Positions 1-64,000 of a stretch of DNA of 64,000 bases are shown here, one piece after another. Source of the DNA: Lepidodermella squamata (Eukaryota > Animalia > Gastrotricha); the NCBI GenBank assembly GCA_047495785.1, contig JBLDXI010000042.1, positions 1,302,001 through 1,366,000 on the forward strand, given 5' to 3'. The position numbers and the translations under genes are program-made. Below the pieces are notes generated by a model that was not told the DNA's origin, made no database searches, and saw only the letters and a list, made by a program, of their open reading frames with translations. Every line of letters begins with the position of its first letter. Positions within the stretch are counted from its first letter, which is position 1.

Positions 1-1179
1 GCGTAACTTTAACCACCTTACAACTTAACGAATCCTCACCGATGAGGTAAGAAACTTGCAAGTGTGAATATGCACAGTTTCACATAGCAAAAACCAGCAA
101 GTTGGACATGGCACCCCATTAAAAAACCAAATTAGCCAAATTAGCTGAACATGTTCTTTACGAAGAAATGTTTCATATTTCGACGTTTTCGTCATCAACA
201 ATTTTTTATATTATTTAATTCAACCCTGCTTGATATTTTACAAACATTATTCGAAACTTCTAAGAAAGGTCCATAAAGTTTCACATTTCACAAAATGCAT
301 TTTTATTTTTCATTCATGCTACTACGAAGTACTAATGATAGCGCGGTACAATAACAAACACGTTGACATATGATATCTCAACGAAGCCGTCATTCACCAG
401 ATCTGGATACGGAATCCTCGCCACTTAATTCAACGTTGATTAATATTTTGCAAACATTTTTCGAAACTTTTAAGTATCCCAGTAGGGTCCAAAAAGTTCA
501 ACATTTCCCTTGACAATACCCTCGGGAAGTAGCTGTAGCGCCAGTTTTTTCGAGCTGTACGGCTCTGTGATGCATTACTCAAATTTCGAACTCGTAAATG
601 GGAGGGAAACCAGATCCTTCACAACTTCACTGGTCTTCTTTTTATAACAAAATCATTCCATCCCATATCTTGCGTCACACGCCGCGTTCGCACGCGCATG
701 ATTGAGGTTGGAGGTCTTCGACTTTAAAATGATAACCCTACCAGCAATCCGTGCTAACGATTACGTCAGCCGGGAAAGTTCATCTTTTTCGGACCTTCAT
801 CAGCGGGAACGATTACGTCTCATAAAAAAACTAGTTGTTCCCTTCCACGGTCCCGTATATTTCGCGTTGCAGAGATTGTGGATGTTCCCCAGGCAAAATT
901 GAACTTTAAAGTACAAGTTCCCAACTGCCGTATCGCGCGGAATAATTACTGCAAAGGTTTACCTGCCATTCTCGTTATCACTTCTAAATAACGTAAAACA
1001 GTCTCGTATCAATTTCGTTGATTTTCGATTTTCACTACATTTAAGGAAAATATATAGTTGGTGCTTGACGTACCGAAAAATGAGTGTGTAGTCTGATTCA
1101 ATGTTAGGGTTCGTATTGTTCGCTTTTAGAGCGGCGTCCTTTTCAAGCTTCACTTTCCGCCCCGTTCACTTTCAAAGGA

Positions 1180-3190
1180 AGGTCGAGGGTTCGAACCCAA
1201 GCTTTCGTTGAACTGCTCTCTAATGATTTCTGTCAACATGCTCTCGCTGTTGGCGATATTTGGTCATCGACTTCAATTCAACTTCAATTCAATCCTTGTC
1301 ATTCAATTGTAACCTCAACAATTTGTTTTTCAAGAAATTACCGAAACTTCGGATAGTCGTTGGTTCGAACCCAAACCCTCGTTCAACTGCTCAGCAACGA
1401 TTTCTTTCATCCGTATGCTCTCAATCTTGGCGTTAACGTCGTTACCGAAATCGATTTACCTTGTACATGTTATTCAATCGCACCCTGCTTGAATTAGTAT
1501 GCCAATTTTTTGAAAATTTAAAAGTTAAAAGGTCGAGGTTTCGAACCCAAGCTTTCGTTGAACTGCTTTGTGATGATTTCGTTCTCCTTCATGCAGCCAG
1601 AAGCTCTTGACGTCTAAATGCTCTCGTTTTCGGCGTCAACGTCATTACCGAGATCGATTCAGTTTGTACATTCAATCGCTCCCTCCTTCAATTTTTATAA
1701 CAATCTCGTCATCAGTGACATGGATTCTACCAATTCATGTCATTCAATTGTTACCCCGATTAATTTTTACAACAAACCTATCGAAACTTCGAAACTTAAC
1801 TTAAATTATATTATCCAACCTTCATGTTTTGTTATTTGCGTTCTCGTCATCAGTGTCATCGATTCTCCCAATTCATGTCATTCAGTTGTTACCCCGATTA
1901 ATTTTTACAACAACCTCTCGAAACTTCGAAACTTTAGCTCAAACCTTCTTGTTTTGTTCTTTTTGCGTTCTCGTCATCAGTGACATGGATTCTACCAATT
2001 CATGTCATTCAATTGTTACCCTGATTGTTTTTTTACAACAAACTCTCGAAACTTCGAAACTTCAAAACATGGTCGTGGGTTCGAACCAGATTTCTCCTTT
2101 TTCTACTCATCAATTTGTTCTTTAACCTTCACGCATTCGTTGTTGGCGTTTTCGTCATCAGCTACATCGATTCTACCAATTCATGTCATTCAATAGTTCT
2201 TTTGTTTGTTTTTCACAACAAAGTCTCACTTCAAAACATGGTCGTGGTTTCGAATCCGATCTCTGGTCGTTCCGCTCTCAAATTTTATTCTTCAACCTTC
2301 CTGTTTTGTTATGTGCGTACTCGTCATCAGTGACATCGATTCTCCCAATTCATGTCATTCAGTTGTTACCCCGATTAATTTTTACAACAAATTCTCGGAA
2401 CTTCGAAACTTGACTTAAATTATATTATCCAACCTTCATGTTTTGTTATTTGCGTTCTCGTCATCAGTGACATCGATTCTCCCAATTCATGTCATTCAAT
2501 TGTTACCCCGATTAATTTTTACAACAAACTCTCGAAACTTCGAAACTTCAAAACATGGTCGTGGGTTCGAACCAGATTTCTCCTTTTTCTACTCATCAAT
2601 TTGTTCTTTAACCTTCACGCATTCGTTGTTGGCGTTTTCGTCATCAGCTACATCGATTCTACCAATTCATGTCATTCAATAGTTCTTTTGTTTGTTTTTC
2701 ACAACAAAGTCTCACTTCAAAACATGGTCGTGGTTTCGAATCCGATCTCTGGTCGTTCCGCTCTCAAATTTTATTCTTGAACCTTCCTGTTTTGTTATGT
2801 GCGTACTCGTCATCAGTGACATCGATTCTCCCAATTCATGTCATTCAGTTGTTACCCCGATTAATTTTTACAACAACCTCTCGAAACTTCGAAACTTTAG
2901 CTCAAACCTTCTTGTTTTGTTCTTTTTGCGTTCTCGTCATCAGTGACATGGATTCTACCAATTCATGTCATTCAATTGTTACCCTGATTGTTTTTTTACA
3001 ACAAACTCTCGAAACTTCGAAACTTCAAAACATGGTCGTGGGTTCGAACCAGATCTCTCCTTTTTCTACTCATCAATTTGTTCTTCAACCTGCACGCATT
3101 CGTTGTTGGCGTTTTCGTCATCAGCTACATCGATTCTACCAATTCATGTCATTCAATTGTTAACTCGATTTTACAACATCTTCTCGAAAT
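1180..3190 (+). repeat. Degenerate, rearranged tandem array of the ~120-180-bp element repeat
   Basis: Recurring core TTCTCGTCATCAGTGACATCGATTCTCCCAATTCATGTCATTCAATTGTTACCCCGATT and GGTCGTGGGTTCGAACC; homologous to the 13.5 kb and 35 kb satellites. Confidence 0.9.
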
Positions 3191-3359
3191 TTTATGAAAG
3201 CGAATAAATGTTCAACTACTCTTTAACGTGCATTCTTCTCTAAATATTTCCAAGCCATTCAAAAATACGTTGGACGGTTCCTGAGCGAACCCGAAATTAC
3301 TACTTATCTATAAACACCTAATCCGGAGAACATTCAAATTTACAATTCAATTTCATGTT

Positions 3360-3924
3360 TCATCAACATTGGGGTGAGGGGGAAGCACCGTCCCCTCCAA
3401 CGACGTGGAGGGGATCTCGTAGGGGTGGTTCGAGTCCGTACCCATTACCCAGGAGAGTAGAGAAAAAGAAAGAAAAGGCTAGCGCAGCGTAAGCCTTGTC
3501 GAACTCTCCTGGATGGGGGCGCGACTCTGGGAGTTCCGAAGGAACGCCAGTTCCTTTACGCGTGTTTTACACATACGCCGTAGATTACCACGAACGAAGT
3601 GAGATTTCATCCCAACAGGGGGGCCCGAGAACGCGTTGGTTAACAGGACATACTCCGATCGACTTGCCCGATTTATGGTGGTATCCTGGACCCCTCAGGA
3701 CCTCCCAGAAACTTTTTCAGCTCAATCGGACCTTCCGTTGATTTTCTAGAAATTAGGACGGTTTTTTCTTATTTTACCGTATTTTTTGGTCACGTGACCT
3801 GAAATGGGTAGTATATGAGGGGACAGTAGGAGGATATGATAGGTACACCAAAAAACAAACCACGCTGACCAAAGCTTCCCAGCCAGCTGACAGGCTGGCC
3901 CCTCGCCCCTGGGGGAGAGGGGCC
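3360..3924 (+). other. Conserved structured terminal module (copy 1 of 5)
   Basis: CCCCTCCA-loop-TGGAGGGG stem, CCAGGAGAGT...ACTCTCCTGG stem enclosing AAGGCT...AGCCTT, and final hairpin GGCCCCTC...GAGGGGCC. Other copies start at ~5829, ~11701, ~26879 and ~44861. Confidence 0.85.
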
Positions 3925-6393
3925 CACAATAGATCAACAATGCAAGCTCGCGACTAAAGAGCAAACGACAAAAAGGCAATATAAATAAAATGCAAGGTCA
4001 ATTGAAAAGACGTGAGGCAAATAAATTGTGAATTATGCATTTAAAGCAACAGAATTACCCGTAATCGACTACGGAGAATCCGAATACGACATTCATTTTG
4101 TTAAAGCAATGATAATCCAATGATAATCACTTCAACAAATTTCGCGCTCGAGCAGCTGCGTTACGGACTACGGAGAATCCGAATATGACATTTATTTCAT
4201 TATCGAAATATGATAACCCATGATAACCCTTCAAACCATTTTCGCCCTCCTTTTACCCACTTTCGCCGCGCCACTTGCGTATTTTCACCACGAGTTGCGT
4301 ATCTTTCACCACCTAACAACTTACGACGCATCACTGTTGAGGTAAGAAACTTCGAACAAGCACTTCAAATTATGCGCCACATCGACCCATCGACATCGAG
4401 CTGCGTATCGCTGAGGACCATCTCATCATTGTTGTAAATTCAGTCATTCATGTACACTGATGATTGTTATACGTTATACGTATGTGTTCCTTGTGATATG
4501 AGTTCTTTGAGAACCTTGTGGAATATGTGTTAAACGTGATTCACCACAAAAGATCCGCCTTGAAACACAGCTAACTTACACTGCCTTTTTGTGTCCATTG
4601 CCATAGAAGGTGCATTTTGCACATTAATCTATGGGTTTACCCGTAATCGACTACGGAGAATCCGAATATGACATCCATTTTATTATAAAGCAATCCTAAC
4701 CCCATGATAATCCTTCCAATAATTTTCCAAAAATGTTCCGGCTCGCGCGGCTGCGCCGCACTCGCTGAAAGAGTTGCGTAACTTTAACCACCTTACAACT
4801 TAACGAATCCTCACCGATGAGGTAAGAAACTTGCAAGTGTGAATATGCACAGTTTCACATAGCAAAAACCAGCAAGTTGGACATGGCACCCCATTAAAAA
4901 ACCAAATTAGCCAAATTAGCTGAACATGTTCTTTACGAAGAAATGTTTCATATTTCGACGTTTTCGTCATCAACAATTTTTTATATTATTTAATTCAACC
5001 CTGCTTGATATTTTACAAACATTATTCGAAACTTCTAAGAAAGGTCCATAAAGTTTCACATTTCACAAAATGCATTTTTATTTTTCATTCATGCTACTAC
5101 GAAGTACTAATGATAGCGCGGTACAATAACAAACACGTTGACATATGATATCTCAACGAAGCCGTCATTCACCAGATCTGGATACGGAATCCTCGCCACT
5201 TAATTCAACGTTGATTAATATTTTGCAAACATTTTTCGAAACTTTTAAGTATCCCAGTAGGGTCCAAAAAGTTCAACATTTCCCTTGACAATACCCTCGG
5301 GAAGTAGCTGTAGCGCTGTGTTACCCCGATTAATTTTTACAACAACCTCTCGAAACTTCGAAACTTTAGCTCAAACCTTCTTGTTTTGTTCTTTTTGCGT
5401 TCTCGTCATCAGTGACATGGATTCTACCAATTCATGTCATTCAATTGTTACCCTGATTGTTTTTTTACAACAAACTCTCGAAACTTCGAAACTTCAAAAC
5501 ATGGTCGTGGGTTCGAACCAGATCTCTCCTTTTTCTACTCATCAATTTGTTCTTCAACCTGCACGCATTCGTTGTTGGCGTTTTCGTCATCAGCTACATC
5601 GATTCTACCAATTCATGTCATTCAATTGTTAACTCGATTTTACAACATCTTCTCGAAATTTTATGAAAGCGAATAAATGTTCAACTACTCTTTAACGTGC
5701 ATTCTTCTCTAAATATTTCCAAGCCATTCAAAAATACGTTGGACGGTTCCTGAGCGAACCCGAAATTACTACTTATCTATAAACACCTAATCCGGAGAAC
5801 ATTCAAATTTACAATTCAATTTCATGTTTCATCAACATTGGGGTGAGGGGGAAGCACCGTCCCCTCCAACGACGTGGAGGGGATCTCGTAGGGGTGGTTC
5901 GAGTCCGTACCCATTACCCAGGAGAGTAGAGAAAAAGAAAGAAAAGGCTAGCGCAGCGTAAGCCTTGTCGAACTCTCCTGGATGGGGGCGCGACTCTGGG
6001 AGTTCCGAAGGAACGCCAGTTCCTTTACGCGTGTTTTACACATACGCCGTAGATTACCACGAACGAAGTGAGATTTCATCCCAACAGGGGGGCCCGAGAA
6101 CGCGTTGGTTAACAGGACATACTCCGATCGACTTGCCCGATTTATGGTGGTATCCTGGACCCCTCAGGACCTCCCAGAAACTTTTTCAGCTCAATCGGAC
6201 CTTCCGTTGATTTTCTAGAAATTAGGACGGTTTTTACCTATTTTACCGTATTTTTTAGTCACGTGACCTGGAATGGGTAGTATACGACAGGACAGTAGGA
6301 GGATATGATAGGTACACCAAAAAACAAACCACGCTGACCAAAGCTTCCGAGCCAGCTGACAGGCTGGCCCCTCGCCCCTGGGGGAGAGGGGCC
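3925..6393 (+). mobile_element. Non-autonomous unit 2, internal-deletion derivative of unit 1
   Basis: 4777-5316 repeats 1-540 and ~5320-6393 repeats ~2851-3924 almost exactly; the ~2.3 kb between them is missing. Ends in the hairpin at 6366-6393. Confidence 0.7.
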
Positions 6394-9300
6394 CCACAAT
6401 AGCCCGCGACAAAAGAGCAAACGACAAAAAGGCAATATAAATAAAAGTCAAGGTCGATTGAAAAAACCTGCGGCAAATTGTTTGTGCATTTTGCACATTA
6501 ATCTATGGGTTTACCCGTAATCGACTACGGAGAATCCGAATATGAAATCCATTTTATTATAAAGCAATGATAACCCCATGATAATCCTTCCTAAAGTTTT
6601 CTGGCTCGCGCGGCTGCGTCGCACTCGCTGAAAGAGTTGCGTAACTTTCACCACCTAACGACGCCTCGCTGAGATATGAAACTTCGAACAAGCACAACAA
6701 GGTTTTTTCCAACATGTTCAAGCTGACAGCTAGAGTTTCGCAATACAGGTTAGTCCACAAATACAGAATACTACCTTTGAAAACCAACTTCTTTGCAATC
6801 ACGGCGACATTTCATTTCTTGTGAACGATCAACAGAATCATACTTATTCGTCGTTATTCAGTCGGTATTCAGTTTTCTAACCATATTTTATCTCATCGTT
6901 CTGGTCAAAATAACCAAATTCGCTCGGAAACCAAGTTTTTCCCACCCAAAATGGTCTTACAACAAGTCGAATATGTTCTTTACAAGGAAATGTTTCACGT
7001 CATCAACAATTTTTTATGCTATTTACTTCAACCCTGCTTAATTTTTTACAAACATCAATCAAAACTTCCAAGTAAGATTCAACATGAAGTTCAACATTTC
7101 GCAAAATACGTTTCGAAGTACTTCGAAACTTCAACTTAAATTATATTATCCAACCTTCATGTGTTGTTCTTTGCGTTCTCGTCATCAGTGACATCGATTC
7201 TACCAATTCATGTCATTCAATTGTTACCCTAATTTTTTTTACAACAAACTCTCGAAACTTCAAACTTTCAAAACATGGTCGTAGGTTCCAACCCGATCTC
7301 TCCTTTTCTACTCTTCAATTTGTTCTTTAACCCTCACGCATTCGTTCTTTACGTTCTCGTCATCAGTGACATCGATTCTACTAATTCATGTCTTTCAATT
7401 GTTACCCTGATTGTTCTTTACAACAACCTCTCTAGACTTCGAAACTTCAACTTAAATTATATTATCCAACCTTCATGTTTTGTTCTTTGCGTTCTCGTCA
7501 TCGGTGACATAGATTCTCCCAATTCATGTCTCGCAATTGTTACCCCGATTAATTATTACAACAACCTCTCGAAACTTCGAAACTTCAACTCAAACCTTCT
7601 TGTGTTCTTCTTTGCGTTCTACTTCTACCGTACCCTAATTTTGTTACCCTAATTGTTTTTACAACAAACAACAAACTGCAAGTTGGACATTGCAAATTAA
7701 ACACATTATACACATTAAAAAAGTCACATTATACCAAGGAATCCCTGCAAGCTTATACCAATCTGCAATAATTGGTTGAATTAAGATTCATGTGATTCGC
7801 TGAAAGAGTTGCGTAACTTTCACCACCTAAAAACTTAAGACGCCTCGCTGAGATAAGAAACTTCCAACAAGAACTTCACAATAAGGTTTTTTCGAACATG
7901 TTCAACCTGACAGCGAGTGTGTTGCAATTCAGCTTATTCCACAAATTCACAATCCTCCATTGAAAACCAACTTGACTGAATCACCGCGACGTTTGCTTTG
8001 TTGTAAACGATGAACAGAATCATACTTATTCGTCGTTATTCAGTCGGTTTTCTATGCGTATTTCATCTCAACGTTATGGTCAATGTGACCAATTTCGTCA
8101 CCTAACGGTTTGTTTACTGCTCTCCAGGCCGACAGGAGATCATAAATTGACGATAGATACAAGAGAGCAAACGACAAAAGAGCAAGTCTTATTACTGATA
8201 AGTTACTGTCCAAGGTCCAAGGTCGTGGGTACGAACCCAAGCTCCAAGCTCTCGTTTAACTGCTCTTCATGCTCTCGCTCTCTCAACCTCATGTTGGCGA
8301 TTTCTTCGTCACCGAGTTTAATTCAACTTATTCATGTCATTCAATTGTACTCTGATCAATTCTTTCAACAATGTTCCGAAACTGTGAAACCTCGATAGGC
8401 AGCTCGAGGGTTCGAACCCAAGCTCTCGTTTAACCGCTCCCATGCTTTAGTTCTCAGCGTAGTCGTTATCATCGACATCGATTTAACTTGTGGATGTAAT
8501 TCCATTGTACCCTGCTTAATTTGTTACTCAACTTTTTTTAAAATTTGAAATATCGAAGGAAGGTCATGGGTTCGTACCCAAGCTCATGTGAACCTTCAAC
8601 ATCACTCAAGCTCTGGTTTAGCTGCTCTCTAATGATATCTGTCATCCTTATACTTTTGGTCTCGGAATTATTTACTAGTGATGGTTAACTAGCGTGGTTA
8701 ACAGGTAATCCGAAAACTGTTAAAAAGTACTCAAAATACGTGTAGACGACTCGGTATTAAGACGGTGTGTTCCTCTTTATTTTTATGAAACGGTCGAAGG
8801 TTCGAATTCAACCTTTCGTTCAACTGCTTTGCGATGATTTCGTTCATTCCCAAGCTCTCATTCTCGGCATTAACGTCATTACCGACATCGATTTAGTTTG
8901 CACTTGTCATTCAGTCGAACCCCGCTAAATTTTGCTCTCCAAGGAATTCTTTCATCCGTATGCTCTAGTTCTCGGCTTTTTGGTCAACACCGACATCGAA
9001 TTGCCTTTTGCCTTGTACATGGTAATCAATTGTACTCTGCTTACTTATTTATAAGAATTTGTAAGGAGCGGAGTGAAAACAAGAAGCTATTTGCCAAGTA
9101 TTGCCTTTATTAATAACGAGAATATTTAATAATACAAACTGAATCAATACAGAAACAAAGATGTTTATATATGTCCATGGAATAATCTGGAACATAGAAG
9201 GTTCCAGAACAGGAAAGTTCCAGAGCATGGAAGGTTCCAGAACATAGAATGTTCTAGATCCTCACAGAATTGTCTAAAAATTTGAAATCTCTGAGTTTGA

Positions 9301-12264
9301 ACCCTCGCTCTCGTTAAACTGCTCTCCAACGAATTCTTTCATCTGTATGCTCTCCTTCACTGCGTTATCCTCACCGGGAACATGGATTCAACTAATCCCA
9401 GTCATTCAATTGTACTTTGCTCAATGTTTTCAAAGAATTTTGTGAACAATTGAAATTTCAAAGTAACATCAAGGGTTCGAACCCAAGGTCACGTTAAACT
9501 GCTCTCCTATGATTTCTGTCACCCTCGTGGTCTCGTTCTCGGCGTTTTCGTCATCCACGACATCGATTTGACTGTTATGGTCAAAGTAACCAAATTCGTT
9601 CGCAAACCAAGCATCACCGTTGTAAATATTAGCTGAAAATATTTCAGTTCGAACGTGTAGACGACGAACATCCCATATCTTGCGTCACACGCCGCGTTCA
9701 CACGCGCATGATTGAGGTTGGAACATTTCTTCTGCCACTTTGAGGTCTTCGACTTTAAAATGATAACCCTACCAGCAATCCGTGCTAACGATTCCGTCAG
9801 CCGGGAAAAGTTCATCTTTTTCGGACCTTCATCAGCAGGAACGATTACGTCTCATAAAAAACTAGTTGTTCCCTTCCACGGTCCCGTATATTTCGCGTTG
9901 CAGAGATTGTGGATGTTCCCCAGCCAAAATTGAGCTTTAAAGTACAAGTTCCAAACTGCCGTATCGCGCGGGATAATCACTGCAAAGGTTTACCTGCCAT
10001 TCTCGTTATCACTTCTAAATAAAGTAAAACAGTCTCGTATCAGTTTCGTTGATTTTCGATTTTCACTACATTTAAGGGAAATATATAGTTGGTGCTTGAC
10101 GTACCGAAAAATGAGTGTGTAGTCTGATTCAATGTTAGGGTTCGTGTTGTTCGCTTTTAGAGCGGCGTCCTTTTCAAGCTTCACTTTCCGCCCCGTTCAC
10201 TTTCAAAGGAAGGTCGAGGGTTCGAACCCAAGCTGTCGTTGAACTGCTCTCTAATGATTTCTGTCAACATGTTCTCGCTGTTGGCGATATTTCGTCATCG
10301 ACTTCAATTCAACTTCAATTCAATCCTTGTCATTCAATTGTAACCTCAACAATTTGTTTTTCTAGAAATGACCGAAACTTCGGATAGTCGTTGGTTCGAA
10401 CCCAAACCCTCGTTCAACTGCTCAGCAACGATTTCTTTCATCCGTATGCTCTCAATCTTGGCGTTAACGTCGTTACCGAAATCGATTTACCTTGTACATG
10501 TTATTCAATCGCACCCTGCTTGAATTATTATGACAATTTTTTGAAAATTTGAAAGTTAAAAGGTCGAGGTTTCGAACCCAAGCTTTTGTTGAACTGCTTT
10601 GTGATGATTTCGTTCACCTTCATGCAGCCAGAAGCTCTTGACGTCTAAATGCTGTCGTTTTCGGCGTCAACGTCATTACCGAGATCGATTTAGTTTGTAC
10701 ATATCATTCAATCGCTCCCTCCTTCAATTTTTATAACAATTTTCTGAAAATTTGGAATTTTAAAGGAACGGCAAGGGTTCGAACCCAAGCTGACGTTCAG
10801 CCGCTCTCCAAGGAATTCTTGCATCCGTATGCTCTCGTTCTCGGCGTTTTCGTCATCAGCAACATCGATTCAACTTATCCTTGTCATTCAATTGTATCCT
10901 GATCAATTATTTTTAATTTGTTTACCAAAATTTGAAATTCAAAAAGAAGACCGATTGTTTGTTACAACAACCTCTCGAAACTTCGAAACTTCAGCTCAAA
11001 CCTTCTTTTTTGTTCTTTTTGCGTTCTCGTCATCAGTGAGATCGATTCTACCAATTCATGTCATTCAATTGTTACCCCGATTAATTTTTACAACAACCTC
11101 TCGAAACTTTGAAACTTCAGCTCAAACCTTCTTGTTTCGTTCTTTCCGTTCTCTTCATCAGTGAGATCGATTCTCCCAATTCATGTCATTCAATTGTTAC
11201 CCCGATTAATTGTTACAACAACCTCTCAAAACTTCGAATCTTCAAAACATGGTCGTGGGTTCGAACCCGATCTCTCTTTTTTCTACTATTCAAACTGTTC
11301 TTTAACCTTAACGCATTCGTTCTTGGCGTTTTGGTCATCAGCTACATCGATTCTACTAATCCATGTCATTCAATTGTTAACCTGATTTTACAACTTTGAA
11401 ATTTTACATCTTCTCGAAATAACAATACATTAACAATAATAGGAATTTACAATCAGCTACATCGATTCTACTAATCCATGTCACTCAATTGTTAACCCGA
11501 TTTTACAACATCTTCTCGAAACTTTGAAATTTTATGAAAGCGAATAAATGTTCAACTACTCTTTAACGTGCATTCTTCTCAAAATATTTTCCTAGCCATT
11601 CAATAATACGTTGGAAGGTTCCTGAGCGAACCCGAAATTACTGCTTATCTATCAAGACCTAATCCGAAGAACATTCTAATTTACAATTAAATTTCAAATG
11701 TCATCAGCATTGGGGTGAGGGGGAAGCACCGTCCCCTCCAACGACGTGGAGGGGATCTCCAAGGGGTGGTTCGAGTCCTTACCCATTACCCAGGAGAGTA
11801 GAGAAAAGAAAGAAAAGGCTAGCGCAGCGTTAGCCTTGTGGAACTCTCCTGGATGGGGGCGCGACTCTGGGAGTTCCGAAGGAACGCCAGTTCCTTTACA
11901 CGTGTTTTACACATACGCCGTAGATTACCACGAACGAAGTGAGATTTCATCCCAACAGGGGGGCCCGAGAACGCGTTGGTTAACAGGACATTCTCCGATG
12001 AAGCCGCCCGATTTATGGTAGTATCCTGGACCCCTCAGGACCTCCCAGAAACTTTTTCAGCTCTAACGGACCTTCCGTTGATTTTCTAGAAATTAGGACG
12101 GTTTTTTCCTATTTTACCGTATTTTTTGGTCACGTGACCCGGAATGGGTAGTATATGAGGGGACAGTAGGAGGATATGATAAGGACACCAAAAAACTAAC
12201 CACGCTAACCAGAGTATCCAAGCCAGCTGACAGGCTGGCCCCTCGCCCCTGGGGGAGAGGGGCC
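6394..12264 (+). mobile_element. Non-autonomous unit 3
   Basis: Degenerate repeats throughout; ~9672-10740 is a close copy of ~660-1700; terminal module at 11701-12264. Confidence 0.65.
9060..9266 (-). mobile_element. Solo LTR (207 bp)
   Basis: TG...CA ends with inverted termini TGTAAGGA/TCCTCACA, 5-bp TSD GAATT (9055-9059, 9267-9271), AATAAA and TATA on the minus strand, internal ~17-bp repeats. Confidence 0.8.
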
Positions 12265-12679
12265 TACAATAAATCAACAATGCTAGCTGGCGACCAAAGA
12301 GCAAACGACGAAAAGGCAATATACGTAAAAGTCAAGGTCAATTGAACAATTCTGCGGCGAATAAATTGTGCATTTTCCATATACAACAATAGGTTTACAT
12401 GTAATCGACAACGGAGAATCCGAATATGACGTTCATTTTGTTATGAAGCAATTATAACCCAATGATAGCCCCTCCAACTAATTTTTCTGTTCACTGCTAT
12501 GGAGTTGGCATGGTTATATTTTTTATTAAATAACATAATGCAGTTCAAGTTTCAGGGCTCGAAGTTTTAAAGCACATTTTTAAGTGAGCGGTTCAATAAC
12601 GCACTGTCTTATTTCCATATTCATATGCATGCGCAGAAACAAAAAAAAATAATAATAACAATAAAAAATTAAAAGAAAA

Positions 12680-12756
12680 TGTGTCGCGGCCGGGACTCGA
12701 ACCCTCCATTAACTGCATTTCACAACGTTACACTGAAACCACTCGGCCACAACACA
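12680..12756 (-). ncRNA. tRNA-derived (Pol III A/B-box) sequence inside element A
   Basis: Minus strand: TGTGTTG-TGGCCGAGTGG (A box)...GGTTCGAGTCCC (B box)...CGACACA, then TTTTCTTTT. T- and anticodon stems are imperfect. Confidence 0.55.
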
Positions 12757-13488
12757 TCTGACATATCCATCGCAAATTAAATTTCAATTAAATATTCAAC
12801 GAAATTATCAAAACAGTTTCCAGCGCCTTCCGGGAATCGGACGCGTCTCTATATAATTTATTCACTATATAATTCGCTACGCAGTGGTTCGGAAGGCAGT
12901 GGTTCGATTGCTGCTCACATCACATTTTTCCTTCTCATTTTTTCTTCTTAAAATCAGATTTATTTCTGTTTAATTTTTTTGCAGAGTGAGCAATAAAAAA
13001 TAAACGTTTACCATTCACGTGAATCTTCATGAGTACAAAGTGCATGCCTGTCATATGGCCGACACGCGATTCAGCATCAGCTGTTTCACGGCGCAGCGGC
13101 GGCAACAGCAAGCAGACGGTTCGATCCGGTATTCAACCATCATTCACAACGATTTATTTCTCTTCAAAACAACCTCTATTTCCCTAATCATTAGAATTAC
13201 TTATGCTGCCAGCTCCTATCAATCTATCTTCCGCTCGAATCGATAACATTGTGACAATGTTGCTCTCTCAGGTTTGCTAGTATATTATTCCCAGTTCATA
13301 TCACCATTCCCACTATAATTACAGCTACTGGATGAAATGGCGATTTCAACACTGTTGTCCACTTTGGTTTTCCATGGTCACTACTCCCTACCAGAAAGCG
13401 GTGAGTACATTATTTTCCTCATTCATTTTTTTTACTATTGTAAAATTTATTGATTTTTTCATTCATTAACACGTTTTTTTTGCTCCCC

Positions 13489-15611
13489 AATATTTTCTTT
13501 CGTCGTTATGCTCCCGTATTCGACGTTTTCGCCATCAGCAACGTCGATTCCACTAATTCATGTCATTTAATTTTACCCTGATTTACTTTTTTCAAGAATT
13601 TTTTCAAACTTTGAAATTCCAAACCAAGGTCGTAGGTTGGTGCCCGACCTCTCATTTTTTCGCCCTCAAATATTTTCTTTCATCGATATGCTCCCGTTCT
13701 CGACGTTTTCGCCATCAGCAACGTCGATTCCACTAATTCATGTCAATTAATTTTACCCTGATTTACTTTTTTCAAGAATTTTTTCAAACTTTGAAATTCC
13801 AAACCAAGGTCGTAGGTTGGTGCCCGACCTCTCATTTTTTCGCCCTCAAATATTTTCTTTCATCGATATGCTCCCGTTCTCGACGTTTTCGCCATCAGCA
13901 ACGTCGATTCCACTAATTCATGTCAATTAATTTTACCCTGATTTACTTTTTTCAAGAATTTTTTCAAACTTTGAAATTCCAAACCAAGGTCGTAGGTTGG
14001 TGCCCGACCTCTCATTTTTTCGCCCTCAAATATTTTCTTTCATCGATATGCTCCCGTTCTCGACGTTTTCGCCATCAGCAACGTCGATTCCACTAATTCA
14101 TGTCAATTAATTTTACCCTGATTTACTTTTTTCAAGAATTTTTTCAAACTTTGAAATTCCAAACCAAGGTCGTAGGTTGGTGCCCGACCTCTCATTTTTT
14201 CGCCCTCAAATATTTTCTTTCATCGATATGCTCCCGTTCTCGACGTTTTCGCCATCAGCAACGTCGATTCCACTAATTCATGTCAATTAATTTTACCCTG
14301 ATTTACTTTTTTCAAGAATTTTTTCAAACTTTGAAATTCCAAACCAAGGTCGTAGGTTGGTGCCCGACCTCTCATTTTTTCGCCCTCAAATATTTTCTTT
14401 CATCGATATGCTCCCGTTCTCGACGTTTTCGCCATCAGCAACGTCGATTCCACTAATTCATGTCAATTAATTTTACCCTGATTTACTTTTTTCAAGAATT
14501 TTTTCTAACTTTGAAATTCCAAACCAAGGTCGTAGGTTGGTGCCCGACCTCTCATTTTTTCGCCCTCAAATATTTTCTTTCATCGATATGCTCCCGTTCT
14601 CGACGTTTTCGCCATCAGCAACGTCGATTCCACTAATTCATGTCAATTAATTTTACCCTGATTTACTTTTTTCAAGAATTTTTTCAAACTTTGAAATTCC
14701 AAACCAAGGTCGTAGGTTGGTGCCCGACCTCTCATTTTTTCGCCCTCAAATATTTTCTTTCATCGATATGCTCCCGTTCTCGACGTTTTCGCCATCAGCA
14801 ACGTCGATTCCACTAATTCATGTCAATTAATTTTACCCTGATTAACTTTTTTCAAGAATTTTTTCAAACTTTGAAATCCCAAACCAAGGTCGTAGGTTGG
14901 TGCCCGACCTCTCATTTTTTCGCCCTCAAATATTTTCTTTCATCGATATGCTCCCGTTCTCGACGTTTTCGCCATCAGCAACGTCGATTCCACTAATTCA
15001 TGTCAATTAATTTTACCCTGATTTACTTTTTTCAAGAATTTTTTCAAACTTTGAAATTCCAAACCAAGGTCGTAGGTTGGTGCCCGACCTCTCATTTTTT
15101 CGCCCTCAAATATTTTCTTTCATCGATATGCTCCCGTTCTCGACGTTTTCGCCATCAGCAACGTCGATTCCACTAATTCATGTAAATTAATTCTACCCTG
15201 ATTTACTTTTTTCAAGAATTTTTTCAAACTTTGAAATCCCAAACCAAGGTCGTAGGTTGGTGCCCGACCTCTCATTTTTTCGCCCTCAAATATTTTCTTT
15301 CATCGATATGCTCCCGTTCTCGACGTTTTCGCCATCAGCAACGTCGATTCCACTAATTCATGTCAATTAATTTTACCCTGATTTACTTTTTTCAAGAATT
15401 TTTTCAAACTTTGAAATCCCAAACCAAGGTCGTAGGTTGGTGCCCGACCTCTCATTTTTTCGCCCTCAAATATTTTCTTTCATCGATATGCTCCCGTTCT
15501 CGAAGTTTTCGCCATCAGCAACGTCGATTCCACTAATTCATGTCAATTAATTTTACCCTGATTTACTTTTTTCAAGAATTTTTTCAAACTTTGAAATTCC
15601 AAACGAAGGTC
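13489..15611 (+). repeat. 180-bp satellite array, ~12 near-identical units
   Basis: Sequence recurs exactly every three 60-nt lines with only scattered substitutions; no spacers. Confidence 0.98.
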
Positions 15612-16311
15612 ATTTTTTTGAATTTTAGAATTTCGGAAATTTATATTAGCATTTCATTTTTTTTTATTTTTTCTCTTTTTTACCAGTTTGCGAATCGAAT
15701 GACCGATGTTGCACATGCTGTAATCAAATGGCTGAAAACGATTTCAAGACGAAGTGATTTGTGATTTTTCAAACGTGCTACTTCATTTGAACGTTGTTTA
15801 CCAGCTTTGCTGTATGATGCTTTTTAAATTATATTGTTCCAAACCCCATTTTCGCTGACCCAGGCAGTAATAGGGTAGAGATGCCGTCTCAATGCCCGGC
15901 TATGCAGTTAAATAGCCAACCGACGTTGGAATAGTCGGTATAAACTTCCACCGTCCCGGCTCAGACGGCGAAAACGACCACGTCTTGGTGAGACGGTAAA
16001 AAAAACTCCGACAAGGCAAGGTCGGTAAAAAACTTCCAAAATGTCCGCAGGGCTGAGCGACCAGCGCCCTCACTGTGATTCGTCACAAATACTAAGCTGG
16101 AAGGGAACCTATGACGATCTGTCAGGCATCTTCGGATCCGAGGTTTCTCCCCGATATTTCAATTATTGATGTGCATTGGTAATTTCAATAAAATATGTTT
16201 TTCATTTCAATATATTTTTTTTAATTGATGTTCTTCATTCCATTCGCATATGGTGTTATTTTTTATTTATCTAGTTTTATGATGACAATTTTGTGATTAT
16301 GAACTGGAATC

Positions 16312-19300
16312 ATGGTGAAACCGCCTAATTGGAAGCCAAAATCGAAGGGATCGCGTAAGTGTTCCTTTTGCAAACGGAAAGGTGTTCGAATCTCAACCCA
16401 CTGCGGACTACTCAATTGCTCTAAAGCTAAAGGGCAACACCATCCCAAGCCGTGCATTAAGGTTCAACCTCCACAGTCCGCTTCTCAGTCCAATTGTATG
16501 TTTTCCTAATCAATCAGTTATATATGTTTCATCTGTTTTTACACAGCCACGTCGTGTTCGCATGTTGGCGAATCTTTATCGGTAGCTCCATCCTCACTCA
16601 CTGTTCAGAATACGTCTCAGCAGTCGTTGATATCTCAAGGCTTGTTCTTGTTATTCATCCTCAAATTGTATAAATTTGCGATAAAATTTCCCCATAGGTA
16701 GCGGCGCTGTTCTGACTGCTTCGGAGCAATTGTTGGATTCTCAAGGTCAGTAATTTTTATTTCTCAACTATAACTTGACATGTGGCTGTGCCGTTCCAGC
16801 TGTTCCGGCTACCCGGGAAGATCCGCTGCCACCTCCGGGTTAGTTGTTAGATTGAGATTTATTTCATGTCTTGAGCGAATACCACTAAGCTCTTTTAAGA
16901 ATTATAAGAATTGAAGAGGTGTTAACATATGATTGTTATGTCATTTAGTCTTGTCAAATAATATTTTCAGGCGCTTCTTTGAACGAACGGCAGGAATCTA
17001 GCGCGCCTGCAACACGTCAGCCAGTAACTCAGCCATCTTGTCCAGTATGCGGCGCAAAAGGCAGGAAGTATCTGACCCACTGCGACAATGAGGAATGCCG
17101 GATTAGTGGCCGCGGGCATCACGCTAATCCCTGTTTCCAGTTGGAACGACCCGGGCTACAGGCCGGTGTAAATCTTGAGCAGCAACGTAAGTATTATCCA
17201 CCGGGTAACAACCTTTCATAAATAATGATTCATTTAGCTGTGGCGTCCTCTGGAGCTGTTGCTGCTACGTCACAACGGTCGCTGCCATCTATAGGTTAGT
17301 TATTTAATCAAGAATTGTGCTGCCTGGTGTTAACTAAAACTGCTGTTTGTTGCAGCTAGTGGTGGTTCTTCTAATGCACCTATTCTATGTGACAACTGCA
17401 GAAGACGATCGGTGCCCTTTTTCGACATCGACATTGCTGTCGTGGAAGAGCCGGTATCTGGACGCAGCTATGGTGCTCTAGGACTAAGGAAAGTCTATGA
17501 AAACTGCTCGTTATGCCGTTGTTGCCGTCACTATTTGCGCAACGGCGATGCTCGTTTTCCCGCCGGATGGCCAGCCCTTGTTTATAGCCTTTTCTTCAAA
17601 GCAGCGAATAGGCACCTAGCAGAGGCCCTCTCTAACTACATATCGCCGCTCATGAAAATGATGTGGAGCGAGGTCGACGGCTCAAATGTTATGCGGGACT
17701 CGCAGCCGTGTTTCGTTGACAAGACACGTGATCTGGCTGATTTCATGGCCAATATCTACAAAGACGCAGGTATTCTATCAACCTACTAAATGAGTATACG
17801 AATGCAGTTTTTTTTTTAATTGCAGGAGGATTCAGTTACGCGCTAAACATGTACCCAGTGCCCGACGTGATATGTCCGCAAGGTTGCCTCGCTTTCATGG
17901 AGAAGTGCCAGCTAATCCCGTACCATCATTTGATCCAACATGTCACTGGCAGCAATTTCTTCGATTCCGACTTGCGCTGGTTCGAGTCAAGGAGACCCGA
18001 CTGGCCGTGCAACCCAGTGCCTTTCCTCGCTTGGGATTTCGCTGCTGCAATGGTCATGGACGAGACAAAGGGCCTATGCATCCTTGCCTGCATTGACCAC
18101 AGCAAGCCGGACCTGTTTTCCATGTACCTGCATCTCCCTGCGAATCCCGAGTTCGACCGGTTCCACGATCCGCAGCAGACCGAAATCTATGCACCCGTGC
18201 ACGTGCAGCCCAATTTCGTCAGAGGCGGGCGAGTCGGTCAGTCGAACGCATCAGTGCCAGTGACAAAAACTCTGGGTGATCAATTAGGTGTCGGCAGCTT
18301 TACATTGCGTGGTGCTCACTCGGCAAATCGCAAGGCTTTGAGCATGTACGCCAGCGCCTTTAAGCCACACCTTTTGGCCTTGCGATATCGTCCTGAGATT
18401 CGCAACACCGCGATCAGCAGATTTGGCGAGGAACACGTGGCTCACGTTCTTGCTGATTTTGATCAGCATTGCCCAACTGCTGTCGTGAGAAACCATGTCA
18501 AGGGTGGCACTTTCATCGAGCTAGCTGACTGTTACTTCACCTGGGCTATTCGCCGCAAAATCGCGACAGGTCAGTACATTTCATTCTTAATCTACTACTA
18601 TAGATTAGACTCAACAGAATTAGCACTGCATTAATTTTGCTGATAGTGATAGCCTTGTAATCGGGCCCTGCACTGAATTTTAGATGCGTTTTGTCCAATA
18701 TAAAATTCTCCAATATAAATGGTCAAAGAACGGATGTAGCAACTGTAGTAGAGTATCGCGCGGGATAACCACTGCAAATTATTATGTAGTGTACTTCGGG
18801 AGGATAAGATTAGGCCGATCGAACTGCTCCAAATTCTCGATATAATAAACAAATATAGAGATACTAAGATTCAAGCGCATTAACAATTCATCATCGATTC
18901 CTACGAATTGTCTCATTTCGTCCTTCTTTATTTTAGGAAGTGATTCGTCGAAAAAAGGGAAAACACCTTCAGAAGCCGTGATCTTCAATCCGGTTCACCC
19001 GAACGATGATCATGGCTTAATCCCCTGGGCGTTCAAGTCGGGTCAAGGCGACAACCCTAGTCAGCTCCTGACACTGGTTGCCAACGTCGTTTCGTTGTGC
19101 CGCCCTGTGTACCGTGCGGCGTTGAGTCATCTAGTGCTTGGCAGTCCCGATTTAACACGCGTCGACATCGGTGACTTGCTCAGTCATACTGTTTCGCTGC
19201 CGCGCCCGAAAACCCCTCGTACTCTGAATTTGTCGCATCTGGCAAGGGACTTCTGGTCACTGACAGAACCCGAAAGTGATAGCGGATCTGACGATGACGA

Positions 19301-22300
19301 AGAATCCCCCGATGTCGTTACGCGGGCATTAACTTTGATTGGGAGAGTTACTGCGCCGATTAATGATGTCGAGTTGTCGTTTGCTGGATCTCATCTTTTA
19401 GCGATAAGAAAGGGGCAAACCATGGACGGCGAAAGAAGGAGTCTCCGAAGTCATGGTGAGTGTTTTATTCATATTTTGGCAATTATTGCTGCATTATTAG
19501 ACGTTGTGGTGATACATATCATGATCTTGGGTCCTGAATTTCAAAATTTACTGGTTTTAATCAAAAATTGAAACAACAAAAAATTGAGGGCTCCCATTCA
19601 AGTTATAATGACGTAAATCTTGAAATATTGAGTAATTTTCAAATCGTTTGATTCATACCTAGATAACCCTTGTTTATTTCGTGTTGACAGTGGGTAGGGT
19701 GCTGGTCATCCACGGAGGTCAATCTCAGCTGCTGACCGAATACCAGACTTCGCATGAGCTGCTGATGTGCCGACCCGAAGGTGCCTTGCCGATCAATTGG
19801 CCCGCATTGCCCTTGTCGCTGAAAGCTGGTCATCACCTGCTACTTGCCCGCGTCAAGTTTGGCTCGAAATCCTACATCGTTTTTCGATGGTCGCCTAGCT
19901 TCAGTGGCTGGTGGACAGTAGAGCCTAGCGGGCGAGTGGTTCGTGGTGTCAGTGATCAGCACATGCGCTCTGACGTCCAATTTGCGATTTACGCTCTGCC
20001 TGGCAACCAGACGTTCTGCAATCAAGCCGTCCGTCAATCGCTCGGTGGTCAAAGCAAGGCTGCCTGCGAAATGCATTTCGACTCTGTCGAGTTCAACTTC
20101 ACTCTTATGAAAGTGCCGGTGAAACATAAGGTGAAGTGTTGCATGCGATCACCGGGAAGAGCCAATCAATGCGGCAAACCTGCTCAGTTGCGCTGTCCTG
20201 CGGGCTTGCAGAATGGCAGCTTGTCGTGCAGTGTCGGCATCTGCACGCGGTGCTTCAAGAAGCTTCCAGCGGACGGTATCACCAAGCTCTCAGCGCCTGA
20301 CTTTCTGCCTGATGTGCCTGAAGATGCTGAATTGCAACTGTCAGCTAGCAGGGCATCGAACTTGGAAGCTCAAGCCGACGAGGTTCCGCCGCAGCCTGAG
20401 CAGCTTCATTTGGCTACTGATATTCAATTTCCTCGAGGCGATGCTGAGCCGCTGTATGATCCGACCAAGGGTATTCTCGCCAAGTATCTCTGGCAGCACT
20501 TGGGAATTCTGCAGCGAACCAGGCTCGCTTTCGATTCTGCCCAGAAGTCTTTTCTACTGCAGCAGATGGTTGCCTTCGGAGATGCCCCTGCTACTTCCAT
20601 CTTGTACCCGGAGGGTGCTCTGTTTCCGTCACTTTTCTATTGCCAACGTGATGGCAGTGTTGTTGGTGCTTTGCCTCACCATCACTACTCGTCCTACAAC
20701 TCCGACTATACAGGTGGAATCGGCTCCCTGTCTGATCATGTCAAAGTCAGGTTGCGCAACTTCTTCTTGGCAACAAGCTGGTCGTTTGCGTCAATCTACT
20801 TCTCCTTTGACATGAAGCTATCGGCGCAGCTGAACAAAAACAGCACTGCAATCTTCATGAAGCGTGGGACAGAAGGCCTGGCAGGTAAAGGCGCTGTTGG
20901 CTGGTCTCCTCCTGGCACGGCTCTCGAATACGAGGAGTTCGACAAGGAGTCGAGGCTGAAAGAGCTTGGCGCCCTAATCAAGCATGAAGAATGGAAGTGG
21001 TTCGGGACAATTACTTGTAATGATACAGGTTAGCACAAGTTTTGGTATTCAATCTCACTCAATTGTAGACTGAATAATTTCTCCAAGAATTGTTTGAAAT
21101 TTGAAATTTTACCACCTCGACCTACACAATGCATTATTTTTCAATTCCAGGCACACCTGGTGTATGTGAAATCGTCAAAGCCCTTATGATAAACGCTCAA
21201 AGGCACCATGGTCCACGCCCTGTTCTGTCGAAGGCCGACTATCAGCGAACTTTTCGTCAGCGTCTGCTCCTTGTTTCAAGGCTTGACGAGACCGAGTACA
21301 AGCGGCTGTACTACGCCCATTTCATCCTCATCAGCATGGCTTGGCAACGAGTGCAGGAGCATCTGATCGAGTTCCTGAAGCGCACGAATGTTGTTGGCAC
21401 TGTCACCACTATTTTCGTCAGGAACGAATTTCAGAGCGAATCACTCGTTGGCAACAAAAGTCATCTGCATATGGGCATTTCAGTACGCGAAAGCCGGGCA
21501 GAACTGCTGGAGAAAGTTTGCTGTGATCCTCGTGAATTCTTCTCGGAGCGGTACGGCACGTCATTCGACGAGCTTCAGCGCTTGAGGTTGGTCGAGAGCC
21601 GAGATCACTTCGAGCTGCTCAAGGAGGTCCATTACCCCTTCCAACGTCACGAATGCGAGAAAGCGTTTTGGAAATGTCAAGTTCCACGCGGCGAAGGAGG
21701 GGAAATGGTTTGCCGAGTTCGCCAGCACGGCGTCTCCAGCAGCGGCTATTTCGAAGAATTCCGCAACGTGTACTCCGAGGATACCCTGAAAGAGCTGCAA
21801 TCCCTAGACCTCGCCAGAGAAGTGCCCAATCCCACTGGCGACTTTGACTGGGAATTTCTGGCTGATCAGCTCAAGTCGGGCGTGTACCACTACGCGATCA
21901 AGCATCTCGAGAAGGGCGTGAAGTTCATTCCGCAAATCCCGATCATCGCGGCAATGATGGGCGGCTCCACGAACTTTCAGATATGCGATTCTCATTTCAG
22001 CGTATCTTACCTGACGAGCTACGTTGCCAGCTCCGACGCTCGCCCTGAAGCTTACGCTGCAACGACAGATGTTCCGGGCCAAGTCGTTGCTTTGTTCCCT
22101 GCTGGTTTTGAGCGAGGTCAAAAGCTTGCTAGTGTTCGGTGAGTAATATCTTTGCACTTCAATTGACTTGAAAAACTTTGATGTTTTTAGGAAAGTGATG
22201 GAAGCGAAGCTGAAGCATTTCCGTCGAGAAAGCATGCAGAGCTTTATCTTCATCGCCTTGACAGAAGTTGCTTGGTTCGCGTTGGGGTTTCCCTACACCA

Positions 22301-25300
22301 TCACGAATGTCGGTTTCGTACACATCAACACACACCCACCAGCTTCGCGGCTAATGTTGTGGCGACCGAAAGAAGCAGTGAAAAAGCGACTACCGGGTAT
22401 GCTCTTGAGAATAGTTATTGTGATTATTTTCAAATAATATTCCAAAAACAGGTACAGATGTAGTTGCTGTCGACCCAAACTACAATCGCCGGGGCCTGCC
22501 TCAGTGGCGCTTGTTCACGGAAGCATGCATTCGTCTGATCATGAAAATGAGAGGCACGAATCTGCTAGCTGGCCCTGTCGAGAAGTTCGAGATTCGACCT
22601 CCCGAGGCTCGTATCTTTGCGTCACCTGCTATCTATCACGCGGTGTTCGTCATCGACCGGAAAAACCGACGACCATACAACCCGATGGTCGATCCTTACA
22701 TCCGTTTTTTCGACGGCTTCAAGCGGGAGGTCCGAATCAACGATTGCAGTTTGCGCATCGCGCTCGACTATCTGGCTCAGCAGGACCAATCCAATGCAGC
22801 CGTTCAAGCACTCACGGAAATTTTCGAACTCTTGGTCGAAGGCGATCCTGTCTATGTTGACCGGTAACGATCTTTACGTTTTTATAATTTTCGGAATATT
22901 TCAAATGTACGCTGAACTAGGTACTTGCACGTCACAAATAAGGCGGCGATAATTCCAGTCCTATCCACCATCTCTCCGCTCAACCGCTTCAACTTCTTGT
23001 ATCACGTCGTCATGACGTTTGGTCGAATCGAAGATGAGGCTACTACCTTTCCGGCTGGGCATCTCCGGGCGGCATTTGTTCGATCGGGGCTCATTCGGGT
23101 CAATCCTGAAGGCGAGCCGACCAACCTTCCTGCCGACGTGAGGTCTCTGAAGCGTCGCGTCATTCTCGAAATCTTCGCTTTCCTGCCAATCGGTGTCAAG
23201 AGATTCGATTTTTACGTCGCCACTCTGAAATCCATGTTCGAGCAGTTTTTCTTTGGCGATGGAGGCACCGACAATCTCTCGGCACTGACTGACTGGGATG
23301 CGATTGAACGGGAAGTTGACGAGGATATTGTCCGAGCGGAAGGAGAAATGAAGCGGTCTGTGGTTGAGGTGACGCATTCGCAGCTTGTCGGGAAATTGCC
23401 GCTACCACCGCTGTCGGATTTCACTGACGCTACATCGTGTCAACCTTTGGAATGGATTCCGAGTCTTCAACGACAACCAGGTCAGTCGGACCAGTCTTTC
23501 CAGGAGCAGCAGGCGGCTCTGGCTTTCGGTATGAAGACACTCGAACGCTTCCGAAGCAGAGCTAGCTTCAAGCACATCGCACTGGTTGGTCCTCCTGGGG
23601 CTGGAAAGACAACGCTGGCGCAGATCCTTGCCATGGTTGCCGTTTCTAAGGGACTACGAGTTGTCATTACTGCTTTGACCTCGGAGCGAGCACGAGTTCT
23701 TGGCGGTCGGCACATCCACCTGCTTTTTCCTTTGCCGGTTAAGCAAATACCGTACAAAAATGTAATGGCGTATGCTGACGGCTGCCTCAAGAATCTGTGT
23801 TTCAAGACTACGCCGTCTGTTGTCCTATATCGGGCTGACGTCTTCATCATCGAAGAAATTGGGCTGGTCTCTGCTGAAACCCTGGAAATCTTGGACACAG
23901 TTATGAGGAGTCTTACAGGTAAGCAAACCAGCATTCAATTATTACTGGTATTTATAGTTTTCATTAGGAGTCGATGCGAAAATGGGTGGCAAATTGATCA
24001 TTGCTACCGGGGACTTTGCTCAGCTCGAGACGATCAATGGTGAGAGTTGATTTATTGCAATACTAACATGTATATTGTATTTGTTTTTTTTAATTATCCC
24101 AGGTCGATCCTTTTGGGAATCAACACAATTGTACCTCAGCTACGACGTCGCATTGTTGAAACATTTCGTTCGGGCTGCCACTGACCCGCTACTCCAGCGG
24201 GTGCTGTTGATTTTGCGGCAAGGCGTTCTTGACGAGATTGACCGGGACTTCATCCTCAAAGCTGTGACTAGAACGTGCAACTTTTACGACACTTGGGACA
24301 ACGTTCCGTTCCTTGTCCAGCGGATCGTCCCAACAAGAGAAGCTGAACAAGAGGTTAGTTGGAAACGGAAAATTTTGGTGATCACTCTTGCCTTTCATTA
24401 ATTGATCAGGTCATTCGGAAGTTCCTGCAAGACGCTAGTCTCAGTGGCAAGACTTTGAAAACAGCTCTATGCATCGACGAAGTAAACACGCGTGGTGCCT
24501 GGGAACCTCTTCACCGTCCCGAATGGAAAAAAGCTATCAACAAACAGTCACTCAAGCCCGAGAACTTAACGCTCTTTGTTGGTGCTGTGGTTGCTATGAC
24601 CTACAATCACGTAGCGTCGAACCCGCAACACTCCTTCTCCCAAGGGCAGCTAGCTCTGGTGACGCAGTTGCCGGAAGACATGGCCGCACCGGATGCCAAA
24701 ATTTCTGTCCGCTTGGTTCCTCCAGGGCTGCGTGACATTGCACCAGATGAGGCTTGGCCAGAAATAAGTGTGGGCCGGCATCGGGACGATAACATTGTTG
24801 TTGGCGACAACAAAACGCACCTGCGTCGTGTTCAGTTTCCGCTGCGGCATTACATTGCCTCGACTATTCATCGTGAGTGCTAACCTTGTTTTTATATTCA
24901 AGTATATAAAAATGTTAATTGTTTTCAGGAATCATGGGTTCTACCTGCGAGAACGGCGTTGCAGCCAAGATTGCTTCCAACGAGAAGGTACGTATTGCGA
25001 ACAATAACTGTGGATATTGATATGTTCAATGTACTGTAATGAAGGGCTACGTGCTATGGGAACGGGCGCAGCTTGCTGTCATTCTCTCGCGGTGCCGTTC
25101 ACTTGACCGTGTGTCATTTGTTGGCGAACGCGCAGACATCACTGTGGCCATCGAAAGGCTGTTGATGGCAGTCGATGAGCCATACGAGGCTATCGTCGCA
25201 TCGCTGCAAACGCTGGACGTGCTGCCTACCTCAACAGTCGCCAGTAACTGGTCAGCCGGACGACAGCAGCAGGTCAGCGACCCCGACGAACTGCCCGACA

Positions 25301-26313
25301 TCACGTTCCGCGTTTTACGAACAACTTCCGGGTTAGTCCACTTACTTATTTGGCTCTTTGTATAGTCAACTCACTAATTGCGTATGTCCCATTATATATC
25401 GAGTCTTGACAGTTCATATTTCTATAACCATTTTATTATATTTCAAAATAGAATAAGTCGAACGTTTTCAAGAAAATTTTTCTTATAGATCATTCACGAT
25501 CGAGCAGCTTGGCGATGCTCAAACTTCCATCCCATTGTAAGTATGGCATTGTTCATCTGCTTTATATACTATTCAAAACTTCTTCATAGCCCTGCAACCG
25601 TTGACCAGGCAAGCTCCTCCGATGCGCCTGTTGTCCCACGGTTAGTATAACCTATCAATTCCATTTCATTGCTTCAAATTCTGCTCAATTTATCAGAGTG
25701 CCGACATTGTTGGACTTCTACCGCGTCGTCGGTCCTGATTTGTCGGAACGCGAGCCCAATGGCGTCGTTTATCAATTGGTGGAGGTGGCTCAGCCGTGGG
25801 CCAGCTACTTTGGCGAAACCGAGCAAGCGCCTCTACAGCGACTTTATGACCACAATCACAGTAAATACAAGAGAGACTAAAAAAATCGAACTGCTAACAT
25901 TTGATTTCAGATGCAGGGGCCGCGATGACTCGCGGCAAGCAATGGCATTTGTACGCCGTCGCTCGTGGCTTGCCTGATGACGAAACCAGGTTGAACCTGG
26001 AGAAAAGGTGCCAGGACCTAATTACAGCGCAACCTGAGCTTTTGCCGTGGCAAGTTAGGACCAAGTTTGAGTCCTACGTGGACGACATCAACGCTCGCCT
26101 GCATGGGTCCACTGCTGTAATTCGTTACGGCGAGTTGGACGAGGCTAAGGTTCACCGCCTGCGTACGATCTCCTTGTGAGTCAGCTGATGGATGTCATTC
26201 TTTTTACTCAATCCTTTCACTTTTCAGCACGTCGACAATTAGAGTAGCACCGGCGCCACCGTCAGCGCAAGAAGAAGCAGGTGAACTAATCGACCAAGAT
26301 CCGCCCCCAAAGC
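16312..26313 (+). CDS. Multi-exon RepHel transposase A: Cys/His fingers + HUH/Y2 Rep + Pif1-like helicase + GIY-YIG nuclease (3' end apparently truncated relative to B)
   Basis: Rep motif 1 WFGTITCND (split by intron 21029-21150), motif 2 RNEFQSESLVGNKSHLH, motif 3 YLTSYVAS, ALTEVAWFALGFP. Helicase GPPGAGKT, IIEEIGLV, GDFAQL, QFPLRHYIASTIHRIMGST, QLAVILSR. Intron positions match copy B. Whether the 5' finger exons splice into the same mRNA is inferred. Confidence 0.85.
25697..26175 (+). CDS. SLX1/UPF0213-like GIY-YIG endonuclease domain of element A (two exons)
   Basis: GVVYQL...SYFGET...LQRLYDHN|DAGAAMTRGKQW-L-A---GL...LE: Tyr, Tyr, Arg, His and Glu at GIY-YIG catalytic positions. Confidence 0.75.
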
Positions 26314-27972
26314 GGTAAATAGATTTAAGTTCACATTTGCTTGTAGCTTTTTACTATTATTTTCAGAATTCATCTCGCAAATAATTGTTCGCCGTCTTGA
26401 TGTTTCTGCCGATCTTCCGATAAATGAAATGTTCCAATTCAATGTTTTTCCTAGTAGTAGCCAATAAACGTATTGCACTTTTTCTAATAGTGTTTATTGA
26501 ATCAGAGTTATCAGATCGACTTGACTTAATATGAATCAAATCGCCACGAAACCGTAATTTGTCTGATCCTTGTGCTTCGTCCATTATATAATTTTTCTAA
26601 AAGATTACCTAAGCTGATTGCCATGCTCTTGGCTCTGTGGCAACCGAACCATATTCATCTCACAAGTTGGCACTACAGTTGCTTCCGGAACCCACCATAA
26701 AGATGACAGGTCTTAGTTTCAAGTTTTTCCATTGCATCACTATTGCTAAATCAAAATCCATCAAATAAAAATGCTTCCCTGCGTAAATCTATAATTTCAA
26801 ATCTTAATCACGGAAAATAAGGTTTATATCAAATCAAATCAAACCCAAAGCACTGATGAGAATATCAAATTTCAAATGTCATTAACACTGGGGTGAGGGG
26901 GAGCCACCGTCCCCTCCAACGACGTGGAGGGGAACTCCAAGGGGTGGTTCGAGTCCTTACCTATTACCCAGGAGAGTAGAGAAAAAGAAAAGGCTAGCGC
27001 AGCGTAAGCCTTGGAACTCTCCTGGATGGGGGCGCGTCGATAGGAGTTCCGGAGGAACGTAGTTCCTTACAAATGTTTTACATATACGCCGTAGATTACA
27101 TGCGAACGAAGTGAGATTACTCCTGGCGACCCCCCCCCGGGAACGAGTTAGTTAACAGGACATACTCCGATCGAGTCGCCCGATTTATGGTGGTATCCTG
27201 GACCCCTCAGTACCAACATAATTCTTTTTTAGCTCAATCGGAGCTTCCGTTGATTTTCTAGAAATTAGGACGGTTTTTTCCTATTTTACCGTATTTTTTG
27301 GTCACGTGACCCGGAATGGGTAGTATATGAGGGGACAGTAGGAGGATATAATAAGTACACCAAAAAACAAACCACGCTGACGGAAGCTTCCGAGCCAGCT
27401 GACAGGCTGGCCCCTCGCCCCTGGGGGAGAGGGGCCGACAAGAGATCATAAATTTACGATAGAGGCAAAAGAGCAAACGACAAAACAGCAAAACTTATTA
27501 CTCATAAGTTACCGTCCAAGGTTCAAGTTCCAAGGTCCAAGGTCGTGGGTACGAACCCAAGCTCTCGTTTAGCTGCCCTGCAATGATTTCTGCCATTCTC
27601 ATGCTTTGGTTCACGGCGTTTTCGTCATCACGCACAGCGAATCAGTTTGTCAATGTTATTCAATTGTACCCTGCTGAATGTTTTATAATAATTTTCCGAA
27701 GCAGTGAAATTCTAAGGGAAGGTCGTCGATTCGAACCCAAGCTCTCGTTTACCTGGTCTCCAATGGTCTCATTTTCTGTACACTCTAATAGAGGTGATAT
27801 GGCTTTTCTCTTAAAAAACTTTCAATTTACGGATAAAATTCCAGGGCTCCAAGTTTCTAACCACATTTTCAAGTGAGGGGTTCATAAACGCGCTTTCTCA
27901 TTTCCATATGCACAGAATTACATAAAGATTACATAAAGATGATAACAATAACAAACAATTAAAAGATATAGA

Positions 27973-28053
27973 TGTGTCGCGACCGGGACTCGAACCCTCC
28001 ATTAACTTTACATTTCACGATGTTACGCCGAAACCACTCGGCCACACAACACA
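27973..28053 (-). ncRNA. tRNA-derived (Pol III A/B-box) sequence inside element B
   Basis: Homologue of 12680-12756 with TGGCCGAGTGG and GGTTCGAGTCCC retained. Confidence 0.5.
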
Positions 28054-28616
28054 TCTGTCCTTGAAAAGCAATATGAAAATATTTAAAAAGAGAAAGCATG
28101 ATCAGAAAAAAAAGTTCGCAGCCCTATCCGGGATTCGAACCGGGAATCGCTAGATAATTCGCTTCTGATAGGCATTGGTTCCATTACCAAAATTACACAT
28201 TTTTCCTGCTGATTTTTTTCTTCTTAAAATCAATTTAATTTCTCTTGGTTTTTTTGCAGAATGAGCAATAAAAGTCGAAAGTTGAATTAAACCATTCACG
28301 TGAATTTTCATGCGTACAAAGTGCATTCCTGTCATATGGCCGACACGCGATTCAGCATCAGCTGTTTCACGGCGCAGCAAGCAAGCAAGAGGTTCGATTA
28401 TGTATACAAGCATCATTTACAACGATTTATTTCTCTTCAAAACAAGCTCCAATTCCTTAAACATTAAAACTGCTTATGCTGCTTACGCTCAAATCGGTAA
28501 CAGTGTGACAATACTGCTGCCAGAGGTTTCCTAGTCTATAATTTAAGTCTACTTACTACCGAAAAGCGGTGAGTAACATTTTCCTGACTAAATTTATTCT
28601 TTCAAATCTTTTTAAA

Positions 28617-29610
28617 GAAATTTTTCAAAATTTGAAATTCCAAAACAAGGTCGTAGGTTGGAGCCTGACATCTCGTTTTTTTGCTCTAAATTAATTTTCC
28701 CTTATCCCTGTGCTCTCGTTCTCGGCGTTTTTGTCATCAGGACCATCGATTCAACTTATCCCTGTCATTCAATTGTACGCTGATCAAAGTTTTTGGAGAA
28801 ATTTTTCAAAATTTGAAATTCCTAAACAAGGTTGTAGGTTGGAGCCTGACATCTCGTTTTTTTGCTCTCAATTAATTTTCCCTTATCCCTGTGCTCTCGC
28901 CCTCGGCGTTTTCGTCATCAGGACCATCGATTCAACTTATCCCTGTCATTCAAATGAGTCTTAAATACTGCCTTTTATGCTGCCTTTTTCAGCTAGTGGC
29001 AGTTCGTCAAGTACAGATGCTCCCCTGCTGTGTGCTTGCTGCCAAAGGATATCTACACCTAACTGTGACATCGATATCACTTTTGTGGAAGAGCCGGTCA
29101 CTGGGCGTATGTATGGTGCTCGTACTGCACGTTCAGTTTACGAAAACTGTACTTTGTGCCGTTGCTGTCGTCGTTACTTGCGAAACAATAACGCTGGCTT
29201 CGCTGCCGGTTGGCCAGCTCTGGTATACAGCTTGTTTTTCAAATCTCGGCGTTTTCGTCATCAGGACCATCGATTCAACTTATCCCTGTCATTCAATTGT
29301 ACGCTGATCGAATTTTTACAGGAAATTTTTCAAAATTTGAAATTCCAAAACAAGGTCGTAGGTTGGAGCCTGACATCTCGTTTTTTTGCTCTAAATTAAT
29401 TTTCCCTTATCCCTGTGCTCTCGTTCTCGGCGTTTTCGTCATCAGGACCATCGATTCAACTTATCCCTGTCATTCAATTGTACGCTGATCAAATTTTTAC
29501 AGGAAATTTTTCAAAATTTGAAATTCCAAAACAAGGTCGTACGTTGGAGCCTGACATCTCGTTTTTTTGCTCTAAATTAATTTTCCCTTATCCCTGTGCT
29601 CTCGTCCTCG
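28617..29610 (+). repeat. 181-bp satellite array (~4 units) interrupted by a captured 291-bp gene fragment
   Basis: Same unit as 34971-37140; 28955-29245 duplicates 30813-31103. Confidence 0.92.
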
Positions 29611-29798
29611 TCGGACCCAAGCTCTCGTTTCTTGAGTCTCTGTCATTGAATGTTCCCTGTCAATACCAGACGAATGAGTTTAAAAAAATTGAAATATAAC
29701 TTCCCGTTATAGACCCTAATTTCCGCCGACCTTAATGTACCTCTAATATATTGCTTTATTTTATTATCCTAGTTTTTTTATGATAATTTTTCTCTCGT

Positions 29799-32700
29799 AT
29801 GACGAAGCGAAAGCCTAAGTGGGAACCACGAAAGAGGGGCACCCGCGAATGTTCCTTTTGCTTTCGTAAAGGCGTCATAATTTCCACTCATTGTGGATTA
29901 GCCGGCTGCTCTAAGGGTAAAGCACAGCACCACTCCAAACCTTGCGTAAAGGTTCAACCTCCATCGCGTAATAGTGGCAGAAATGGATCTCAGCCCACTT
30001 GTAAGATAATTAATTACGAATTATGATAATAATCACGAAATCTTCTGGTGAATCTTCCTTAGCCGCGACTTCCTCACTCGGTGTTCAGACTACGTCGGAG
30101 CACTCGTTGGCTACTCAAGGTTTGTTCTTTTTATTCATTATCGGTTTTTTGTAAATATTAACCATTTTCAATAAGCTTCAGTCCCCTGCCGACCCGTTGC
30201 AGCTCCATCGGAGGAATCCCTGCCTCCTTTAGGTTCGTATATTTCCATCCGCATTTTCATGATATATGATGTCCATGTAGATATGGTATGTTCGCGTACT
30301 GTTCTGACTGCAGTGGAGCAATCGATAGCCTCTCAAGGTCAGTTACTTTCATTAGATTATATATTTTCAACTGCGAAAACTTCAACAATATTTCACGTAG
30401 CTGTCGTGTCTTCTCGAGTTGTTGGAGCTACCCCGCAAGAGTCGTTGCCTCCTGGTGACAATTTCTTGCAAGAATTCAACGCCGTTGGTGCATCCAGGCC
30501 ACCTCAGCTACTGAATTTGACTCAGCCATTTTGCCCAGTATGCGGCGCTAAAGGGAGGAAGATCATAACTCATTGCGATAATGAGGAATGTCGCATTAGT
30601 GGCCGCGGGCATCACGCTAATCCCTGTTTTCAGTTTGAACGACCCGAGCTGCAGGCAGGCCTTCAGGAGCAACGTAAGTATTATCCACCTATTACTAGCC
30701 TGTACTTAGCTAATATGACCTTTAATAACAATTCACATAGCTATGACAAATTCTCCAGCTGTTTCAACTGTATTGGAATCGCTGCCATCTTTGGGTTAGT
30801 TTGAATATTGGCTGAGTCTTAAATACTGCCTTTTATGCTGCCTTTTTCAGCTAGTGGCGGTTCGTCAAGTACAGATGCTCCCCTGCTGTGTGCTTGCTGC
30901 CAAAGGATATCTACACCTAACTGTGACATCGATATCACTTTTGTGGAAGAGCCGGTCACTGGGCGTATGTATGGTGCTCGTACTGCACGTTCAGTTTACG
31001 AAAACTGTACTTTGTGCCGTTGCTGTCGTCGTTACTTGCGAAACAATAACGCTGGCTTCGCTGCCGGTTGGCCAGCTCTGGTATACAGCTTGTTTTTCAA
31101 ATCAGCGAATAGTCACCTAGCATTAGCTCTCTCGAACTACATTTCGCCACTCATGAAGCTGATGTGGAGCGAGGTCGGCAGCTCACACGTTATGCGCGAC
31201 TCGCAGCCGTGGTTCGTGGACAAGACCCGCGATCTCGCTGACTTCAAGGCTAACATCTACAGAGATCCAGGTATTATTCCAACCTGTTATATGAGTTTAA
31301 GAATTCAGTTCTTCGTTAATACAGGGGGTTTCAGTTACGCGCTAAACACCTATCCTGTGCCCGATGTCATATGCCCACAAGGCTGCCTCGCTTTCATGGA
31401 GAAGTGTCAGTTGATCCCGTACCACCACCTGATCCAGCATGTCACAGGCAGCAATTTCTTCGATTCCGACTTGCGATGGTTCGAGTCAAGGCGACCCGAC
31501 TGGCCGTGCAACCCAGTGCCTTTCCTCGCTTGGGACTTCGCGGCTGCAATGATCATGGACGAGACAAAGGGCCTATGCATCCTTGCCTGCATTGACCACA
31601 GCAAGCCGGACCTGTTTTCCATGTACCTGCATCTCCCTGCGAATCCCGAGTTCGACCGGTTCCACGATCCGCAGCAGACCGAAATCTATGCACCCGTGCA
31701 CGTGCAGCCCAATTTCGTCAGAGGCGGGCGAGTCGGTCAGTCGAACGCATCAGTGCCAGTCACCAAAACTCTGGGTGATCAATTAGGTGTTGGTAGCTTC
31801 ACTTTGCGTGGTTCTCACTCGGCAAACCGCAAGCCTCTCAGCATCTATGACAGTGCCTTCAAGCCACACCTTCTGGCCTTGCGATACCGCCCCGACATTC
31901 GCAACACTGCAATCAGCAGGTTTGGCGAGGAACATGTTGCTCACGTTCTTGCTGATTTTGATCAGCATTGCCCAGCTGCTGTCGTGAGAAACCATGTCAG
32001 GGGTGGCACTTTCATCGAACTAGCTGACTCCTACTTCACCTGGGCTGTTCGCCGCAAAATCGCGACAGGTAAGTAAATTTCATTTATTGATTTTATAGTT
32101 TATAGATTATATAGAGGTATCGTTGTGCACTGTACTAATTCGGCTGATAGGATTGTAAGAATTGTAAGAACAGATGGGTCAATTTACTAAGTCACAACTA
32201 GGCGTGTCTGGGATGTGTTCGCGGTTCGCCAGGTTCGCCAAAACAGAGGTAGCATAATGCGAATTAGCACGTCGGCGGCATTATTTAGCGATATGTAATA
32301 TGTAGTGTAGTTCGAGAGGATAAGATTGGAAAGTTGCCACGCTTGATAAAAGCTTGTGTGGCCAGAAATTGTGGATTACATTGACATTCGAGTCGCAGTA
32401 GATAACCGGATTGTGTTTATTGAAGTTTCCCTCCGAGCAAACAACGAAAGGAACAACGAAAGGAATGCGTAGGTTCTGATTCGCCTGGAAGAAATAATGA
32501 AAAGCATGATGAGGCGACATGAAGCATCTTCCTGCGTCTCGTATGTTCGTAGAAACATTAATGGTGAGAACGCCAATCAGCGTCGCTTGAGTATTTCAAG
32601 GACCTTACAATAGCGATAGAGTCGGAACAATATCTGGTGCCAGTCAGTACGCGAAACCTTTCACGGGCGCAGGTGTAAATGTCAGTGACTTCGAGATAAC

Positions 32701-35700
32701 TCATTATCTGTAGCAGCACTTCGTCTAGAAGGTTTTCAGTGGCGCTCGGTTGTTAGACTGCCTATGATTTCATAAGGCCGATCGAACTGCTTCAAATTCT
32801 TAATATAGGAAACAAATCTTGAGATACAAGCTATGATAGCAATTCATAATTCATTATCCATTTTTTCCAATTGTCTTGCTTACGTGTTTCTTAATTTTAG
32901 GCACGAATACGTCGAAAACAGTGAAAGCCCCTTCGGAAAAGCTGATCTTCAATCCTGTCCACCCGAATGATGATTATGGCTTAATCCCTTGGGCGTTCAA
33001 GTCGAGTCGAGGTGATAACTTCAGTCAGCTCCTTACGCTTGTCGCCCACGTGGTGTCGTTGTGCAGGCCTGTGTACCGTGCTTCGTTGTCCCACCTGGTG
33101 CTTGGCAGTCCTGATTTAGCACGCGTCGACATCGGTGACTTGCTCAGTCATACAGTTTCGCTGCCGCGCCCGAAAACTCCTCGTACCCTGAATCTGTTGC
33201 ACCTGGCAAGAGATTTTTGGAAACTGACCAACCCTGAGTCGGATGGTGACGGATCTGATGATGATGAGGAATCCCCCGATGTCGTTATCCGGGCATTAAC
33301 CTTGATTGCAAGAATTACTGCGCCGATCAATGATGTCGAGTTGTCGTTTGGTGGATCTGTCCTTTTGGCGATAAGGAAGGGTGAAATTGTTGACGGCGAC
33401 GGAAGAAGTCTTCGAAGTCATGGTGAGTCATTCACTTTTGTTTTGGTGAAATTGAGGACTAATTTTGAATGACGTAAATAATCATAAATTTAGTAATTTT
33501 CACATCGCCTGAATCATATCTTTATAAGAGTTTATTTTGTGTTAACAGTGGGCAGGGTGCTCGTCATCCACGACGGTCAATCTCAGCTATTGACCGAATT
33601 CCAGTCTTCGCGTGAGCTGCTGCTGTGCCGCCCGGAAGGTGCCTTGCCGATCAAATGGCCTGCATTGCCTTTGTCGTTGAAAGCTGGCCATCACCTTCTA
33701 TTTGCCAGCGTCAAGTTTGGCTCTAAATTGTACATCGTTTTTCGATGGTCACCGAGCTTCAGTGGCTGGTGGACAGTAGAGCCTAGCGGGCGAGTGATTC
33801 GTGGTGTCAGCGATCAACTCATGCGCTCTGACGTCGAATTTGCGATTTACGCTCTGCCTGGCAACCAGACCTTCTGCAATCAGGCCGTGCGTCAATCGCT
33901 GGGTGGCCAGAGCAAGGCGGCATGCGAAATGCACTACGACTCCATCGAGTTCAACTTCACCCTGATGAAAGTGCCTGCCAAGCATAAGGTGAAGTGTTGC
34001 TTGCGATTGCCGGGAAGAGCTAATCAATGCGGCAAACCTGCTCAGTTGCGTTGTCCTGCTGGCTTGCAGAATGGCAGCATGTCGTGCAGTGTCGGCATCT
34101 GCCCGCGGTGCTTCAAAAAGCTTTCAGCGAACAGCATCACCAAGCTCTCAGCACCCGACTTTTTGCCTGATGTGCCTGAAGATGCTGAATTGCAACTGTC
34201 AGCTAGCAGGGTATCGAACTTGGAAGCTGAAGCCGATGAGGTCTTGCCCCAGCCCGAGCACGTTGATTTGGCTGCTGACATTCAGTTTCCTCGAGCTGAT
34301 GTTGAGCCGCTCTATGATCCCACCAAGGGAATTCTCGCCAAGTACCTCTGGCAGCACTTGGGAATTCTGCAGCGAACTAGGCTGGCTTTCGACTCTGCCC
34401 AAAAGTCGTTTCTACTGCAGCAGATGGTTGCTTTCGGTGATGCGCCGGCGACATCGATTTTGTTCCCAGAAGGTGCCTTGTTCCCGTCGCTTTTCTATTA
34501 CCAACGAGATGGAAGTGTTGTTGGGGCTTTGCCTTACCACCACTACTCGTCGAACGCATCAGGCTATTTTGGTGGAATCGGCTCGCTATCTGACCATGTT
34601 AAAGTGAGACTCCGCAACTTCTTCTTGGCAACAAGCTGGTCTTTTGCGTCGCTCTACTTCTCTTTTGACATGAAACTATCGGCGCAGCTGAACAGCAACA
34701 GCACGGCAATTTTCATGAAGCGTGGAACAGAAGGCCTGGCTGGTAAGGGCGCGGTTGGCTGGTCTCCTCCTGGCACTGCTTTGGAATACGAGGAGTTCGA
34801 CAAGGAGTCGAGGCTAAAGGAACTTGGCGCCCTAATCAAGCATGAAGAATGGAAGTGGTTCGGGACAATCACGTGCAATGATACAGGTTTGGAGATTTTA
34901 GCAAATAAGTAGCATCTTCCATACTTCAATTAAGTAGCAATTATGAAGTAAGCAATTTTTAAACCAAACTTTTTCGTCATCAGCACCATCGATTCAACTT
35001 ATCCCTGTCATTAAATTGTACGCTGATCAAATTTTTACAGGAAATTTTTCAAAATTTGAAATTCCAAAACAAGGTCGTAGGTTGGAGCCTGACATCTCGT
35101 TTTTTTGCTCTAAATTAATTTTCCCTTATCCCTGTGCTCTCGTCCTCGGCGTTTTCGTCATCAGGACCATCGATTCAACTTATCCCTGTCATTAAATTGT
35201 ACGCTGATCAAAGTTTTTGGAGAAATTTTTCAAAATTTGAAATTCCAAAACAAGGTTGTAGGTTGGAGCCTGACATCTCGTTTTTTTGCTCTGAATTAAT
35301 TTTCCCTTATCCCTGTGCTCTCGTCCTCGGCGTTTTCGTCATCAGGACCATCGATTCAACTTATCCCTGTCATTAAATTGTACGCTGATCAAAGTTTTTG
35401 GAGAAATTTTTCAAAATTTGAAATTCCAAAACAAGGTTGTAGGTTGGAGCCTGACATCTCGTTTTTTTGCTCTGAATTAATTTTCCCTTATCCCTGTGCT
35501 CTCGTCCTCGGCGTTTTCGTCATCAGGACCATCGATTCAACTTATCCCTGTCATTAAATTGTACGCTGATCAAATTTTTACAGGAAATTTTTCAAAATTT
35601 GAAATTCCAAAACAAGGTCGTGGGTTGGAGCCTGACATCTCGTTTTTTTGCTCTGAATTAATTTTCCCTTATCCCTGTGCTCTCGTCCTCGGCGTTTTCG

Positions 35701-38700
35701 TCATCAGGACCATCGATTCAACTTATCCCTGTCATTAAATTGTACGCTGATCAAAGTTTTTGGAGAAATTTTTCAAAATTTGAAATTCGTAAACAAGGTT
35801 GTAGGTTGGAGCCTGACATCTCGGTTTTTGCTCTAAATTAATTTTCCCTTATCCCTGTGCTCTCGTCCTCGGCGTTTTCGTCATCAGGACCATCGATTCA
35901 ACTTATCCCTGTCATTAAATTGTACGCTGATCAAAGTTTTTGGAGAAATTTTTCAAAATTTGAAATTCCAAAACAAGGTTGTAGGTTGGAGCCTGACATC
36001 TCGTTTTTTTGCTCTGAATTAATTTTCCCTTATCCCTGTGCTCTCGTCCTCGGCGTTTTCGTCATCAGGACCATCGATTCAACTTATCCCTGTCATTAAA
36101 TTGTACGCTGATCAAAGTTTTTGGAGAAATTTTTCAAAATTTGAAATTCCAAAACAAGGTTGTAGGTTGGAGCCTGACATCTCGTTTTTTTGCTCTGAAT
36201 TAATTTTCCCTTATCCCTGTGCTCTCGTCCTCGGCGTTTTCGTCATCAGGACCATCGATTCAACTTATCCCTGTCATTAAATTGTACGCTGATCAAAGTT
36301 TTTGGAGAAATTTTTCAAAATTTGAAATTCCAAAACAAGGTTGTAGGTTGGAGCCTGACATCTCGTTTTTTTGCTCTGAATTAATTTTCCCTTATCCCTG
36401 TGCTCTCGTCCTCGGCGTTTTCGTCATCAGGACCATCGATTCAACTTATCCCTGTCATTAAATTGTACGCTGATCAAATTTTTACAGGAAATTTTTCAAA
36501 ATTTGAAATTCAAAAACAAGGTCGTAGGTTGGAGCCTGACATCTCGTTTTTTTGCTCTGAATTAATTTTCCCTTATCCCTGTGCTCTCGTCCTCGGCGTT
36601 TTCGTCATCAGGACCATCGATTCAACTTATCCCTGTCATTAAATTGTACGCTGATCAAAGTTTTTGGAGAAATTTTTCAAAATTTGAAATTCCAAAACAA
36701 GGTTGTAGGTTGGAGCCTGACATCTCGTTTTTTTGCTCTGAATTAATTTTCCCTTATCCCTGTGCTCTCGTCCTCGGCGTTTTCGTCATCAGGACCATCG
36801 ATTCAACTTATCCCTGTCATTAAATTGTACGCTGATCAAAGTTTTTGGAGAAATTTTTCAAAATTTGAAATTCCAAAACAAGGTTGTAGGTTGGAGCCTG
36901 ACATCTCGTTTTTTTGCTCTGAATTAATTTTCCCTTATCCCTGTGCTCTCGTCCTCGGCGTTTTCGTCATCAGGACCATCGATTCAACTTATCCCTGTCA
37001 TTAAATTGTACGCTGATCAAATTTTTACAGGAAATTTTTCAAAATTTGAAATTCCAAAACAAGGTCGTAGGTTGGAGCCTGACATCTCGTTTTTTTGCTC
37101 TAAATTAATTTCCCTTATCCCTGTGCTCTTGTTCTCGTCGGACCCAAGCTCTCGTCTCTTGAGTCTCTAAATTTGTCTTTGATTCTCATGCTCAACACAT
37201 AATGCAAAATTCGTATTTCCAGGCACACCTGGTGTATGTGAAATCGTGAAGGCCCTAATGATAAACGCTCAAAGGCACCATGGTCCACGCCCTGTTCTGT
37301 CGAAGGCCGACTATCAGCGAACTTTTCGTCAGCGTCTGCTACTTGTTTCAAGGCTTGACGAGACCGAGTACAAGCGGCTGTACTACGCCCATTTTATCCT
37401 TATCAGCATGGCTTGGCAACGAGTGCAGGAGCATCTGATCGAGTTCCTGAAGCGCACGAATGTAGTTGGCACGGTCACCACTATTTTCGTCAGGAACGAA
37501 TTTCAAAGCGAATCACTCGTTGGCAACAAAAGTCATCTGCATATGGGCATTTCAGTACGCGAAAGCCGGGCAGAACTGCTGGAGAAGGTTTGCTGTGATC
37601 CTCGTGAATTCTTCTCGGAGCGGTACGGCACGTCATTCGACGAGCTTCAGCGCTTGAGGTTGGTCGAAAGCCGAGATCACTTCGAGCTGCTCAAGGAGGT
37701 CCATTACCCCTTCCAACGTCACGAATGCGAGAAAGCGTTTTGGAAATGTCAAGTTCCACGCGGCGAAGGTGGGGAAATGGTTTGCCGAGTTCGCCAGCAC
37801 GGTGTCTCCAGCAGCAACTATTTGGAAGAATTCCGCAACCTGTACTCCGAGGATACCCTGAAAGAGCTGCAATCCCTAGACCTCGCCAGAGAAGTGCCCA
37901 ATCCCACTGGCGACTTTGACTGGGAATTTCTGGCTGATCAGCTCAAGTCCGGCGTGTACCACTACGCGATTAAGCATCTCGAGAAGGGCGTGAAGTTCAT
38001 TCCCCAAATCCCGATCATCGCGGCAATGATGGGCGGCTCCACGAACTTTCAGATTTGCGATTCTCATTTCAGCGTATCTTACCTGACGAGCTACGTTGCC
38101 AGCTCCGACGCTCGTCCAGAAGCTTACGCTGCAACGACAGATGTTCCGGGCCAGGTCGTTGCTTTGTTCCCTGCTGGTTTTGAGCGAGGTCAAAAGCTTG
38201 CTAGTGTTCGGTGAGTGATATCTTTGCAGAGTTTATTGACTTTTTGAAAAACATGGACATTTTCAGGAAAGTGATGGAAGCGAAGCTGAAGCACTTCCGT
38301 CGTGAAAGCATGCAGAGCTTTATCTTCATCGCCTTGACAGAAGTTGCATGGTTCGCGTTGGGGTTTCCCTACACCATCACAAACGTCGGTTTCGTGCACA
38401 TCAACACGCACCCACCAGCTTCGCGGCTGATGTTGTGGCGACCGAAAGAAGCAGTGAAAAAGCGACTACCGGGTATGCTCTTGAGAATAGTTATTTTGAA
38501 TATTTTCAAATAATATTCGATAAACAGGTACAGATGTCGTTGCTGTCGACCCAAACTACAACCGTCGGGGCCTGCCTGAGTGGCGCTTGTTCACGGAAGC
38601 GTGCATTCGCCTGATCATGAAAATGAGTGGCACGAATCTGCACGCTGGCCCTGTGGAGAAATTCGAGATTCGACCTCCCGAGGCTCGTGTCTTTGCGTCA

Positions 38701-41700
38701 CCTGCTATCTATCACGCGGTGTTCATCATCGACCGAAAAAACCGACGGCCATACAACCCGATGGTCGACCCTTACATCCGTTTTTTCGACGGCTTCAAGC
38801 GGGAGGTCCGAATCAACGATTGTAGTTTGCAAATAGCGCTCGATTATCTGGCTCAGCAGGACCAGGCAAGTCCAGCCGTGCAAGCTCTTACGGAGATCTT
38901 TGAATACTTGGCCGAAGGCGATCCTATCTACGTCGCTCGGTAAGAGTTTAGTGAAAATTCATCTTAAATGTGTTAACATTTTATGTTTCACTAGGTATCT
39001 GCACGTCACCAATAAGGCGGCGATAATTCCAGTCCTATCCACCGTTTCTCCGCTCAACCGCTTCAACTTTTTGTATCACGTCGTGATGACGTTTGGTCGA
39101 ATCGAAGAGGAAGCTACGACCTTTCAGGCTGGTCACCTTCGCGCGGCATTTGTTCGATCGGGCCTCATTCGGGTCAATCCAGAAGGCGAGCCGACCCATC
39201 TTCGTGAAGACGTGAATGCGCTGAAGCGACGAGTTATTCTCGAGATCTTCGCATTCCTGCCAGTTGGTGTGAAGAGATTCGATTTCTACGTCAAAACCCT
39301 GAAATCCATGTTCGAGGAGTTTTTCTTTGGCGATGGAAACACTGACAATCTCTGTCCAACGACTGACTGGGATGCGATCGAACGAGAAGTTGACGAAGAC
39401 ATTGCTCGCACGGAAGCAGAAATGAGGCGATCTGTTCTAGAGGTCACGCATTCGCAACTGCACGACAAGCTGCAACTACCACCTTTGTCTGCTTTCGATA
39501 AGGCTACGCCACAAGAACAGTTGGAATGGGTCCCTAGTCTGCAGCGGCAACGAGGTCAGTCTGATCAGTCATTCCAGGAGCAGCAGGCGGCCTTGGCGTT
39601 CGGAATGAAGACGATCCATCGCTTCCAAAGCAGAGCTAGCTACAAGCATCTCGCACTTGTTGGTCCTCCGGGGGCTGGGAAGACAACGCTGGCGCAGACA
39701 CTTGCTTTGTATGCGATGGCTAAAGGGCTCAGAGTGATGATAACTGCACTGACTTCTGAGCGGGCGCGTGTTCTCGGTGGTCGCCACATCCATTTGCTTT
39801 TCCCGATTCCTGTCAAGGAGAAGCCGTATAGGGAAGTGATGGCGTATGCGGATAATTGCCTCAAAAACCTTTGCTTCAAAACCACACCTTCGGTTATGCT
39901 ATATCGCGTGGATGTATTCATTGTCGAGGAGATTGGCCTTGTGAATGCCGAAACTCTGGATATTTTGGACACTGTCATGAGGAGTCTTACAGGTAAGAAA
40001 ACTAGTATTCAATTATTGTTCACATTTATGGTTTGTATCAGGAGTCGATGCGAAAATGGGTGGCAAATTGGTCATTGCTACAGGCGACTTTGCACAGCTG
40101 GAGACCATTAATGGTGAGAGTTGATTTATCACAATTTTTAGTTCTATGTTTGTTTCTTTATGTTTCAATTTAGGTCGATCATTTTGGGAATCAACGCAGC
40201 TGTACCTCAGCTACGACGTCGCGTTGTTCAAACATTTCGTTCGGGCCGCGACCGACCCGTTGCTTCAGCGAGTGTTGTTAACATTGCGGCAAGCCATTCT
40301 GGATGAGAGCGACCGTGACTTCGTCCTCAAAGCTGTGAATGGCACTTGCATCTTCTACGATTCATGGGACGCTGTTCCCTTTCAAGTTCAGCGAATCGTC
40401 CCAACAAGAGACGCTGAGCAAGAGGTTTGTTAGATATGTCAATGTTGAAGGTCACGCATGCCTTGTTACCAAACAGGTCATTCGGAAGTTCCTGCAAGAC
40501 GCCAGTCTAAGTGGCAAGACTTTGAAAACAGCATTGTGCATCGACGAAGTGAGCACGCGTGGTGCCTGGGAACCTCTCCACCGTCCTGAATGGAAAAAAG
40601 CTATCAACAAACAATCGCTCAAGCCTGAGAGCCTAACCCTGTTTGTTGGTGCCGTGGTTGCTATGACCTACAACCACGTAGCGTCGAACCCGCAACACTC
40701 ATTCTCTCAAGGACAGCTGGCTCTGGTCACGCAGCTGCCGGAAGACATGGATGCACCGGATGCCAAAATTGCTGTCCGGCTAGTGCCTCCAGGGGTGCGT
40801 GATATTGCACCAGATGAAGCTTGGCCTGTGATAAATGTGGGCCGCCATCGGGACGATAATATTGTTGTAGGCGACAACAAAACGCACCTGCGTCGTGTTC
40901 AGTTTCCGCTGCGGCATTACATTGCCTCGACTATTCATCGTGAGTGCTAACCTTGTTATTTCTATTTAAGTAGATGAAGACCTTACTTTTTTCAGGAATC
41001 ATGGGTTCCACCTGCGAGAACGGTGTTGCAGCCAAAATTGCCTCCAACGAGAAGGTAAGTATTGATAATAATAACTGTGGATATTGAATGTTCAATGTAC
41101 TGTAATGAAGGGCTACGTGCTATGGGAACGAGCGCAGCTTGCTGTGATTCTCTCACGGTGCCGTTCACTTGACCGTGTCTCATTTGTTGGCGAACGCGCA
41201 GACATCACTCTGGCCATCGAAAGACTGTTGATGGCAGTTGATGAGCCATACGAGGCTATTGTCGCATCGCTGCAAACGCTGGACGTGCTGTCTAATTCAA
41301 TAGTCGCCAGTAACTGGTCAGCCGGCCGACAGCAGCAGGTCAGCGTCCCCGACGAACTGCCTGACATCACGTTCCGCGTTTTACGAACAACTTCCGGGTT
41401 AGTCCACTTGTTTCGTGTTATTTATAGTCAAATAGATAATTGCGTATGTCCCATTATATCGAGCCTTGGCAGTTCCTATTTCTATAACCATATAATAAGT
41501 CGAATGTTTTCAAGAAACATTTTTCTCTTAGATCATTCACGATCGAGCAGATTGGTGATGGTCAACCTTGTATGCCATTGTAAGTTTGGCATTGTTCATC
41601 TGCTTTTTATACTATTCTTACTTTCTTCATAGGCCTTCAGCCGCTGAGCAGGCAAGCTCTTCCGATGTGCCTCGGTTAGTAAAACCTATCCATTCCGTTT

Positions 41701-43402
41701 CATTGCTTAAATTTCTTCTAAATTTAACAGAGTGCCGCCATTGTTAGACTTTTACCGCGTGGTCGGTCCTGATTTGTCGGAACGCGAGCCTAATGGCTTC
41801 GTCTACCAATTGGTGGAGGTGGCTCAGCCATGGGCCAGCTACTGCGGCGAAACTACGCATGCGCCTCTAAAGCGACTTTACGAGCACAATCACAGTAAAT
41901 ACAAGAGAGACTAAAATGAATCAAACTACTGAAATTTCATTTCAGATGCAGGGGCCGCGATGACTCGCGGCAAGCAATGGTACTTGTACACCGTCGCTCG
42001 TGGTTTGCCTGATGACGACACCAGGTTGCGCCTGGAGAAAAGGTGTCAGGACCTTATCACAGCGCAACCTCAGCTGTTGCCATGGCAAGTCAGAGCTAAA
42101 TTCGAATGTTACGTCGACGAAATAAATGCTCGGCTTCAATTGTGCGGCGATCCGATAGCGGTGATCCGATACGGTCAGTTGGATGAGGCGAAAGTTCGCC
42201 GCCTGCAATTCATCTCCTTGTGAGTCACCTGATGGATTTAATTCTTTTTAGTTAATACGTTCACTTTTTCAGCACATCGGAAATTCGGACAGCGCCGGCG
42301 CCACCGCCAGCGCAAGAAGAAGCAAGTGAACTCATCGACCAAGACCTCCCCTCAACTCCTAACCCTCAGCCTGTCACTCTTCCTGGGACATCAAACCCAT
42401 CTGCCAGCCGACGACCATTGAATCCTGGTGCGATTTTACCAGCAGCGCCTCGTGTGGTTACAGGTCTATTTGAATCAATCGGCCCTACCCATTTTGAGGA
42501 TGAACCATTTGGATTTGTGTACCATATCGTTTCGCTCAGCCGACCTTGGCACAGCTATTACGGAGAAACCACGTATTCCCCGATCAAACGCTTGTCTGAA
42601 CACAATAACAGTATGATGTTAATGTAAGTTATATCTCTCTTCATTATCCGTCTTTTAATTAGATGCGGGGGCTGTCATGACTCGTGGCGACCAGTGGCTG
42701 CTCTACGCAGTCGTCTCCCAGCTGTCAAGTCGGCGAGAGCGGATGTATCTCGAGGCAGAAATGCATCGAATACTTCGCCGGTATCCCCGAATTTTGCCAT
42801 GGCAATTGCGAGCGCGACTATTCAACGTCGTGGCCAACTGGCAAATGTACAACCGGAGTGCCGCAGTTGTCATCCACATGAGTGACCTCAATGAAGGCGA
42901 AGTTCGGCGACGCCTTACAGCTCGAGCAGCGTTAAGGAATGGTGATCTGCCAGGTTTGTGCCGAAAGCTATTTATATTTTTTATCACTGAACTTACTGTT
43001 TACGTTTGTTAACCCAAATGAAGAGAGCGATTTCCTTGATGGCATTAATCGCCCGGTTGGTTGCGTTACAACCGGGGATCCAAACGCGCCAGGTGAATTT
43101 ATTAACTGTCAAATTATTTACTTATTTTTTATTTGTAAACAGCTGATTGTCCGCCAGAACTTTTCCAAATGCCACTTACCCTCGCGGATGTCTTGTCGCT
43201 GCAACCGGCGCCCATTCCGCGGCAACGCCAACCTCAGCCGCTAATTCTACCAGTGCAGGAAGACAGGTGCCACTGTGGCGAGGAGATTTTCGGAGCGTGC
43301 TGCTGCGCTTACCATCAGGCGCACTTTCCGCAGCTGCTATGCCACGACCACTTCATGGCCAGCCAGTGCAGCGCTCCGCAGGAGGAAAACACGCAAGCAT
43401 AA
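29799..43402 (+). CDS. Multi-exon RepHel transposase B: Cys/His fingers + HUH/Y2 Rep + Pif1-like helicase + two GIY-YIG domains + C-terminal Cys/His finger
   Basis: Same Rep and helicase motifs as A; about 25 introns by manual splicing; ends RCHCGEEIFGACCCAYHQAHFPQLLCHDHFMASQC...stop at 43402. Confidence 0.85.
34971..37140 (+). repeat. 181-bp satellite array, ~12 units, inside intron 34887-37222 of the Rep domain
   Basis: Identical ORF fragments recur every 181 bp; the equivalent intron in A is only 122 bp. Confidence 0.98.
41731..42217 (+). CDS. GIY-YIG domain 1 of element B
   Basis: GFVYQL...SYCGET...LKRLYEHN|DAGAAMTRGKQW...LE. Confidence 0.75.
42460..42953 (+). CDS. GIY-YIG domain 2 of element B
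   Basis: GFVYHI...SYYGET...IKRLSEHN|DAGAVMTRGDQW...LE, with the intron at the same position as in domain 1. Confidence 0.75.
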
Positions 43403-43422
43403 ATCTTCCAAACAAGTCGCTA

Positions 43423-43506
43423 CTAATGGTGTCATCATTAGGGCTAATGGTGTCATCATTAGGGCTAATGGTGTCATCATTAGGGCTAATGGTGTCATCA
43501 TTAGGG
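43423..43506 (+). repeat. 21-bp minisatellite x4 (CTAATGGTGTCATCATTAGGG)
   Basis: Four exact units just after the stop codon of gene B. Confidence 0.95.
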
Positions 43507-43845
43507 CCCGGTATCGCCCCTATCCGGGGTCACAACTACCTCGCGTATTTGTTGACCACCACCGAGTAGACACACCCCGGTGCATGTCTATGAAGGGAGG
43601 GGCCCTTTCTTAAAAAAAATTAACTTCCCTTATTAACAGTATTCATTCATTCATTTAATTCTACTTACAAATTTATATCTATGTGCATCCTCTTTTCCTT
43701 TTTTAATCTGTTATCACATGTCATCGATTAGATTATTTTTTGCTTTGTTCCCTGCCTTATTTTAATGCTGTCAACAACTCTCGTGAAGAGTAAGCCCTAT
43801 GGTTCTTGCATTCCCTTGCATTCTCTTCCATTCTCTTATTTTCAG

Positions 43846-44567
43846 AGAAGCGAAACAAAGGGACATTCGTATTGTCCCCAGAAGAACTTCCGGGACTTCT
43901 GGGCGAATTAATTAATGGTTATACTATATTGCTGCCTATTATTTCTGTCTTTAATCATTATTGTATTTCTTTCTTTCTGTCTTCAACAACAGCTTGCTGC
44001 AGAAGAAGCGCGCTAAGCCGCCTGAGCCCGCCTATTTTCGAACGTGAAGAACGCATTAGCGTATGGAATAGGTTAGGGCCTTACAGCGGCTTTCCAACTT
44101 CGCTTGGCGTTGAAACCGGTTTGAAATAATTGTCTTAATAATGAGGAGTGGTTCGCATGATAATTTTTTCACAGATACAAGAGGAGCCGCTGATGCAACA
44201 CATGGTTACACTTCCTTTTTTTCAAATATTAGTTTCACTATTTCATGCCATTCAGTGAGTTCAGAAAGTGCAGCTAATCAAGAAGGTTGTTAGTTCTATG
44301 TTCATTTTCCAATTTCCAATAATCATTTGTGAACAAAATTTAGAATCGAGCGCTCCGAAATATCGACGCCGAAGAAGAAGAAGAACGTCGAAGAAGATCA
44401 AGCAGCAGCCGACGCAGGAGCAGCAACAGCAACTGATGCCCAAGCATAAGCAACTGCAGCAAAGGCAACTGATGCCCAAGCAGAAGCAACTGCAGCAAAT
44501 GCAACTGATACAGAAGCAGAAGCAGCGGAAGCACCAACGCCATTACCAACAGCAGCGGCCGAATGAT
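43846..44567 (+). pseudogene. Possible small spliced accessory gene or remnant inside element B (Ala/Thr/Glu-rich 3' exon)
   Basis: Short exon-like blocks flanked by AG/GT; last block reads EDQAAADAGAATATDAQA*ATAAKATDAQAEATAA, where TAA replaces the GAA of the neighbouring repeat. Confidence 0.3.
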
Positions 44568-45527
44568 TGGCAACAAACGATTAACATACAGAAATGTGTT
44601 ATCGTCGTGAGGAAATAACATGTTCTCGTAACTGTTCTCTTAACTGCCGTTGAAGAAGAAGAGAGGTCCGAATCAACGATAAATAAATGTCATCTTATTG
44701 TTACCCTGATTGTTTTTTGCAAGAAATTCTTCAACCTTCGGAACTAAACATGGTCGCAGTTTCGAACCCGATCTCTCGTCTTTTTGCCAATTTTATTCCC
44801 CAACCTTCATTTTTCCGTTCTTTGCTACTCAATTGTTACCCGATTGTGCAATTTCAAATGTCATCAACATTGGGGTGAGGGGGAAACATCATCCCCTCCA
44901 ATGACGTGGAGGGGATCTCGCAGGGGTGGTTACACATCTTACGCCGTGCGCAGCACCCAGGAGAGTAGAGAGAAAGAAAGAAAAAGGCTAGCGCAGCGTC
45001 AGCCTTGTGGAACTCTCCTGGATGAGAGGCGCGACCGTAGGTTTTCCCGAGACGATAGTCTCAAATGTCAAATTTATATACGCCATTCATTGTGGGAATC
45101 CACCATAGGGTATTTCACGCGTCGAAAGCTACTCAAATGTTAAGCCAAGTATGTCGCACAACCTTGAGCTTGGTGTCATTCGATAGCCCTTGCTCTAGAA
45201 CCTCCCAGAATAATTAGTTGATTAGATCGGATGATTTTTCGAATTATGGCAAATTTTAAACTGATTTCCGATAAATCGATCGATTAAAAAAACTGCATAA
45301 AAAATGGTCCATTCAACAGGAGGATCATGGTGATATCATAAAAAATGCTACGAAAAGGAAAAAATGAAGTCACCCTCGGCCTCTCCCCAAGGCTTGGGGG
45401 AGGCCATAGTCGCTTATCAAATTAATTTTCATTTTTCATTTAACACTTGAAAGTGCGCTGGTGGAAACACTCTGAAACACTCTCTGATGACGATTTTCGG
45501 AAAAGAGCACATTTTTTAAACGGAATG

Positions 45528-45945
45528 TCTATTCGTACATAGTATGTACGCGAAAATTGCTATTCGTACATAGTTTCGATATGCTTTTTTCTAAGATTAA
45601 CAACTTGCTCAATTTTCATCCCATCAATCTAATTTTGTGCGTGCTGATAGCTGACCATCAGGCCTATCTCCCCTCAAAAAATCACCATTGGACCCCCTAA
45701 GGTAGATTCGCAAAATGGCATTATTTGAATTGTTTTTCACGACCCTAGCGTGAATACTTTGGAAGATAATCTGACGAAATTTGACCACTAGATAGGCCTC
45801 ACTTTGCTGCATCTCCCTGTGAAATTCCATGGTATCATCGTCAAATCTCGAATTTCCACACCCATTTGAATAACTCTGAAAAATCGCGCAAAACTATGTA
45901 CGAATAGCAATTTTCGCGTACATAGTTATGTATGAATAGCTTGAC
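45528..45945. mobile_element. MITE-like element with ~45-bp terminal inverted repeats
   Basis: CTATTCGTACATAGTATGTACGCGAAAATTGCTATTCGTACATAGTTT vs AAACTATGTACGAATAGCAATTTTCGCGTACATAGTTATGTATGAATAG; TSD not resolved. Confidence 0.7.
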
Positions 45946-46367
45946 CCTTTTTTAAATTTTGGGACAAAATGCTCTAAAATTATCATAGAGAAAAGATGGA
46001 AATCAATCGAATTTTTCGATTTGCATAAAATCTATCAATGATTGGACTAGTTCATCAGCTCAAGACTGCAATTTATTGCTATTTCGTCATCATGATAAGT
46101 AAGAAATTCAAAGAAATGTAAGAAATTCAGCTGAGGTGGTCCAAGTGACGAGAATAAGGGTTTTCCGAACCAATCTTCTGCAAAGCTATCGATTCTCTTG
46201 TGAATCAACATGAACAGGCATTTCTGTGGAGACACATTCTCGTACTTCAAGAGTTATATTTTCACTCGCGCCGCTCCGCGGCACTCGCTGTTTAGCTCTA
46301 TCCTTTACCCACTTCAATAGGACATAGGAAATAGGATTCTGTGAATATCCACGCCCGTAATCTTATA

Positions 46368-46483
46368 CAGGGTGTTCACGTAATAATACTCTTCTAAAAA
46401 TAGCTTTGCTACTTTTTGCATGCATTTTAGCTTTTTTGTAGCTATTTTTAGCTCGCTCAGAGTATTATCACGCGAACGCCCTG
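46368..46483. mobile_element. Tc1/mariner-type MITE (116 bp)
   Basis: TA|CAGGGTGTTCACGTAATAATACTCT...AGAGTATTATCACGCGAACGCCCTG|TA: imperfect 25-bp TIR with TA TSD. Confidence 0.8.
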
Positions 46484-46832
46484 TAGTTCTCTTTCACGGG
46501 AGGGGGTCTTAGTGCCCCTGCCTTGAGGGAGGGGCTGCAGGGTTGGTTATTAGAGCACCCAACAATCAAATCAAACAGAAACAAAACCCCTCACAAATTT
46601 GCTTCTAGCAAGGTCGTTTCTGGATAGATTTCATAGATAGATCGATAGATTTCAATCAAACTCTGTTTGGCAATGCCGCGACATCACGCTTTTACTGTAG
46701 TATTATCAGCAAAAATAATAATAATAAAGGCTATAATCAAAGGTCACAAGTAAAACGTCGTAATTGAAGTTATGATATTTAGGGAAATTAGTTTCGCCTG
46801 TTTTTAATAACTGATTATCGGGGTTTCCTTCA

Positions 46833-47792
46833 TCAGCTGATGTAACAGGTTTCGATTCCCGTCAAGCCATAACACATACCCGGAGAGAATGTTACAGGAA
46901 CCTTAGCTAGAAGGGCACAGCATTCCGCAAACGTTGCAGCTGCATAAGTGGAGCCGGATGTGAGTGCCTGTATAAACCAAAACGTTTCGGTAATTTTAAA
47001 ATGCTGGAAACCAATGTTTCACCAATGTTTGGGTGACTTGAACAGTAGTATCATCGCTCCCGGTGTGAGGGAAATTCAGGCAAGCGGAAAAGCCACCACC
47101 ACTGGTGCTCCTACCAAAGATGACGTAGGGCTTAGAAGTAGCAGCTGCAACACATGCCGTAACTGCCGCCCGGCCATCTGCCTGCTGCGGAATGACGCTG
47201 TACTTGATATCGGTCGAAGGTGTCAAAGCAGCGCAGCATTCCTTAAAAGTTGGATACGTTGTCGCGCTAGCCTGAAGAAATTTCAACAATAAAAATGATA
47301 TGAATTGCAATCACAGCAGTAAGCTCACAGCGACTCCACCGTCTATGTATTCACTGCATTCTACTGCGAGTGAGGTGCAGAACTGAACATTGGTCTTTTG
47401 AACACCAGCGGCGCCTGTAGTAGCCAGTATTTTGCACAACTTGAATGCTGGCTATAGAAAAGGTTTTTAAATTTCCGTGATTCCTGTTCATGAGCATGAC
47501 TTACTGCTGCTGGGCAGACCGTGGGCGCGAGGCAGCTCTGGCCGCTTGGGCATGGATTGGTCGTACTTAGGCAGCTCTGACCGGTTGCGCAAGTAGCTGC
47601 TGCGGCGAGGCAACTTTGACCGCTTGGGCATGGGTTATTCGTGGTGAGACAACTCTGGCCATTCGGACAAGTCGCAGATGAACTATCGGATCTTGCGGAA
47701 GTCGTTGGACAGGGCGTTGTAGTTGTCGAAGGTGGGCAGGCTGTGACTACGCCACAAGCAGTGATGAGAATCGCTAGAATTAAATATTCCAT
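46833..47792 (-). CDS. Secreted Cys/Thr-rich protein, paralog 1 (4 exons)
   Basis: Signal peptide MEYLILAILITACGVVTA, four 13-aa CxxGQSC repeats, two TFxECCA motifs; exon structure mirrors 51538-52508. Confidence 0.8.
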
Positions 47793-50767
47793 TGATAATA
47801 AAAAAGGAGGGTTTCAAAACTAAATCAATAATTCATCAATAATATTATATGATGTTGAAGAGCAATCTGCTGAGCCTAGTCCTGGGCATCTAGAGTAACA
47901 TATGCGGAAAAGACACTTGAAAAGATAGAATACGTATTTAATGTTCTGCCAGAAACGAAGATACAACTTGTAAATAATCTGCCGGAATTTACATTCTCTA
48001 CGAAGTGGCTTAATTCAGGTTGCTTTTATAGCCGAAGCCCGTAGCGCTCCTCCATTACTGGATGAACTCGGTGCACCTGATGAAAGCCGATATGCGGTGT
48101 CCAAATGATATTTTATATTTTTTTTCCTCAATTTTTAATTTTCTGAGCTGTGGTTTGAACACAGGGTCGGTTCTGCGAGCATACGCCATCGTCCGGCGGC
48201 GTGATGCGCACACAAATGAACGTTTAAACGATGTTCGTTAATTACCTTTGAGCATCAATTGACTCTTTCTCACAAAAACTGTCAAAAAACTTCGCAACTT
48301 GGAACGACTGGGTACATTCTAATGCTCGCGGCGATGACTTGTGGGTAAAAAGTGTTTTGTCAGCCGGTTGGTTTAATGTTTCTTTACACGTAGCCTTACA
48401 CGTTAAAAAATGCGAACCCTGTGCGCAGCTAAACGAGCCGATGGGGTTCAGAGAGCGGTGAGTTCAATTTCACTGCGGCTAGCAAGAAGCTGCAGTAATT
48501 TCACGTTGGTCCTTTCGAGAAAATGATTATAATATGACCAAAAATAAGTGATAAGTAGGGTTTGGCGAAATTTTCGACATAGTGAGATTTTGATGCTACT
48601 CTCAAGATCTATTAACGAAGAGTCGAACGGTATAAGAAAGGGGTTGATATTGATCAGGGTTGCTGAGAAAAAGACCCTAAAATAAATCGAGCGCTCTTTT
48701 TTTATTGAACAGATTTTTTTAAATAAAATTCTGCTCATGATTCTGCTCATGATGTTATACTCCTAAACTTGCACTACTTGCACTTGGACTTGACTGTCTT
48801 ATTTTGATAGGTTTTTATTGAGTAATTATGCTTCCGTATCAGCGAGGAAAGTAGGCCTGCCAGGGACGCGGTTTACCTCGATGAACCTCGATGTCTGGAG
48901 TGCATAAAATATTTACTTTTTTTTTATTAATTAGCAGAGAACATAAAACACGCTTCCAGCGTCCACTGACTCTTTGTCACAATAATTGTCAAAAACTTGC
49001 TCAACTTGCGAAATAATTGGATAGATTCATTTACATGATAAAACGACTCATCTCTGCCATGATCATGGCTCGGTGTGATGGGTTCGCGGCGATGGCAAAA
49101 AGTGTTTTGTCGGCCGGTTCGTTTTGTCTGAACAAGTTTAGCCACACGAAGCCATGAGCATGCATTCGTGGACAAATTAAAAGGGCAAATTTCGACCGCA
49201 GCTAAACGAGCCGAGGGATTTCAGATGGGAGGATTTCATTTCTCCATGGCCAACTATTGCAAGTATTGCAATGTCAAGAACAAATTCACGAAGCAACTGC
49301 AGTCAAGACACGCAGAAATGAAGCCTCAGCAGCTGTCTTAGAAGCAAAAAGTCTTGATTTAGGCCGATTTTTGATTATTTGATTTACAAAGTGTTTGGGG
49401 TGGTTTAATTTGATTCTGATTTAGCACCCTTGATTTACTGCTGATTTTGAGTATTCCAGAATCTCGGAATTCCTTCTGCAGCCATTAAACCACTTTTAGA
49501 CCTGCCCCGGCAAAGCCAACATTCAAATTTGATCGTGCTTTCGAGAGTTGGTGCGAATTGCCTGAAAAAGGCGAAGGAGTAAGCCAGTTCGCTGAAACCG
49601 GCTGGATTATTGGCATCGGAATGACCAACAGCCATTGAATTCTCGACGAACTGTGCCGACGTTGCAGCAGCTCATGATAGAAAGATTTCTGGGATTTAAT
49701 TTGAAATTATTGATTTAAGAAGAGCTGTGATTTACAGAAGAGATAAAATCAAAGTCACTGCATGGTAGCCTCGCTGAGAAATCAGTCTCTTCTTATCGCT
49801 GAACTTCTACATCAGCGGAATACCACGACCCGCAGGTAAAACCTGATCTGTATCGTGACAGCTGCCAGCAAGAAATGTCAACGACCTCGTTTTCTGCCCC
49901 TTTTTGTCAAACCTTTTTTCACATGAAATTCCACATTTAAGTAAAATTTAGATTTTCGCGATTTTCGCTGCTGTTGTGACTTTCTAAGATTCTCAAGAAA
50001 GTGAGAATTGCATTCAAGGTGACAATCTTCTCACACACAGTGGCTGCCACGTCAAGAGTTGAAGTAGTAAAATTCATATGCCTATGTGTGGCGCACAACC
50101 TTGGCGTGGTAGTTGGTAGTAGTTGTTTCGTTTACGCAAAATTTACTACTACGAAATCATAATGAGCTTTAACGTGACTGGAATTGAACTCTCCGCATGA
50201 AATCATTCAGCCTTTTCCGAAAAGCCCGAAACCTCAGACGACCATTATAATAAACGATGGTGATAAAATGATGCGGATAAATATGAGCCCGGAGAACCTC
50301 GTAGTTATGGAATGGCAAGGCATTGAAAAATTGTTTACGCATTGTGCAATTGGTAGCCTTCAGCATTTCAAACGGTATGATGGCGCCATCCTTTATCGGA
50401 TGGATCTTCTATGATCAATCCTCGCAAAGGGTTTTTTCTGGTAATAGAAATGCTTGAAAGGAATCGATATCCTCAAAGCTCAAAGCTCAAATCCAATATT
50501 CCACATTTATTTCAAGTAGCTACTTAATCAGAGGATTCAACTGTCAGAGTGAAATATCTGCAGCTAGTTTGTTCCGCTCAATCCTCTTCTGGAACCAAAG
50601 TTGTTAATCCCCGATGTCTTTCTTTGTACATAGCCGAGTGTTGCTAGTATCGGAAGAATGGCTGGGCGGAGCAAGCGACAGTAAAATACCGGGAAATTTC
50701 AGAATCGAAACATCGTTAATATTATTTATATTTTTTTTATGGCAACATATAATCAGGAACAACACAT

Positions 50768-50790
50768 AATATATATATATATATATATAT
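50768..50790. repeat. (AT)n microsatellite
   Basis: ATATATATATATATATATATAT. Confidence 0.9.
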
Positions 50791-51384
50791 GTTTGCCAAC
50801 TTGAGTTTGTGACTACTGTTGCTCAGGACTGCAAAGGAGCGTGAAATTTTGTGAAATCTCAATTTGGATATTTTACTTATCATTTTCTCGAAAGGACCAA
50901 CATGATATTACTGCAGCTTCTTGCTAGCCGCAGTGAAATTAAACTCACCGCTCTCTGAACCCCACCGGCTCGTTTAGCTGCGCACAGGGTTCGCATTTTT
51001 TAACGTGTAAGGCTACGTGTAAGGAAACATTAAACATTAAACCAACCGGCTGACAAAACACTTTTTACCACCAAGTCATCGCCGCGAGCTCATTAGAACC
51101 CAGTCGTTCAAAGTTGCGAAGTTTTTTGACAGTTCATGTGAGAAAGAGTCAATGAATGCTCGATGCGTGTTGCATTATCATAGGTAATTAACGAACATCG
51201 TTTAAACGTTCATTTGTGTGCGCATAACGCGGCCGGACGATGGCGTATGCTCGCAGAATCGACCCTGTGTTCAAAACACTGCTCAGAAAATTAAGTGAGG
51301 AAAAAAATAAGATATCATCGCACATCGGCTTTCATCAGGCGCACCGAGTTCATCAAGTAATGGAGGAGCGCTACGAGCTTCGGC

Positions 51385-51392
51385 TATAAAAG
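51385..51392 (+). promoter_or_regulatory. Probable TATA box of Cys-rich paralog 2
   Basis: TATAAAAG ~150 bp upstream of the ATG, conserved on the minus strand at ~48023-48030 for paralog 1 and again at ~53821. Confidence 0.55.
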
Positions 51393-51537
51393 CGACCTGA
51401 ATTAAGCCACTTCGTAGAGAATGTAAATTCTTACAGATTATGTTACTCTAGATGCCCAGGACTAGGCTCAGCAGATTGCTCTTCAACATCATATAATATT
51501 ATTGATTTAGTTTTGAAACCCTCCTTTTTTATTATCA

Positions 51538-52508
51538 ATGGAATATTTAATTCTAGCGATTCTCATCACTGCTTGTGGCGTAGTCACAGCCTGCCCACCT
51601 TCGACAACTACAACGCCCTGTCCAACGACTTCCGCAAGATCCGATAGTTCATCTGCGACTTGTCCGAATGGCCAGAGTTGTCTCACCACGGCGAACCCTT
51701 GTCCAAGCGGTCAAAGTTGCCTCGCCGCAGCAGCAACTTGCGCAACGGGCCAAAGTTGCCAAAATACGGCCAATCCATGCCCAAGCGGCCAGAGCTGCCT
51801 CGCGCCCACGGTCTGCCCAGCAGCAGTAAGTCATGCTCAAGAACAGGAATCACGGAAATTTATAAATCTTCTCTATAGCCAGCATTCAAGCTGTGCAAAA
51901 TACCGGCGACTACAGGCGGCGCTGGTGTTCAACAGGCCAATGTTCAGTTCTGCACCTCACTCGCAGTAGAATGCAATGCATACATTTCTACTGGCGTAGC
52001 TGTAAGCTTAATGCTGTGATTGCGATTGATATCATTTTATGAGCGTTGAAATTATTTCTTCAGGCTAGTGCGGCAACATATCCAACTTTCAAGGAATGCT
52101 GCGCTGCTTTGACCCCTTCGACCGATATCAAGTATCAAGCCATTCCGCAACAATCAGATGGCCGGTCGGCAGCAATGGCATGTGTTGCAGCTGTAACTTC
52201 AAAGCCTTACGTCATCTTTAGTACTAACATCAATGGCAATAGCTTTGCCGGTTGCATGAATTTCCCACATACCGGCACCAATGCAAATCAAGTTCAAGTC
52301 ACCCAAACATTGGTAAACTATTGCCCCGAACATTCTAACATTAATTCATAAATCCTTTGTGATTATCAAGACACTCACTTCCGGCACCACTTACGCAGCA
52401 GCAACATTTGCGGAATGCTGTGCCCTTATAGCTAACGCTCCTCTAACATTTGCTCAGGGTTCGGCTTATAGCGTGTCGAATGTCGAGAACTGTTTCTTCC
52501 TCGGATAA
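51538..52508 (+). CDS. Secreted Cys/Thr-rich protein, paralog 2 (265 aa)
   Basis: Exons 51538-51825, 51879-52001, 52064-52312 and 52371-52508 join in frame with GT-AG introns. Confidence 0.82.
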
Positions 52509-53886
52509 TCAATGATCAGAAACAGTCTAACCTAACTTTCCTAATAACTTCAATTACTACGTCTTACTCGTGTGCTTCATAGCCATTATGTTTGCAATAA
52601 TTGCAATATTTTCGAAAGTCTATAAAGGCCTTGATAATTGGGCCTAGAACATTGGAATAGTATTGCTGATAATACTACAATAAAAGCGTGGCGTCTCGAC
52701 ATTGTCAAACAGAGTTTCATAGAAATTCAAGTCCATCTTTTGGTTCTATCGACATCATCTATCGACAAATAAGTCGCTTTTTACTTGTCACCCATCACCT
52801 TCAAATGGATGTAAACAAGCCTAAATCCCAGTTATTCAACGACACTAACGATATACCTTGGTGTTCGTAGGATTTCTACAATAAAATTGTAGACTTTTCG
52901 GAAAAAGTCCAAATGATTTTAACTGCAAACAGATTAAAATGCTTAAAGGCAACGCAAAACAATGTGTCAGAAAAGGAGGGAAAATTTTAATAGGCGACGT
53001 CGCATACCGGGTTCGTATTAAACCGCAACAATCTTGATCGAGCGGTTCTGTTGATATCGAAGATAAAACAAATTACTGAACTGGCGTTGATTTTGCATAG
53101 GAAGACACGCTCTATTGTAAGTACGCGAGCGACCGCACGTGCGCTCACCATCAGATCAGCCTTTATCGCTGCACGCAGTTCCAACTCTGTTTCTATTCTT
53201 GCGGAATATGAGCTGAACCTACCGCCGTGAAAGTAATTGTACCGTATTTGTATGCCTGGAATTATTTACCGCAACTAGATTCAGGAAAATTAGGCCTAGT
53301 TTCAATATTTCACGGTTTTATCAAAATTTTACGGAGGCCGCCTGAGGTTACGTGATTTTCGGGAATGGCTGATGAAGGAGTAGCCAGAGGATTCAATCCC
53401 AGTCACGATAAAGCTCATGATGCTTTCGTAGCAGTAATATTTGCGTAAATGACACATTTTACTACGTCAAGTTAAAGTTTCAGGTTTACACACGAACGAA
53501 ATATAAAACTATTAACTCGAGCTGCGGCAGCCAACTTTCATTCATGTGTGTGCAGGGTGCGAAGTACAGGGGTGTCGCAACACCCAATCGGGACTCCAAC
53601 CAGCAACCAGGAGTAGGCAGAAGGCTGAAAAATCCACAAGGGGGACCCTTTCGTTTCTTAGGCTGGGTGTCGAAGAAACCCAGAAAACATCTCAATTCCC
53701 CGGTCCTACTTCGCACACTGTGTGTGTGAGAAGATTGTCACCTTGAATGCATCAATCCATGCCTATGATTACGCTCAGTTTAAATGTGCATTCCATTGGT
53801 AAGTGGCTTCGAGCTACAGCTATAAAAGCGACTCAAATTAAGCTATTTCGGAGAGAATGTTAATTCTGACAAATTTTGTTTGAGGT

Positions 53887-54370
53887 TTGAACTTCGTGGC
53901 GCGTGGGTTGGGCGAGTTTCTAGAGAGCCAGCACTTCCTGCCCGACAACCAGTATGCGTTCCGCACGAACCACTCTGCACCTGATGGCCCTCTACGCGTC
54001 GCGCACACCGTTCACCTTACCCGCTCTCGACACCGAAAAGTGAGAGCTGTTGGTCTGGACGTCCGGGCGGCTTACCATTCCGCGTGAAGTGCTGGCCTGG
54101 CGTTCAAGCCTGCTAAACTGCAGCTTCCTCGAAACCTTGTTGGATGGCTGACCGATTTTAATCGCCATCGCAACTTGCAGGCTCGTGTTGCGGGCTTCCT
54201 TAGTCGACAAGTTACCGTCAACTGCGGCGTACCGCAAGGCTCGCCGCTGTCACCGCTGCTCTCTATCGTTTACACTTGAGATCTGCCGAATGCCCCGGGG
54301 TGTTATCTCGAAGCCGATGACCTAATAGTTGTTGGTGACGGGGTGGATTTTCAAGAAGCTGAGCGCAGCT
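53887..54370 (+). pseudogene. Degenerate non-LTR (LINE) reverse transcriptase fragment
   Basis: LPDNQYAFRTNHS, GLDVRAAYHS, GVPQGSPLSPLL, ADDL motifs with stops and frameshifts. Confidence 0.85.
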
Positions 54371-56106
54371 AGGATGCCCAACTCACTCTCGAAGGCTCGG
54401 CAATCCCGCAGGTGCAGTCATGCGCATTCTTAGTGTCCATCACAATGCTAAGTTTGAATTTGTTAGGTCTACTGATTTTCGACTGGTTGCTCCAGGGTGG
54501 AGTCTCTGAAGAAAGCATATGTATTCCAGGATGGCGCGGATTGTCTAGTTAGGGTCACATGTCCTTGCGACGAAGTTGTATCTTGACCGTTGAGGCAAAT
54601 GCGAAAAAGTCGGCAAGAGGGACACGCAGCGCGGCGCGGCGCCAACGCAGCGACATTTTAAGGCGCCACGCACTGTTCCCAGGAACATTACTACCACGCT
54701 TTACTACTGATCTCCACCGTATGTACAGTAGTTCAGCGGTACGAATACGGTAAAGCAATAGTAGCACAGTAGTTTTCACTTCAAAACCAGAAACAGAAAC
54801 TGTCTTGTTTGAAACCAGCATTCGATATGGTGATCAAAGATTGAGGGTTCAAAATTCAAAGCTTATCCCTTTATTCTACCTACGGTACCATTCTAGACGG
54901 CACTATGTTCATTATGTTCACTACGCTAGAACTACGGTAAAGCAACGGTCAAGTGACGAGACGATGACGAAAGTAGGACTACCGCGTTTTTTTTGCACAA
55001 GCTACACAGAACACGAATATTCTGAAATTTTGCCCGGCCTCTGCATCAAAACAATGATAAATCGAAAGAAATTTTCCGCGATGTTTTCAGGCAGGAAAAT
55101 CGGGCTATTCCCGCGTCCGTTAACATTTAACTCACATGGCTATGGTAGAACTGCGGTAAGAACCACGGTACGGTATACGGTAGAGATTGGCAATTTCAGA
55201 AAATTTGGCTTATACCATCCAACCCGGGAGTTGTGGAAGTCTATAGGAGAGTCAGAGTATCGGCAAAAATGCATTACGCCTCCTGGACGAAAACGTGGGA
55301 GTGCGCGACAGGCGTGCGGGGACTGAGCGCACCGCCCGCATAGGTTTTTTTCCGCACACACATACGCGAACGGCGACAGTATGGGGGTTCCCCCCGGCAT
55401 TATCAACAGCCGGCGAACTTTAATCCCTCAAACTTTGAATCATATAGAAACTGAATTTCAACGTTTTCTTCGACCTACAATATGCGGCTCATGTACAGAG
55501 AGAGAATGCATGAGCAGATGGAGGGGAATTTATGTTCTAAGATTGATTGTGAGAAACAAAATGGCCACCGATATTCTACTCCACAAGATTGTGATTTCAT
55601 CAAGATGGAGCAGCTTGTAAATTGAAATAAATATGAAAAATTGTATTTGAGGATGCTGAATGTCGATTTATTATGCCTCTCAACTTTCAAGTCAAGCATT
55701 TCTACCAACAAAATACAAAACGCTTCGCGGAGAATTGACCATTGTTGCACAAAAAAACAAAAATCACTCAATCACGCCGTTCGAGTGAACAAGTCATCGC
55801 AACTCTTTCGGTATATAGCTATCTCGGTTGTGCGAGTTACCTCAATGAAGGATCGTGGCACTTGGCCCTATACGGAAGTACAGTAGTTACGCCATAATAG
55901 GTTTGACAATAACAAAGACACCTTGCTGTATATAGGTATATAGCATGCAGCCGTCCTGAATAGCTGCGTCTATTTATATAGTCATGCGTTAATTAGTAGC
56001 TCATTATTTCCTCTCTTTCAGACTACATTATATTAGCTACATCGTGGGCTAGCCAAGGTACAGCCCTAATACTTAGTAGCCTTTTCACTAGTATGCTCGA
56101 AAAACT

Positions 56107-57409
56107 ATGCGGCTAATGATTTTACCAGCATTTGCAACATTTATTCTCTTATTAAGCACTCCCAAACTGAGTTTCGAATCGGCCCAGAGCGACGATGAGG
56201 CCATGGACGCTTATCTGCGAGCCGAGTCCCTCTACGAATCTCAAGAATTCGCTATAGGTTTTGAATGGGCTATGAAGGCGTGGCAAAGTTACAACGAATC
56301 TCTCGTGGCGAATCAGCCATCAAAAGTTGGCCTAACGCAGCTTCTCAATATTTTGGTAGAGTTAAGCGCAGCCAAGCTCGATAACATGTCTGAAACAGAT
56401 TTTTTGGTTCGTCTCCTACTTGAACGGCCAGATTTATCTGACGATAAGCGCGAGGAGATGACAGATTTTTCGGAGCAAATTCGAGACTTCCCGGTATTTT
56501 CCTACCTAAAGGCCAATGGTTCGCAGTTAAAAACAGCCCCAATTGAATTTCAACGGGAAAAAGCGCATGAGCTTAATAAAATTACGGCCTATAGACTATG
56601 CCATGGCGAAGCTCAGCGAAATCTCTACAAAGACCCGGCCTTGTTTTGCCGATACGACAATAGGAATCGGCATCCTCTTATGACTTTCTCACCTTTGAAG
56701 GAGGAAATTTTGATTCAACATCCGTTAACAGTTTTAATTCACGACGCAGTGAGGCAGCGTGATATCGATGCGATTAAGGCGGAGGCGAACGGCCGGCTTA
56801 AGGACAGCGGGGTTGTGGGGTCTCAGGGCGTAAATGATGTAGTCAACTATCACGAGAGGCGATCTTACAATACTTGGATTCTTACCTCCCCTGAACTTAC
56901 GAGACGTATCGATGCTGTTACTAGTTTGGACTCGGCGGACTTCCGCGGGGCTGAGCCCTTACAGGTATGATTAGGAGCTTTAACTCTTAATTTCTCGGAT
57001 TTTTATTTTTTTTGGCTGAAAGGTCAACAAATACGGAATAGGCGGTCACTATCGCCCTCACGAAGACGCGATTTTTCCAGCAGTCGATCTCGACAACGGC
57101 GACCGAATCGCCACACTGATGCTGTACCTTAACGATGTTGAGCAAGGCGGTGGTACCGCATTTTTCGCCAAGTCATTCCACGTGAAACCGGAGAAAGGAG
57201 CAGGCATTTTCTGGTACAATTTGTACCGCGACGAAAGCATCGACAAAAGAACGAAACACGCGGCCTGCCCTGTACTAGCCGGCGAAAAATGGGTTGTTAA
57301 CAAATGGTTCAGAGCTCGGGGTCAGGTTTTTCATAGACCGTGCTCCAAACCAGGTCCTGTTTCCTACTCGACTTGTGATTTCAACCTTCCTAATTGGCTT
57401 CAAAACTAG
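56107..57409 (+). CDS. P4HA: Prolyl 4-hydroxylase alpha-subunit-like protein (~414 aa, one intron 56965-57022)
   Basis: Signal peptide; YRLCHGE, PLKEE, AEPLQVNKYGIGGHYRPHED (HxD), RIATLMLYLNDVEQGGGTAF, HAACPVLAGEKWVVNKW. Confidence 0.9.
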
Positions 57410-57907
57410 AAAACTTGGAGTGTTTCAAAATAAATTGTAATACAAATTGCCAGTTTATTATTCTTGTTCTGGAATGGGTTATACTTCTTAATTCTGATAA
57501 ATTGAAACATTTTCGTTATTCCAGTGGGATTCTGGTTGGAGTTATAGGATGAGATTTTGGATTGACGATGGAATAAGTTCGATTCTGTTTGCATTACAGC
57601 CCACACAGCTTTGATAGTAGTAAAATCTGCGTAAATTATGTAAATTACTACGCCAAGGTTATGCGCAACACGCAACACGTATGCATTTTCTCATCACACG
57701 ACTATAAACTCATTCGTGGCAGCTTTCTGTGTAGTGTAGCCATTCATGTGTAGTGATATGATTAGATATAGAGAATGAATGAAATTACGCTCAGCTCAAC
57801 TTGTTTGGCATCAGCTTCAATTTAAGCTTAGAGATCGGAAATTGAGTAAGCAAACGAATGGAAGTAGCTGCTATGATAGTGAGATGTCGCATACTGACCA
57901 GTTAACA

Positions 57908-58153
57908 CAGGGTGCGATCTTCGATCCCCGAGCTCCCGGGGATGGAAAAAAACTTTTTGCTGTTTTTGCCAAAATGACGAGTCATTTCGGCTAATAACCG
58001 AGCGAAGCGAGAAAATTCTGGAGATTTTCCACTAAAACACGCCCCAGAACCTTCCAAAATTAACAAAACAGTGGGATAATTTCTCATTTTGTTGTCTGGC
58101 CCGGCCGAGCTGGGGGGATGATCCCCCCATCTCCCCCTGAAAGTCGCACACTG
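57908..58153. mobile_element. hAT-type MITE (246 bp)
   Basis: CAGGGTGCGA...TCGCACACTG termini with 8-bp TSD AGTTAACA (57900-57907, 58154-58161). Confidence 0.85.
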
Positions 58154-59094
58154 AGTTAACATTTTGGATATAACAGTTAACATTTTGGATAAGTGCGTCT
58201 GACTGGTTAACGTCTGGAACACTATTCCTGGGAAAGTATATCACTGCAGCTGGATGAACAGAATATCTGCCATTTTTTCTTTCCTTTCTAACTGACGTAA
58301 GCTTTTGTAATCCAGGTGACACAAGACGAGCCCGGGCAGAATGAAGCTCAACCGTGCAACACGAGTTCAACTCAATTAATCGCCGCATCACATGACAGAC
58401 TTTTTGCAGGCTGTAAAAAACTTGAAAAATAATTTGTAAAGACGATTGGCAGTGACTAAAACAAATTAATTGCTTCAAGTTGCGCACTTTTTTCTTGAAA
58501 AAATGTATTGGCTGTGCGTGGTATAAGCTTAATTAACTAACTTGATTCAAACTTGGCTGAAGTTGATGAGAAATTAATGCCTGGACGAGGGCGTATCTTG
58601 CGCATCACCCTGAGCGACAATTTCGGGCCTTTTAACTGCCCAAATCAAAAAAACTAAATATGCAAATTAGCGAGAGTTTTTTTTATGAAAAGTGGAATAT
58701 TGGCAGTCCAGTTTTTCGCCTTCTCTCGTCAGTTTTTTGTCGATGAAAAGTGCATCTTTAATGCTCTGCAGTGAGTGAATAAAACCAACTTTACGCTGGA
58801 AAACTTTCAAAAACTTTCATCTAACTTTTCATATTCTCAAAAAACTTCGTGAATAAGTTAACTGTAATATCTCATGGCGACCGGTTCTCATCACTCATCT
58901 GTCTCAAGCGAAATTCGGAAGTTTTATTTATTGCCAAGTTTTTAAAGTAGTTAAGTAGTTTAAGTAGTCAGTTTTCACGATTGGGCGATAAAACCGAAAG
59001 TATAAAAGCAGGATGATTAATCAATCATTATTGAATTAAGGGTAAAAATTAAAAGAGCATCCGGCGACATTCGCGCAAAGTCATTATAGCGCAG

Positions 59095-61488
59095 TTATAA
59101 GTATGCAATTTTCGCTCGAGTGTTTGTAATAAAATCCTGCATCGCCTTGATAACCACCTTTTCGTCTCGTTGCGACGTCTCTTTTAAAGCAACTGAAATG
59201 TAAATATATGTTATCAAGAAATTATTATATTCATAATATTGACCTTTAATTAAATGAAATTTGGCTTTACCAAACGACGCTTCAAATCCACCCGGTATCC
59301 CCAGAGCTTTCATACTGAAAAGAACACATATATCAAGGTTTTTATCAAAAAAATGCAAAACCGACATGGCCGCCTTCGAATGCGTGGCAAACATGATAGC
59401 TGAGAGAATCCGCCCCGGCGCAATTTGGGCATGAGGGCTTTTTGAAGACAACTCCTCAATTTTCCGGCTAGCCAGCGCTTTCACTATTTCAAGCTGCTTG
59501 TCAGCCGTTTGATTAGCAGCAAAAATGTACTGAAAATGCATAACGCCATTATTATATGTCGAAAATTGGGATAAATTTTAAAAAAAATTTAAACAGAAAA
59601 AATCACAAATCATTGAATGCAATTTGGAATTTTTATGCCTCAATACAGAATTTTTATCAAAATTTTATCAAAATATCATAAAATTTTAAATCATAAAAAT
59701 TAATAATCAAAAATTACACAAAATTTTTATCAAAATTGGATGTAATTTTTAATTATTAATTTTTATGATTTGCCATTTTGTTTACTTAGATACAATATTA
59801 CCCAAAAATAAATTCAAAATTTCTTAGAAAATTCTCAAATATCAAAAAAATCAATAAAATAAAGAGTCAATTTAAAATTCAATTCGAGCAATCAATTTCA
59901 ATTTGAAAATTCCTCAAAATAATTTTTCATATTCCTAATAACCTGAAAAATTTCAAAATTTCTAATTATTTCGATTCGTTTAAAAGCTAATTTGTTGAAA
60001 ATTTAGATAGGGATAAAATTCCAACAAACCGCATCCGTTCCATAGATTTTTGCGCGGCCTTTGGAACCCGATTCAGCCACTTCGACCGCCCCGCCGGCAT
60101 TCGCCTCGTCGCCATTCGCCTCGTCGCCATTCGCATCGCCGCCATTTGCATCGCCGCCATTCGCATCGCCGCCATTCGCGTCGCCGGCATTCGCCTCGTC
60201 GCCATTCGCAACGCCGGCATTCGCGTCGTCGCCATTTGCGTCATCGCCATCCACACTTTCTTCGCCCGAGCCAATAATCGACTCGACGCCTTCTTGCTCA
60301 ACTTCGACTTCTTCATCATTTGCATTGCCACTGTCATAGTTTTGCCTTTCAGCCCCATTACCGGCGTCATTGTCGCCTGTGTCATCGATTCCATGGTCTT
60401 CATCTGCCGATCCAGCCGAGTCCTCCCCCTCATGCGAAAAGTCTAAAATAAAAAAATTGATTGAAAGCACCTATTCAGCAGAACGATTTCACAATTTACC
60501 GTTATTACAGCTGATGCTAGGCTTTTGGAGCATTACCGGCGGGCTCGCGAGAGGCGGGTCAATAATGTCCTAAAAATAGAATATAGTGAGAATTCCAAAA
60601 ATACAACGATTTATTTACGCGATATTTGTGCAATTTACGTTCCATAATTTCGTCAAGGTGAATGCTAAAATGCCCTAGCATGTCTTCGATTTGAAGGCTG
60701 ACAGTTCCAATCATGTCGTCACCAATTCGCTTCATGGATTTATCAGCGCGACGAAAAAATTCTTCGGCGAACTCATTCCAGGTCTAGGCAACATAATACA
60801 TAATTAAAACAAAAAATAAATTTTTCGAAAAAATCTTACCTCCTCAGGTGGTGGTCGTTTAACAGCCTTCAAAAATCACATCATTTATATAATACTTGAG
60901 AATTTAATTAAAAAATCACCTTTCCCGGCAAACCTTGCATTTGATTTACAAGGGAGCTTGCAGCGGCATCCAGGGTTACGTTAGCTCCGGCTTTGACCAA
61001 AATAGCGGCATCGATCTGCAATAATTGTTTCAAAAATTGTGTATTAGTTAATAATATACCGAAATTTACATGTTTGCTAGATGGAATGGTTGGAGGCCTG
61101 GAAAATTCGCAATTTCAAAATTACCGAGAAAAATAGATAAAATGGCTTACGCGGCCTTAGGTTGACTTGCCCTAGGTTTTGATGCGGGGTGTGACTTCGT
61201 TGCCGAATCAACAGGTGCCGTTTTGCGTGTTGCAGGGGTTGAAACGGCCGAAGTAGAGGGTACTTCCAGTGAATGCCCAGCTGGCCGCCCGGCGGCTGAT
61301 GTTGAAGCTGAGCTGCTTGGCGCTGAGCTAGACGACGACGCGCCAGACGGTTTTGTATTAACAGATTTTGTTGCTGACAGATTCTGTTTAGGTTGCTGAT
61401 TTGACGGTTGCTGATTGGTCGATTGCTGATTTGGCGGTTGCTGATTAGGCGGCTGCTGCTTTCGTCGTTGCTGTTGTTGAACCTGCTT
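59095..61488 (-). CDS. Multi-exon low-complexity protein with a C-terminal helical domain; probable accessory ORF of an EnSpm/CACTA-type element
   Basis: Q/P/S-rich and acidic GDANG-repeat exons; C-terminus FSMKALG...FGKAKFHLIK...VIKAMQDFITN recalls BEN/DUF4806-like tails; transcribed divergently from a transposase. 5' end uncertain. Confidence 0.5.
60090..60250 (-). repeat. 15-bp coding minisatellite (GD/DE-ANG/ANA pentapeptides)
   Basis: GCATTCGCCTCGTCGCC-like units, about ten copies. Confidence 0.85.
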
Positions 61489-63536
61489 CATTGCGAAAAA
61501 AAACCGCAAAAAGTCCTCGAAAAAATGCCAAAGAATAATTCGAAAAATTGTGTATTTGAAAATTATTTCTGCACACAGCAGCTGTTTTAAATACTAATCC
61601 AAAAATTACGCAATAATCAAGGGCGAAAAACAACGCAACTCTCAATGCTTGACATTATTTTTGCATAATTCTTGAAATTTTCATCATCAATCAGGTAACA
61701 CTGTTCCTGTTTTCTTGCGCCTCCATATTTTATCAACATTTATCACGGCTTCCCGCGCCTCGTACCTATTTCAGCGCTGAATAAACGTGAGTTTGCTGTG
61801 AATTAAAAAATGTAGAAAAATCATTCTATTCGCTTGAGCAGCTGAATCGACTTTTTTTCTCCGATAATTTCATTTTTTCTTATCACTCTTATCACTCGAA
61901 TTATGCTCAACTCTTGGTTTTGAGGATAGGTTATTTTCGGCAAAATTAGCACCACCGGTTCAAGGTTAATGATTTAGTCAAAATTAATTTAATTGGCTGC
62001 CGAATTTTCTGAATTTATTCTAAATATCCCATAAGGCCTAATAACTGTTGACAGGAGGAGCGGCGATGGGTTCAGAAACAAAGCCGATCTGGCAGCGTTC
62101 ACAGCATGATTGAAAAATTTAAGCGAAAATGCAGTGGAGGGTGGAGGCATATGCCCGGTTCCTGAAGATGAGGTGATTTAAGCTGGAAACCTGTTAATCG
62201 ACGGCCATGAATGTTCATACAGTTCGTCGAATTTCAGCATTGAATTAGTTTTTTGCGATTTTTCTATACTTTTTGACTATTCTCAGCGATGCACCTCGAT
62301 TATCAGTTTATGGCTTTCAGCATTTTTATTTCATCATGGTCGTTATAAAAATCTTAGAAAAATAATTCATCAAAATATGGAGTCAATGGTTAGGTAAATT
62401 CAATTCAAGTTTTCGTCGATCGATCCTTGCCGTATTTTTCATGAATTTTTAAGATGCAGTTGGGCCGTAGTCCCTTCGGCGTTGTATCGTCCCAGCTATG
62501 TCGGCGTAATGAAACCGGATTCTTATCACGTGAAATTTTACGGTAGAAATTTCAGGGACGCAGCAGGAGGTGATTAAATTGGCCGAAAATCTACGGCGGA
62601 AAAACGTCACAGCGGAGATTAGCATGCAGAAAATAATCCAAACCGTTTTATTTTACTTTTACTTTAGTAAATAATTACTTTAAACTTACGTGAAACTTAC
62701 GTAAAAAATGGAATGCATTTCTGTGTATTTTTCAAAATTGTAAAAATTATGCCATTTCGAGTAACCAGTAGCCTTTACGTTGCGAAATATTTTTTAGAAT
62801 TATTTTTTACGTTGCGAATTTTATCATATTTTCCTAAATATACCGTATTATATTGTTAAATTTATTTTTACCACCTGGAGTTCCCTTGAGCCTTTACTAC
62901 CTCGAAAATTTTATATGAAATAATGCCACCATTAGAAATTTGCAAGACTCGGCAACTTTATTATATGAATGGTTTTTTCGTTGAAAGAAAAGTTAGCATT
63001 TTTTTAGAACATTCTGCCTTAAGGTGAAATCAAGTAGATATTACATTCGAATACGCGAAAAATGTGCTATACATTTTGAGCGAGATGATAATTTAAAAGA
63101 TTTTTCGGCTTTTCGCCTAATCAACGGGCCAAGGCCATTCGCCACAAGATTAAATGTTTCAGGCATTCGTCGAATCTAGACATCTAAGTAAAAATGTAAA
63201 ATTCCCCATCATTCAAATTACTATTCTTCATGAAATTTCATAAGTTTCATGAAATTTGGCAAAAATCCGAGCGGACGCTGGCATTTTGATAGATTTAAAA
63301 TTTGGCGAATTTGCCTCGGTTGTTTATAGACCTGTGTTAGCTATTAGCTGAACTGGACCAGGTTTCAGGGATCATGAATCGCGATCGAAACGCTGGATTT
63401 TATATCAAGTTTCAATTTCAAAATTTGATCAACTTGATCAATTCCTATATTCTAGAAATTTTCAATAATACTTGGTTGTCTTTTTATGGCAATTGTCACT
63501 ATTTTCGAGCTGATCTTTCTTCTTGTTGCGGCGTGT

Positions 63537-64000
63537 ATGCTACCAACAGTCAAAGCTGATAAACGTCGAGGGCCTTATCTTGGCTGGACGTTGGGTGTCA
63601 CTAAAAAGGCGAAGACACCTCAAACTATAGAAAACATTAACCCAACCGTGGTAAATCCTTGAAGCTGGACGAAGAAGCTGTCGCTCTGGAACTATTTTCG
63701 ATGTCAGCTGGTCTGCCGAAAAATAAAAAAAGCGAGCTCTTAGCCTTGTGGAATAATTTCAAACCCGATTCAAATCTCCCAAGAGATATTCGAACATTTG
63801 AAAAGAAATTTGAATCCGACGTCGAAGTTGTTGAACATGAAGGTGGAAAATTTTTTACTCTCAGTATAGTCGATCAGCTACAGCGCATTCTCTCAAATCG
63901 AAAACTGGCTAAAATAGTGTCTATCAATCTTCAGCAGCGACAGAATGGAACACTTGCCGGTTTACAGGGTGATATTTATTCCGGCAAGAGGTATCAAGAA
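63537..64000 (+). mobile_element. N-terminal part of an EnSpm/CACTA (CMC)-like transposase, running off the window; apparent frameshift near 63655
   Basis: Hand translation of 63659-64000: ...SELLALW...NLPRDIRTF...KFFTLSIVDQLQRILS...GDIYSGKRYQE. Upstream MLPTVKADKRRGPYLGW lies in a different frame. Confidence 0.65.

Follow-up and report, generated by a model that had tools for sequence, protein, structure and literature searches.

The question raised by this locus is what kind of element carries a GIY-YIG nuclease in frame with a Rep protein and a Pif1-like helicase, and what such a nuclease would do there. The window, that is, the whole analyzed stretch of 64,000 nucleotides from the gastrotrich Lepidodermella squamata (contig JBLDXI010000042.1, positions 1,302,001 to 1,366,000), contained two diverged copies of a gene with at least 20 exons; these copies, designated A and B, were adjacent and had the same orientation. 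The protein product of each copy was intact, exceeded 2500 aa, and consisted of four parts in the following order: an N-terminal region, a Rep of the HUH/two-tyrosine type, a Pif1-like helicase, and, at the C-terminus, a GIY-YIG domain, of which B had two. The two tandem elements with a Rep–Pif1–GIY-YIG protein proposed in the first-pass annotation were borne out by the open frames, the motifs, the HMM, and the conservation between A and B. The genes are probably autonomous members of a giant Helitron-like family, arranged head to tail among their own non-autonomous satellite-bearing derivatives, with one spliced Rep–helicase–GIY-YIG transposase each.

Gene A (16312–26400, + strand, as for the genes, introns, domains, modules, and non-coding units below) included a tentative exon 1 and 20 further exons encoding 2545 aa from 16949 to the stop codon at 26398–26400. 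In gene B (29799 to at least 43009), the frame was open over 2626 aa starting at 30436. We infer the first coding exon (ATG at 16312 in A and at 29799 in B) solely from the conservation between the two copies. The nucleotide identity of 17027–26307 (A) and 30520–42351 (B) was 82–88%, and the proteins were 89% identical across 2522 codons, with no frame broken in either copy.

Upstream of Rep motif I, A encoded 1075 aa with a Cys content of 3.1%, in which a Pfam scan identified no family; the description of this part as more than 1000 aa of unrecognized Cys-rich N-terminus was therefore accurate. It contained a conserved clade-specific domain of approximately 400 aa (17356–18569, two exons) with near-invariant Cys and His residues and no known fold, and the N-terminal region would be a clade-specific, Zn-type part of the transposase. 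The HUH/Y2 Rep of A (20731–22138), interrupted by an intron (21029–21150), included motif I (FGTITCND, 21001–21024), the HUH motif (GNKSHLHMG, 21450–21476), and the two-tyrosine motif (SYLTSYVA, 22005–22028). TCND, GNKxHxH, and YLxxY were kept in an alignment of the window with 14 relatives; F/W-x-R was present upstream of motif 2, and G-N-K-x, a form typical of neither Helentrons nor Helitrons, was found in place of G-S-P before HxH. The Rep ORF of the window, used as the query, retrieved no more than 123 relatives from 1.84 billion proteins, and Pfam Helitron_like_N was detected in the Rep regions of relatives, adjoining PIF1. A single Rep sequence gave no match to Helraiser in the PDB, and the profile of the clade Rep had Helraiser as its sole PDB match (E = 0.012, motifs I and III). 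The helicase was located downstream of Rep, one open frame spanning both. The Pif1-like SF1 helicase of A (23500–25331) was recognized from its motifs, namely, Walker A (GPPGAGKT, 23588–23611), followed by Walker B, GDFAQL, TIHR..G, and LSR, and from the Pfam matches of one helicase exon (AAA_30, 3 × 10−8; PIF1, 6 × 10−5). The succession of a HUH two-tyrosine Rep and a Pif1-like helicase is shared with Helraiser, an HLE1 element (PDB 7lcc), whereas the similarity of the Rep is very distant and Helraiser has no accessory nuclease.

The SLX1-like GIY-YIG domain of A (25697–26175), encoded by two exons around the intron 25861–25910, had the full motif set (VVYQL, YFGET, RLYDHN, and E). Two such domains were found in tandem in B: the first (41731–42219) was identified by alignment and HMM, and the second (42451–43009) was likewise split, by a 52-nt intron of its own (42611–42662) whose position corresponds to that in the first domain. 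When all three domains of the window were aligned, Y, Y, R, H/N, and E were found to be kept. Pfam gave a weak match for the half-domain GIY-YIG exon of A (E = 0.05), and an HMM of five Pfam-verified homologous domains gave E = 1.9 × 10−9 for A, E = 3.7 × 10−10 for B, and 37.8 bits for the second domain of B. The closest PDB matches of the nuclease-domain profile were SLX1 (4xlg, 9 × 10−15, and 7cq2, 1.4 × 10−14) and HIGLE (7wme, 1 × 10−9). The fold was assessed on the predicted structure of a relative's domain and not on that of the window itself: the top 11 Foldseek matches of this AlphaFold model (pLDDT 86) were SLX1/HIGLE, with a probability of 1.0 and a TM of about 0.5. According to both profile and fold, the GIY-YIG domain, which lies in frame with the Rep–helicase, is SLX1-like and resembles the URI-type GIY-YIG group (SLX1/HIGLE/UPF0213), and its original assignment was thereby upheld by the profile and by the fold of the relative's domain.

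Dozens of relatives with the same architecture were found in crustaceans, tunicates (sea squirts), and uncultured organisms/eukaryotes. Of 36 relatives whose C-terminus was complete, taken as 100 aa or more beyond the helicase, 35 carried GIY-YIG there. Since almost every relative keeps GIY-YIG in this C-terminal position, the SLX1-type fusion is, judging by the sequences compared, a feature of the lineage and not a one-off capture. AP endonuclease (Exo_endo_phos) was detected by Pfam neither in the exons of the window nor in the 15 relatives scanned, and some relatives had an OTU domain at the N-terminus. Helentrons, namely, HLE2 elements with an AP endonuclease at the C-terminus of RepHel (Poulter 2003; Thomas et al. 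2014, PMC4067079), similarly combine Rep(Y2), a Pif1 helicase, and an endonuclease in one protein; other common traits are the N-terminal OTU protease domain (in some relatives), F/W-x-R before Rep motif 2, T-runs at unit boundaries, and internal tandem repeats together with repeat-bearing non-autonomous derivatives. In contrast to Helentrons, the C-terminal nuclease here is an SLX1-type GIY-YIG and not AP (Exo_endo_phos), the domain of approximately 400 aa is conserved at the N-terminus, and Rep motif 2 reads G-N-K-x-H-x-H and not G-S-P-H-x-H (the Helentron motif has F/Y-x-R upstream and G-S-P before HxH, the Helitron form being G-L-P; PMC4067079). The first-pass annotation had anticipated that GIY-YIG-bearing Helitron variants might already be known, and a literature search for the GIY-YIG–RepHel build yielded a single sentence, in the HELIANO paper (2024), on the HLE2 family HelenSM92 of Sphagnum magellanicum with a 'captured' GIY-YIG domain (PMC11417382). 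This moss family, compared here by its one-sentence description only, is the nearest precedent, as an HLE2-class element reported with GIY-YIG besides RepHel (PMC11417382). A more tentative proposal, which we hold to be plausible rather than probable, is that the elements form a third branch beside HLE1 and HLE2, widespread yet previously undescribed; this branch would be characterized by RepHel with an SLX1-type GIY-YIG, a distinct signature in Rep motif 2, a Zn domain of approximately 400 aa at the N-terminus without a solved or predicted counterpart to its fold, giant size (15–26 kb), and the seeding of satellites, and its hosts would include crustaceans, tunicates, and numerous uncultured eukaryotes.

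We know of no established reason why Helentrons carry an endonuclease besides the HUH nuclease and the helicase. By analogy with the biochemistry of Helraiser, Rep would nick single-stranded DNA at the element ends via its two tyrosines, and the Pif1-like 5'–3' helicase would peel off the transposing strand. GIY-YIG would stand in for the AP endonuclease of Helentrons and nick duplex DNA, target or donor; through such a nick, the helicase would gain a 5' entry and the single-stranded DNA required by the HUH enzyme would become accessible. A rather unlikely alternative is that the nuclease performs structure-specific cutting of branched rolling-circle intermediates, that is, flaps or forks arising from helicase action, or the junctions linking tandem copies, and not nicking of a duplex target. 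This role would suit a domain whose closest solved relatives, the SLX1 enzymes, cut flaps, forks, and junctions, which directly follows the helicase making such structures, and which belongs to elements standing head to tail, as expected of read-through products. However, SLX1 enzymes normally require SLX4 and a RING domain, whereas the nuclease here is the C-terminal domain of a transposase, and in copy A and most relatives nothing points to an SLX4 partner. GIY-YIG was followed by 75 aa in copy A and by 10–30 aa in most relatives, the SLX4-binding RING finger was absent from copy A and most relatives, and Pfam found no match in the Cys/His-rich tail of B. Moreover, GIY-YIG occupies the position of the Helentron AP endonuclease, and the GIY-YIG of Penelope-like retroelements, which is from another GIY-YIG subfamily and from elements of another class, with a reverse transcriptase, is a nicking enzyme for integration. 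Whether duplex nicking, the reading preferred here, or branched-DNA cutting is considered, both of which fit the present data, the presence of an unrelated nuclease in the same position across a large clade argues that the job is needed and not the particular enzyme. What is needed would be the cutting of duplex or branched DNA, a step beyond the reach of the HUH enzyme, and the GIY-YIG clade would serve as a second system for testing the need for an accessory nuclease.

The non-coding parts of the window were studied for arrays, modules, and element ends. A 180-bp array (13475–15611, + strand) of 11.9 copies with 98% matches was located upstream of gene A, and a 181-bp array of 12 copies with 97% matches (34971–37137) was found in B; the identity between these arrays was 78%. 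The array of B lies inside an intron (34887–37222) that separates Rep motif I from the remaining Rep and has a counterpart of 122 nt in A. Another 181-bp array (28609–29610, + strand) consisted of two pieces flanking a 291-bp insert (28955–29245), which was a copy of 30813–31103 of B (99.66% identity). Thus, the satellite arrays attributed to the elements by the first-pass annotation are real, one of them filling an intron of B; they are not a novelty of this lineage, because internal tandem arrays have already been described in Helentron-type elements (PMC7492417, PMC4067079). The internal 180-bp arrays would be passive cargo that is multiplied or lost along with the element, as is the case in Helentron derivatives.

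Positions 1–12485 were occupied by coding-free units arranged head to tail, with a GC-rich start, tandem repeats of 127–170 bp (approximately 65% similar to the 180-bp array), and module X. The latter was approximately 1 kb long, contained a 28-nt GC palindrome, and terminated in ..CCAAnnnATTTT, with 3' ends at 4142, 4242, 4726, 6603, and 12485; positions 1–541 were identical to 4776–5316. These units are likely non-autonomous partners. Segment Y, the 5' non-coding part of unit A (12486–13289), was preceded by a T-run, started with TCTGTTCAC.., and had 72.5% identity to its homolog in unit B, the 5' non-coding segment Y' (27772–28543). Gene A was followed by module X' (26864–27491; 28-nt GC palindrome at 27409–27436) and then by 1.3 satellite-like monomers (27520–27770). 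The region 3' of gene B (44687–45406) contained a satellite-like sequence (44687–44787) and module X'' (44849–45051, diverged beyond), with a GC palindrome directly before 45406. The homology between units A and B started at 12483 and 27772, respectively; the outer ends placed by the first-pass annotation at 12265 and 45406 are candidate positions. At the unit boundaries, ..ATTTT was directly followed by TCTGT.., the flanks being T-runs; the candidate 5' ends began with TC, and the GC palindrome of module X was located 55–220 nt from the candidate ends. Canonical Helitrons have the ends 5'-TC...CTRR-3', a 3' hairpin, and insertion between A and T, whereas the flanks here were T-runs and CTRR was absent at every candidate 3' end in the window. 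Helentrons are characterized by TT insertion, T-runs, subterminal inverted repeats of 11–13 bp, and a 3' stem-loop that falls within the final 60 bp; at the candidate ends of the window, neither a clear subterminal inverted repeat nor such a stem-loop was found, and no empty site was found for these ends.

The conservation of the two genes could also be expected if they were tandem-duplicated host genes that arose by domestication of such a transposon, immobile and selected for a cellular job. The dN/dS ratio between A and B was 0.14 (2522 codons), which is purifying selection, and both copies remained intact at dS = 0.44; among the 19 introns of A counted downstream of 16949, 18 had a GT..AG counterpart at the homologous place in B. 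Copy A was transcribed and correctly spliced, 10 of the 19 introns being backed by GT..AG joints in the contigs of RNA run X1, and tandem domesticated duplicates would look like A and B, adjacent and in the same orientation. Nevertheless, domestication is improbable. The word depths of the DNA-run contigs were 45 for the B type (identified by 13 differences of B), 387–443 for the A type, and 93 for a third variant, which suggests about 10 near-identical A-type copies plus the third variant, a rough estimate as it is based on assembler word depths. A and B are embedded in array-bearing coding-free units, with module X common to these units and to the genes, and relatives are multi-copy: one of them had four copies in a single assembly, 99.4% identical over 25.8 kb and with shared ends, and at least five loci of relatives were found in Styela clava. 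Furthermore, dS along A/B was a mosaic (0.13–1.26), a pattern that fits exchange among many copies. A family of mobile elements with A and B as autonomous members is the more probable reading.

A full-length transcript of A was weakly supported because the RNA depth was 0–2 upstream of approximately 23650; it was 5–24 downstream, and a transcription start internal to gene A may exist. That the GIY-YIG exons are a separate captured gene, the fusion being only apparent from a chance alignment of frames, is highly improbable: the moss HLE2 domain was indeed termed 'captured' by the HELIANO authors (PMC11417382) and the RNA depth increased over the 3' half of gene A, but GT..AG joints from 23918 to 26366 connected every exon from the helicase through GIY-YIG with the frame open throughout, copy B kept the same junction structure, and in many relatives Rep, helicase, and GIY-YIG formed one uninterrupted, intron-free ORF of 2200–3000 aa. 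Thus, as the fusion originally proposed for this locus implied, the GIY-YIG exons are spliced to the helicase exons and are very unlikely to constitute a separate gene.

It should be noted that this architecture is outside what annotation tools for Helitron-like elements look for, and it provides a named origin for proteins from metagenomes and animal genomes that are listed as 'uncharacterized' or 'predicted GIY-YIG endonuclease'. The locus also presents a clean case of a satellite array within an intron of a transcribed transposase gene.

The forward strand of the window contained a long coding region in two diverged versions, copy A (17027–26307) and copy B (30520–42351), with 82–88% nucleotide identity in the self-comparison of the window. 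Part of copy A was present in the RNA sequencing run X1, the assembled contigs of which showed GT..AG joints. After refinement of these joints to exact GT/AG positions, the RNA-supported introns of copy A on the forward strand were located at 23919–23967, 24354–24409, 24873–24928, 24988–25044 and 25332–25488, followed by 25537–25589, 25641–25696, 25861–25910, 26176–26227 and 26315–26366; they were 49–57 nt in size, plus one of 157 nt. Nine further introns upstream were inferred from the reading frame, splice consensus and homology, and 18 of all 19 introns, when projected through the alignment, fell on GT..AG at the homologous base of copy B, which gives independent support to the inferred introns of copy A. 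With all 19 introns removed, copy A had an open frame of 2,545 aa, from 16949 to the stop codon at 26398–26400, and the frame of copy B was open for 2,626 aa from 30436. A candidate first exon, proposed from A/B conservation rather than from RNA joints, was kept in both copies (ATG at 16312 and 29799, respectively) and encoded a basic segment and, after it, a Cys/His motif. The first two exons of copy A each contained the short motif C-x2-C-x9-H-C-x4-C-x7-H-H-x3-C (16312–16480 and 17030–17130), which was conserved in copy B; neither occurrence had a Pfam match.

Over 2,522 aligned codons, the proteins of copies A and B were 89% identical (dN 0.062, dS 0.44, dN/dS 0.14). Among 250-codon blocks, dS differed by a factor of ten along the gene (0.13–1.26; 16949–26314 compared with 30436–42413), as though family members had exchanged segments. 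The X1 RNA depth over gene A was 0–2 upstream of about 23650 and 5–24 downstream, with the step inside the Walker A exon; this may reflect 3' bias or an internal start giving a helicase–nuclease product.

The first-pass annotation had described two Rep–Pif1–GIY-YIG copies with satellite arrays, and this description was confirmed by the gene models, domains, RNA joints and repeat finding. It had also raised the alternative that the GIY-YIG exons are transcribed as a separate gene; the X1 joints, however, linked helicase exons to GIY-YIG exons in an unbroken chain that begins with the Walker B exon of the helicase (last base 23918), takes in both GIY-YIG exons and reaches 26366. All helicase-to-nuclease joints kept the frame open in both copies, and intron-free relatives had the same domain order within one ORF. 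The fusion is therefore real, since the RNA joints, the open frame in both copies and the intron-free single-ORF relatives agree.

Relatives were few: the Rep exon gave only 123 matches among 1.84 billion representative proteins, with a best identity of 34%. According to Pfam, the long matches carried Helitron_like_N, PIF1 and a C-terminal GIY-YIG domain, as well as an N-terminal OTU domain in some cases. Of the 36 relatives in which the helicase is followed by 100 residues or more, 35 had the GIY-YIG domain, and the relatives without it were truncated predictions; an AP endonuclease was absent from every relative scanned with Pfam. Named hosts were the ostracod Cyprideis torosa, the amphipod Hyalella azteca and the tunicate Styela clava (at least five loci), and most other relatives were single ORFs of 2,200–3,000 aa on metagenome contigs, labelled by JGI as 'predicted GIY-YIG superfamily endonuclease'. 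Protein searches with the Rep and helicase of a relative, with the helicase alone and with a helicase profile returned same-clade members only and no Helitron or Helentron outgroups; an exact look-up of the window Rep ORF in public assemblies gave no match.

The GIY-YIG exon at 25697–25860 alone matched the Pfam GIY-YIG family only at E = 0.05, because an intron splits the domain. An HMM built on five relatives whose GIY-YIG domains pass Pfam detected spliced proteins A and B at 1.9e-9 and 3.7e-10, respectively. When a profile of 16 relatives and the window exon pieces was compared with solved structures, SLX1 ranked first (4xlg, 9e-15; 7cq2, 1.4e-14; 6seh, 1.2e-13), followed by HIGLE, a plant SLX1 homologue (7wme, 1e-9), and then by bacterial UPF0213. 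For the AlphaFold model of the GIY-YIG domain of a relative (pLDDT 86, pTM 0.78), the eleven top-ranking Foldseek matches were chains of SLX1 and HIGLE (probability 1.0, E about 1e-3, TM up to 0.52), with I-TevI and UvrC ranking far below. Thus, the SLX1 likeness noted from the sequence held in both comparisons, by profile for the window pieces with the relatives and by fold for the model of a relative. The GIY and YIG tyrosines, together with Arg, His-Asn and Glu, were all kept in the nuclease domains of the window. Copy B had a second, tandem GIY-YIG domain at 42451–43009 (37.8 bits with the clade HMM), the intron of which (42611–42662, 52 nt) occupied the same place as that of the first domain. 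On the 3' side of this second domain, a perfect 21-bp × 4 repeat and a 36-bp × 2.9 repeat were present (43423–43507 and 44420–44524), and a Cys/His-rich frame at 43139–43399, which had no Pfam match, is a candidate part of the copy B C-terminus.

The Rep motifs of copy A were FGTITCND (21001–21024), GNKSHLHMG (21450–21476) and SYLTSYVA (22005–22028), all on the forward strand. In the alignment with 14 relatives, the blocks TCND, GNKxHxH and YLxKY were conserved, as was an H/C cluster between them. The window Rep ORF as a lone query had no match among solved structures, and the clade Rep profile had a single, weak match in the PDB, the Helraiser transposase 7lcc (E = 0.012), the matching parts being motifs I and III; the Atlas position of the Rep ORF adjoined Helitron_like_N clusters. 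The helicase was recognized by Pfam on one exon (AAA_30, 3e-8; PIF1, 6e-5), with Walker A, Walker B (EEIG, likewise in several relatives), GD..QL, TIHR..G and LSR present.

Upstream of Rep motif I, 1,075 aa with 3.1% Cys matched no Pfam family. A block of about 400 aa within this region (17356–18569 in copy A) recurred in almost all relatives (E values as low as 1e-55), with near-invariant Cys/His; judging by these alignments, the N-terminal region is conserved and not junk. The predicted structure of its domain was confident across residues 10–230. The domain sequence had no match in the PDB, and comparison of the model with the PDB and AlphaFold clusters gave Foldseek E values of 0.5 or worse and VIA-align Z scores of 4.2 or less; the predicted domain is a candidate new fold. 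A terminase-type nuclease, weakly indicated by the Atlas, was not confirmed.

The build of the clade is parallel to that of Helentrons (OTU/N-domain/Rep/Pif1/endonuclease), whereas an SLX1-type GIY-YIG domain stands in place of the AP endonuclease. With respect to the diagnostic positions of Thomas et al. (PMC4067079), the clade has the F/W-x-R signature upstream of Rep motif 2, but G-N-K-x before the motif-2 histidines, in contrast to G-S-P in Helentrons and G-L-P in Helitrons. A GIY-YIG domain was described by the HELIANO authors as 'captured' in the HLE2 family HelenSM92 of Sphagnum magellanicum (PMC11417382), and this was the only relevant statement retrieved by the full-text searches on Helitron, Helentron or RepHel with GIY-YIG or on Helitron with SLX1, Repbase lying outside that scope. 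The element is best regarded as a variant Helitron-like transposon, the architecture of which is clade-wide and hardly described; its N-terminal domain has no known fold.

In Helraiser, the ends are nicked by Rep on single-stranded DNA and the transposing strand is unwound by the helicase, and both HUH enzymes and SF1B helicases require single-stranded DNA. By analogy, Rep would nick the ends as single-stranded DNA here and the helicase would then unwind the transposing strand. The first-pass annotation had proposed that the GIY-YIG nuclease could resolve or target rolling-circle intermediates; cutting of their flaps, forks or junctions would suit the SLX1 kinship as well as duplex nicking does. 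We prefer nicking of duplex DNA because of the domain position, the correspondence to the AP endonuclease of Helentrons and the need of HUH and SF1B enzymes for single-stranded DNA; the nuclease would supply a nick in duplex DNA, which could serve as an entry point for the helicase and expose a strand for Rep.

Tandem Repeats Finder detected a 180-bp array (13475–15611; 11.9 copies, 98% matches) and a 181-bp array (34971–37137; 12 copies, 97%), which were 78% alike in the self-comparison; two short stretches belonging to the 181-bp family were located at 28609–28953 and 29244–29610. The array of copy B lay wholly within the intron 34887–37222 (122 nt in the homologous intron of copy A), and therefore separated Rep motif I from the rest of Rep, with the frame otherwise intact. 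The array of copy A lay 700 bp 5' of the ATG, yet 3' of segment Y, the 5' non-coding region shared with B. No Rfam families or tRNAs were found within the window, so the satellites are without a known ribozyme. Helentron derivatives carrying satellite-like arrays are well documented (PMC7492417, PMC4067079), and the arrays of these elements are real but not new; of the earlier interpretation, which was supported in part, the GIY-YIG fusion proved clade-wide, and satellite carriage was a genuine feature already known in Helentron derivatives. In addition, 291 bp of copy B (30813–31103), running from the 3' part of intron 2 into exon 3, were duplicated at 28955–29245 inside its upstream 181-bp array (99.66% identity), a very recent move from gene to satellite.

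The first 12.5 kb of the window (1–12485) consisted of units without coding sequence, arranged head to tail; each had a GC-rich start, 127–170-bp repeats with roughly 65% similarity to the 180-bp array, and module X, a ~1-kb segment with a GC palindrome and the 3' end ..CCAAnnnATTTT. Positions 1–541 were identical to 4776–5316, and the last 80–118 nt of module X occurred three times within 4060–4726, each with ATTTT at the end. Module X was found again 3' of gene A (26864–27491) and of gene B (44849–45051). Homology between the A and B coding units started at 12483 and 27772, with TCTGT(T/A)CAC following a T run. Inverted repeats between the candidate 5' and 3' ends were limited to 8–9-nt matches, and Helentron-type subterminal inverted repeats were not found at the candidate ends in the window. 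The ends previously placed at 12265 and 45406 lie directly after the module X GC palindrome and represent one possible reading. Farther downstream, an inverted duplication of ~1.8 kb (46724–48542/50863–52589, 84–87% identity) surrounded a 2.3-kb spacer; neither its ORFs nor other flanking ORFs at 46–61 kb had a Pfam match.

Four loci of one relative (L001–L004) in one assembly had a 25.8-kb stretch in common, with 99.4% identity and the same ends. This element (717–26503 in L002) contained a single RepHel–GIY-YIG ORF of 2,455 aa, extra ORFs with no Pfam match and, close to its 5' end, a tandem array of 363 bp × 3.2. The motif at the 3' end of the element, ..GCTAGGTGGTC, was also present in the 5' flank, immediately beyond the 5' end, as though the element inserts beside a copy of its own end. 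In the DNA sequencing run X2, the assembled contig with exactly the 13 differences of copy B over 20767–20918 had a word depth of 45, a third variant with four private differences had 93, and A-type contigs had 387–443 (compared stretch 20755–22290). These values, rough as assembler word depths are, hint at about ten A-type copies of nearly identical sequence in the genome.
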